The notes under the pieces are model-generated. The model was not told where the DNA came from. It did no database searches and worked only from the letters and a program-made list of their open reading frames with translations. Source: Klebsormidium nitens (taxonomy: Eukaryota; Plantae; Klebsormidiophyceae). From it: a stretch of DNA of 64,000 nucleotides. Made by a program: the position numbers and the translations under genes. Every line of letters starts with the position of its first letter. Positions within the stretch are counted from its first letter, which is position 1. The stretch is from positions 62,001 through 126,000 of the forward strand of contig DF237084.1 in assembly GCA_000708835.1 (NCBI GenBank), written 5' to 3'. Shown piece by piece: positions 1-64,000 of this stretch.

Positions 1-196
1 AGACCAGCCTGCCCGTCATTCAAAAACAATCAATCTTCGAAGTCGCATGTGTTTAAGATAATTTCATCCAGGTTATCGTATTGAACTGAGGTCGGGCCCT
101 TGCACGTCTAAGACCAGCCAGCCATCCGCAAACGACCAACCCTGTTTACAGTATGTCAACCCTCCAACCAATCTTGTTCACACTGACAATATGCAG

Positions 197-2420
197 TGAG
201 CACCTGAGGGAGGGGGTCGCGTATCCCTTGGAGCAGCACTTCGTGCACAACGACGCCGCTACTGGTCGGTTCGCTGTGCTGGCAGTCTTCTACAAGATTG
301 ATGACGAAGAAGTCCCCAACCCGTTCCTGAGCCAGATCCTCAACTACGCCCCTGGCGGCTACAACAACAAGACTGTGGTGTGTTTTCGTTAGAAGCTCCC
401 TTCTCAGTACTTGCAACATTGATCACTGTCTCAGCCTGTTGTACTCTCAGGCAAGAACGCTCTGCTACCGCGCATGGCCAAGATCTAGGACTCTGAAGGA
501 GACGTCTGTTGAAGCAGTGACTAAATCCTAAGAAACGATCTGTAAGCTTGGCAGGTCTAGCATCTGCTTTCGGCTTAAATCCTTGAGAACCTGGATGCCT
601 CATCAGTCCATCTGATAATCTTGAAAGCAGGCGTGCAATTCACGACTCATAACTCGTAGCACAATGAGCTGGGACTGGGCCCTATATTTGCGAGTCATAT
701 TATACGCGCTTTTAAAGCCATATCCCGTCTCTCTTAGATCAGCTTCCTTATCATCGCTGCCGCTTCAAGCTAAGCCTTCCTCGAGTTCAACTGGGGTAAG
801 CGCAGAATCATCCAAGTGCTCTCGAGTAAGTCTTACAATAGGAACAACTAACCACGCTCTTAATGCGCTTGTGCTCAGGTGACTAACCAGACGATCGACC
901 TGCCTGCCTGGATTCCCATCAACAGCAACTACTTCCACTACAACGGTAGCCTTACCACCCCTCCCTGCACGGAGGGTATCATGTGGTTCGTCCTGGACAC
1001 ACCTCTGACCATGTCATCTGCTCAGCTTACACAAGTGAGTCGCTGCAACCTGTGGAGTTTCTTGTCTTTTATTACGATTGTCTGGCCACAAGAAGGCTCG
1101 TCAAGAGGGAGGCCGGTTGTGTGGCATGCCAGCTGGTTACACGATTCGGAGATTGCGTAATGATTGGACTGTTTCCGGAGTGACCCTTGGGTGCCAAGTG
1201 AGCGCCAAGCAAGCGGTGAAAGGGCGAGTAAGCTCCAGATAAGCCACGGCAATGTCATGCGATAAAAAGGACGCAGTTACAGCAGCACTTAGTCCGACAG
1301 GCGCTCCGGCTTACTGCCCGTTCGTCGCTCGAAGTCGACTGGTCACCGACTCGTACCAGTATTAAGCATATGGCATCACCCTAACGCGGAAGGTGACTGA
1401 TCAGGTGGAAGGCAACCTGATTGCCTGCAATTCGGATCGAGCCTGCTAGCGTCCCTCATTCATAACGAGTGCAGCTCGACTCCCAAGACCACGCAATACT
1501 TCCGCTTCGCTTTCCTTCCTCAGCTTGATCGGCGTTTCGCGAAACAAGAGGATCGGGAAGGATTCGAGCGAGAAGAAACGCCTAAAACGCAGAGTCACTG
1601 GAGACTTCGGCTGTTCAATTGCTTGCACGAAAGTTTCAGACAGCAATGAATGGACAGAAGGAGACTGCAAAGTGCTCTGTCACAAGGTTCTTCACGACAA
1701 GGACAGGGCAAAAAGCATTCGTTGCTATATTCTGGTGCTTTTGCCCGCGTCCGTATGCAGTGAAGAAAGCACGGCAGCGACGACGCAGAGTACTTCGGTT
1801 GTCTTTTTACCAACACCAGAAAATACCAGTCTTTTCATCCTTGGCCGTCGCAGTGCATCCGTTTGCAGCCACGTGTCAGGCGGGTCAATCTTGCGGGGCA
1901 TTCACATGTGCATCCTTCTCTCGTGCAGTATCAGAGGCTGACGTTCTTGGGCGGAGGCGATCGCGGGGACAACCGCCCCCTTCAGAGGGTGGGAACGCGC
2001 GAGCTGCAGCACTGGATCAAGGTGAGCCCGGCTCCCTTTAATGCGTCCGAAGCCACGATAACTCCAGGTTTCGCTTCAAGATACACGCGTCTTCACAATT
2101 TGTGAGGCTTGCATGACAATGTTCAAAGCTGATTCAGACTGAACGGCGTTCTTGCGTTCATGTCAACCGACGTAACACGGCTAGCAATCAAGACGGCATC
2201 AACAAAAAGTGGGAGTACGATAGCCATTGAACCCTGCTTGTTCGAGCGCACAAGGTCAGAATTGATCGGAACCATCACAAAATGTCTCCGAAGCATTCTG
2301 CTAAAGTATGCGAGGCCTTTGCCCGTCTCGGTTGCGCCCCTCTGAGCAAGTCGATGTCAGGTTTTACATAAAGATTTCATGCTGACGTGGAGCACCCCTG
2401 ACTCTTTGTCACTGCAGTGA
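197..2420 (+). CDS. alpha-carbonic anhydrase, 3' part (5' exons outside the window)
   Basis: Exons 197-377 (SEHLREGVAYPLEQHFVH, the SEH..ExHxVH motif), 879-1034 (YFHYNGSLTTPPCTEGIMW), 1929-2021 (DNRPLQRVGTR, matching the NxRPxQ C-terminal motif). The last intron, 2022-2417, is followed directly by TGA at 2418-2420. All boundaries are GT-AG and phases are consistent. Confidence 0.9.
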
Positions 2421-3686
2421 GCAAGCCCGACTGGAGAGAGAGGGGCAACTTCGCTGGGACCTTCTTTAGCTGGTTTGCCCGACCGGAATGGTCGACGAAG
2501 GTAGCACCCAAAGCGCCTGCACAACCATGGCCGCTGTTCTGCATCGAGTCCCTCGCGTTAGTAACGCGTCAGTCACATTGGCCGACGTTCTGATAGCACA
2601 AAATTAGAGCCTCTTCTGTGGTATCCACCTCAGCTGCTTTTGGTTTTGGCTTTGAGAGTTTTGAGTTTGTAAGAATCCCAAGAATAACGAGTTGAGCCTC
2701 GGCTGGAAGGCGGCCCTAGTAGTCTAGTAGGTTTGGCATTCCTAGAGACCAATGGGTTGCGAACTACTAGGATCACCGGCCGCAAAGTTAGTCTCCCTCC
2801 AGGGTACGCGGAAAGCTGCCTGGTCGTATTATGTCGCATCGCAAACATCTACGTACGAAAGCGTACACATGAGCTTGCAGGCTCAAACCGCGTCGCTAGT
2901 AGGTTTGGGCAGTTCTTGCATACTTTCGCGATCAAGAGGATGGATGATTTGTTGTTGCATTTGCTTCTTCACCGGTGTGTCAAGTAGGCCACTGAGTCTG
3001 CGCAATTGACAAGCGGCCGTAGCTCGCAACATTGCTGCCGACCTGAGGATGCATGACGTTGCCCAAGAACCATAAAGATCTGCCGAATATGGATGCGCGG
3101 GCCTGATCCTACACACGTACGTGCCCATGGGCAACGATCGACGTGTGCATGTAGTTATCTTTCGACAATCTTGAGGGCAGATTATGGACTGGACGGAATC
3201 TGTTGATGAACTACGTACGAAGTGTCGGACATTGAATGCATGGATTTTTCTGACGTATATGCAAGTTGATTGAAGCTCAGTCAGCTGCAATGTAACTAAT
3301 CGCCGCTGTTGTATATGTGATCATGGTGCTCAGCTAGTCGGATGTCAGCTAGTAGGATGTCATCTGCCATCAGCTTGCATTCGTCATGACAAGTGCGCGC
3401 GCCCATGGAGATATGCCGGCATATGGAGGACGTACAGCCAACCTGTCCATGGAATATGCCGAAACGACAATTAGTTGCTGCACGCAATGCGAAGTAAGCA
3501 AGCACAACAGTTGCTCGTCAAACACTTCTTTCACCACTCGCAGCTCGTCGCTCACGCTTCTGCCAGCATCCTATGCATGGCACTGGACGAAGTTTGTTGG
3601 CTGACTTGCAACCAGTATGCTCCATGCAAGCAATACATCTGCTGGAATGACGAAATACGCAACATAGTGAACCGGCGTTGAATACT

Positions 3687-6600
3687 TCACCTTACAAAAC
3701 GTTTCTTTGTCGTCTTGCTCGTTTTGCTACGGGTTGGTGAATCAACGTTTACGCTCTCTACCTCCCCCTTCGCTGCTGGGGGCTCGGTATTTAACACGAA
3801 CTTCACGTTCGACACTTTCGCGGCCTTCTTTGCTTTCTTCGGTGTTTCTGGAGGATGCAAGTGCAAAGGAAGGCGCGCCCTGCAAGAGGAAACGACTTCG
3901 AATCATTTGGAACCGGTGTAAAACGATTCGGCAAACTTTTCTGGCGGTGGGCCACGCACGACGCCGATTGCCACGCCTTTCCAGACAAGGTTCCTGCAGA
4001 ACCGGCCAGCCGGATACAAGCCTAAAGGTCCGACGAATCTCAAAAAAATTTGCCCAGACTGTGGCGAGCGTCGAGGTCAGCCATGCGTCAGCCATGAGAC
4101 AGGCGCAGCAGAGCGGCGAGAGGCAGGCTGGCTGGGCGTTCAAAGTGAAAACATGTCTTTCACTTTGAACTTTGAATGTTTTCACTTTGAACGAAAATGT
4201 TCTCCGATTGAACTCTGACAAGTTTCCACTGATTCACTTGAATGTTTTCACTTTGAACTTTCCATGTTTTCGCCTTGAATGCCTAGTGTGCAGCGAGTCG
4301 ACCACCAGTTTTGCTTGATTGTCCCGGCCCCGCTTCCGAATCTTCTTCCAAGAGAGTGAAGAGCTCGCATTCGATAGCAGCTTTCCTGCAGCCCTTTTCA
4401 AAGCTCTCCAGGAATTTCGACAAGGTGCCCCCCCATCTGTTTTCTTCGTTCCCTCACTTGAAACGAGATTGAATTCAGGAAGGAAAAAAGTCAAGCCAGA
4501 CGAGCGGATGCTCACCGCATGGATGCCAACTCAGCAATGAACAGGACGTTATGGGCCCAGCCAGCATACGGTCCGAACACCTGCAGCGTAGAACATACGC
4601 TATAGGTCAGAAAGCTATCCTGAATTGGACGACGTGTCACCAAACGGAAGCCACGTGCATTCGAGAAGCTGTCTTTTGAATGCCACCAGCGGTGATTACA
4701 AATTCTGAACGCTCAAACAGGAAAGTGAGGCGCCAGAAGCTTCACTCTTTGAGAAAGATGAGCCGACTCGCAACAGGGTTGCAAACAAGTGATTCGTATG
4801 ATCCACGTGGCAGGCCTGCGGACGCCTGAGAGTGAGACCCACCTTGACAAAGGCGTCCGCAACGGCCTGATGCACCCGGGGCGTCAGCGACTTTCCCTCC
4901 AGCTCCGGGGTGTAGTACCGTATGGCGAGCTGCGGGAAAGGACGGAAAGGGGGATGCCGTCAGCAGATGACGTCAGCAGAAGGAAGGGGAAGGTGAGCTG
5001 TCAAACATTTGGACGCGGTCTGGTTTGGCCGGATCGCGTATGCGAAGGTATTCGACTGCAACGGCTCTTTTGTCACCCAACACCTTACGGCACCGGCATC
5101 GAGAATTTACAGAGCGGCTTGCGAACAAAGACCTCACTGCCCTTGTCAATGTCCCAACTTCAGCTTCTAAGATGCTTTCCAGCCTCGCACAAGAAACACG
5201 AGGGCACGAAAAGGCTTATGAAAACGCAGAGCAAAATAGCCAGCTGTCGCTGTCAAAGAACGCCTCTCGTAAAGACACGACGAAATCTGCTAAGAAAGTA
5301 CTCTGTTAGAGCAACTCCGGTGCCGATCCCTATCCCGCCAAACGGGTGCTTGTCAGCGGGGACGCCTTTGTTTGAAAATAAAAGATGCAGCAGGCAGCCG
5401 CAAGCCGATTGAAGCAGGCCAACCCCCAGGGAACTACACAGAAAAGCCCAAAGACTCGAGAAGTCCTGATCTCTCTTGAGGTCGTCTTACCTGCCACATA
5501 TGCATGCCAACCGGTATGCACTGGTGATGACATGGCGACAAGAGCGCTATGTCACGAGCGATCTTAGACGGACTCAACTGATCAGAGCCCAAACACAGAA
5601 AGTTTTCCCAAACCCCAGATTGTCACCAAGCGATGCCTCTTCTCAGAGTAATCTTCTCACCTGCCACACGTGCGTATCCACCGGAATGCACTCGTGCTTG
5701 TCCAGCGAGAACAGTTTCAATGCAGCGCGCGACCTTAAACCGACCTACTCTGAAGTAGTGCCCAAACTTATCAAAACCCCAAACGTTCACCAAACCAATG
5801 CGTCTTCTTAGGCCTCTTCTTCGCACCTGCCACACGTGCGTGTCTACTGGTATGCACTCGTGCTTGTCCAGCGAGAACAGCGCGATGCAGCGCGCAACTT
5901 TCGGCCCGATCCCTGGGAGCGTGACCAGCTCCGCAACGGCCTCGTCAAGAGAGACGTTCCGCAGGTTCAGCAGCCACTGCCGGCCGCCTTCTGGCTTCGC
6001 CAACAAGTCCTGGAAATGACAAACCAAAGGAGGCATGAATGTGAGAGTATACTTGAGGTGTGTCTCGCCTTCCAATAAACTCGGAGAGGTAGCGATAAGA
6101 CGATGAGGTTGTGGCTTCCAGGAATACACCGAGAACGAAGTGAATGGGTGAAAAACGGAAAAAACGGTAGAAGCTCGTGGCTGTCAGCGACCCCTCACGA
6201 ACTTGGCCTACAATCGAATCGTGTCTCTCCAACGCAGAGGCAAAAACGTACGTTTTCCGGGTGGCTCCAAAACGTTTTCTAATCCGCTCCACTCCAATCT
6301 GGACTCTGGTCAGCAGTTGCGGCTAAGACCTTTACCTGATACTGCAAGGCCGTTGGATTCTCATGCACTTCAAAGACGCCTCATCTTGAAGTCAAGGGCA
6401 AGGCACACAGCTCGTTCCCTTACATGAACATGCAAAAGCGGTATGCGGTTTTTCGCCGGTCCGTTCCTCAGCACAGGATCAGTCCGCGTTCGAGAGCTCC
6501 CTTGAAAAGGTTCCGACGCCCCATCTCTTGATCTAAATGACACTTACATAGAGAGATCAGCAGACCAAATGAATTCTACGGCAGCACAAGCGCAACCACA

Positions 6601-8890
6601 AAGCCAGGGCAGAATCCCTTCCGGCCCCTACCTTGACAGTGCCTTCGATGAACTTGGCACGGTATCCAAAACCCGCCGCTCGAAGCGTGTCCTCGTCCGC
6701 TGCTCTCAGCTGCTCGACAGTTGGGAACTTGTGGAACGTGTGCCCATTCACACTGCCCAGGCAGTCGCCATACCGGGACAGGTGGTCTACCATACCTGGA
6801 AAAGATGGAAGAGGGGAGTGGTGAATTGCACGTCTGGAGGAGGTTCCAGATCCTCTTACAACTCTCTCTAATGGCGGCGCTCGGGGTTTGCTTCGAAGGA
6901 CATGACGACTTGCTGGCGGGGACACCCTCCTTAGCAGACACACACTATGCGGCTGAAATAATCCACAATGAAGACGGACAGGGCCTCGGTTGTTTGCTCG
7001 AGGCATGAGGATTTTGCACCAGACTTCGCAGAACGGTAATATCTTGCGAGTTGAACGGAGGGGCTCTGCCTTCATTCAATACTGAGAAAAAGGTTGGACT
7101 CAATCGATCCAGGCTCGAGTCTCTGATAAGTGAGATATTCTTCCCACTTCAGCATAAGTCGATGCCAAAGACAAGTCACACTCGCACCGAAACAAAGCCG
7201 GAGCCACTCAAAGACTGGCGAATTTACAGGGTGCAAGGCTTCTTCATGAAAGGCTTTGCTCTTGGAGATTTTCGGGAACTAAACCCGGAAGTGCAGAAGG
7301 TTTTCGAAGTGCAGATGGAGAGGTCTCTCACCTGTGATCCTACTGATGTGGTTGTTTGACGAGCAGATGAACGAAAACAGACATTCCAGGGGGTCCTGCC
7401 GCAGCATGCGCGCCCCCCCTAGGTGCGCGGCGAGTGACGCAAACCTGGAGTCTGCCGCCGAGAAGCCCTTATACAGGTCTGACAGTCTGGCGGCATCCAG
7501 ATTCAGAAAAGCTCTCAACTCCTTAGCAACCTGTGCTCGATCGTTTTCTGTTAGGGGCGTAATATGGCTGACATTGGCGACGCCGGCTGAGAGGGATCCC
7601 TTCGATCGCCCCGGTTTTCGTTTCTTCAAGGGGGGTGGGGTTTGAGGGGGTAGCGTGGGGGGGTGTATATGGAAGAGCACGTCACTTTGTGTTTGGAGGA
7701 GAGAGACAATGTGATTGCCAACAACGCCAGTCCAAGATCCATCCTCGGTGTGGCGCCACCTGCAACATACAAACTGGGGGCTTATGTAATGAAGCATCTT
7801 CACAACCAAACTGCTATTATGAACAGGGGCTTACGATGGTTCAACCATCTTTACAACTGGAGAGCTGTGAGCTGAAGACGCTCGTTTTTAAGATAGCTCG
7901 TCTGAAGAAAAGCTTTTTATAAGAAGGTCAGAGTCTGGGTTTCAACTGCAAGAAAAAAGCCTTCGAGGATTTGTATCAGCAACTGCATCTGAGGCTCAGA
8001 ACAGAGTGCCCAAGAACCAGCCAGAAGGGGGGTGAAACCGCAGATTCCAGGAGCCATAGGCGTTTGCGGAAGCACGAAACCAAGACCATCATCTGAAAAG
8101 TCTGACAAGACATGGAGGCCAACTTCAAAGAGCACGTTAATATCCATGAGTTGGTGGAAGTGTACATTACAACAGTGCTTGAGTGGGTCATGCCATACCT
8201 CTGATGATCAGCAAAGAAGAAGAGGGCGATGAACTTGTGGTGCGCCCACTTGCAACTTAAAAAGATTAATCTTCGGAGATCCACAAGCTATTGCACCAAC
8301 ACCTAACGATTGGCCAAGCAATGCTGGTGGTCACCAGATTCAAGCACAATCAAGGAGCACTCTATCATCTCTCAAATACGCCAGAGACTCTGACCCAGCC
8401 CCCACGGTAGTCAGAAGCAGAGTCAGCCGTAGTGTCTCAAAGCTTACCTGAAAGTTTGACCAGTGGGCAATGTAAGTGACAAATCTAATTCATCTCTCCC
8501 CACCCCCAGGCTTGACCACTCTCCTTCTTCCGCACCTGCTAACAGCGGCTCTCCCGCTTCATCATCGACACGCAATTCCAGTGCCGCCACACCTTCAGAG
8601 TTCGCTTTCACCGTCCACTCGCTTTGGAAGAGCCGCTTGCTGACACTATCAAGAATGACCGCTTCAGCAACAATATGCCGCTCCCTTTTTACTGTGGGAT
8701 TCACCTCGGCAGGAACTGCCTGAAGAGGGAGCCCCACTCGATCAAGACTTGAGCTGCTGATTGACTGCCGTACCCGTGTAGCTCTGACCTTCTTTCCCCT
8801 GGGCAAGACAGTATCAGCATCAACGCTTGATAATAAGCAAGCGGGCGGGGAAGGAGTCTCGGCAGCCATCGCAAGCTTACGTTTACCCAT
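3687..8890 (-). CDS. OGG1: 8-oxoguanine DNA glycosylase/AP lyase
   Basis: Exons 8890-8448 (..LDLSLTLPTGQTFR), 7759-7332 (W..TGVVG..RMLRQDPLECLFSFICSSNNHISRIT), 6795-6632 (FPTVEQL..LRAAGFGYRAKFI), 6009-5827 (HhH-GPD: LVTLPGIGPKVARCIALFSLDKHECIPVDTHVWQ), 4929-4843 (LAIRYYTP), 4580-4516 (FGPYAGWAHNVLF), 3879-3687. The last exon choice is the least certain. Confidence 0.95.
4138..4278. repeat. cluster of ATGTTTTCACTTTGAAC motifs including a 33-bp hairpin, in the last OGG1 intron
   Basis: GTTCAAAGTGAAA-ACATGTC-TTTCACTTTGAAC at 4138-4170 has 13-bp perfect arms. Direct copies follow at about 4176-4192 and 4242-4258, with a degenerate copy at about 4264-4278. Confidence 0.8.
5491..5900 (-). repeat. 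tandem triplication (166-170 bp unit) of the OGG1 exon 3' end plus donor and intron start
   Basis: CIPVDTHVWQ|gtgcga (true donor 5826), CIPVDTHVWQ|gtgaga (5660) and CIPVGMHMWQ|gtaaga (5490). The intron sequence after each donor is also similar. Confidence 0.9.
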
Positions 8891-9286
8891 TGGCGCAGTG
8901 CCAATTTGGTGCAGAATTGTGGCAAGAAACTGCGCGCTTTGGACTCTGCGACACACGCTTCTCAGCATCGCCAACGACGCATCAGAGTCTTCAGAGCTCA
9001 AAGAACGGGAGTCCCACCAATTTCCTTGAAGTTGAAGCAAAAGGATGGTCCAGAGGACCAGATCCTCATTCTACAGTCTACAGACGCCTTTCCAAACTTT
9101 TGAGCAATGGGCAGAAATGCACTTTGCTCGCTGAGAGGGAGCAAAGTGAGACTCAGAGGGAGAGGGAGGGCATGGCCCATTTGGCATCGGATCTAGGTTG
9201 GACCACAAAATGCTGACGTGACTTTGATCGGATGCCTCCGGTAAAGGTGCACGTTGGAGTCGTTAACGGTTTTCAAGCAGATTCTG

Positions 9287-9329
9287 ATTGGTTGAATCTG
9301 GCGGGAAAACCCGACCATACTCCGCGAAA
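9287..9329. promoter_or_regulatory. two E2F-consensus sites and a CCAAT box in the OGG1/primase divergent promoter
   Basis: ATTGG at 9287-9291. GCGGGAAA at 9301-9308 (reverse complement TTTCCCGC) and CCGCGAAA at 9322-9329 (TTTCGCGG) both match the plant E2F consensus WTTSSCSS. They lie about 200 bp upstream of the proposed primase ATG. Confidence 0.6.
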
Positions 9330-9520
9330 TTCCAGCATCCGTCCCATGTTGACCAGCGAAGTGGCGCTCTTGGGTCTTCACAGAATCACACTGCACCGTC
9401 GATACGTACAGCTGTTTGCGTCTCGGAGCGTGGTTCCTGATCTTGGGCCGTCCGATGCCTGCCTTGTCGTCGATCGAACGGTCCAAGATCAGGGACCATG
9501 ATCGGAGCATCTGAAACCCG

Positions 9521-12500
9521 ATGGCAGGTTTGACGCAAAGAGCTGTATCCTCTGATTCCTAGTACCTATTCAAAGGCTCTGCGAATTGAATGCAAGTAGG
9601 CATAGTTGTGGGAGCTGTTCATGAAGAGGTAACCACCTGAGCTCCTGTCGTTCGTGATAAGTGTGCCCGCTGTTGAAAGCAAGCTCAAAGTGTTCTGTTC
9701 GTGGACAGTGCACTTATTGATGCTTGACGCGGAAGCAAGGAGGTTCCATACGACTAAGTAGAGAGCTGAGCCAAACCTGAGGCGTCTTCGTTCTTCTACT
9801 TTCTGTGTGATCAGAGTTTTTAGGATATTCATGCTCCAATCTTGAAAGGTTGCCTCATTGATTTTCTGCAACGGTCTTTTACACACGGCGCGTCCACAGA
9901 GCAGGAGGCGCATTTTGATTGCTGGCTTTGCTCCAGTGGCCCTGGGAAGAAGTGCATATCCCCGTTACTGAAAAATGGCTCCAGGAGCGATCGAGCATGG
10001 TGAGATGAGGCTATGTTCAATAAGGCGTCCTTAGCGCCTGGCATGGGCAGACATGGGCAATGCAGTGATTCTTTTACTTCAGCTTCCAGCAACCTGCAGT
10101 GATAGGCGCTGAGCCTCTTCAAATTCTGCTAGAGTGCATAGTAGAGCGCTTGAAAGGCAGCCCAGTATCATTTACGTCTATCCCTCTGAAACCTTTCAGT
10201 GTCGTATTTTTAAAGTGCCCCAGTTTATTGCTTCTTGAGACCACTGGCTTGGAGCAGATACAAGTCACTGTTTGCGAATGACAAGATGTTTTTCAATGGT
10301 CCTCCAGATTGGTGTTGGCAATCTGCCCAAAGGGGAAGACTACTTCTCCATACAAGTGGAAGCATTGAGACGAAGATGTTTTTCCTGTCACTCCTGATAT
10401 TGCCCCACTGTCCAACGAAATGCAGTCATCAGATTGTCAAAGACAAAGCCAGTCGTATCCGTTGCAAAGGAAGACCCCTCAAAAAGCCACATGTTAAGCT
10501 GGATTGTCGCTTTAAAAGGAGGATATCTGGGCCACTAAATGGACATACTGGTGAAACACTCATGCGGGCCCCAACAAAGCTCCCAGGCTGATTGCAGAAG
10601 GATAGTCAGTCAAGATAAGTATTAACTGTGATCAATTTTCTTAGCCACAAATTTTTCCTGTCTCTAGACTGGGCAGCCTCCCCTGCAGGCCCCTCAGCGA
10701 AACGGACTCGTCACGACCCCGACATCGACTCAACCCCTGCCGCTGACATGGAAGTCGATGAGGCCCCCGCAAAGCGAGACGTGGTCTACGAGGATTTCGA
10801 AGGCTACAGCCCGCAGCTCATGCAGCAGTTCTATCGGCGCCTGTTCCCCTTTCCGGAGATGGTCCGGTGGCTGTCTTACGGGCACAAAAAGAATCCGCAC
10901 CCGATGTACGACGAGAACTATCTGCAGCGCCGCGAGATCTCGATGACGCTCGACGGGGACATCTTTGTGCGGTACCAGTCGTTCAAGAATGCGGACGAGA
11001 TGGCCAAGACGATACGGGCGCGCAACCCGCTCAAGATCGACATTGGGGCCGTCTTCAACGTGGATGTGAGAAGTTTTTTCAGTAGCAAAGCTGAAACTTG
11101 TCTGCTCATGGGAATTGACTGCCATGAGAATTCAATGCCTTGATTCACCAAGTTTATGGGTGATTGACTTTGTGCTGATGGTGACGGTGAAGGCTGGCTT
11201 CTTTCAAAGTGAGGATTATCTTTTGATCGTGCAAAGTCCCCTTGGAAGGTCTTCATGGCTTGATCCTTTCGTCATGACGGAGACAAAGTTCAGTCATTTT
11301 ACCCGTCCCCCTCAAAGACATCGCCCCTTTCTGTGCAGCCGGCCAAAAGGAACGCATACTCGAGCTTTGGGGCCGTAGAAAGGGAGCTGGTTTTTGACGT
11401 GGTAAGAAAGTCTCTCGTGCCCTGATTTCTCCAACCAAAAAATGTACCGAGTTCTTCTACGTTGGACAGGGGGGCCATTCTGGTTGGTATCCCCGTTCGA
11501 TGCTACCCAGTCTTCTTTGGAAGGCTGCTTAGCGTCGCTTTACAGGAACACGCCCCTCGAGCAACCCGCTACCCTAACCACAGCGGTGAAGCACCTTGAC
11601 CGAAGTTTTCGCTGCATTTCCTGAACGCAGTTCCCTGGCAACTCCTGTAAATGACATAGAAAACATGCTTATGCTCTGCCGCTGACGACCTAATGCTTTG
11701 AAAGCCAGAGGTTGATGGTGGAGGGTGCATATGCAGGACATGACGGACTATGACGACGTGCGCACGTGTTGCACGGGGGCAGACATCTGCAAGGACTGCT
11801 GGCCGCTTATGACCATTGCAATCAAGGTCGTCGATCACATCCTCAGAGGTGGGGAGAGGCGCTTTTGAGAGTTGGGGTTACAGGCTTTCCTCGGATTTCC
11901 AGGTCTGAAAATCTTGTTGGATAGCAGTTGCTTGAATGTTGCTGGCTGCTTTTGACATCGCCAGTATGGGTTTGATTGACACCCTCAGAGGTGGGCTTAG
12001 CACATTGTGGGTCCCCAGGTCGCATGCTCGTTTTCAGAGGTATCAAAACGGAATCTATACGGACAACATGTCCAGGTGGCGACCATAAGGGCTGCCAGCC
12101 GCTTGCAGCTGCCGCCATCAAGCTCGTGAACCATTAAGACCGCAGTGCTTTTAGGCGTTCGTCATGCTTCTCGTTTATCGTACTTTAGAAGGATCTGGAG
12201 CTGAGGTTAAACGGGCACACAGCGAGGGCCACGCCATTTTGTACAGCTGTCCTCACAAAAGTCTCAAACAAGCTTCTGAAGGGACGACCTCTTTTGTACG
12301 TGCAGAGGACCTAGGTTATCAGCACATCCTTTGGGTGTACAGTGGGCGTCGAGGGGTGCATTGCTGGGTGTGCGACGAGAAGGCCAGAAAGTAAGCCCCC
12401 CGCCTGCCTCACACTTGAGGTCCTGACCCATCTGCCTTTCTTGCCATTCTCACGTCAGGCTTGTCGTCTCGTCCTATTTTTTTGCGTCATCATTCAAAGG

Positions 12501-15500
12501 CTGGACTCCTGAGTCGAACGTTCTTGTCTCCTCAACTTCTTGCTGAAACTCATTCGGGTTTCCCTAGAACCCGTTAAGATGAGATATCAACCGACCTGGT
12601 TGGCCTTGCAAGTACCCTTTTTCACCCTTTCTTCTTGCCTAGTTGTTTTCTTCCGCTTTGATTGTCGCCATCTCTCGTTTTTCTCTTCCAAGTTCCGACT
12701 GGCGCAGAGGAAACAAGGCTGAAAGTATGTCTCTGCTCGCAGGCTCACAAACGAGCAGCGAGGCGCAATCACGGACTACCTTAAGGTGTACAAGGTAAGC
12801 TCTTTCCCGTGGTGATTTTAGACGGCTGCATTCGTTGCTTGAGCAAGTTAAAGCTACCCCAAAGACCCAATCAATGTGTCCGTCTGCCAAGGGAATACTT
12901 CGGCGGGAATTGCTTCCTTGGCTCATCGAAGTTCTGCGTAATCCGTATTACGGTCTTGGTTACTTGGTATCAAGGCATGCCGTTTAAATAGCCCGCCCCT
13001 CAACTGAAAACTCCGCCTACATGCCAAGTAACCGGTGAACTCTCGGTACCTTACCTCCCTCAGGGTGGCTCTCCGATAGCACGTCTCTGCAACCTGCGAC
13101 TCTCTGAGGACGTCTATCATCACTCTACTTTCTGTCTGAACTTTCACCGTATCTTTCTGCTTTTTAAGACCAGTATTCAGCTCGCCCGAACCTCGTTTTT
13201 GAAACCACAACGTTCACTGTCGATTTCTCGTTATTTTTGGCGGCTCCAGGACAGTGCTCCACACTTGTCTGCACGTTCAATCTGCAGGGCTCGGAGAACA
13301 ACAAGGAGAAGAAGGTCTCGCTACAAGGGTCGGTCCTGCATCCAATGCTGTCGTAAGCCTCCGTCACACGGCGCTGCGGACAAGCTGCTTCTCAAAAAAT
13401 TGTTCAATGTCGGTTTCTCGTTTCTTTTACGCGCTGGACGTCGAATCAATCTATGCATGTCCTTAAGTTTTGCACGCACTCTGCAACCCTGCCGGCCATC
13501 CTGCTATGCTGACGTCAGCCGCCGATTATCCCCTACTTGGCGTGGAGTGATTGAAGTTGTGCTCCTTCGTCTTTTCGGGCCACTCAACATCCTGGTTTTG
13601 CGGCAACTGAAGGCGCTTAAAGACGGCCTGAATACGTTGTGGTTTGCGCATGTGGTCGAAGTTGGCGACCGATTTACTCTGTTGTCAAGCCATTCTGCAT
13701 CCCCACTACCGCGTTTTGATGTCTAAAAGCGCTGACTGCCTGATAAAGAGGAGCCCTTACTAAAACATCCAGTCCTTCCCTCGACAGCCCAAGCTAACGT
13801 CACAACACTCTTCAGGAAGCGCTTGCTGACGTCACCCGCCTTCTCTTATCCTCAGGCGCGCGTACAGGGAGGTCCTGCTCCCCGCCTTCCTCGACCAGGT
13901 TTTGCCGCGACAAAACCTGTTGGTGAATGAGACACAGATTGACACACTGCTGGCCATGATCCCCGACGAAGGTGAGAAAAAGTCGCCTGCCTTCAGAAGT
14001 GTTTTAAAAAGTCACCTGCCTCCAGAAGCCTTTTTCTGTCCCCACGATATGTCTGCTCTTGTAGCCGTTCCGTTCCATAAGACGCAGATCGATGCAGTGC
14101 TTGCCATGATCCTCGACGAAGGTGAGAAAGGTACCCCCTGCGATTGAATCCCCATCATGTCCCCATGTTGAGTCCGAGCTTGTATCCTTGCCGTTCTCAC
14201 GAGATGCAGTTCGATACGCTGCTGATTCTCCAACGAAGGTGAGAGACGCGGGCTCTGCTTCTCATATTGCGTTGCGTTTCTGCTCCAAACAAGTCGTCGT
14301 GTCCGTCTCCGTCTTAACTCTCCCTTCCCATCCATGCAACCGTCGAAATCTGCTTTCCGCCCCCGCCTTTGCTTCACCTGTAGTTTCTTTTTTTCCGGCC
14401 CAAAATAGCTCTCTTCAACAACACCGTATAAGTGTGTCCAACCTCTTAAAGTGGAGATCCGTAAAGGCCACGTGGCGCAACGGCGGGCGGGGCGCGGCCG
14501 CCCATGATGACGTCAGTCATCAAAGGTAATTTCGGACACCAAGCCTCAGATCATGCATTACCGAATCCGATACCAAAATCGAACCTTTGAGAATTAACCC
14601 CAACTTTCGTGCAGAGCTGGCGGAGGAGGTGAAGGCCAAGTGGCGCAACGGCGGGCGGCGCGCGTCCGCGCACGAGGATGAGAACCTCGCGCGGTGGAAG
14701 GATCTCGAGAAGATCGTCATCCGCGAGAAGAAGCGCAACGTGAGGCTTCTTGATGTTCTGTTTTAGGCCCCCGGAAATAGCTTGCGAGATTACATATCGC
14801 AATCCTTTCCCCGTCTAGGTGACCCAAGTGTAAGTCGAACGGAAGGCCTCTTCAACGAGAGTTGTTGGCTTTCTTTTGGTAGTTTAGAACGAAGAGAAAG
14901 GCAAGCAGCTTGGGTATATATGACTAACAATCCCCATCGAATCTTTTCATGGAAAAATGAGACCCTGGATTGAGCCCGTCAAAGAACATCAGAATCACCT
15001 CTCAAAGTACCCAGCTTTCGAACTCGACGCGCTTCGCGCCAACGGAAGGCTCGGCACTTACGTTTGAGCCACTGCTTGAAGGAGGTGTGTTTGCTCTCTT
15101 GGACGTTTCAATCCGGATGAGCAAGTCTCGTGCTGTCATTTCAAGTGATTATGCGCAACTGGGCCAATGCTTGGAAGATACTGTGTTTGAAATGCGGGTT
15201 GCTTGAGCATTCATTTACGTGCGCAGCTTTTTCTTGCTGACGTGTCAAAGCGACCTTCTCGCTGCCACACCTAGCTTGGACTCGTTGGTCTTCGTTTTTC
15301 CCGTGAGATGCCTCTATACTTCACGGGGACCCCAGTTTTGCTGACGTTTCGTGACACTGTTTCGCAGATACGGTTGGGCCACTGCCTAGAAGAAATTGTT
15401 TTCGCGTACACGTACCCCCGCCTCGATCTGGAAGTCTCCAAGCACATGAACCATCTCCTCAAAGCGCCCTTCTGCGTCCACCCGAAAACAGGTGCGTCGC

Positions 15501-18222
15501 ACACTCAGCTTTCTCAAAACGTTTTGGAAGGTAGAGAAAGACCAGGATTGCTTTGCTTACCCTATTCCTTGACGGCTCAGGTATGAGCATAAAATGAGGG
15601 TCGCAGAAGCCCCGCAGCACTGATGCTCAACATGTGACGTCGGCACGAGGGTCTCTATGCTGCCCCGTGTTGAGCACCGCCTGGCAACGTTCACTTCAAC
15701 AACAGCATTTTCTCGACCGTCTCACAAGTCTTGCCCGAGCAGCAACCGTTAGAAATCCGCAAACAATCAGAAGACCAGAGCTCGCGCACAAGGGCGCGAA
15801 CGCGAATACAAAGGGTCAACTTGAAAACGCCAAAAGCTTTAACCCCCTTCGTGACGCAGGCAAGGTGTGTGTGCCCATCGACCCCGCCGATTGCGACAAC
15901 TTCGATCCGATGGGCGTCCCCACACTCGCTTCGGTAAGGGTTCCGTCACAGTCTGCCCGTTCTTTTCAAAAAGTGGTCGTACAGAACTTTGGACATCTGG
16001 CACACGACTTCTGAGCCGCGAGCTGAGCCGGCAAAGCCGCACGTAAAGAGCGCAGCAAAGTCATTGCGCGGAGACGCTTTGGTTTGATCAAGGCGCGATT
16101 GCTGGGCCCGGAGCGAGACTCGTCCAGCTTTCGGCGTGTCTCTCCTGCGCTCTGTCTCCATGACGTTCTTCTTGCGGAACCACTTCTCTTCGATTCCGTG
16201 CCCCTGCGTTCCAGATGTCCTTTTTTTCTGGCAAGTATGGCTCAGTGTCTCGCTTTTCGCACTTCGATCCTGCTTTTGGGCTGACTTCGCTGGCGCACCT
16301 GAGACATCAGACAGCCAGCGTAGGCTTTCCAGATGCTTCGCGGCTTTATGCTGATGGTATGCCTGTGGCGTTCCCTGACATCGGTCGCTTGGGCACCTCC
16401 TTAAAACAGGGCGTGTTACCTTCTTCCTCTCAATCGTAGCACCCATTTTCACCCCCTAAAGACAGTGCGTATTGCCTCGTTCTCCCCAATAAAAGCGCGT
16501 CTCTGAACCCCCACAAAATAGTGCGGAGTGCCTGACTCTCCTCACCCCCAATAAAGCGCATCCCGCCCCTAAACAAACAGTGCCTTCCCCCAAACGAAGC
16601 GCGCATCTAAGCCCCGTAAAGCAGCACGTATTGCCTCCTGCCCCCGAGTAGAAGCGCGCACCTCACTCTCTTAGAAACGGTGCGCGTTGCCTCCCTCCCC
16701 CTCTGGTAGCACGTCTCTCATCCCCCTGAAAGAGTGCGCATTGCTATCCGCCCCCTTCCAAGAAGCTCGCATTTTACCACCCTCTGAGACAAAACGCGAT
16801 TCAACCCCCTCCAATAAGTGCGCGTGTCACCCCCTGCAGCTGCTGAATGAGGTGCAGCGGTTCCGCGGCGACCTGAGGGAGCCGGCGGAAGAGGCCGCCG
16901 AGGCGGCACTGCCCACTGGTGAGAGGTGTTGCATTAGTCGCCCGTAGGAGTCATGGTTCAATATTTCAGCATTTCCGCTTTACGGCTTTTGGAGCTGTCC
17001 ATCCATTGCAAAGGGACGACGGCAGGCGAAGGGTGCTGAGCCTCCGTGTTTCGAGACAACGGATTAGGTATTCTGCGGGGAAATTTGTGCTCCGCAAGTC
17101 ATTGCGGGCATTGTAGGTGCGACTGTTGAACCAGTTCCAGGGTCATCTCGCAACTGGATTGGTTCCTCTTTGGTGATTGAATACGGTATTTTCCAAAGCA
17201 AATCTGTCCACAACTGAAGCGCCATTCGGGCTCCACTCTCACCTTCCCTATGTTGCGTTCGGATCGTCGGGTGTTCAGAGGTGATGTGCCTCTACCTAGA
17301 GCGTTCCATTTTTTGACTATCAAAGCTAATTCTGACACTCTGCCACCTATGCCAGACCTGGACAAGACGAGCCTCAAGGAGGCGGTGCAGCTCTTCCGAA
17401 CGACCTTCTTGGACGACCTGGAGGCGGACTGCAAGGTGAGCGCTCCCGACCGTACGTTGGCTTTCCGCACCCAACAGCTTTAATTGGTCAGAATGGATTG
17501 CGGATTGCCGGACTCCAAAGCCGCTGGGCTGCCGAGCAATGATCCGCTCAAGAAAAAGTATATCGTGCAGTAGTGTCTTCGAAGGAGATTATATTGAGAA
17601 GGTTAGAACTTGAAGAAGGCTGAGATAGGGGAAAGCGGCGTCGCACTGGGTTTGTAGAGAGTTCTTGCGTCTGAGAGGGATGCCTTTTGAGTGCGGTGAC
17701 CAGATTCTCTTTGTGAAATCGAGCACGCTCTATACTGTCCGGAACAGCATGAAAGTACCCTGGGTTGCGTACCGCGTTGAAAAATCTACAAGTTGCTGTG
17801 AGCAACTCCAAAACGGCTTGAAATTCGACTGATGATCGCGATCGCCGGAGTTTCTTAGCAAACTCGACGTATCTCCCGATTGGTAGAGGAGGTAGAAGAC
17901 TTGAGGTTGTATAGACGGAGGCTTGAGGGAGTGCCACAGGAAAAGGGCAGAACCGTTATTTTCAAAGTTTGACAAAAGCCGTCTCACGAGGCCTCTCCGC
18001 ACTATCATCGATTGTGACAAACAGGCTTCCAAAGGCTGCTCACCACCTGTTAAAATCCTCGGTGGAAAAAGCAACAGACCGATCTGAGATCGATCGACAA
18101 GGCTGACAAGGATGACAACAGGACCTCAGCCTTTCTTTGCGGCCTGTGTGCAGTCTGACATTGAGCGAGCCTACCGTGCCAAGAAAGACGAGCTTGCATC
18201 ACGACCAACAACGGGGTGGTGA
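9521..18222 (+). CDS. PRIM1: DNA primase small (catalytic) subunit
   Basis: Exons 10668-11065 ([28 protein letters not shown]), 11339-11401 (ERELVFDV), 11737-11848 ([17 protein letters not shown]), 12306-12390 ([16 protein letters not shown]), 12743-12794, 13288-13352, 13856-13971, about 14615-14739, 15368-15491 ([27 protein letters not shown]), 15860-15933 (VCVPID), 16840-16918, 17356-17435, 18154-18222. The proposed 7-nt first exon ATGGCAG|gt at 9521-9527 joins in frame but is less certain; the alternative start is ATG 10748. Confidence 0.95.
11830..11996 (+). repeat. duplicated exon end plus donor in primase intron (142-bp offset)
   Basis: gatcacatCCTCAGAG|GTGGGg (true donor 11849) versus gattgacacCCTCAGAG|GTGGGc (11991); 13 bp are identical across the junction. 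Confidence 0.65.
13927..14245 (+). repeat. triplicated primase exon end plus donor
   Basis: [15 protein letters not shown]-g|gtgaga (donor 13972), [15 protein letters not shown]-g|gtgaga (14122) and a degenerate gagatgcagttcgatacgctgctg..cgaag|gtgaga (14239). Confidence 0.85.
14464..14515 (+). repeat. intronic copy of the 5' part of the next primase exon (168-bp offset)
   Basis: aaggccacgTGGCGCAACGGCGGGCGGggcgcggccgcccatgatgac versus exonic aaggccaagTGGCGCAACGGCGGGCGGcgcgcgtccgcgcacgaggatgag at 14632-14682. Confidence 0.85.
16451..16835. repeat. degenerate ~55-bp tandem array in a primase intron, ending at the acceptor
   Basis: About 7 units of C-tract + (a)aa..agtgcg/agcacg-tattgcctc + C-tract + aa(a/g)gcgcg, for example at 16451, 16507, 16566, 16612, 16668 and 16721. 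Confidence 0.65.
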
Positions 18223-19989
18223 AAAATAAGGAGTTGATCGGCTCTTTGGCCGTTACATGCTTCAGGCACAGAGCTACTGGCCGTCACTGCTTCAGGCACG
18301 GTGCTCGGATGTCCATACACTTTCCACATACGAGTTGGCAGATCTCAGTACTTTTGTGTCTACGATAAGCGAAGTGGAACAAAGGAGCACCAGGTTTAAG
18401 CATTGCTCGTAAGATCAGAGTCTTCTTCCAGTTGAGTAGGCTTCCTTTAATTAATTACGAAGCTGGGTAGCAGGGCCAAAGTGAGCAGAGTTGCCTCATT
18501 AAGCAGTCGTATCTGTGATTCTAGGAGCTTCGACTGTGTGCATGTTACATGAGCGCACCCTTTGACATTCACCGTAATCAAGCCCTCAATTCATCAAGGC
18601 GAGCGTCAATGACAAGACTGTACATATCCTGCATTCATCGGGCGCATCAGCTGCACATCTTCCCCGAATCCAAGCGGAGTAGGACTGCGTAAGTGGTCTT
18701 CGGGAGTATGCGATAAAAATACGCTCTGCGATTGTGCATGCTCCGAGTGGAAGCACCAGCGTCGAATCATGAACGTGAAACTTTTGCAGCTCAAGCTCAA
18801 CATTGTCTACTAGGTTGAGATATCTAGTGACCGTTTTCATGTGACGCCAGAGCTCAGACGTTGATCGGATCATGGTGCATTTTAAGGCGCTTGCATTTGC
18901 ACCGCCTCATACGTACTCAAAGGTATGCGAAGCACTACACGAGCGGTGCTAATATACATATATCTGATGTTGCATACAAGAAAACGCTGATACTTGTACA
19001 TCTACCCATTTTCCACTAAGCCGGAGTGATCGCCGGCTATTGAGCAGCTCGATCATGGCTAGAGATTGGCCTCCATACTCGGATGGATCCTTCTGCCTCC
19101 TTCTGTAAGGCATGCTCCGACTAGAGTTGTCTAACATAGTGGTTAGTGGGGTTCCCCCTAAAAATACACCTGGATTTGAAAGGATAAATCGATTAGCATG
19201 AGAGCCTTAACGAAGTTTTCAGCACCCGCCTCCCGCGGTCCACTTCTGATACCAGGCCGTGTTTTGTGCACAGTTGCATATCAATCGAAACGATACTGCC
19301 ACATCATAGAAGAACCGATCCTGGATAAGGAAAAAGGAATTTTGCTGCTCCGAACTAGAAGATGAATTTCTAGATTCTGGCAGGTGCAAGTAGACCGGTC
19401 TCGAATATATGCATCAGATTCTCTTTGGCAACAACCAGATTTGATTGCTTCAGTGCTCAACTGCCCAACATGTATGGGCTACAACGGTCAAATAAATCTT
19501 ACGAACGGTCAGAATGAAGACTTAGCTCTTCGCCCACGGCAGCACCCCAGAGTCTCAAATTCTGATGCAGCAAAGCCGCCAGTAATCACGGTCGTAAATG
19601 CAACCCCTCAGCCTTCCCCAGCTGAGATTTATGAGGAGTGAGTCCGCCAGCAAATGCGTTCTCATGATGGAGATTTCTTTTGCTGCTTGGATTTTGACCT
19701 CCACTAACCCTGGCTCGGAACTTGTTATGCCACAATAAAGCGGTCAACTGTAGTGAAGCAACGGGAGGATATGGACTTGAATCAAGAGTAGAATTCCGCA
19801 GCTACTCAAGGTTCAAAGTCTGCGGCCGTGTTTACCTCCATGTTTGAGGGCCGTCTTGTTAACACGTTTCTGATTCAGCTGTTGGGGCAGCTTCCTGTTG
19901 AAGGTTGCTGCTTTGCAGGCGCCTAGATTTGGTTGCAGCAGACTGGCTTTTTATGGCGCGGCTGAGTTTGCAAGCTCTACACCAAGATG

Positions 19990-21005
19990 TTAGCCCATCG
20001 ATGCTGTGAGTGCGCCTGTAGAAATGTTGAGCCGGCTTGACCTGGCCACATGAGTTGCATTTCTTGCCTGATAATTACGCTGGCATGTTTTGCAGATTGT
20101 ATGAAGCGAAGCTTTCTTCCTGTAAAACTCGCTTGCTGCTTTCATTTCGCTGCACACGCGACACCGTCGTGGTACTTCCTCCAGCACCTTGTGACCCAAT
20201 CGCTTCCAGCCATCGCTGTTACAGCTCCTGCACAAATTCCTTGGTGCGCGCACTCCTTGAGAAGTCGCGCGCTTCCTTGAAAACACCGCAACACCTGCAG
20301 GTTATGCCCCTATCCCAGGCCATGTCTACGTCCCAACCTAGATGATGCAGCTCTCTTTTTGCACGCTTTGCAAAGAAAACCGCCCTGCATGCTCGGCACG
20401 TGTCTGTCCGCCCATCTCGAGTACATATCGTCTTCTCAAAGTCTACCAAAGCTTTGCACGCTGACACTCCAAACACTTCTTCAAAACACGACCCTCCGCT
20501 TCATCAAATGAGATTCGTGGAAGATTCATGTTCCAGATCTTTCGCATTTCCATTTGAAGAACCTGGCTGCCTTTCCCCCTCCAGCAGAACCGCCCTGGCA
20601 CTTGTTAATCCAAGCCTCACAGGCCAGCGGTGCCTCAAGCAAACCTGTCCTGCCAGCGCTCGAAGGCTTAGCACTGGTTGTAACCCAATAAAAGTGCATC
20701 AAATCCAGAGCAGACCCGGCCAGAGACGTCCCCTCCCCTGCTCTGTGATTGTGCAGCTTGACTGCACTAGGACGCCATGCTTGTGCAATTTTTCTGTGCC
20801 ATCCCCAAAGTTGATGTGACAGGCGCGCGGGCCAGGACTCAATGCTACAGGCGCTGCCATAATTGTGAATCACAATGGACCGGAAAGCTGCGACACGTTG
20901 GTCAATTCAGTTGCGCGCTGTAGCAGCTTGAAGCAAGGCAAGAAGAGAGGTTCCATACGCTCCTGTAAGCAAGCGCCCCTGGCCCTTTGCCTTGAATGTT
21001 GCCAT
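19990..21005 (-). pseudogene. Zn-ribbon tandem-repeat protein, paralog A (decayed)
   Basis: ATG 21005 (MATFKAK..LLQAATARN*). Then KKCLECQRAKL/frameshift/VDFEKTICTRDGRTDTCRAC-x-RELHHLGWDVDMAWDRGITCRCCGVFKEARDF/frameshift/NLCRSC..RRCRVCSEMKAASEFYRKKASLHTICKTC. It aligns by eye with paralogs B and C and has at least 2 frameshifts plus stops. Confidence 0.8.
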
Positions 21006-21740
21006 TGAAGTTTGAAACATGCAGAAAGGGGATGCAGCCTTACCTAAGCTTGAATTCAGAATTCTGCCGCGACCGTGACTGGACTCGGACTCTAGTCTGG
21101 AGTCCGTTGGTTTTGCCGGTTTTCTGCGAAGCCAGGCAGGGTGATCCCTCAGCACATGGCCGTAATCATTGGATGGTGCCATTCATGATGGCTCGGAGTC
21201 CATGGCTCAGGCGGCCGGGCTGGCAAACAGGAGGTGCCAGGAAGGAAGGAGGCTGCATTGAGCCATGGATTCAACACAGGCTGCAGGGCCCAGGCACACG
21301 TCCTGGCATACTCATGCAGCGACAAGGCGGCCAGAGCATCAGAAAAGGTCGAGCTGGGCGCCATTATGCAGACAGAATGAACGTTGATGTCAAATTTTGC
21401 GTTGGTGGTGCCAGCTACTCATGCAAATGCAGGTTATCTGGTCGCGTATACCTAACGTTTTAGTTTCCACCCTCTTTCCGCAAAACTCAACCTTCGATTT
21501 CCTGCTTCAAGTTGATCAACAACTCTCTTCAAGGATTAGGTGCATTGTTCCTGAGGTGATTTCTTGCATTAGGCTTTCGATCTTCTCCAAGAGCAGCAGC
21601 AGGTCCAAAGATAAGACTCCTGCAGCAGCCTCATCTGCAGCTGAACACGCCTCTCGGAGCATCCACGGCCTAGTTACTAGTCACCCACAGCAAAGTGCTC
21701 GACTGCATCAGTAATCAAGACTGTCGTTTTCTGCACCAAA

Positions 21741-24700
21741 ATGGCTGAACCCGCATTGAGGCCCCTTCCTGACTACAGCAACTTGCTGTCTGTAAAAGAC
21801 AATGTGATCCTGGTGACTGGAGCGTCTTCCGGCCTGGGGGCTTCATTCTCAAGATTCCTTGCCAATCAGGGAGCCAAAGTTGTGTTGGCAGCCAGGAGAC
21901 TGGACAAGCTGGAAGCACTTGTGGCGGTGAGGTCCAAGACCGCTGTTTCTTGAGCATCTTTAGCTTTTCTTGACTCCTCACTTCTTTCGTCTCTGACACC
22001 TGACAAGTGCTCAGAAGATCTATCTCTTACTCGCTAAGTTTCCCAAAGTCGAACCTTGGCATTCATTTTGCATTTTTGCATCAATGCACGAGGCTCCCTG
22101 TGAGAAAAGCGCCACAGGAGGTCTGCAAATTGAATGCTGAATTTGGTCTGTTTCTGCTCGGAAGGTTTTGGGTGCCGCTTCAAGTGTGAAAGCTAAAGCT
22201 GCCAATTCACAATCTGGTCTTTGACATGATAGCAATGTCGGGCGTAATAGTGGTTAGGCATCAAAGAAGTGAAGGGATTGCCATGTCATCAGAAGTTGCG
22301 AGTTAACTCTGAAGCGCGCAGGCCGGGCTTGCACGTTGATTGAGAATTGAGAATAACTCCATGAATATCCGAAGCAACGGGGTAGCTATGGGGTATGCAA
22401 GTCTGTCCCTTCAAGCCTTGACAGGATCCTTGCAGAAGGATATACAAGCCGGTGTCCAAAAGTGCTGAGGGTTGTGAGCTGGTTGCTCTAATTTTTAACT
22501 TGGGTGTCTGTCATAGGCCTCACTGCTCAATAATGTGCATCTGGCTACTTAAGCTCATGCGCCATAGCGCCAAGAGTACATTTTAAAATCAAAGCCAGAG
22601 GTCTATCTCTTCTTGGATATTGGTGCGGACTTAACGTACATGTACTAGAACAGTCCTTGTTTCGAGAGAGCTGGACACATAATTCCACGACACACTTTCA
22701 ACAACCGTTTCAATCATTGGCCTATGTCGTTTGATCCTCAGTCTCAGAGGCCATTGGCTTTGCCTCGTGCACATATCATGTTCATGAGCTGACATGACTG
22801 CACAGGTTACTAAATTGTGAACAGGTTTATCCTGACGCCATTCTTGAGCATGGACAAACGTATCACCTTGCAACACAAGTTCTAAATAAGCGGTATCAAT
22901 GAAGTGCTTTCTCTATAAACTCCCGCAGGATATCAAGGCAGCCGGTGGAGAAGCTGCGGCAGTGCAACTAGACGTGGGTGCCGGTCAGGAGAAGGTCGTG
23001 GCGGGCGTTGATGAAGCAATCGCTGCGTTTGGTCATATCGATGTGTTGGTAAGACCTCGCTTGGATAAATAAACAGCCAAATCACTGCACGTGACCAGCG
23101 TATCTAAGAGCTGTTTCCTTGCTTAGGTGCATTCTGCCAGGCCCTTGTTGCTCGGAACTCTATGGGATCTACGATTCTGGCTTTGCATACTGCGGCTGAC
23201 GCGGGAGCATCATGAGCCTCTCTTCTCCTTAATATGAACAACAAGGACCGCAAGATGTAGGTCCGGACAAAAATGCTCACGCGTTTGTCAACCCAGCAGC
23301 TTTCTGGGGCTTTTTAGGATTCATGAAAAACGAACGAGGTTTTTCGCATTCGACGGAGGGGCTGTTTGGAAGGGTGCCATTTCTCACCAGAAGCATAATG
23401 AAAACGGAACTCGCCTGTAGGTGCTTTGTTCAACATTTCTCCAATTGTGGGGCCTGCCAGATCTGGGCTTCTGAGTCGCCTCTCCTCTGAACCTCTTGTT
23501 TTGACTCTCTCCCTCACGGCACGCTTCTTTGTATCCTCTTTTTCGATTAGATTCTCGATCTCGAAAATTGGTCTCAATAACACATTTGTTCATATCTGCA
23601 GCGCAACCGTAATCTGCAACAATCTTCTCCTGTCTTCAAAGATTTGTTGGGTGCGACTCGAACTCTTCGTCATTGAATTAATACTCTTCTTTCAGCTGCC
23701 CTTCTCATTCTCCGTGTCCAGTAAAGCTGATTGCCACCGTACAGGTAAACAACGCGGGTATTTATGAGGGCGGAGCTTTCCCCAACGACACGCAGGCCAC
23801 GTTCGACCGCTCCTTCGGTGTCAACGTTGGGGGACTTTTGTTCACGGCTCAAGCCGTGGCGAAGCACATGATTAGCAAAGGAATCAAGGGCCGAATCATC
23901 AACAACTCGTCGAACATGGCGTTTGAGGGTTTGGTCATGAAGGGGTCGGAGATCTACTCGGCGACAAAAGCGGCGGTCGTTCAGATGACCAGGCAAGCTG
24001 CTCATATTTTAACTAATGTGATCTCAATTTCAGGAAGTCAGATCTTCTTAGAGACTGGGCTCTTTTACTGGAGGATGGGGCCTGCTGTTAACGTATCCAC
24101 TCTCTACTGGGAGCAAAGAACCACTGATATTGGGGCTGTTGCCTCCTGCTTCGCTCTACGCTTTCAAAAAGTGTGGCTCTTCGCTCCAATCGCCTTCGGG
24201 GAGCGAAGAACCACTCACTGAAAGCACTTGCTGATTTCCGGCGGCCCTTTGAAATCATCCGTCAGCTGCTGTTCCGTTTACGAAACCTTCTGCAGATTGC
24301 CTCACCTTTCAGGCGCAGTTTGGCAGTCTAAAGAAGAGCATTGGCCAGCGTCCGAGTAACGACGTGAGGCCGGATCGTTGGGATCGTTACTCAGTCCAGT
24401 CGTCAAGGTGGTCGTATGGATTCAAGTATTCAAGTATGGATTCAAAGAGTGCTCCTGTTTTTGTTTCCGCATCCTGGCTGACTTAAACTATTCAGGAACT
24501 GGAAGCAATATTCTTGCAACAGATTGACCAGCTGACTGATCAGCAGGTCTGTCCTCGGTACGCTCATGGCTATACAGTCTGAGTACTGCTTTGGGCATTC
24601 GAGTAATCAGCTCCTACTTCCTGACTCTGCTTGTACTGCAAATCAATTTCAAACCGTTCATTCAGTCGTGCTGAAGACTACGGGTAAGCAGGCTTTCGAG

Positions 24701-26102
24701 ATGGAGCTTTCAAGCTGTTGAACTTATGTTACTGGGTTGAAAAGATCGTCAAATACTGCGGCTTTGACGCCCAGCTGCATTGTAACCTGTAAACTTTACT
24801 TCTGGATACGTCCTGAGAGCTTCGCCCAATTCAACCGTCGATCCGGTCCGGCTGAAACAACCCAGGAAGTCTTCGCTGGGTTCGCGCCCTAGAATGACGA
24901 ACAACCAACGACCCACCAACTTCTAAGTAGTCGAAAAGTGTCGCTTGATCCTTTCCGCAGAGTGATGGCGGTCGACCTCGCCCCCAAGGGCATCACAGTC
25001 AACTCGATCGCGCCCGGCGTCCATCCCGGCACAGGGATGACCGGGCCGGTTGCAGAGCACACCAAGCAGGCGGTCAAGGCAATCCCCGATGGCAGGTACG
25101 TCAGCACACCGGTTCTGTGGACAACACCAAACAGTCGGTTAAGGCAGTGCCCGATGGCAGGTACGTAGCAAACCCGTTCTTTAGTAGGCCACATCTGCGA
25201 TTTGTGCAGCCAGAACGGAGCGCTTCCTGTCGGAGTTTGGAAGGGCTGGCCAACGGTTGGAACCCAGGTGCGTTCGTAGGAAGCGGTCGCGTGTGACGGC
25301 CAATGAAGCCTCGTCTGCTGGTTGGTCTCACCGCCTCCCTACAAGCGGAGCGGTTGCGTACGTTCAAAGCGCGTCTTGCTTTGAGCTTGTACTGAGCGGC
25401 ATCACATCCTCAAAAGCTGCCCGATGAGGTTGAGGCTTTCGAGCGAGTTCTTGTTTCCTTGATTGAGGTTCTAACTTCTCTTGTACGCTCTACTCGCTGA
25501 CAAAGCAGGTATAATCGCACGTCTACACCCTCATGAGTGCAAATAGTTCACGCGCTGCCTCATGTGTCCTACAACCCAGACCTTAGCTTTGACCGCCTCT
25601 TTCGCATCGGGTCCGCTTTTCAACAGCCACTCCATATGCGGATCCTTCTGAGTACCATCAGGAGGGGACGCGTCACATTCTGTCCCTGAAAAGTATTTGA
25701 ACAGCGACCGCGAAAGGTGCGTCCGACACACACTTGGATACTTTGTGCTGCGCGCTCAAACTCGGGCCCGTTGAACGCAGGGTCAACATGTTGCAGCGCC
25801 AGTCTGTAACTCATTTAGGTGCGACATCACCAAAATCCGACAATGCACTATCCCCCGCCTTCCGTGGACGTATCGAACACCTCGTCGAAAAGGAAGTGTT
25901 GTCCTTGCGTCTAAGGGCCCCAACAAACGTTGGCTGTGCGTGCAGGTGGGGCGACCCTGACGCGACGGACCTGATGGGCACTCTCCTGTTGCTTGCGAGC
26001 GAGCGCGGGGCGCGGCACATGGTGGGTGCGATCATCCCCATCGACGGCGGACATCACCTGTACACCATGGACATGTTTAATCCGACCGGCATCTTCCAGT
26101 GA
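21741..26102 (+). CDS. classical short-chain dehydrogenase/reductase
   Basis: Exons 21741-21927 ([12 protein letters not shown]), 22929-23048, 23745-23992 (VNNAG..YSATK catalytic YxxxK), 24961-25095 (ITVNSIAPG), 25946-26102 (IPIDGG). Intron 23993-24960 is GC-AG. Confidence 0.92.
25064..25166 (+). repeat. duplicated SDR exon end plus donor (65-bp offset)
   Basis: aagcaggcggtcaaggcaatccccgatggcag|gtacgt (donor 25096) versus aaacagtcggttaaggcagtgcccgatggcag|gtacgt (25161). Confidence 0.85.
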
Positions 26103-27434
26103 GGAGTGCAAGGGCGAATATTGATCACAACGAAGCGCTTGTGGAATTTTCCACGGAAAGACGTGCGCGTTGAAATAAGGTCTAGTGCAGGAATGAAAGG
26201 CGCACGTGCAGGATTTGGAGCTTGCACGAGTTTTTGAAATTCAAGGAATGAACTTGGTGGGCTGTATAGGGAGTGCGTACAACGGATTTGTACTGTAGTG
26301 TGAGAAAATTTCCGCATGCATGACAATTAATGTGACAATTAAATGTAACCTTGGAGGAGCCTTGGACTCAGCCGCCTTGGACCTTACAAGCTGCTAGCTT
26401 ACAAAAGAGCTATGCTCAGGACAAGTGAGGGTATATATTGATGACTGGGTTAACTACTACTGGTCTTGCATAGTGCACTAGGCGGGCAGCAGTGTGCCAT
26501 GCAAATTGTCGACGCATCGTGGAAGCAAGCCCCCCGGCAGCTCTGGTGTGGATCATCATGCCAGTAAACCAAAGGGACTGCATGTGGTACTGATAGTTGG
26601 GCCGATCAATCATGCAGTCATAACGACACTTCGACGCCAGCCACTGCGTACGGCTAATCTTCACTTATGCAACTATGTGAAAGCTCTGATCGTCGACAAG
26701 CCATGCATGAGTTTGCAATGCATGGCATACTGCCAGCTTGCCTTTCATTTGTACATGAGCTTTGAGTGACCAGCGGGATCTGACAATCCGTGAAACTTTT
26801 AGGAACAATTATAACCCACACGATTGAGTCAATTTGAGCGCAAAGGTCCCGCGGACAGGCCGTTGTTTGCTTGAATTCGAGAGCGCACTCCTATACGAGC
26901 GATTGTTGCGTTGCCAGGTTTTGTCAACTTCAGGCTTATGCAAGCCTGACTCTGACCTTCCAAAAATTTGAACGCATGTCATACATGTGAACGGACTGGT
27001 CATGTTGCAACTTGAAGTTTGCAAGAATCGCATGCAGCAAAGAGAGTCTAGTATAACACGGGCACGCAGAAAATATGCATGACACGATAGTTCTTCCATT
27101 GGTACGGATTGATCCCTGGCTCCTCGACCTGGTCTTCATAGCTGACGGGTGGCGTCTACCATCAAGTGCTATCACAACTATGGCGGATCAGATCCTATCT
27201 GAGCGTTGCCCTCTTTTGACTGTTCGTTGCTCCAGGCTTTACCTTTGCATACAACGGGCACTACCGACGACCCATGCAGTCGTCTTCGCTTGGAGCCACA
27301 ATCGACCACCGACAGTCGGACTGGAAAGCCCCTGGATTGTGAAGGAAAACTTTAGGAGGGGAGCGGATGCTTGGATCACACGACTCGGCATCCGGGCATA
27401 GCCTTCCAATCTTCAAATTTCCTAAAGAACCTGA

Positions 27435-27536
27435 AAAGGGCGAAGGCCGACTAGGCGGATGTGCGAAGACTAAAGGGCGGTTCCGAAAGGGCGACGGCCG
27501 ACTAGGCGGATGTGCGAAGACTAAAGGGCGGTTCCG
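27435..27536. repeat. near-perfect 51-bp tandem duplication, intergenic
   Basis: aaagggcga(a/c)ggccgactaggcggatgtgcgaagactaaagggcggttccg x2 with one mismatch. Confidence 0.95.
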
Positions 27537-29399
27537 TTCAGGAGATGAAGAAAGAGATGCGACGTTCTTTGAGTTGCAGGGCCAAGGAGTGGATTCAATT
27601 GCTCCTGCACTGTGTGAGCGAACAAAAGCGAGAGACTGGCACTTTCTCGGGGTTCAAGTTCAAGCACGGACGAAGAGACGCTTCATGGAGGCTTTAAGAA
27701 ACGGTCATAAGAACGTAACTTCGAGCCGTCAACACAAAGTACGAGAGCGGTAGTCGAGAAGGAAACTCCAACCTGGTACGACAATGTAGTGCACCCGAAC
27801 ACAGATTGCAGACACCCCAAACAGCCACCAAGGACCTGATAGGACAGAAGGACGAGGACAGGAGGAGCACAAAAGTTCTACTGCTCTGGCGGACGCGTTG
27901 TACAACAGACGTGCAATAGAAAGAAAACACTGGAGCCTAGTTCTCTTCCAGCCCCGGGAGAAAAGTTTCGTGCCACGAGCAGTCCAGAATTAAACAGGCT
28001 ACAGAAGCGTCTGATGCGACTCGTCAGCATCAGACGGCTTACGTTAGGCTCCACCTGTTGGGAAGTCATGTCCTTCCGGCGCTCTGTCCCTCAGACCAGC
28101 CAGCTGACCAGCTCGTGGGTCCGATCCCCGCCCAAGGGAACAAGTTGCCCAGTAAGTCGTGAGGCTAGATGACGTCAGCCAAGCCGTCGCTGCTGCTGGA
28201 ACCGTGCCGATGTGGTGTGGGCTGCTCTACTGAGCCGATGCAGTGTGGAATAGTGCCAGTGGCGCAAAACCGGCGACTTTGCAGCAGGGACGAGGAATCT
28301 TGTGGAAACGATGGCAGCGGTCTGCGCGTGTGGGCCTGCAGGGGCGACAGGGATTGGGGTCGACACCGCAACCGAAGACAATTGTGGCTGTAATGCTAGA
28401 GTCTAGATCCTTTGCACGCTCTTTTGCAGGCGCCTCTTAATCTCGTCTTTGGAGCAGATTCTCACAGGACCAGTCTCTGGTCACCTGTAGCTTCACGAGA
28501 CCCGCAGGCAAAGCTTTGGGCAGGACGACGCAAAAGGAGGCAGGAAATGTGTTTGGCTAAGTCGCGAACGTCCAAACCTTGGCCAGTCAGCGGCTGCTCA
28601 ATTACTGGATTCTGTGCCAACCTGCTTGCCTGCATTCCACGGTCGGACATGGCTTGTGAAGGTGAACTCCACGCCCCCAGTTGTAAAACGGACATTCCTC
28701 TGGCTCGGCTGTTGGACCCCGATTTTTGCTTGTCAAGACTCGATAGAGTAGGACCATTGTTTCAAAAGCAATTAGCGCAGAGGCCAGCTCATACGAGCAA
28801 GGTCTGAGGCAACTTGCAGGGATATAGGTTAGAAACCAGTTCCCAAGAGCTTGTCTCTTACCGCAAGTGCCGCAGCTGAGTGCCTCACGTCGAAGAGCTT
28901 TCGCTTCGTCTGAACCGTGCATGGCACAAGGTGCCGCGCATCTCCCAGAGTCAGCCGAGAGCGGACCACTACTGGTGACGTAGTCGGAGTCTTAAATGCT
29001 GTCAGCGTCGGATGCTCGATCGACATGGCGACTCAGCGTCCTGAATGAAAAGACATGGCGCCTTCAGCGTGAAAGATGTCAAATCGCGCGAAAGGAAAGT
29101 TCGAGTCAGCTCGTCGATCTGCAATAGCTGTGACAGGAACATTCCGCTTCGTCCCGACCTCCCAAAAAGGATTGAACTTGTATGAGTTGAAGAGTGGAAA
29201 AGACGGACCCTATGACGGTCAACAGCCTTTGGGGAAAGTAACCTGTAGAAGTGGTGGAACTGTGCATTGTCTTCGAACACGATAAGATGAATGGTGATCT
29301 TGCGAATCCGAGTCTTGCTAGAAACACCATCATCTGACACTGACACTTGATGCACACACCCTCGTCTGGATGAGCGGCAAACAGTTGGTGACAAGATTC

Positions 29400-30846
29400 T
29401 CAAAATATAGTCGCTCCCACAGAAGTTATTGTACTATGCTGCCAACATTGATAACAAGAGATGCGATGGACAGCTAGCAACCGCATAGACAATGAGACTT
29501 TACCGCATCCTCCAAGTTCTGAAAAACCTCCTGAGCTATTGAAGGCTGCTTCAAGATTGTTCAAGATGGCCCTTACTGTCGAGGAAACAAGCATACTGCT
29601 CCAGTCAATGGCAACAGCATTTTGGTGTGTTCCATGCTCCACAACGTGTTCCAACGATCTCCCATCATGCGCTGTACCCTTGCAAGCAAAAAGACGGCGG
29701 CAACCGTTTTGCAGAGCTTGCAAAAAGCTAACCTCATTTTGAATAATGCAACAAAAACGCTCACCTTTCAGCAGCTTCCCCCTGCTGACCCCTTCCATCA
29801 TATTGTCTGGCTTGGCATTAGCCCCCATGCATGAACGCTGTTCAGAAGCTTCCTTTAGTCTTCTCTTTCGAGCCCGCTCTACGGGTTTTACGCATCCTTT
29901 ACAGCAGGACTTAAGACCATCGCTGCTGTACTTGTTTTTGTAGAAGTCGTCCGCCGGTTTCACCTTTCCACAGATGCCACACTTTTTGTCTTTTGTCTCC
30001 CTTTGGAAGATACATGGAAGCCCTCTTTACAATTGTCCGATAGTGTGCTCCAGATTTGTTCTGGCATGCTTTGCACTTGCGAATAGCCCTTGCAAGTAAA
30101 CCATTCCATTTGGCAAATTCTCCCGCCAGCTTGATCTTACCACACACATTACACTGGCGCGAAGTTTCCGGCGGCACATCATGCAATAGCCTGCTTGCCA
30201 TTTCGCTTTGACAGCTCCGGCAATGGCTGGCCAGCTTATCCTTCCGCCCCCGATTTCTAGCAAAATCTCGCACTTCCTTAAATACACCGCACACAGGGCA
30301 AACCTTGCCCTTATCCCATGCCAGCTCCAAGCTCCAAGCCAGATGATGCAATGGTTTCCCTGCTCGCCGCAACCGGAAAGCAGCCAGGCATCCTCTGCAG
30401 GTGTCTGTCCGCCCATCTACACTCGTCTTTGTTGTCTCAAAATCCACATGCAGCTTTTGACGGTGGCATGTGGTGCACTGTTTACTTGGGCCAGGTCCAA
30501 CAGCAGGCCCAGGTTGTTCCGCTGCCTTTGGGACACTGTCCTTGGTCTGACTGAATTTCCTGTTGCTGATAGATGAGGCTGACCGGAGCTGATTGATTGC
30601 TTCGTCTTTTGCAGACAATTGAAGAGCCAGTAAAATGCCAGTCAGCATTGGCAGCTTTTGCAGCTTGAAGCGGCCAAGGCCCCCCTCGCAAGCCTGCTGA
30701 GAACTTACATGAGCGCCGGAAGTTGCTTGACAAACCGCACTGGTTGCTACCCTTGGAACGATGTTTGTTGCCGCTTGGAGGATGCATACTCTACTTGCTG
30801 AGGACCCCAAGAGGGGCAGAGCTCGAAAGAACGTCGCTGCCTGCAT
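29400..30846 (-). pseudogene. Zn-ribbon tandem-repeat protein, paralog B (single frameshift)
   Basis: ORF 29911-30846 carries repeats 1-3 (CTTC..CRGC, CPVC..CRSC, CNVC..CKAC) and ORF 29400-29963 carries repeat 4 (CGICGKVKPADDFYKNKYSSDGLKSCCKGC). Removing one copy of the 7-bp duplication TTTTGTC (29984-29997) joins them in frame into 479 aa. Confidence 0.85.
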
Positions 30847-31639
30847 TCAGTATCAAGGAGAGGAAGAGCGATAGCTGCAGCCCTCCCTGATGCCGTATAA
30901 CGAGCTGATACCTAGTAAGGACATGATGATGGAGCCCCATGCATTCCCTTCAAGTTAGAAGACACTCTGAAACTTTCAAGACGGAAGGGAAGCGGGCAGA
31001 ACGGAACAATGGAATTGAATGGAAATGAGAAAGCTGTTCCTTGAGGGAAGATTCGATTTTCTGCTCACCGCCGTCGAAGCGATGTGTTCGAATAGGATAA
31101 TGGCCCCCCTTTTTGCTTGCCGGCGCTTCCGGACAGGTCTACATCGCGGAACTGTTCCAGGTAAAAAAGCGCTGACAGCCAGAACTGACGGTTGTTTCAG
31201 CAGTTTTGACCGCTTCGACGACTTCTTGAGACGAAAGAAGTCAATTTTCTCCGTTTTATTCCCTTGAACTTCATCCCAAGCCATGCACAGAAGCTAGGCC
31301 AGCAGTTGTGCGCAACACCCAGCTTCGAATGCTGATCAATTTCCGTTCTCTCAAGTCTCTTCTGCTGAACGCACGTGCTGGACTGCCTGAGGCAGCGTGG
31401 CATTGGCGCTGTCAAAGTTCTTCCCTGAAGGGCATTGCGTAATACTGATTATACAGGAACGATTCACGAAGCATACCAGAAGCATCAGTGTTTGATGAAC
31501 CGTGGCAAGTTTTGTCTGGGCTTGCAGTCAAGTTTCGGCGTCTTCCATGTCCAGAACCGAATGTTCTGGCTTGCTTGAGCTGCTGCCTGGACCAGTGGTA
31601 CTGTGGCCAGCTTGGGGGCATTAACACACCCTTCCAAAG

Positions 31640-34600
31640 ATGGCTGCGGTTGTTGCAAAAGATGAAGAGCACGCTTGGGAGGAGGTAAGGTTGGGCCCCA
31701 GTTGGGCCTGCGACGCAGCTTACTGAAAGAAAATGCAGAGGGTCACCACAATCAGTCAGCCTTGATGTCACGTGCTTATTCCATTCCCCAAAAGGTTGTC
31801 ATGTTCCTATGTGCATTAAGATCGTGCTCTTAGCTTGAAGCAAGCAAGATGGTTTTGCCTCATTGCCACAGAAATGATGGAGGAGATTGATTGCGTAGCT
31901 CACCTGCAGCTCAGAGTAGTTCAAGAATTTTAGCGAAGGACCACCGCGTGATCTCTTACAAGCTGCCTGCGCTTTCAAGGAGGCACTGCCAGAATGACCA
32001 AGCGTCAGCTTTGATGCCCTCATCCAAGAACAGGCCTCAAGTAGGCAGTATGCAAGCTTTGCTACGCGAAAGCCAAGTAGACCTGAGCGTCGCCCCTGAC
32101 TGGCAAGTGGAATTCACCGCTGCTACAGTTTCTAGCTTCTGAAAGTTCTGCTTCTATAGAATCTCATAGAGACAGCTGATTGCCAGGCACTTAACCAACA
32201 TCAGATATGGGGGCTTTGTGGATTTCCATGTCCTCCAATCATGGAACACAGTACAGCAGTATCCTTTCAAACAGCAGTCTTACCCCATGACTCTGCAGAT
32301 GTCGGAGCTGGCACATTTGGTTCAACACAACGCTGCCGTTCGCCTGCAGCTGTTGGAGGTAGAAGACATGCTGGTGGCGTGGATGGACCTTCCGCCAGAG
32401 TGAGCTCCCAGGCCCCTCCTTTTCGCTGCAAATCACTAGTGAGCTTTTGTTGTCCATCTCTTGAAGCTCGGATCTGGATACTATCTAGACTTCAGGGTTG
32501 AAATGTGGGCAGAGGTGTAAAGGCACTACGATTTTGAGAGGGTGATTACTGAGCGGGCTAGAGGATTGTCTTTCCTATACGGAGACCCAACGCTTCCTGC
32601 AGATCAACGTGCATCTTCATGTACTCCCCTCATTTTGATGCTTCACCTGCTCATGGTCAGGACAGCCTTGATTGAGGCACCCTAAAATCCTAAAGTTTTG
32701 CCCTAAAACCTTGAGAACCTTGAAAATCAATCCTCACTCTGTTTTCTGTTTGTCAGAAGTCCGGTGCTCCACTTGCCCCCTGCCAGCCCCTACTTTCGTA
32801 TGTTGGTCCACCGCTTGGTGGAGGCTTTTGGGTGAGGGCTCCGATCGTTCTCCTTTCCTGCCCGTTTGGATGAGATCCACTCGCCTTTTGATCATCATGA
32901 GGAACTATCAAGACCCTTATACTTGAACACGCTTCTCTTTCGAGTAAGTTGATTTCTATCCTGTCGTTGATGAGAGCAGCCTCTGAAAGGTTTGATCTCG
33001 AGTAGGCACCATTGAGAGCTTTCGGGGCTGAGAACTCCAACATATCATTAGAAGACAGTGGGCTGAATCTAGTCTCGCTTTATGTTGGGTTCTGAACATT
33101 TTGTTCGATTGAAGTAGGATCCAGGTTCGTGCATTCGCTTCTGGACATTTTGTATGATTGAAGAAGGATCCAGGTCCGTGCATTCAGTTCGGTTCTGTCT
33201 CAGAAGAATCGGGTTTGACCGCTTCACTGAAGGTTTGTGTTGCTGTTCCCTTCTTCATTGGAAGCTGCTCTTGTCAGGCTTGCCACATATCTTGCAAATT
33301 ACAGATCAGATCGACGTCTTCTGCGGCCAGAAAGCATGGCCTACTTTTGCTCCGCGCAGGGTGACCCACGTGTCGTTTGGAGAAGGCGAGGACAGACACA
33401 TCGTTCTCCAGCGAAACGAAGACTCGGAAGTGTAAGTGCCTGCATCTTGTTGAATTCAGAGCATGCTCCGATACGCTGACTGTTGCACTGAAGAGTCGGG
33501 GGCCGTTGTTCGGGCTGTTTCGACAAGCAGTAGCGGCACAGTCAGTATGTCAGTAGGTAGCGATTAGACTCCCGCTGCTCCAGAACATGCGGAAGATGGT
33601 GACCGTTCGATTCCGTATCTGAAAAGCTCGCTTCTCGATCGTGACTTTCCCTACTCCATCATGTCGCTTTTTGATATTGAGTCCCAAAACGACTACTAAA
33701 ATTGCCCTCATCTCGACATCCTGGGAGCAAGTCCTCTTTAGGCATTGTTTTATGTCTATCGGACTTGTGCGAACGGTATTGCCAGTACGAATCAACGTGT
33801 TTCGCCTTCTCTCAAATCTGGCTTCTCGTGCATATCGCATCATCATTGGTCCGTTCCACGTCCGAGAACCTGGCACACGGCGCGCAAAATGATGACGTGG
33901 AGGTCTGCGTGGGTTTCTTTGCAGCCCTCCGTTGCTCCTGTTGGACGTCCTGAGCGTTGCGGACGGTCCGTCTCTGCCCTCGGCAGCGCCCCAGATACTT
34001 CGACGCTTGTCAGGTGATGAGATACCGTTCCATTCCAGCGTCGTTTTGAGGCTTTTGAGAATTGGTCTTCCGTTTTCATCTGGCCTGACCACCGAGTTTG
34101 GTTCTTACATTGCGGCTAAACTTACAGCAGGTTTATGTGGGTTTCCGTAGCTTAGGGTCCCTGTCCGGGCCCAAGAGTAAGCTTTCGTCGACCTTTTTAG
34201 ACACGAAGAAGGGAGGTTGAAATTGTTTTCTCAGCAGTGTTCCAGATGAGTCTTGAAGGTGGAAACCTGCGCCCAGGTCGCCGCACTGTGCCTGAACGAA
34301 GCAGGTAGAAACATTTGGCTTTCTGGAGAGGTTACCCCTGACAATGCTCTCGTATTCAATTGTTTGGAGCAGAGTGCGCTGAATCGCTCGTTCTTTCAAC
34401 ATGGAACCCTGGGTATGACGGAAAGCCAACAACGAGATGGGCTCACCACTTCGGATCTCCTCGGTAAGGGGAAAGCATAATAAAATTTCTTTAAGAAAGT
34501 TTCTCAAGAAGTTTCTCTAAGATAATTTCACCAAGGAATCTCTAGCTTATACAAGGCAAGGAGAGCTAGAAAGAAGGAGCGAAGTAGTGTATGGAGCTGA

Positions 34601-36212
34601 GAAACCGCTTGAAAGTGGTGCTGCCTCAACTCAGATATCAGAGAATGAGGATTGACGCGGTGGAGCCACCGGCCAATCCGCCGGCAATGCTTTGGACAGC
34701 TCAGCCTCCGAACGAGGTCGCTCATAAGATCTCCTCGTCGATCTAGTTCTGCCTCCGCCTTTCTGACCGTTCGACACGTGTCAACTTGCAGCCGACCCGG
34801 CTGACGGCACTCCGCCCCCAAAGACGCCGCCCGACCCGCTCCCCACTCTCTCCGAGCGTCAGCAAGCGTACGAGGAGGCGCGCGCGCGCATTTTTGCCCG
34901 CGATTATTCGGACGGGATTGGCGGACCGTCCGAAGACTACGAGCGGACGACCGAGAGGGAGCGCCGCGTGCCGGTCGTGGCGCAGCGGCTGATCGGGCGC
35001 GCGCTCGGGGTGGCGACCGGGGGAACAAGGGGTGGGGAGAACTTGCGGACGGGGCAAAATGGGGCTCGGAATGATGAGAACGGTCAGCTAGGAGTAACGA
35101 GTAGTAGAAATGACTCGCAGACGGAGGGGAACTTTAGAAAGGGCGAGAAAACGGGAGGGAGCGATTGCATCGAGAAAGGACCGCAGACGGGGGTAACTAG
35201 GGATGGGGAAAATGAAGGTCGCGGCGGAGCGAGGGTTCTGAAAGCGGTACCGGGACAGGCCAGTCTCGGGGAAATGGTAGAAAGACGTGGCGGTGCGGAA
35301 AACGCCGTCCGCCTTTCGGACGCGCGACGAGGAGTGGAAAAGGGCGGTACGGACTGTGAGGGAAAGGAACGTAAGGATTGTGACGACGGGCTGCAACAGC
35401 GGGGCTTGGAAAGTGCGCATGAGGAAACGGTAACTAGAGGTGACGGGAAAATGGTACTGAGCAAAGAGAGCGGCGGGAAAACGCTGGAGGCGGAGCGGAA
35501 GTCGTACCGGGGAGGGGGTCGAAAAAGAGCGACGAAGGCGCGCGACGGGAGCCAGTCCGGGAAACCGTCAAGTCCCAACGAAGTAGGAAGGGGAGAGGTT
35601 TCGAACGGACAAATTGAGGAAGCGAAGAATGGGGAGACAGGGGACAGCCCGGTGAGAAACGCGGTTCAAAATTTCGACGAAGATGGCGCGTCTGCAAAGA
35701 CGCCTTCGCACACAGGGTTACCGGAGCCAACCACGAGTTTGGCGGTGGATAGCGTTCAAAGGAGGGCGGGAAAGAGTCCCGGGCAGGGGGCGGGCGCCCG
35801 CATGTTTCGGATGGCACTTCCAAGGGGACAGGTTGGTCAGCGGGTTCGGACGGAGAGAAGTGTCCGAACGGGGGAGCTGCCGAAGGACGAGACAAGTGCA
35901 GGAGAGAGGCCGTGTCGAGAGTCTTTTCGTGCTTCTATTCAGAAGGATGTAGGTGACGTTGAAAATGGTCGAGATGTCTCCAATGTTTGTCCAAGTAAAA
36001 GAGAAGAAAGCTCGACAAGAAACAGTGATGCCGGTGAGTCCCAAGAATTCGAATGCAGAGATACGCACGCGTCGCGTCTTGAAAGGGATGAAGCAGCGGA
36101 GAAGGTAGAGTCAACAGTGAAGCGGAAAGGTTTGCCCCTTGTTGCGGGTAAGATGCTGTCGCATGCGCTGGGCCTCACGCAAAGGGGTTGGGGTCAAGTA
36201 GGCAGACCTTGA
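31640..36212 (+). CDS. R3H- and SUZ-domain RNA-binding protein with a long disordered C-terminus
   Basis: Exons 31640-31684, 32299-32399, 32757-32831 (LPPASPYFRMLVHRLVEAFG, RxxxH), 33360-33431 (HVSFGEGEDRHIVL), 33925-34013, 34792-36212 (TLSERQQAYEEARARIF, SUZ motif). Phases are consistent; the first exon is less certain. Confidence 0.85.
33090..33186. repeat. 49-bp tandem duplication in an R3H-gene intron
   Basis: ttctg(a/g)acattttgt..gattgaag(t/a)aggatccaggt(t/c)cgtgcattc x2. Confidence 0.9.
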
Positions 36213-37172
36213 TTCTAGGTTGTGCGTAATGAACGACCAGAGTCCAGTCCGACTGCCTATGCGGCTACCTATACTGCACCTGCCCCAATACTTCATCACC
36301 CGCTTACATGGGACTGCCCAATCGACTTCTAGTGTGAGCTGGATGTTCCATGACAGACGGTCATATCTTGCCGCTCATTGGAGTGTTTGTCATGCCGTAA
36401 ATTCGAGAATTTGCTGGCTCAACGTGAACGCGTGAACGCTTTCAAGCTATGTTCGGCGAGTCGTTCGTACGTGCAGTGTTGGGTCATTCGAGTGATCATA
36501 GACCGTCCATTTATACGGCCCTCTAGGTTGATTGGACACTTTGATAATACCATAAGCAAAACCTGATTCGAGTATTATAATGCATAAATTTGCAATTCCG
36601 AAAGATCCAGGGGAATCGACGATCAAATTCGCCCTGCTTAAGTCGAGTCCGGTCAACATGGGTGTCTTTTACAAGTAAGCCTCAAGCTGGCTTAGCACGC
36701 GCTTTTAAAATTGCAGTTGGCAAAATAAAATTCTTCAACACAATACTATAGGAATGCAAGTCTGCACATTGACAACGTATTTTGGCAAGTCGTAATAAAG
36801 TTTGATAAAGATAGAGCATTGTTCCGGGCTAGCTGCATGACGGGCCATCCGCGCACAGGATTCAAACCAGGATCGGAACTTGGACAGCATCTTCTTGGAA
36901 TATGTAGCTGCCTGACAATCATGTACTTATTCACCAATCACGCCGCCCGGCGCACAGAATCTGATGCAAAAATAAAAGACAAGACGGTAGTGATAACGGT
37001 GGCACCACATGCATTACTCAGACGCGGCCGCCACAGGGGGACAGTGACACTCTACTGTATCATTCGGTGAAGCGATTGGCAATTCACATGTGCATTTAAA
37101 AGCGGAACAGAGCAATAAAATCTACGTGAAGGAGATTGCAGCGACTCAGACGACGGACTCTCTAGAAAATCG

Positions 37173-40100
37173 CTACGAAACAGCCTTTCTGTCACAGGGT
37201 TCTTGCAGCTTTAGATGTTGCTTGAGCCGCCGAACTGCCTCCAGCAACACGGCGTCGGTCTTGCAGAAAGCAAAGCGTATCAGGTGTTTGCCCTCCGCTG
37301 GATTCCTGCAACCAGAAAGAGAATCAATCAGCGCACTCAATCAACCATCCGGATAGCGGAGACTCGCCGGAGCCGTTTTGAAGGCTTGTTCCGATTCTGC
37401 TTTCGAGTCTATTGTACAGGACAAGCCCAGTTCTTTTACAGCAACCGAGTGCTGCACGTCCTTCCGGGAAGAGGTCATGACATACAACTCAGGGCTAACT
37501 GAAATGCAAAGGCCACGACAACCAGGTCGCAAACCTGTGATGGTTGGAGTTGCACTTGAGAGAGTGAAGCTATTGGGCGGTCAAAAACTGGATGCCTTGA
37601 GAGGATGCCGAATAAGGTGCTTGCTGAAAAGCCCTTTCATAAACTTCCTTGGCAATCGTGAGGGGGGAAAACCTGCGCAAGAGGGTGCTCACGAGTAGAA
37701 GCCGCTAGGGGGAATAGCGGCAACGCCCACTTTCTCGATCAGGTGCTTGCTGAATGCCACGTCATCGTCGAAGCCGAATGGCGTGAAGTCGGCCATCACA
37801 AAGAACGATCCCTGCGGCTCAAACACGTTGAATCCAACCTGCAAGCAGAGTGTCGGGGAATAACAATTGAAAGTCTAACGCTGGGCAATCAAAGAGGCCT
37901 TTCTATCACACTCGTATCACATCTGATACAGCGGGTCAGGCGAAGCCCAATACTGAGAGAGTGGCAACGCTGGCGCTGTTGACAGTCTCCAGCGGGGCAC
38001 CGGTCGCTTTCGACTGACTAAACGACTGATTGGCACTTTTCAGAGCGGGGTTTGTGAGATTATCCGCCTTCTGCGATACTGGTCTGGGGTTGCCAGTCGG
38101 GGATTATGAGGCACCAACAAGCCACCAAACCGTTTTCTGCCCGGTCTCATGAGGTTCTTGACTAGCTAATTAGCTTGAAACGAATCGCTTCGACAATAAT
38201 GGACATTGGCATACCCTGTCTTCAACCTCATATGCAAAGCTATCTGCAGTTTGACGGAAAGAGCAATATAAGGCAATGTTACGTGGTGAAAGTCACGAGA
38301 GCGACCGGAACTCGCGCGGATGGCGACTCGTTTGAAAGAAAAAGAATCTGATCGAGTCGACTGGAAGGCTTGCAAAGATTGACAAATCCGGACGGAAGGT
38401 CACGCAAACAGTACTCTCAGCTTTGCCGAAAACTAGGAGGGGTTTTAAAGAGTAAATCAGACTACTCGGTGTCCTCCCTTCCTCACCTCTCTTAGGCCTA
38501 AGAGATAGCATCCAATTGAGTCGACAGGAAGGCTTTCAGAGATTGTAAAGAATTGGACAGAAGGTCACGCAGACAGTACTCTTTGCTTGCCGAGAAGTAG
38601 GAGAGGTATTAAAGATGAATTCAAATTACTCGGGGTCGTCCCTTCCTCACGTCTCTTAGGCCTAAGAGATAGCATCCAATCGGATCGACGGGAAGGCTTG
38701 CGGAAGTTAGCAAGATCTTGCCAGAGGTAACGCAAACAGTACTCCTGGCTTTGCCGGTATCTAGGCGAGGTTAAAGATAATATGGGGGTACTCAGTGTTG
38801 TCCATTCACTCACGTCTCGTAGGCCTTCCAGCAGGATGTCTCTTCGCCGCGTATAGTCCGCCCGGACCTGCGGAGTGAAGAGACTCTGCTTTACTCCTCC
38901 AACCACTCAAAAGCGCTATGCACATTCCGCTGAGGTTGAGAAGTTGCTCATAGGTCGGAACAGGATACAGAAGGAGCAGAACACAGGAGTCGCGTTACAG
39001 TGATGCAATGTAACAACCACAATCAACTCATGCATTCCTCAAGCGCGTTGCTTGTATCCTGCGCGGTCGAACTCGCTCTTGAAGAGCAATCAAAAGTTTG
39101 AGCAAGTAAGTGTCCGTGTGCACTGCTTAGCCGCTTGCGCCCTGTCCAAGATTGCCATGTTTACGCCAGTATTGACGCACCCAGGAGATGACGACGGGAA
39201 TGAGTTGCTGTCAGTTCGACAGAAGTCTGAGCTCGGCAACGGGTGCGACAACTTGCTCTGCCAACTGAACTTGCGTCTTCTTGTCGGTTCGTTTAATCTG
39301 CTGAAGCCTCAGTCGGCCCCATACGACATATTTCAAAAATGATTTGCGGAAGGTACTAGAGTTGAGCAACTCAGACAGGAAAAAGCGGGAAAGCACGAAC
39401 TGGACAAGCTATTCGAAGGGCACGACAACAAAGGACGCCGACGAACTACCGGACGACCACACAAAGCGAGCACAAACGAGGGTACGGTGAAAGAAACTAA
39501 AACGTTATGAGAACCCCCCACCTGTTCGTAAAATTGGGGGGGCGCCCGTAACGCCGCGGCGGCCCCGTGCTGCAGCGGCGTCGCGACCGAGAACGTCACA
39601 AACTGGTGCGCCATGCGGATGGCGTGCGACAGCGGCGGGGGGGCGATCGCCCAGCCAACCTTCCACCCCGTCAGCGAGAACGTTTTCCCGAGCGAGTTGA
39701 GCGTGACCGTCCGATCGTACATCCCAGGCAGCTGGGCGATTGACACGTGGCAGGCGCCGTTGTAGAGCAGGCGGTGGTAGACCTCGTCGGAGAAGACGAG
39801 GGCGTCGTGGCGGGCCGCGAGGTCGGCGATGAACTGGAGCTCGCTGAGAGAAGTGACGTTGGCGTTACTACAACATAACATCAATGTCTTGTCAGACGCG
39901 ACATCAGGAGTAAGAAACGAGGACGATACACTTGCAATCGTGGAAGCCCTTTGCATGTAATCAAGTCTCTGTCGGCTAGAAAGCGGAAGTCAAAGTTTCC
40001 AGAAACGAAACAAGACATCTAGGAAGTTGTTTCGATCTCGCTGGTGTTGGGCGTGACGTGAGCGCATTGCCGCGCAAGGGTGCAAGAAGCAGGAAAGCGG

Positions 40101-42617
40101 ATGGTGAACGGGCTATGACGTCAGCGTCGGTATGTCAGGGCGAAATCAAACAAGGCGGAAAAGTTGAAGCCAAGAAGTTAGAGGGAAAAAACCAGCTTCG
40201 ACAAAGAACCAGCTTCGACGAAGAACCAGCTTTGACAAAGGACCAGCCTCGACAAAGTATCAGCTTCGATCTGCACAAATGATGTACTTTGACTTCTCCA
40301 AGGACAAGGTGTCTTTTGAGGGAGAGGGACGCATTACGAGAAGACGTCAGGAAACGTCGGAAGAAAATGAGTATTGAATCAAAGAGGGTGGGCTGCAACG
40401 CACCTCTCCGTGAACACCCGCCCCGTCGGGTTGTGCGGCGTGTTGATCAGGATCACCCGCGTCTTGCTGGAGAAAGCCGCGCTTAGCTCGTCCCGCGAGA
40501 AGGAGAAGTCGGGGGGCCGCAGCACGACCGGCTTGACCATCGCGCCCGCCATCGCCATCGCCGCCTTGTACGAGTCGTCTGCAAAAAGAGCCCCCGGTCT
40601 CTGATTGCTTTTGTTTTTTTTTGTTATTGTTATCATTGATTTTGACGTCCCCCCCCTTCTGTTAGTTGTATCCTTTATCTCTATTCTTTCGTCTTTCGAG
40701 TGCCTGATGTGATGGATGGAGGGAGAACATGAACTTCCTCAACGGATGCCAGTGACACCCACTAGCTATCACTCCCTGCGATTGAGATTTTTAGGAGGGA
40801 ATTCAAAGTCGGTGCCGTCGATCTGAGAGAGTATAGCCAAAGGGGTTTCCAGGGAGTTTGCTGCGAAGTTTTGCTCTCCTTCCGGCCTTCATTTCTGAAA
40901 GCAGCCGCCAATGGAGCAGCTTTTTTGTGGCAGGAACTCGGAGCAGTCCCCATAGATTGCCGGGTTTCTTGTCCTCCTTCCTTCTCTGCTCCTATGACAC
41001 ACTCGCGCTACCTAGCTGGAAGTAGCCAGAAAAGGCAGTCGACTTACGAACCCAGTGGTGGTCTAACCAGCGCTCGTTTGAGAAACCAATGGTCAGCGAG
41101 TCCTGACGTCCGAAAGAATTATGATGGGGTACCTTTTCTCTATTTCATAAGCCGGCCTATCGCAGGACTTGGCCGCGCCCTCCTCTGCCTTTGTGAGAAA
41201 CATATCTGCCTCTGTATGTGTAGCCGCGAAAGTACTGGAAAGCGTGGAGAACCAAGTCGACGTAAGAGATCTCCAATGCCGGTTCATTTCGACCAGTAGA
41301 TCGAACTCTTATGAATGCACCAGAATCAGTCATACAAATCGAGTGCGGCATGAATTCAAACTTCCCCTTCTGAGTTTCACAATGCTTATCCGAACTTGTA
41401 AAACCGCAACGACGATGCTGACGGCGAAAGGTGAGGAAAGCACGAGGTTTGCGGAAGAAGACGGTTGGGGAACAAAAACCTCCACCCTGGCACGCTGGCT
41501 CCGAGTACATCAAGTCCTGTGCCCCGAAATTCCACATTAGTAAAGCGAAGCTGGAGCTTGAAGATGAGAAAAGGCAAAGGGGCAGTCTGCACTCACATGC
41601 CGGCTCAAAGACCACAACCTCGTCCCCTGGGTTGCAAAGTCCCAGGAAGGCGCTCGCAATCGCTTCCGTGCACCCCGCAGTCACCGTCACTTCCTTTTTG
41701 GCATCAACTTCAATTCCCGTGTCCCTCTCAAACACGTCCGCGATTTCTGTCGCAAGATCGGGCACCCCCGTCATTAAAGCGTATTGGGACTTCCCATCTC
41801 GTATGGCCTGGATGGCCGCCTCTTTGACGAAGTCGGCGCCGTCGAAGTCGGGGAAGCCTTGGCCCAGATTGACGGCTTTGTGTTGCGCTGCGAGGGCGCT
41901 GATCTCGGTGAAGATGGTTTGGCCGAAAGAGGAGAAGCGGTCGGCTACCTGCGGGAGTGCATGGGCGGAACGGGTTTGCTTATAACCAGAGTCTGTGTTA
42001 AAAGAGGGGTAGGAGAGGGTCTGGAGAAACAGAGAGGTGCACTTCTGCAAGTTGTGGGAGATCGAAAGGAGAGGGTGGTATGGTCAAACAATGCATAGTG
42101 GTGGCCTATTGTGAATGGAAAGAATAGTGGTCAGGATCATTCTCTAAGCGACCAGATCCTGGGAGATGCAAGATAGAACCTCTTCTGAGTGTTAAGGTAT
42201 GAGGGCTAATCTTATCGAGGGCGACAGTTCGTGCCCGTCATTGGATCTTCACAAGGAGCCTGGCTTCGAAGCAGAAGTTCCAAGAAAAAGAAAAAGTCCT
42301 TGCCGATCAGACTTGTCCAGCAATGGCCATCTCCATCGACAAGACTCATCATATATAGAGATGTTACTGTAATGTACGCAGGAGTGTACCATCAGCACAG
42401 GCAGTCCATCTCTATGGATTTGTAAAAAGGCAACATTCACGGACAAGAACATCAAAGACTGCCTCTTATGATACAAGAAAGGGTGGTTTACCTGCGTAGT
42501 TTGGCGGCTTCCAGCTACGCTGCCATTCGCAGTACTAATGGAAGACTTAGGGGCACCATCTTGTGCTGCAGGTTCAGAATCCTCCCCAGAACCTGGAGTG
42601 TGTGTCGTGCTGGCCAT
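37173..42617 (-). CDS. class I/II PLP-dependent aminotransferase (kynurenine/methionine aminotransferase-like)
   Basis: Exons 42617-42492, 41948-41597 (AVNLGQGFPDFDG), 40578-40404 (INTPHNPTG), 39843-39522 (SDEVY..SLGKTFSLTGWKVGW with the PLP lysine), 38867-38814, 37838-37693 (PQGSFF..GVAAIPPSGFY), about 37306-37173 (IRFAFCK). Confidence 0.93.
38350..38830 (-). repeat. tandem triplication (163-164 bp unit) covering the aminotransferase exon end, donor and intron start
   Basis: ggcctacgagac|gtgag (true donor 38813), ggcctaagagac|gtgag (38650) and ggcctaagagag|gtgag (38486). The internal motif tcgac.ggaaggct recurs at 38357, 38521 and 38685. Confidence 0.92.
40191..40269. repeat. 17-bp minisatellite x5 (ACCAGCTTCGACAAAGA) in an aminotransferase intron
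   Basis: Units start at 40191, 40208, 40225, 40242 and 40259, with no spacers. Confidence 0.9.
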
Positions 42618-42975
42618 AGGATACTAGAATGACAACAGCCGTACTGGTGATCGCCTTACACTGGAGTGATTCCTCCCAAGTTGTATTGACTGGAAGAACT
42701 GGGAGCTGACAGATCTGAGTAATCTGAAGCTTCAGGAGGTCCCTAGGGCAACTTGTCCGGGTCGGAAATATCTGACCCGTTATCTGGAGATATGATGGCC
42801 AGGGTAGTGGTGCCGCCAAGCTGGTGCCACTTCAATCAAAGCAATGCTGATCCGGAAGCTGATCCCCTGTACATAGAAATACGCGGATTGTCCACTGCCA
42901 ATCAATCTACGAACTGTACAGCTCAAGCGATCCTTGGTCTTGATCAGAATAAAGGCTTCCACTAGTTGGTCAGGC

Positions 42976-43363
42976 CAGAGGGCGCAAGCACCAGGCAAAA
43001 TCCTCGTGCGAGCAGAATTGTAAGTGGACGGGTCCTTGCATTCTCAGGTGCCCACAAGTTCGAAAGTGCTCCAATATGTTTACTGATGCTCTGAAAAGGT
43101 TTCCGCCAAATTCTGGTGCTAGCTGACCATGTTTCTCAACAGCCAAAAAGAAGGGGTTTTAGCTGGTAGAAGCAGACATGGGTCCACTCTTCAAATGACA
43201 CCAGAGGCTCCACCGGCCGGGCGGACCCAAAAACCGGTGCCAAATGTTGCTAAAGGACCATATAAGACGCCTGCAAAATTTTGTGGACGCCCCCGCGGTG
43301 GAGCCCCTATGGTCTGCTCGCGACTGGAGCTCAATTATTTTGCCTGGGTGCTTGCGCCCTCTG
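42976..43363. mobile_element. 388-bp hAT-like MITE
   Basis: TIR CAGAGGGCGCAAGCACC(C)AGGCAAAAT (26/27 bp, one indel). Perfect 8-bp TSD GGTCAGGC at 42968-42975 and 43364-43371. An 8-bp TSD and CAG terminus are typical of hAT elements. Confidence 0.9.
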
Positions 43364-43394
43364 GGTCAGGCTCCCCTTTCCTTCACAGTCTCTA

Positions 43395-43671
43395 CAGTCA
43401 GTGCGCACGCTCGTGGTGCCGGCAACAAAAGTTCGGAACCGTCCATCGATGGGGGCAGCCCCCAACTTCGACCCTCCGGACCATCCGATGGAGGTCGCAT
43501 TTATTGCTCTCTGCCAACCGCAAAGTCGGCCCCTAAACTTCGCCAGCGACTTTTGCACGAGATTTGAGTGAGGGCGTCGCCGCGTTTCCGAACTTTTGCT
43601 TTGACACATTCGCCCGGCGGTCGGTCAAAAGACCCGTTGTGTCAAGAGGCCCAAAACGTGCGTACTGACTG
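43395..43671. mobile_element. 277-bp Tc1/mariner-like MITE
   Basis: TIR CAGTCAGTGCGCACG / CGTGCGTACTGACTG (1 mismatch) plus internal inverted CAAAAGTTCGGAA / TTCCGAACTTTTG. The left flank is TA but the right flank is TCTA, so the TSD is imperfect. Confidence 0.7.
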
Positions 43672-44108
43672 TCTAGAGTTGCTTGTGGCTTGCTTGTCTT
43701 TCTGAACCTTCTGAATGTCCAAGCAAGGACTCGGATCGAGACAGCCAAGGTTCCTGAATCTGATCGACACCGATCGAGGTTCACGTTTTAAACATCGAAA
43801 ATACTCCTGTACGTCATCGGAATGGCCGGCACCCCCCGGGTTAGCTCAGCCAGAAACGGCATCAGAATTTATATATATTGACTGTACAACGACGTGGTTA
43901 AAATTCAAAAACCGGCATACTGCCCGTCAGCAAAGCTTTTGGAGTCCCTTCGACGGCAGCCTTCGAACAGACAATGCTGCGTTGCTGAACCTAAATTTAA
44001 ATTTAAATGCTAGGCAATGGCTGCCTCCTACTCTCTTCGCAGGTGCTCTTTCTCACCTACGTAGGTACATCAAGCCATTGGCATTGGATAGCTTACTCGT
44101 TGCCAAGG

Positions 44109-45167
44109 ATGGCGACCCTCTTTTCCTCTCTGCTCTGCACGGCTCATTCATCTGGGATCTGCCCCAAGTCCATAGGGGTCGCTCCTGATTCAACATCGTG
44201 CCTCTTAGGCGAAAACAGAGCTTGGCTGGCGGAGTGCTGCAATGGTCGTGTCAGGGCAAGGGACGCGGTAGGTGGACAAGCCCTGCTCCACTCTGTTCCC
44301 TTCCCAACTCTCAGCACTTTCTTGCCAGTCCTGCCTGAGCGGCCCGCTCACGTGATCTGCCGCAGAAGAAACCTTCCAAATGTGCGGGAGCATGTCGTCA
44401 GGCCTGTTTTGTTTGACAATTCGAACCAGCCAGAGCAGACGGGGACAGTAGCTCATAATGCTGGGAAGGACCCCTCGTCCAGCGCCATAGGATTTGACAC
44501 CGGGTCTGGGAGTTTGGAAGCTCCTCTTAAGAAATGCACCATGTGCAAGCGATCCAAATTTGTGGTCGACTTTGAAACGACGGTGACCACCGCTGACAAG
44601 CGGACCGAAGCTTGCAGGGCTTGCTTGGCTGCCCATCGGGCGGCGCGTACAGGAAAGCCTCTCCATCACTTGTCACTTAGCGGAGACGCGGCCTGGGATA
44701 AGGGGAAGGCATGCTTAAGGTGTAGTCATGTTAAGGAGATTCGTGACTATACCCGGAACACTAGAAAGGGTGACGGGTTTGAGATATATTGCCGAGCCTG
44801 CTTTAGCGAGATAAGGGCTGCACGCCTCGCCTTTGCGCCAGTGGATGTTCCTCAGAAATGCAGCTCTTGTGGTCAGGTGAAAGCTGCGAGTGCGTTTTAT
44901 CCAAATAAGCAGAGGTGCACCGGTCTCGCATCGTTCTGCAAGCTCTGCACTGTAAAGGCCACCTCAAAGTATCAGGCAAAAATGGCAGCGACCGCCAGCT
45001 TCTCCCGGGAAGAGAAGTTCTGTTGCGGCTGTGGCAGAACCAAGAAGGTGGCGGAGTTTAACAGGTCTCGGGGTTCCATTGACGGTTTCACAGGTTTCTG
45101 TAAGCAATGCAGGAGTGCCCGATACTCTGCTCCTAAGAGACTTTGTCCGGAGGGGCCAGTGGGCTAG
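44109..45167 (+). CDS. intronless Zn-ribbon tandem-repeat protein, paralog C (intact, 352 aa from ATG 44109)
   Basis: Four repeats: CTMCKRSKFVVDFETTVTTADKRTEACRAC, CLRCSHVKEIRDYTRNTRKGDGFEIYCRAC, CSSCGQVKAASAFYPNKQRCTGLASFCKLC and CCGCGRTKKVAEFNRSRGSIDGFTGFCKQC. The Ser/Leu/Ala-rich N-terminus has few acidic residues. Function unknown. Confidence 0.8.
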   Translation: MATLFSSLLCTAHSSGICPKSIGVAPDSTSCLLGENRAWLAECCNGRVRARDAVGGQALLHSVPFPTLSTFLPVLPERPAHVICRRRNLPNVREHVVRPVLFDNSNQPEQTGTVAHNAGKDPSSSAIGFDTGSGSLEAPLKKCTMCKRSKFVVDFETTVTTADKRTEACRACLAAHRAARTGKPLHHLSLSGDAAWDKGKACLRCSHVKEIRDYTRNTRKGDGFEIYCRACFSEIRAARLAFAPVDVPQKCSSCGQVKAASAFYPNKQRCTGLASFCKLCTVKATSKYQAKMAATASFSREEKFCCGCGRTKKVAEFNRSRGSIDGFTGFCKQCRSARYSAPKRLCPEGPVG

Positions 45168-47552
45168 TTAACTGTCCTGAGGGGCCTGCAGTGAGCCTTC
45201 TTGGAAGCATAAGAGCTGCGCAACTTGTTCAAAAGGCAGAAGGAGAGAGGAGGCATTGGCTAGGTGCATTCAAATCGTGCCCAGGTAAGTGCTCGGGCTC
45301 GTTAAAAGGTTCTGGGGACAGGTTCGCAATGAGGTAAAGCCAGAGGTCTATACCCAGTCAGCTGCTTGGAGCTCATTATTTCAGTCAGCCTATCAGTGCT
45401 TAACAAGACTCGTAAATCCCTTGTCGCGTCATCTTCAAGAAGTTTAATTTCTCAAGGCACTAGGTACTTCTTTGAGAGGCTGCGTCACCGTCTATATACG
45501 ACAGACATCTCTCTTGTGCTTTGTTATGCAGACTTGAGTATCTGCTTATGCGGACTTGAGTATCTGCTTTAGAAAATTGTATGATTCACAGGCTATTAAA
45601 GTAGGCCCGCTTCTACAAGGCTTCTGATCGCAGTATGTGTTTCTTGAAGGTGGTGCAGACTATGTTTGAAGCTTTGCGATTCAGCAAGGGAGTCTTGTGT
45701 CATTTCAAGAGGCCTGAAAAGATGATGTGCAAGTCAAGAAGCGGCTGTTCTCCTGAGGAAGTGCTTGTTCTTGCTCGTCAGTGCGCAAACAAGTGCAAAA
45801 GGGGGGCAGCCTGCAAATTGTCACCTCCTCCTTGTTGCAAGCGAACCTCCATTTAGGACCAATTCAGCAGCAAGTTAGGCGCGGGACCAATGGCCCTGTG
45901 GCATCAGTTACTTTCGCTTTACACATAGGCTGGCTTAGAGGAACGCCTAGCGTCCCTGGATATGAGTTCTTTTTTTGTTAGCCCCCATTAGCGCCCCATT
46001 GAAGCTCCGTCTTTCTTCTATCTTTCAGTCCCTGCTGCAGTCCCTCTTATCTTCAAGCCAAGAACTTTCTTTTCCAGGCCGCGGTGTGTCAACATGCTGG
46101 CCGTTACGGACATCATTCTAGCCTTAAGCCGAAGAGGGGAGTTCTTCTTCCCCCCGTTCTTATTGCAAGGCTTCAACACCGCGTCTCGGAGTAAGCCACA
46201 TGCTGACCAGAACTATTCAAGTCAATCAGCGAAACCGTTTGTTTCTCCTCTTCTGACGAAGTCAAGCGCTCCGTTGCCCATTAGAAACACAGGTCCTTGC
46301 TCCAAAGATCCTGGTCTGCGCTTATACTGTTGCTTCTTGCATGGCGCTGTTGTAGAGACGCGGCATTTCTTTGTAATCAAGCTGTACCTTGCGCATCATT
46401 TTGCATGGTAGTGGTGCTGCGTCGACATGTTCTATCCTTCCTTTCTTCCAACCAATCTTCGTTCTTCTTTCTGGTTCCTTCAACAAACGTTGACGGTTGT
46501 GCTTAACTTTTACGCTTACTTTGTATTCAGGCGTGGAGAGGCTTGCGCCTTGTACCGTCATACCGAGACTGCTGAGGGCTCCTGTACGTGAACGAGGTAG
46601 AGGATCCGTCCGTAGATAGTCGAGTATCCTCCAGGTGACTAGGTTGAAAGCAGATTGGCTGCCATGCACGTGGGCTCACCCCTGTCAAAAGATGTGATGA
46701 ATGGCATGTAGGGACGCAATTCAAAGCAAGCACTCTGTCTTGAAGCTAGCGTGAAACTCTCTTGCTCGGACCCAAGTGCCACCTATGCCGATTGCAGCCC
46801 CTATCTTATTTTTTTGCATCCTGAATTTATAAAAAATCATGTGTGCAGGGATTACGCTCTGGCATGGATCTTACAATAAAATGCAGTATAGTGCCCACTG
46901 GCAGCGTGTACTTCTGTATCACTGGTTTTGCGATGCAAATCAAGATCCTCAAATGAAAATATTCGTGTCCTGGCACGTGCACTGAAGGCATGTCCGGTGC
47001 ACCGGACCTGGTTACAACATGAGGCCCAGCCGATCTTGCACCAAGTGTAGATCTAGCTAGCTCAGCCTGGGGCGCAGCTACTAGCTAGCTCTTGACTTCT
47101 TCTGTACGTATATAAATTATAATAGGTCGAGCTTCTATATGGCCCGCGCGTATGTGTCAAGACACATGTGTCTCTTGTATGGGGGTTCAATGGGCAAAGT
47201 ATTGATTCACTCCAAGGCTTGCGGAGCGTGCGATTGCATGAGAGCGGACTCATAGGCAATGATGAGAAATGCCATGTCTAGCTTGCCCACGGGGCAGCTG
47301 CGCGCTGTATTGTATACTCCTCATCCAGCAAACGCATATATATGTATCCGAAAGGCATCATGAAAGGAACCTTATACGCCGTCATTTCGCATGTGCACAA
47401 TTCCTCAACCTCCGGCTGTGAAACATCGACGGCAACCATTCACGTGATCAGGCCGCCTAGGCCGTCCCACAATTCTGACTCGGGCTCCAATCTCTCCCAA
47501 CGTAGTACAGTGCCGCGTACACTGACTACAATAGGTTGCAATGGAGACTTCT

Positions 47553-50500
47553 CTACCGCCTGCCACCAAAGCGGCGTTCTCTTCGACTATAATGTTCGAG
47601 CGCCTTCACAAAGTCCGCCTCCCCGAAGTCCGGCCACAGAGTGTCCATGAAGAACAGCTCCGTGTACGCAAGCTGCCACAGCAGGAAGTTGCTCAGCCTC
47701 TGTTCGCCGCTTGTCCGAAGCAAGAGGTCCGGATCCCCGACCGGTTCCCCTCGCCAACCTGAGTTTTCCGTCGCCATACCTAGTTGCGCGCTTATGGACG
47801 CCTCGGTGATCTCGGACGGGTCCAGCCCGCCTTCGCTGACTTTGCGTGCCAGAGCTTGACAGGCTTGAACAAGGTCCTGCAAGGCAAAGTATTCTGGTAG
47901 AGTCAATACGTGCTTGTGGATCCGGAAGGAGTCCGTTAACTCCTGATTCGACCCTGCGTCTGAAAACACACCCAAGCTTGTCCCGTGAGTCGACCCTGCG
48001 TCTAAAAACATACTCAAAAATGTCTACCATTGATACTAGAGAACAGTCTCCACTCAAGTCAACCGAGCCGTTCATTCGAGGGACTTCGCAACGGTCACCT
48101 CGACCAGCTAATGTGCATCTAAAATAAGTCAAAGCGGCGCTCGGAAGATGTGCCAAGCGTCTCTTTGTGTGGTACTTGCAGACGCATGTCTCGTAGTCCG
48201 TCCCGGAGAAAGGAGGTCGAACGAGATTCAATCTTCAGGTCGCGACACAAAGCTCTTTCTCGACCGCTTCTACTGTTGATGGTTGACCAAATCGGCTATC
48301 TAGAACGCCAAGGGCAGGGTAAATAAGTCGAGGGGGAGCTGTGGATAGAACAGCCGGGGTTCTTCCTCGAAACTAGAGGAGATACAACAGTCTGAATGCT
48401 CTTAATCGCCAGACTCACCTGCCGGCCACTGTAGCTGACCCCAATTGTGAAAAGAAGGGCAGTGTTCCCGGCTGTCCGTTCGTGCGCTTCTGCGACCGCT
48501 CTTTGCAGGGAGGGGGGCAGGCGGTGAATCTCTCCAACGACCCTCAGGCAGATGTTTTCCCTGGAACACAGCGGAAAGTCGGATGGTGAAATGGCCGACA
48601 ATTTCCCAAAAGTTATCGTCCAAGGCACGAGTATTGTTGCACCTTCGAATAACAGGAATGTGACGGTTCGCAGACAATTGGTTTTCCTGAGAAGCCAGCA
48701 GAAGGTCGGATCCTGAGTTGGCCAAAATGTTCCCAGTAGATAGCGTCCAATGCATAGATGCGCGCACCAACTCAGACCAAGAGCGACCACACAGCATGAA
48801 CCTGGTACTAAACCTTCCAGTCAAAGGAACCCGCCTCCAACCTAAGCAGCAGACAGAATGGCTGAAATGCAGAAGGGGTTTCTTGGTGCGATACCACCAG
48901 AATAGATAAAGCAAGAGAAAAAGCGGCTTTCTCGACCTTCAAATGCAACAGTTGGCTTCAACAAGTTCCCAGTGTTTCCCAAATGCTGACGTGCCTTACG
49001 AGGGTGACTCCTACGTTGCCACAAGAGGAGCACAAATGAAGACCAGCAAGCCGAATAGCTTCGAGTAGCGTTCAACATCCTGAGGTCCTGCCAGTAACTA
49101 GGCTTGAGGTGGAAGGGTCTTACCGTTCTAGGGCAGCCAGATTTTGTTGAAGGACGCGCTCAAAAAGCCCCATCAGCATGTCCACCTCTCCCTGCAACCC
49201 GCAAACATCTCTGTCAAGAGGCACGTTCGAAAGTGTTTGGCATCTCAGGTAAGAGTTTGCTGGAGAAAATTTTACCAAGACTAAGAATCCTGGTTAGGAC
49301 AGCAACGATGTGCGGAAAAGTAGTGAACGAGGCAGGAAAGAGAGCAACTGACGTCACACAGCTTCGTTAAGAGCCAAGTGACACGCCTCCGCTGCCTACG
49401 CAGCAGGACTAGCAAAATTGCTTTCAAAAGCTCGGAAGGCAATTGCAAACGGCAAACTGGAGGTCAAGCTACTCACAGGGGTAGGCCAGCCTGATCTGGC
49501 AGGCGCCTAGACTCAAAGTAAGCAAGTTACAGGAATCTATAGCATTTAGACAAGCTGTCAACTTGAGAATCATAACAGCTTTCTCAGACATTATGCTAAC
49601 GGTGACATCCTTAGACAAATAGCAATACCCCATGAATCACGGCTTCCAACTGAAGTGCAACAGATTAAGGGTGAATAGCCACTCACCTTCGGTCGGAGCC
49701 AGTTCTCTGTAGAGAAGGCATACACGGTCAGCGCGACCACCCCCCATCGAACGCACATCTTCACCAGATTGAGCAGCGAGTCCACCCCCTTTTCGTGACC
49801 AAATGCTGTCGGCAACCCCTTCGTCTTCGCCCATCGTGAATTTCCATCCATGATGACAGCTAAGTGCTTTGGTACAGCAAGCTTTGCATGTTGGGCTAAA
49901 GACTCCTGAGATAGACTGCTCAACAGCTCCCGTTTTTGTGAAAACACAGTCACCATCTGCGTGTCCTCTAAAGTGGCAGCGTGCTGGTTTAGAGACCTGT
50001 TGGATGGAGGCTGACTAGGTGGCCTCAAAACTGGAGGGACAGTGGCGACAGCCGTGGGGTTTAACATGGATCGCGACATCTGTGCTGAACTAGGTTCTGA
50101 GGAGTTGCTGGTAGACGGAGATTCTACTGAGTTCTCTTCTAATGGAGCCCCCATGTGGCTTTTCAACGGATCTTCGCCCTCCGTTCCCTTTTCACTGCAA
50201 GCGCACGGGGAACTTGATGCTCTGAGCTGCCTGTCTATGCTTCGTTTGCTATTCACCTCTTCGATTGGCAGGGTGTTTGCTATTTTATCCCCTGCAGCAA
50301 CCATACTTCTATTTGAGTTAAGAGCACTGTTGAGTTCCGTGTCATACAGACTACAACAAGGTCTCATATCGTTTTCACGTTCAGGGTGGTCCAGCTGAGC
50401 TCCTTTTGCTGCGTGATCCTTCAAACCTTTCTGTAGACTCCCCTCTCTCTGCTCTCCTGAGTCATAACAACCGCTTTTTCTTGTGGCTGCAGGTCCCGAG

Positions 50501-50736
50501 CAAGTGAGAGAAGCTGCTTGCACTCGTGCACTGGTTTTACCCCCATCATGCCTTCGTCGCACTTTTGTTGCAGGCTTTCGCAACATATCAGAGGCTGCAC
50601 CAGCAACCAGAACTTGACTTTTGAAAGACATAAATGATTGGTGACTGCATCCTGAGCTCTCTCTGCCTTGCAAGAGGGAACCAGGAAATGAAAGTTGGCG
50701 CAATCGCCCATAGGGAAAGTGTAACTGGGTTTCCAT
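47553..50736 (-). CDS. cis-prenyltransferase (undecaprenyl/polyprenyl diphosphate synthase family) with a long N-terminal extension
   Basis: Exons 50736-49687 ([34 protein letters not shown]), 49191-49124 ([10 protein letters not shown]), 48560-48419 (VSYSGRQ), 47876-47553 ([40 protein letters not shown]). Confidence 0.95.
47946..48012. repeat. short tandem duplication (~42-bp offset) in the last cis-prenyltransferase intron
   Basis: tcgaccctgcgtct(g/a)aaaaca(c/t)ac occurs twice. Confidence 0.75.
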
Positions 50737-51742
50737 TTTGAGATTAAGGATCGGGACCCCCTGTGAGGACGTTTTGCTACCTAGACGGAGGGTTCAAGAC
50801 CAAAATGCATGTCGCCACCACTCCTAGCTCAGGAGAAGAACCCGACCTATGCCTTCCATTTTCTTGAGTTCCAAGTGGAGGAAGAAGAGCCAAAACTTGC
50901 AATTTAAGAGATTCCAGAATCCACAGTTCGGGAACCCTGCTAAAATCGCAACGGAAGCTGAATAAGCGGAGCAAGCAATGAGCCGAAAGACTGTGATCTA
51001 AAGCGCTGTGTCGAGACCTGCGTAGCCTCATGTGACTTGCAAAGTATTCGACGCCGATGCCATGGAAACTTACACTTCTAATATACGAAGACGTTTTCAA
51101 AATGGCAGCTTGCAGTGATCGTTGTAGACATCTGAATTCTCCGATTGACAGTATTTTACTCCTGAACTTGAAGTTGAACATTGGTGATGTGCAGCTCAGG
51201 CGCTTCAGAAACATGGTAGCTAGAGCCTAGAGATAATTCACATGGTGGTACTTGGTATCCAAGAGCAGAATCCAAGTGCTTTTCATCTTCCAACTTATGG
51301 CAGCTCGCGTGCTGCATTGCCAGGATTGTGAGTTAAGTGTTTCTTGATGGCTTTGATCAATCAGGAGCAAAGTGAACAAATGGGCTTGGGGAAAACTTTT
51401 TATCAAGATATAGAGTGGCAGCATGAGTTGTAGGCACCATCGTAGTTGCAGGCACTTCTGCTGATTCTTGACACGCGCAGAGCTCAATCTTTGTTTGTCA
51501 AAATTGATTGTTTTGCCCAACGAAGATTGTCCGGATTCTACCAAGTTCTGAGATGATTCAGACCTGGCGCATGAATGTAATTCTCCGTCCTCAAGAAGAC
51601 GTGCTGTGAATGAAGTGAGCTTGTCCAGGAGTTAGAATTCAGCTCAATCAGGTTATAGCAAAGTAAGGGCCTGACACAGCGAGAATCAATACCTGAAAGC
51701 AGATTGACGACGCTCACAAAAAGTCCACAACGCACGCACAAA

Positions 51743-54700
51743 ATGATCCGCACTTATCAGCGCAGGAACAAGGGCGGCAGCAACAGCCAGCCAGACGCCT
51801 TCTCACCCTTTGAATCCGACTCCCAGGACCTCATCGGGTCTTACCACTCACAGCTTTCATCCCAAGAAGGAAATGCAGCCCTCAACTTCTCTGATCCAAT
51901 TAGAACAAGCCAGCAGCCACCTGTTAACAGGCTTGGCTCTTTGAGCAGCCGCCTTGACTTATTTGCGTTTGAGGATGATGAGGAAGAGGATGCGTTTGGA
52001 CAGGGCGCTCCTCTTGAGAGACAAGATTCAGCGCTTACCAGGCGAGGCAGTCAAGGGGGGTCCCCAGCAAAGAAACCCCCTCGTGAGTTTAGGGAACTCT
52101 TTCGGAGACATGGTCTTTTTGCTGTAGGCTTAATCAACTTTCTCATTAGAGTCTTGTTTTCAACCTTCTTGTACGGCCGCTTGAAGGATCTGCAACCAGC
52201 GGTTTATTGCCCCCCGGCATCAATTATGTTCAACTCTAAGGGCTACTTGACTGCACTCCGTTTTTGCCCTTATTCTTGGTTTCCATATTTTCAGTGTAGG
52301 ACTCTGTATTCCTCAGTCTCCACTTTCCTAGCAGCAGTCAGCCCAGACTTTCTCCTTATTCTGCTTTTCTTCTTTAAAACCAGACGGCCCCTACTGCGTA
52401 TAGACGGCCGTTTGCAAGCTCTGCCGCAATATTTGCTCCGCATTGTGCTTCCTTCTGAAACAGTCATTCATGGTCACAGATTCCGCTCAGAGAAGGCCGG
52501 CTTTTGGTTCAGCTGCCTCACGACAGCTCTTGATTTTTGCAGATAAGCATGGAGGGACTGCCGGCCCAGGTTCAGAATCCTCTCTTCTTGGAGGCGACCA
52601 GTTGGCTGAACAGGGCCTGAAAGGCGGCCTTACCAAGAGCCCCCTCTTGGCCGGTAGCTTTGGGAGGGGTGTGAGACACTTCTCCACAGCCCTGCAGTCA
52701 TCGTCACTCATGGAACATCAGGTACGACCAGCTGATTGCTTGCTGAAGGAGGAGAGAATACTTGGACAAGAGTGGCATCTATCAGACAGCAAAGGCAAGC
52801 TTTCTAGATCCTCATGTTGAGCCAGTGCATCCGGCCAGAATTCCACCAAAGTGTCAGAGCTTGCAAGAACAAGTCGTATTGAGCTGATGAGGAGGCAACT
52901 CTGGCTTTTCCTTTGAAGATCAACTCGCTATTCCAACTTGCTTGTAAGCCGTATCTTCTGAGTGGGCCGATTTGATTGCATCACTCGCTGCTGTAAAGCT
53001 CTGGTCGCTGCCTCTTCTGAAGGAAGATGCAGCGATCCCATACCGAGCCGCATAGTCTGATGGTACCAAAATGGATAGTCCAGCTACCTTGTGCCCTCCA
53101 TCTGTCTTCTTCTCCTTGAAGGAGCTTCCAAAGTTTAGAAGGTTCACTGTTGCATGCGAGATTTCGTTACCATCTTGCTCTCTGGTCAAATGGTGTTTTT
53201 AACACGGTTCCTTGTTCTCTGCCCCCTCCAACAGGAGTCTGGCGAGATGCAAGAGTCCGTCGACGAGGCCAAGTTCGCCCTCGAGGGCCTCACCCCCCGC
53301 AGCTCCCCCCGCGTCCTCCGCGCCTCGTTGGTCGCCCTCTCACAGCTCCTCTCCACGTCCGCCCGCCGCCGGGTGCTCCAAGCGCACGGGTTAGGCAAAC
53401 CGCTGCTAACTGCGATCACAACCCTACCCCCCTCCGCGGGCCTCCTCCGGCTCGCTTCCGCGGCCATCGTCTACTTCCTCGCGGTCGATGACCTGGCACA
53501 CCGCAGCCTGCTCGACTCGGATGACGTCATCCGGCTCGTCCTCGGGTTTCTCGAGGGGGAGAGCGGGGGCGGGGACGGGGGTAAAGGGGACAAAGTGGCG
53601 GTTGAGCAGGCGCGGAGAGTGCAGGAGTTGTTCCGATCTGGGGGGGCTGCAGATGTGGGCCTGATTGGGGGGGGAGAGGTGTCGCCTGCGTGGCTGGGGC
53701 TACTGGCGCTGGAGCAAGCAAGCATGGCGGCAGCGCAGCTGCAACAAGGTATGAAGTCATTTGGCGTTATGGTTGATGTAGCAGGAAGGATGCAAAGAAT
53801 GCGCGACCCAAACTGCTTCTGATCAAGGGCGCTGAGGCCTTGAAGCGAGGTTAGCCGTCGACGCAAAGGGTTTATTTGACCATCTGAAAAGCGCATCCTG
53901 TTGTATTCTTCTGAAAGTAAACTTGAAAGCGAGTCTGGTCGAAATTCAAACGCCGCTTGTCCCCTCACTGCGTTGAGATTCCTGACCGGTTTTCAGAAGT
54001 CGACAATATGTAGTACCGCCTTTGTGAAAGGTGGCTCTTCTTCTTGTTGTTTTTGTCCTCAAACTGGTACACACGATTCTGCTCACCAGTGTACTATCTC
54101 CCTTCACTAACTCGGGATCGGGGATGTAAGATGTCTCTTCAATTTAGCAATAGTAAGCTCGAGCAATAGTAAGCTCCCGCACTAACACTAAAAACCTAAC
54201 CCACAAAATTACCCGCTCCGCACCCGAACCCACCTTAACCACCAGACTAACCCTACCCATCCCAGGCTGGTTAGTTTACTATTGCTAAAGCTTACTAATG
54301 CTAAATTGAAGATTCCTGGATGTAAGGGGAATATCAGGTCTGAAAGCTCCTTCACTGAACTGATAATCCTAGTTTTAAACGCTTCTTACCGCAGAGGCGA
54401 GCATCGGCGGCGCCAAGAGCGCCAACCGCTTCAAGGACCGCCTGCGTGAGCAGGGCGGCCTCGCCACCATCTGCCACCTGGCGGCCGCCTGCCAGGCCGC
54501 CCTGCACGATGACGTCAGCGGCGGCTCCAGTGACGTCACCCGCGGGAACGATGACGTCAGCGGGAGGCCGGCGGCCATGCTGCTCCGGTGCCTGCGGGTG
54601 CTGGAGCACGTGACGTACGTGAGTGAAGAGAATCAGCAGCATCTGTTGCAGCTTAGGATTTCGGAACGGGGGGGTGAGATACAAGACGAAAACGGGGGAA

Positions 54701-57700
54701 GGGAAGGAGGGGCGGACACGTGCGTGGACGTTGTGCTGGGGTGCATCGAGGCGCTAGGGTTGGGGGGGGAAGCCAGAAAGTTGGGGGGAAGCAAGATATT
54801 AGGGAAGAGAAGCGAAGTTACGGAACTGAAGGGAAAAGCTGAGGGGAATACAGAGCGTTCAGGGAGCGGAGTCAAAGGAATGAAGAAGGAAACGCTGGGC
54901 AGTGAGCAGAATATCAAGGAATCGAAGCTGGTGGGGAGCGCAGGAGCGAGTTTGAGAACGGACAGCAAAAGAGACGGGGCTAAAACTGGGGAGCCGAAGA
55001 GGGAGGCCGAGGCAGGGGCAGCCAAGCCGCTGGGGAAGTGGCAAAGCGCAGCGAAAGTGAAGCGGGGGGGGAGCAGGACATTCCGAGAAGACGAGGTGAT
55101 TCCAGACAGCGATGAAGAGAATGCGTCCGAAAAGGAGAGAAAGGATGCGGAGCCAGGCGTTTCGGGGCAAGGAGAGAAAGGGGAGAGCTCAGGGGGCGAA
55201 CGCGTGGCAGGTGCGGAGAGCAGACACGTGGCGGAAGAGCGGAGTATAACGCGAAGAGCGTCTGGGAGGATTGCGAGGGTGGGTTCGGGCGTCCGAAAGT
55301 CTGAGGAAATGGAGGCGATGGACATTGTGCGAGAGAGCGGGGTCGAGTCTGCGGTAGGTTCGGGTGACGTCATGGAAACGTCGAGGGACGTCAGCAACCG
55401 GAGGAGCGATACTGAAGAGAACCGGCCGCCGATTGTGCGGACTTTCAGCAGAAAGAAGCGGAAAGTGGACAACGGGGGAGTTGAAGAGATGGGGAATGGA
55501 GGTGGGGGTTCGCAAGGGAATGGTGGAACTAGATCGAAGGGGGACACGGCGTCGCAAATCTCAGACCCGTTCGAATTCGTTGACGAGGAGACTGAGGGCT
55601 CGCAGCAGCTATCGAGTCAAAACAGCGGGCAGTTACGGGAGAAGCGGAAGTTTGCGGAGACAAGCGCGAAAAGGAAGGCCGGCCTAGATGCTCTGAGTCG
55701 AGGGGAAAGTCTAAATCTGCAAAGTAGCCAGGACAAAGGGGAGAATGAGAAGCTGGACAGGAGGTCGTCTTGGAACGGCAAAAGGAAGCTGGGAGCGAAA
55801 GCGGCTTCGCTTAAGAGCGAGCCTCTGGGTGCGTTTGACTTTGAGATTACGGAAGATGATGACGTTCCTGCTTTAGGTGCGGGGTTGGAAAAGCACCGAA
55901 GAGCTGGAGATTTGAAAGTCAAGCAAGAGACGATCGGAAAACCCGCATTCGACTTCGACGAAGTTGACGAAAAGGCAGCCCCCTCGAGCCAAGCAGCAGA
56001 GCCCCTTAGGAGAGCGAGCAGTTCCGGACGCAGGTTAGCCCGGGTTAGGGAGGAGGTCAAGGCTAACCCAGCCCTAGAGCGGAAGAACTCTAGAGGAGTC
56101 CGGAACGAAGCGTCCGCCGGAACGCGAGCGAAGGAAGAGCCTGCCCTTCGAGAAAAGACGGCAGCGAGGGCGGCGTTTTCATTTAACCCGATTGCAGAGA
56201 AGCGGGAACGGAAGGGTTTGAACGCATCTAGGGGTTTCGACGCAAATGACGAACCGGATCTGGTTGAGATGAAAGAGAAAGTAAAGGGCCCAAGGCGAGA
56301 CCTGCGCCAAGCACTGGACAAAGGGCTGGTGACGGAGTGCCTCGTGACCTCGGTAAAGGTGAGGGTTTTGCTTTTCCTGATATGCATTTCCTGCAGATAT
56401 GTTCGCACTTACCATCGGCTTGTTCAATTATGTCTGTCCGGGGCAGGTTTCTTTGGAATACTTCCAGCGTGCCTTCTGTTGGAGCATCGCCGGTCGCTGT
56501 CAATCGATGTCATCTCCGCTGTTTCTGCGAGATTATGTGCTATCAACAAAAGCATGATAATTCTGCTCTGGAAACTCACACACGTCTGTCACATGGCCCA
56601 GACCTCAGCCTTTCATCACGCATGCATCGCCTCCGCATGGTGCGATTGAATTGTTTCTTAACGCTCTCTGCTTTTGCAGGTGCTCATGAACCTGACGAAC
56701 GACAACGCGGACGGATGCCGGCAGATCGCGGCGGCGGGAGGCCTGCATTCAGTCGCGTCTCTTCTGGTCTCTCGCTGCCCGCCCCTTAGGACCGGACATC
56801 GCGCTTCGGTTGCAAACGGAGACTCTACCGGAGGTAGTTTGGAAACCTTGGCGTCTGGTGAGGAAAAGGTACAGGGGAGAAACCTCAAGACGGGGGCCCG
56901 AAAGAACGGAAAGGGGAACGCGGGGGATGCTGACCGACAGCTGGCGCCGGAGTTGAGGTTCGAGGGGGGTTCCGAGGCGGCTCTGATTGGTGCGGCGCTT
57001 CCCAACACGACCCCGGAGGGGGGTGACGTCAGCAGCACGGCCCCGCGGAATGGGCGGGCCACGCAGGGGGCGGCGAAATTAAATGCTTCGGTTGATGACG
57101 TCAGCAAACATGATGACGTCAGCATGGGCAGCGGGAACGGGGCGGGGCGAGAGATCGTAGCGATTGGGGAGGGGCCGTCCGAAGACCTGGACCTGGTGAC
57201 GGTTGTGCTGGCGCTGCTGATCAATCTGGTGGAGAAAGACCGGAAAAACCGGGCCGCGCTGGCGGCTCTAGAGTTCCCCCGGGGAAGGGGGCAGGCTGGG
57301 GAACCTCTAGAGGGGGCGGGGATGGTCACGTTCCTGTGCGCGCTGTTTTTGAGCAAGAAGGGCGCGGGCGCCAAGGCGGAGTCGGTGGAGAACCAAATGG
57401 CTGCTTTTGAGGTACGATATTCACACGTTCGTAAAAGGTTTTGGTTAGCATGGTCTAAAAGCTTAGAGAGGGCGCTGGACAGCGTTCCAGATCTGTGCCG
57501 GTTTGTGATGTAGAATGCGCGTCAGGTATTTGTAAGAGTGTACCAGGAATTAGATGCGGTTCACGCTACGGCTAGGGTGATTATTTTGCCGCGACGCTGC
57601 TAAGCAGAGTGCACGGACTCATCCATACTGAAATCAGTTCGCAACGCCGAATCCTCGAGCTGCCAGGTTTTGCATTAACTGAAGGACGTCCAAGACCGGG

Positions 57701-59373
57701 AAAGCACTGTGTTGACGCAAAGAACCTTTCAAAAGTTATTCCGTCCCATAGCTTCTGTTTCCTTCGTTGCTTAGCTAGCACTTCTTCGACCCGCAGGCCA
57801 CTTGGCATGGTTACCAAAAACCAAGGGTTCCGTTGCCTTATCGTTCCGGTTCCGCTCCTGCAGATGGATGACGAGACGCGCCTGCTCGAGGGGCAGCGCG
57901 AGGCGGAGGACATGATCGTGGAAGCGTATGCGGCGCTGCTCCTCGCGCTGCTCGCAAAGGATGAGTAAGTTACTTTTCGCGAATTTAAAAGGTATCCTTA
58001 AAGTCTTTCTGAGATTTCGTTTTCGAGCTCTTTTCAGTCTGTTTCTGGTGTTGTTTGGGTCTTTTCGGCGGGTTTAACTATTTTTGCGGATTTGTGGTCT
58101 GATCATTCGTTTACAGTTGACGGAGGGCTGCCGGGGCTCTCCAGGACTGAACTCACATGGGCGTTGAAAGCCCCCTCGGACCTTTACCTGGAAGTATTTG
58201 CGGCGCTGCTCCTTGCGCTGCTCGCAAAAGAGATACTTAGAACCTCCCTGAAGTGCGACTCTCCGCCTAGTCGGCTGCCAATCGTTCTCAACAATAAACT
58301 CGCTGAGGAACATTCGCCCGAGCTCTTCGGCAAGCGGCCACTTCCTATTTCCTGGTTGCACAAGAGGAAGCACAAGTATGAGCGACAGGAAGCACAAGTC
58401 TGAGCTGTTTTGGCGCTTGAAAGCAAATCCAAGCTGAGACCATAAGGCTGGCGTCCGGATAATGACAAATCATGACATCAACCCTCCGTCCGTGCCTGGT
58501 CACGATTTGGGAACGAGAGGCCTTCACAACTAGTACCCGGTTACTCCCTGCGACTGTTGGGATAGTTCAGGGGTGTGTGGTGACTTAGAAAGCCGAACGT
58601 GTCGAATCCGCCTTGTTGTCCCTGCTGCTTATCGAAGTTGTGATTAGAGACGGCTTCTTGTGGCACGTGCAGTTTAAGGGCGAGGACGACAGTCGCGGAG
58701 AGCCTGCCAGAAGGCGACGCATCGTCTCTGGTGCCTGTTCTCGAACGATTCATGGTGAGACCCGCTCCGTTTCTGTTTCAATCGGTTGTGGAAAGCGCTG
58801 TTTTACGTTCATCGAAGGTTTCGGCTCCAAGCTTGGGGAAACGCCCTTGTAGACGAGTGCAGCAAGTAAAGTCTAGCGGCCCGGCCGTGTCATCCTTCGA
58901 CGATTTGAAGCTATGCAGATTCAACGTTCCTTTTGCTATGTGCCGTCTGACTCCATCAGGTCGACGCAATACTTTTCGGGACCAAGACAATAGGCCTTTC
59001 GGTCTAAAAGTTCTGCAATGCGCATCTTCCCTCCGGCAGTGCTCTTGACGTGCACGTCTCCGGCAAGCTCGTGATTACAAGTAGCCAGGATCTGTCCATA
59101 GGAAGCATCTCCCCTCAGCGCCTCCTGAGTCGAACCATTCAGTCCTGCAATTTTTCAAGTTAGAGGGGTCATTGAACTCATTCACCACTTTGACGGCTCG
59201 TCGATGTTGGTCTTCAATTTAAAAGACTCTTCACAGATAAGATATCAATCGCACATCTCTTTTGACTAGTGCAGAACTTCCACCTGCGCATGAACTCGAT
59301 TACAAGGGAGGCCCACGAGGCGTTGCTGGACCTTATCGGGTCCTGTAAGCAACAAGAGAGACCGCCCGCCTAA
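51743..59373 (+). CDS. WAPL: wings apart-like cohesin release factor
   Basis: Plant-type start MIRTYQRR. Exons 51743-52082, 52543-52721, 53235-53748 (ESGEMQESVDEAKFALEGL), 54395-56358 (FKDRLREQGGL..CLRVLEHVTY), 56680-57411 (VLMNLTNDN..VLALLINLVEKD), 57864-57964 (EAEDMIVEAYAALLLALL), 58673-58754 (LVPVLERFM), 59275-59373. Confidence 0.92.
54131..54317. mobile_element. 187-bp Mutator-like MITE in WAPL intron 3
   Basis: 9-bp direct repeat GGATGTAAG at 54122-54130 and 54318-54326. Inverted repeat TCTTCAATTTAGCAATAGTAAGCT / AGCTTACTAATGCTAAATTGAAGA (23/24), with a doubled subterminal motif at both ends. Confidence 0.85.
58190..58232 (+). repeat. intronic copy of the WAPL exon 6 3' end (270-bp offset, donor lost)
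   Basis: tggaagtatttgcggcgctgctccttgcgctgctcgcaaaaga versus exonic tggaagcgtatgcggcgctgctcctcgcgctgctcgcaaagga at 57919-57962. Confidence 0.85.
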
Positions 59374-60245
59374 GGCTTGCGCAGATCAGAATATTGATGA
59401 TGAGCGACCACTGGCCGTGCCTCTTGCACAGAGCTCGAGACTGCAGTGCTTTGCTACAGCAGGCTGTCTTATCTGCGCTTTATCAAAAGTGGAATGTCCA
59501 GCCGAGATATCGACAGTCGTCTGATGACTTTGCCTGTCCTACTATCCGAATTCAGGAGTTTGCTTTGCGTCCACAGCAAGTGGGAATGACGTCAGACATG
59601 TCCGACTGTACGAGCGGGCGCCAACATTGTGGTTGCCAGGTCTTTGATGTGGCCGGCCATGATGTTTCAGAAAGTAGCCGTCGGTTTCTGTCGATCGACG
59701 TTTTGCAATAAGATGCATGCGTTAGGTTCATTGGATTCGAGCATCCATTTCATTCATATAAAATGCTGTCTCATGCTCCCATAATTGTAAAATAAGACGC
59801 AAGATTCCTTGATGTTGGGCGGATGCCTCTCGACTATATGCCTAATGCTTCGCGATTATTGCGTATAGATTAAGAATTGGCATAAATGAGCTTCTAATTG
59901 TTGTCACCATTGCCGCCTATAGGCACTGCGTATAGATCTTCATATGGTGGAGTCACAAGTTACGGAATTGAGAGATCCAACTAGACGCGGTTCTCCGATC
60001 CCGCGGTCGGAGAAGAAGATTTGTGACTGATTGGGACGAGATTGAACGTCGGGAAACCTTACAATGAAGTTGCGCAGGATGCAATCCCTCGCCAAACTAC
60101 AGACTTGAAACACGCCGGAAGCTTAGAGGCCTCTCTAATATTAAAACCAGTCAACGTTCCTACAAGCGACCCACTTAACGTTATCAGACAGTATGTATTG
60201 GCAGCAGGGTGCACGTCGTTGTCTCACCAACCTTGTAAAGGGCTT

Positions 60246-61557
60246 TCAATTGCCTCCTCTTGTCATGGAATAGCCTTTTCCCTGTGCCAATCTCGGGTCC
60301 TCAAAGGTGCCTTGTCGATCAGACCCATCTGCGAAGCACGCATTAGAGGTAGAAATCGAGGTCCTCATACTCACCGGGTACTTGACGGCGTCATAATGAG
60401 GGGAGACTGTCTCGTGGGCCACAGCGAGCCCGACTTCCACAGCAAAACCTTGCACCTCGCCGCACGGCGGATCCCAAGATAGTAATGTCGCCACACGCTC
60501 GAGCGAGTCTCCAGCCACTGCACCGGTGTTTGGATTCCTGTAATAACAACTCAAGCGCATCACCGCATGGACGAACCGCAAGGATACCGGTAACTCTCGT
60601 GTGACCTAACGGGCGTGTGACCTAAGCTACGAGCTACCCGGGTACTTCAAACAAAAACAAACCTAACCTAGATAATCACCCGCTCCGCACCCCAACCACC
60701 ATACCAACCCCACCCGTCCCCCGGGTGCCCATCTTAGGTCACATGGCTTTTAGGTGACACGAGAGTTATCGGAGTACCGCAAGGCCCTACCAGACGCGTC
60801 CTTCACATTTGTGGAAGCTTCGCCGCGCAGATGGTATGGCAGCCCTTCCTCCTGAGTGCTCGAAACCATGAGCATCGGGTCGACGCCTTGGTCTTTCATG
60901 GTCACGGGCTCCCCGTCCAGCAGGATCTGCACCTTTCCATCCGCCTTGCGCATCAGCTTCCAGGAGAGGGCCACAACGTCATGCTGACGCAGCTTGAACC
61001 GCTCCGGGACCGTTTCGTCGAAGTGCTTCTCGTGAGGGTTTCTATCGACCATTTTTACTGCATAACTAAACAGCTTTTCTTCGGTCGCCTTGGAACTTTG
61101 AGTCCAGCTCGCTGCAATCCGCCGAACAAGATAAGTATCCCTCTCCCTTGACATACACATCCATCAGCATGACGTAATCCGAAAGTTGCTTCGTCTTCAG
61201 CCACAGTGGAATTGAAACACATGGCCAAACGCATACCCATGGCCATGCGCAGCTCAGCGTTGAGCTCCATGCTTGCTTCCCCAGCCAAAGGCACCTTTTT
61301 GGCGCCAGCTTCACAAACAGGTCCTTGTAAGTAGTGCCGGCAAACTTTTCTGTGCTTGCACCATAGAATCTGCAGACCAGGTCTCGTGCTGGAGACGTCT
61401 TCAGAGAGGGGCATGCAAGCTCGCACCAGTCTTTCCAGACAAAGCTTTTTTTCACCAGTCCGTTGAGCGTTTTCGAAACCGCTGTCAGCTTGCAAGCTGA
61501 GTCCGGTGTAAGGAAACCCAACAGATGGTCGAAAAGATGCGCTTGAAGAGCCTCCAT
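60246..61557 (-). pseudogene. intronless plant-type F-box protein gene, disrupted by a frameshift and a MITE
   Basis: F-box-like N-terminus (LFDHLLGFLTPDSACKLTAVSKTLNGLVKKSFVWKDWC). A frame change near 61066-61100 links ORF 61066-61557 to ORF 60750-61160. Removing 60584-60775 plus one TSD restores GRALR-FVHAVMRL into ORF 60246-60581. Confidence 0.75.
60584..60775. mobile_element. 192-bp Mutator-like MITE inserted in the F-box coding sequence
   Basis: Perfect 9-bp TSD ACCGCAAGG at 60575-60583 and 60776-60784. Inverted repeat CCGGTAACTCTCGTGTGACCTAA / TTAGGTGACACGAGAGTTATCGG (21/23), with a doubled GTGTGACCTAA subterminal motif. Confidence 0.92.
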
Positions 61558-62022
61558 CTTGAGAGCGTGAGTTGCGAAAGAGAAAGTTTGTTCACCCAGA
61601 CTCTCTCAGCAGGCTTTGAGAAGATGAGCTCAGCCACGCGCCGCGCCGCGACAGAGGCCAAGATGTGACGATTTTGTGACGATTTTGTCGTCATCATCGT
61701 CATCATCCGTGCAGAGACCTGTGGTATGCAGGTCGAAGTACTAGTCTCATATCAATTCTCGTGCTGCCGCGCGGCCGCGTGCGGTGTGATCTGATAATCT
61801 GACGTCTTAGAGAGGTTCTGAAAGGGTTTTGAAGGCAACGGAGTCGCGGCCGCGGTCGGCCGCGGTCTTCGATACCGTCGGATTCCCTTCGAGGCTTTGA
61901 GAGACAAACAAAAAGAAGATGGCTTGGCGCTACAAAAAATTTGCAACATAAAACAGAAGTCCTTTCACGTTCTTAGTCCAGCGATCGCTAGAGTTGAAGA
62001 GCTTGTGAATCTAGCGGGGGAG

Positions 62023-63405
62023 ATGGCGAAGACCAGAAGAACAAGGAAGAAGCGCGGAGAAACTTCGAAACCGTCTCCTATACAATGTCTCCCATCGGAA
62101 GTTCTCACTCTGATCTTGACAAAGGCCCGTTTCAACCTCAAGGAGCTGCTGCAGATTGCGACAATAGGCAAAGCATTCCGAGAGGCAGTCAGAGGAGTTA
62201 CTGATGCGAAGATGGATATTGACTGCATGACTTGCGCAAGCAGTGAGGATTGCGAACCAACCAAAGCGTATGCTCGCTTCCTCGTGCATTCTCAGATCAA
62301 AGCACTGCAACTCAAGATTGAAGGCCGCACGTGTAAGAAGTGCAGGAACTTAGGACACAGCATTCATCCATCCAGATTCTTTCCAAGTAAATGGATCAAG
62401 TCTTTGAAGGACAGTCTCGAATCATTCTCCTTTCAGGACCCGCATGCCATCAAGATTGGGCCCGGGTTTAGCGTAGATTATGACGACGATGAGCTCACTT
62501 TCACTGATCTGATGTTAGACTCTTTATCTGCTTGTGGCAACCTGAACCGGCTACAACTGAGCACTCGGAGAATTGTCCGCTCTCGAAGATGCTGGGGAAA
62601 GTTTTCGGTTCCTAGCAACCTGCAAGAGTTGAAGCTTCATAATTGCTTTGGAAGTGAGTTTCTGGAGGTGCTGAAGACGTGTAGCTTGCCTGGAGTGTGT
62701 CCCCTTCTGAAGGAACTCTTCTTAGCCGGAGGAATGGAAGGAGAGCTATGCTTGGATTTCGGGCCTCTGGAGGTCCTGAACCTCCGCTTAGCTTCTCGTG
62801 CAGAGCCGTTAAGCATCACCTTTAGATCGACACCAAATTTGCAGCACCTATCAATCTTCTACGAGAAGGATTTCTGGTTTCGCCATAACCTGGAAGATAG
62901 ACCTAGCCTACTCGTCGAGCGGGACTTTGTTTCACTGACAGTTGTCGAGCTGAGAAACGTTTCCTGGGAGCAAACAATCCTTCTGCTAAGACGCTGCCCC
63001 AACTTGAGAATTCTCAAAGTAGATCAGTGGCTGCAAGGACCGACAGATCTGGCAACTATCTTCCAGCAGCTGGCGACGTCAAACCCTGTTCTGGAGTCAC
63101 TCCAAATCGAGACAGCATGGCTGCCCCAAAGTGAGCTGGTAGAGCAAAGACCTCGGTTGACGTATCTCCGAGATCTTCGAATCAGCAGACTCGAGATTTT
63201 CAACCTCCTGGAAGCCGCGGAGAGTCTGGAAGACCTTCTTCCGAGCTGTCCACTCCTCAAACTGGTTACAATTGAGGTCTTTACCTCTTTAGATTCAGAT
63301 AACAAAGCGGAAACGGACGGCCTGATAGAGTCCATGAACAGCTTCTTTGTATTGCAGAGGGAGTTTCCAGAAGTGGTGTTCCAGCTTGAGAAGATCGATT
63401 GCTGA
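62023..63405 (+). CDS. intronless F-box/leucine-rich-repeat protein
   Basis: ATG 62023. F-box IQCLPSEVLTLILTKARFNLKELLQIATIGKAFREAV is followed by LxxLxL repeats (LQELKL, LKELFL, LEVLNL, LQHLSI, LRILKV, LESLQI, LRDLRI). Confidence 0.85.
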   Translation: MAKTRRTRKKRGETSKPSPIQCLPSEVLTLILTKARFNLKELLQIATIGKAFREAVRGVTDAKMDIDCMTCASSEDCEPTKAYARFLVHSQIKALQLKIEGRTCKKCRNLGHSIHPSRFFPSKWIKSLKDSLESFSFQDPHAIKIGPGFSVDYDDDELTFTDLMLDSLSACGNLNRLQLSTRRIVRSRRCWGKFSVPSNLQELKLHNCFGSEFLEVLKTCSLPGVCPLLKELFLAGGMEGELCLDFGPLEVLNLRLASRAEPLSITFRSTPNLQHLSIFYEKDFWFRHNLEDRPSLLVERDFVSLTVVELRNVSWEQTILLLRRCPNLRILKVDQWLQGPTDLATIFQQLATSNPVLESLQIETAWLPQSELVEQRPRLTYLRDLRISRLEIFNLLEAAESLEDLLPSCPLLKLVTIEVFTSLDSDNKAETDGLIESMNSFFVLQREFPEVVFQLEKIDC

Positions 63406-64000
63406 CAGATCTGGCCCTGAAGTCAATCTCTGCGCACAGTGATGACTCTGGACACTTTGTAAAATGTAGACCTGCAAAGACTCCACAGCCGCCGTCTTCG
63501 AAGCTTGAAAGTCTCAGTTATCAGATTGGAAGTTTCTTCCTTGTCAACTCTGCAACCTTAGCCACCCGCGTTGGCGAGTTTGTCTCTACATGTGGCATAC
63601 ACTTCTGTATTTGTTTTGGCTGTGCTGAGAATGAATCAAAGTATACAATGCACAGCTATTTCGAAATATCAGCGGACCAAATGATGGAGTTCATTTGGGA
63701 CAAACGAACTCCATGATGCATGCCTTAGCGGCCGCCGGGCCGGTGTATCTGCTCAGATGGGGCACGGTAGGAATGTCCAGCAACGTGACTCGTTCGAAAG
63801 GCCGATTGTGCAATTGATGCCGCAACTTCTTCGAGCCGGTTCCAAACCACAACTTATTGTAAATGAGTTGCATCGACCAACTAAGAGGTGCTTCGGGCCA
63901 GCTTTTGCTTAAGTGGCAGGTGTTACGAAATGATCATTGAGAGTGAGTTGGCTTCAATTTAGCACATGCGCGTTCCACCACAGCGCATGGCATCATTCAG

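Follow-up and report, generated by a model that had tools for sequence, protein, structure and literature searches.

Small zinc-ribbon modules are carried by HNH and endonuclease VII (EndoVII) proteins of viruses, phages and bacteria, where tandem arrays of 3-11 copies also occur. These proteins begin with the modules and finish in a nuclease or in another tail of 100-230 aa. Our literature search found no functional study of the module from phage or giant-virus HNH/EndoVII proteins. Comparable zinc regions have been described structurally in Hpy99I (3FC3), PacI (3LDY/3M7K) and T4 endonuclease VII (1E7D), three active nucleases that each contain a catalytic His-Me finger. Stc1 (PF12898; 2LUY) carries two fingers followed by a disordered acidic C-terminal tail in Schizosaccharomyces pombe, where it acts as an Ago1-CLRC adaptor and its tandem fingers serve protein-protein contact and not nucleic-acid binding. 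Among organelle RNA-binding proteins, the helical-repeat PPR and OPR families are nuclear-encoded, mostly intronless and lineage-expanded, with fast-diverging paralogs and presequence-like N-termini. A precedent for the domestication of a nuclease-associated domain is the plant AP2 domain, which is proposed to derive from HNH-AP2 endonucleases.

We analyzed a 64-kb window of the Klebsormidium nitens genome (positions 62,001 to 126,000 of contig DF237084.1), in which an initial annotation had described three dispersed genes for tandem zinc-ribbon proteins. We found that they belong to a real, uncharacterised variant of a known zinc-ribbon superfamily that has expanded in the Klebsormidium lineage. 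The algal family shares its module with the viral, phage and bacterial HNH/EndoVII proteins but differs from them in possessing an N-terminal leader, in having no nuclease, and in its four fixed, position-specific modules joined by linkers of their own. It resembles Stc1 weakly by Pfam profile, as well as by fold, whereas its four fingers in one predicted body, its leader, its short basic tails and its basic surface depart from the studied Stc1 architecture. The genomic traits listed for PPR and OPR proteins are shared by the algal family; in contrast, it has neither a helical repeat nor a variable repeat number, and its four non-equivalent modules form one predicted rigid domain.

Gene structure of the three paralogs

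All three paralogs were recovered where the initial annotation had placed them, and their condition (C intact, B with one lesion, A decayed) was reproduced by open reading frames and a repeat HMM (Table 1). The three linker strings quoted there occur verbatim in the sequence. The genes are intronless, as had been proposed: C is colinear with its orthologs P0001 (59% identity, 352 aa) and P0002 across all 352 residues, and the K. nitens family member P0022 aligns as a single 321-codon block. The neighbors are multi-exon: the prenyltransferase at 47396-50748 aligns with its ortholog as several separate blocks, and ORF pieces make up the aminotransferase at 38.5-42 kb. It was noted that each copy holds exactly four modules and not three to four, and that the decayed extra repeats suggested near 29720 (B) and 45212 (C) gave no repeat-HMM signal on the gene strand. 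The sole nearby match lies on the opposite strand (E = 0.42), and these candidate repeats were rejected.

Table 1. Positions of the three paralogs and their parts within the window.
Feature	Position	Strand	Description
Paralog C	44109-45167	+	Uninterrupted ORF, 352 aa plus stop
C leader	44109-44528	+	140 aa, acid-poor, start Ser/Thr/Cys-rich, poorly conserved
C module R1	44529-44642	+	Repeat HMM, E = 9.9e-15
C R1-R2 linker	44643-44705	+	Carries the LHHL...AWDKGK motif specific to the family, with its invariant His
C module R2	44706-44819	+	Repeat HMM, E = 7.9e-16
C module R3	44853-44963	+	Repeat HMM, E = 1.4e-13
C module R4	45015-45125	+	Repeat HMM, E = 1.5e-13
Paralog B	29400-30846	-	Leader and R1-R3 in ORF 29911-30846; R4 in another frame, ORF 29400-29963
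B modules R1-R4	30373-30483, 30196-30306, 30049-30159, 29889-29987	-	Repeat HMM
B frame break	29983-29994	-	One surplus base within A4/A5 runs
Paralog A	19859-21005	-	Pseudogene; four recognisable modules, at least three frames, in-frame stops, internal deletions
A modules	R1 20378-20481 (split); R2 20215-20302 (split); R3 20077-20169; R4 19964-20065	-	Repeat HMM (R4, E = 3.5e-13)

The start Met of C aligns with the Met of its ortholog, which is directly preceded by a stop codon on contig L001. No record was returned when the gene collection was queried for an exact match to C, and NCBIfam gave nothing for C or for P0014. The latter is the intact positional ortholog of B (311 aa), and its alignment to B by tblastn switches frame between 29989 and 29987. 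Either B lost its reading frame very recently, when one base was inserted into an A-run, or it is mis-assembled. The tail that follows R4 in B is 140 aa long and unconserved. In A, R2 is about three residues short through a deletion and the R3-R4 linker is much shortened. The locus of A stood as first described; its lower bound of 19990 did not, since the final reading frame runs on to a stop at 19859-19861 and the earlier bound falls inside R4. C would be a functional copy, and A is a dead one.

Anatomy and conservation of the four-module domain

Each module has the form CxxC-x3-K-x4-F/Y-x7-DG-x4-CxxC and is followed by a basic helix. The conserved domain spans approximately 210 aa and is strongly basic (R+K 21% compared to D+E 10.6%). 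In an alignment of 37 divergent members, 12 of the 16 cysteines were invariant and the other four were present in at least 90%. Conservation was position-specific, with each of the four modules bearing its own signature, and the linker lengths were nearly invariant with almost no indels. The conserved family linkers read LHHL..AWERAK and P.D.PQ; within the R1-R2 linker of alignment A3, H57 was invariant and L58 and W66 were conserved at 90% or above. Exactly four modules were found in all examined full-length members with the shared architecture, while a few of the listed representatives scored three.

The proteins stop a median of about 20 residues past R4, and neither the three paralogs nor any of the 37 family members gave an HNH or EndoVII Pfam match (PF01844, PF02945, PF13392 and similar). 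The control P0027, which combines six modules with an HNH domain and represents an array-plus-nuclease relative, does match Pfam HNH (7.6e-10). The initial annotation, which had seen no nuclease domain, was therefore borne out by the Pfam scan and by the short distance to the C-terminus. Several members end in basic, NLS-like tails, one example being RRKKK in P0022.

The leaders are approximately 60-300 aa long and fast-diverging. Over the family, the first 40 aa showed medians of 2.5% D+E, 10% R+K and 17.5% S+T, with the first acidic residue at position 29, and in 36 otherwise unalignable leaders the first 40 residues were consistently acid-depleted and net positive. The presequence-like N-termini noted at the outset agree with this composition. 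Because the leaders are acid-poor, organelle import of the family proteins is plausible.

Predicted structure

Using AlphaFold (AF2) with 37 homologs, the four modules were placed in a single body (pLDDT 92.8, pTM 0.81), and all five models scored at least 91.7. In this model the R1-R2 linker forms a helix, predicted with high pLDDT. The four modules are thus predicted, by one prediction method, to pack through the conserved linkers into one rigid four-zinc body. An arrangement of modules as beads on a string had appeared in a shallow six-sequence model (pTM 0.31) and was dropped after the 37-sequence model was obtained.

The initial annotation had likened the proteins to the modular arrays of PPR and OPR families. 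This analogy was not supported: a variable array does not fit a module count fixed at four, near-invariant linkers and a single predicted body, and the position-specific signatures likewise set the modules apart.

A fold search of the PDB gave no match to the whole domain, only to single modules or module pairs. The best single-module match, from R3 of C, was to Hpy99I, on whose Cys4 zinc-finger region the module superposed over 42 residues (Z 5.1, rmsd 2.3 Å), while PacI and T4 endonuclease VII superposed weakly on a single module (Z 2.3). These Z values may perhaps reflect just a common small zinc fold, and the three enzymes differ from the algal family, in which no catalytic motif was detectable. 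The Stc1 tandem finger 2LUY was the top or near-top Foldseek match in the PDB, with LIM, RBR and E6 zinc modules among the weaker ones. Searches of the PDB by sequence profile (A1, A3) returned nothing significant; Stc1, Hpy99I and PacI recurred below threshold.

Viral, phage and Stc1-type relatives

The module is very common, with 13,130 profile matches at E < 1e-3. We found that PHROG endonuclease VII, HNH and 'Lar-like' families match the module at E values from 1e-22 to 1e-10 (families 1035, 2340, 2633, 2255 and 5558, with 5558, 1035, 2340 and 2633 at 1e-22 to 1e-12). In BFVD, the top Foldseek matches were HNH/beta-beta-alpha-Me proteins of pithovirus, clandestinovirus and medusavirus together with phage HNH/EndoVII proteins (E down to 6e-14). 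The nearest ESM Atlas clusters comprised viral Stc1, YonG_N, HNH and EndoVII proteins, and the nearest by shape was a cluster named YonG N-terminal (TM 0.37). This significant profile similarity places the module among the accessory zinc ribbons of HNH/EndoVII proteins, and the likeness to zinc-binding segments N-terminal to phage and NCLDV nucleases, noted in the initial annotation, is confirmed by PHROG and BFVD.

Pfam Stc1 (PF12898) matched 24 of the 37 members at E <= 0.01 (best 1.7e-8), with scores below the 24.8-bit gathering cut-off for C (21.9 bits) and B (15.9 bits). Faint precomputed matches to YonG_N (PF27269) were seen on P0001, P0002, P0004, P0006, P0007 and P0015. A match to a characterised domain family of known function had been named beforehand as grounds against a novel family. 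Matches to the named families Stc1 and YonG_N do exist, but Stc1, the only studied member, differs in architecture. The family is uncharacterised, as had been stated: a literature search on the family, its Pfam names and the zinc-ribbon/HNH proteins of Klebsormidium returned no relevant paper. The module itself does have a name in Pfam.

Family size and distribution

An exhaustive profile search yielded approximately 50-55 divergent representatives at 50% identity with a leader, four modules and a short tail, and all traced representatives originated from Klebsormidium-like DNA. The sources were SRR23617307, SRR14092358, JGI 3300060284 and K. nitens GAQ78261.1. Six family proteins were traced to SRR23617307, where P0008 is a probable seventh and a further unannotated copy lies on contig L006.

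Four canonical modules were also encountered in trebouxiophyte proteins of Apatococcus and Myrmecia, in Q/H/P-rich, transcription-factor-like contexts. These proteins lack the LHHL..AWERAK linker, for which reason they may be independent arrays.

Synteny, selection and turnover

For both B and C, a related genome carries an ortholog in the matching position, and the genes on either side are conserved. Compared with P0001, C gave a dN/dS of 0.55 over the whole protein, 0.79 in the leader and 0.42 in the domain; for B, the R1-R3 piece gave 0.43 (domain part 0.41) and the R4 piece 0.23. A ratio near 1 for C had been named in advance among the grounds against the initial proposal, and these ortholog comparisons fell below it. 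The constraint on C and B is moderate, however, since their 0.4-0.55 is not distinctly lower than the 0.58 of one neighboring ORF.

The GC content of the loci is uniform and equal to that of the host, and neither terminal repeats nor shared flanks were found among the copies. Given these features and the synteny preserved at B and C, we rejected the idea that the three copies arose from a transposon or a viral island; terminal repeats, flanks in common, a foreign base composition and loss of synteny were all absent. Birth-and-death turnover, as had been suggested, is seen in the decayed A, the frameshifted B and the premature stop of the additional B-like copy on the relative's contig L006.

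Interpretation and alternatives

We favor, with somewhat better than even confidence, the explanation that this is a lineage-expanded Klebsormidium family whose nuclease-free four-zinc body binds DNA or RNA and whose leader possibly directs it to an organelle. A zinc ribbon of the Stc1/YonG_N type, which elsewhere occurs singly or arrayed before HNH/EndoVII nucleases, would here stand without the nuclease. Its four modules, fixed in number, order and spacing, would be packed by the conserved linkers into the rigid body that the model predicts. The family proteins probably bind nucleic acid; the activity would be nuclease-free DNA or RNA binding, with paralogs differing in variable hairpin loops. 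The leader may send the protein to plastids or mitochondria, as far as composition alone indicates. A more specific version holds that the proteins are imported into organelles and bind nucleic acid sequence-specifically through an undescribed recognition fold derived from a virus-type module, with paralog loops reading different organellar targets, so that a domesticated nuclease accessory domain would supply a zinc counterpart to PPR/OPR proteins. We regard this extended version as unlikely.

The NLS-like tails, the regulator-like contexts in trebouxiophytes and the use of Stc1 fingers as protein contacts count against the favored explanation, and the first two lead to a different reading in which the proteins are nuclear DNA-binding regulators. 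Under it, domestication turned a viral or homing-endonuclease DNA-binding module into the domain of a transcription factor, in line with the AP2 precedent, and the N-terminus is a disordered regulatory segment. The basic domain, the tails such as that of P0022 and the Q/H/P-rich Apatococcus/Myrmecia proteins, which are typical of nuclear regulators, all agree with such a role. However, the acid-depleted, net-positive starts of the 36 leaders look more like import peptides than generic disorder, and the trebouxiophyte proteins, lacking the family linker, may be independent arrays. We consider nuclear regulation possible but rather improbable. A further alternative is a protein-protein adaptor of the Stc1/LIM type, whose zinc modules would dock partners such as RNA-silencing or chromatin factors. 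The Pfam matches in 24 of the 37 members and the prominence of 2LUY (LIM, RBR and E6 ranking lower) suggest it, but the similarity to phage nuclease-associated modules (1e-22) is far stronger than that to Stc1 (21.9 bits for C, below the cut-off). Four modules in place of two, the lack of a Stc1-like acidic C-terminal tail and a highly basic domain also argue against an adaptor, which we judge very unlikely.

The viral affinity of the module, together with the pseudogene A, the frameshift in B and the prematurely stopped copy in the relative, could also be taken to mean that these are decaying selfish or viral remnants that do nothing for the host, whether giant-virus genes that became endogenised or relics of homing endonucleases that lack the nuclease. 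Against this stand the conserved synteny of B and C between species amid intron-bearing host genes, the dozens of intact paralogs that keep all 16 cysteines, dN/dS values of 0.2-0.55 that include the shifted piece of B, and the host-like GC without terminal repeats or shared flanks. This makes the remnant explanation extremely improbable.

Under the favored explanation, a module freed from its nuclease was fixed as a predicted four-zinc body and, within a single streptophyte algal lineage near the land-plant stem, amplified to dozens of paralogs. If nucleic acid is bound, the family would represent a DNA/RNA-binding fold new to eukaryotes and descended from viruses or homing endonucleases, much as has been proposed for AP2, and would offer a tractable model for the role of the viral module. 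If the proteins are imported into organelles, they would add a zinc-based class to the helical-repeat families by which gene expression in organelles is controlled.

In current databases, K. nitens GAQ78261.1 is labelled hypothetical or Stc1 domain-containing, and the UniProt name of K. nitens P0022 is 'Stc1 domain-containing protein'.

Loci, gene models and architecture of the family

Six-frame inspection together with an HMM built from the repeats recovered three family loci in the 64-kb window and no more, as the initial annotation had reported, and the three conserved linker strings that it quoted were found verbatim in the sequence. It had counted three to four zinc-ribbon modules per paralog; the tandem modules are real, but their number is exactly four (R1-R4) in each of paralogs A, B and C, and the decayed extra repeats it placed after B and C received no support from the repeat HMM on the gene strand.

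Family loci and associated features in the window and on contigs of related genomes
Feature	Sequence	Position	Strand	Description
Paralog A, modules	window	19964-20481; last frame ends 19859	-	at least three frames
Paralog B, leader and R1-R3	window	29911-30846	-	ORF
Paralog B, R4	window	29400-29963	-	separate ORF, different frame
Paralog B, frame past R4	window	29400-29888	-	extension of about 140 aa
Paralog C	window	44109-45167	+	one unbroken ORF, 352 aa
Second B-like copy	L006	149-1090	+	
P0007 (+) and P0008-like gene (-)	L008	8458-10885		head-to-head
cis-prenyltransferase gene	window	47396-50748	-	multi-exon
First large ORF of that gene	window	49666-50748		
Low-complexity gene	window	34730-36214		G-rich, purine-skewed ORF
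Its ortholog	L006	3577-5049		Pfam SUZ domain
Low-complexity stretch	L002	3210-3700		
Skewed region	window	54001-58000		

Paralog C is colinear over its full length with its orthologs P0001 (59% identity, also 352 aa) and P0002, and support for 44109 as the start comes from a stop codon that directly precedes the aligned Met on the contig of the ortholog. A further K. nitens member, P0022 (GAQ78261.1), aligned to the K. nitens genome as a single contiguous 321-codon block; the annotated gene range that encloses this block exceeds it by about 590 nt, presumably UTR. The neighbouring genes align to their orthologs in several separate blocks and so have introns, in keeping with the earlier description of intronless paralogs amid intron-bearing genes. 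A word search of proteins with C returned no near-100%-identical protein and its exact product had no record in a collection of 153 billion genes; public annotation therefore seems to lack this intact paralog.

Identity to C is only 31-63% among 37 paralog clusters, and every one of the 16 Cys positions is retained, 12 of them without exception and four in at least 90%. Each first CxxC has a conserved Lys three residues downstream and a conserved aromatic residue another five positions along; the Arg in the C-R-x-C knuckles of R1 and R2 and a single His of the R1-R2 linker (LHHL..AWERAK) are conserved as well. Each of the four modules has a distinct signature, linker lengths are nearly constant, and a basic helix follows each second knuckle; the most variable part of the module is the stretch from the aromatic residue to DG, which lies in a hairpin. 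AlphaFold returned separate modules when given six sequences (pLDDT 71, pTM 0.31) and a single body, with five concordant models, when given 37 (pLDDT 92.8, pTM 0.81). A search of the PDB and the ESM Atlas found no whole-body counterpart (best TM by query 0.43), and the four-zinc fold is thus far a confidently predicted one, without a solved counterpart. Because the module number is fixed, the signatures are position-specific and the predicted structure is a single body, the proposed analogy with PPR/OPR repeats is not supported: whereas PPR/OPR proteins are variable arrays, the Klebsormidium family has a fixed four-zinc domain and gains diversity via gene duplication.

Origin of the module and range of the family

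The module had been likened to the zinc-binding segments N-terminal to phage and NCLDV HNH and endonuclease VII-type nucleases, and both profile and structure comparisons bear this out. PHROG 'Lar-like', endonuclease VII, endonuclease and HNH families matched at E 1e-22 to 1e-10, always through the accessory N-terminal part of the profiles, and the nearest BFVD models were HNH, beta-beta-alpha-Me and EndoVII proteins of pithovirus, clandestinovirus, medusavirus and phages (E down to 6e-14). The nearest ESM Atlas clusters were viral Stc1, YonG_N, HNH and EndoVII. The similarity to phage families was much stronger than that to Stc1 or YonG_N: a local copy of Pfam gave only sub-threshold Stc1 (PF12898) and His-Me-finger accessory matches on B and C, Stc1 matched 24 of the 37 family members (best 1.7e-8), and YonG_N (PF27269) matches were faint in precomputed tables. 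Among solved structures, the Cys4 finger region of Hpy99I superposes on one module (Z 5.1, 42 residues, rmsd 2.3 A), one module superposes weakly on PacI and T4 endonuclease VII, and the Stc1 tandem finger 2LUY was the best Foldseek row in the PDB. Pfam found no nuclease domain in B, C or the 37 family members, as had been noted from the sequence, and detected HNH in the positive control P0027, which carries six modules. The four-module domain probably descends from a module found alongside DNA-cutting enzymes.

An exhaustive profile search over 1.84 billion representatives gave 13,130 matches at E<1e-3 and 88 at E<1e-30. Approximately 50-55 of the best 150 matches share one design, in which a 60-300 aa leader is followed by four modules and a short tail, and 36 clean examples of it are included in the family alignment A3. 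Every traced four-module member lies on Klebsormidium-like DNA (GC 0.49-0.53), the Logan and JGI contigs being assigned by synteny, GC and one named K. nitens member. The traced sources were SRR23617307 (six family proteins, a probable seventh, P0008, and an unannotated copy on L006), SRR14092358, JGI sample 3300060284 and the K. nitens reference genome. All traced members are named 'hypothetical protein' or are unnamed, and no literature on the four-zinc-ribbon family was found. The remaining top matches are arrays of 3-11 modules from the N-terminus with nuclease or unknown tails, along with large chlorophyte proteins. Within a zinc-ribbon superfamily that is known yet unstudied, the family expanded in Klebsormidium is an architecturally new variant.

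The large hypothetical chlorophyte proteins (P0144, P0112, P0107 and P0086 from Myrmecia bisecta and Apatococcus spp., P0087 from Bryopsis, P0148 from Ostreobium) contain at least four canonical modules within Gln/His/Pro-rich low-complexity sequence. They have no nuclease domain by Pfam, differ from the Klebsormidium family in lacking its linker motif, and look like nuclear regulators.

Residence, decay and selection

GC is flat along the window, and neither flanking sequence common to A, B and C nor terminal repeats were found. The multi-exon prenyltransferase gene of window 47.4-50.7 kb also comes after the C ortholog on contig L001 (run SRR23617307), and on L006 the intact 311-aa positional ortholog of B, P0014, lies beside the two genes that neighbour B at window 31.9-36.2 kb. 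L006 holds a second B-like copy beyond the SUZ-domain gene; apart from a single in-frame stop near codon 24 of its leader this copy is intact, and it is absent from the window. Family members are resident host genes, duplicating and dying locally, and the suggested birth-and-death turnover is seen in decayed A, frameshifted B and this stop-bearing copy. The two members on L008 (SRR23617307), about 220 nt apart, look like a divergent pair for which a shared promoter is possible.

Paralog A has in-frame stops, lacks approximately three R2 residues and has a drastically shortened R3-R4 linker; since these lesions are not homopolymer slips, A is a genuine pseudogene. The frame change in B is confined to about 45 nt holding A4 and A5 runs (29983-29994), and the tblastn alignment of P0014 to B switches frame between 29989 and 29987. 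A single extra A would explain the break, and true slippage mutation and misassembly are equally possible causes. The extension of B past R4 has no similarity to any homolog; its relatives stop 3 residues (P0014) or about 20 residues (L006 copy) after R4, and beyond 29893 B no longer aligns at the nucleotide level with either L006 copy. The ancestral stop of B appears to have been lost, or the frame appears to continue into the 3' UTR.

Inferred function and rival readings

Nuclease-free nucleic-acid binding with paralog-specific targets is the favoured inference, given the strongly basic four-module domain (R+K 21%, D+E 10.6%), its probable nuclease-linked origin, the basic helices and the variable hairpin stretch. 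The leaders, unalignable between paralogs, are acid-poor, net-positive and Ser/Thr/Ala-rich over their first 40 residues (median D+E 2.5%, first acidic residue at median position 29), a composition compatible with import into plastids or mitochondria. A rival is a nuclear transcription-factor role, for which the NLS-like basic tails of some members speak. Protein docking of the Stc1/LIM type is another, to which the Stc1 matches point.

A third, unlikely rival holds that the members are functionless relics. By the Nei-Gojobori method, dN/dS between C and P0001 was 0.55 for the whole gene (dS 0.46), 0.79 for the leader and 0.42 for the four-module region; a neighbouring ORF gave 0.58 at similar dS, so the family evolves moderately, not exceptionally, fast. 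The comparison of B with P0014 gave 0.43 over its first piece and 0.23 over the R4 piece in the shifted frame, and B was therefore constrained until very recently, or still is.

Neighbouring genes

The cis-prenyltransferase gene, whose ortholog carries PF01255, lies in synteny with L001, and its protein-level identity to the ortholog is 80-94% in internal exons and 61% in the first large ORF (dN/dS 0.58), which suggests a fast-evolving N-terminal extension that is possibly also a targeting region. The low-complexity gene (GC skew +0.2) encodes a Gly/Arg/Glu-rich protein and shares only 71% nucleotide identity with its ortholog; a similar stretch also occurs on L002. The skewed region of the window, with strong positive GC and AT skew (GC 0.56, GC skew up to +0.25), resembles this gene in composition.
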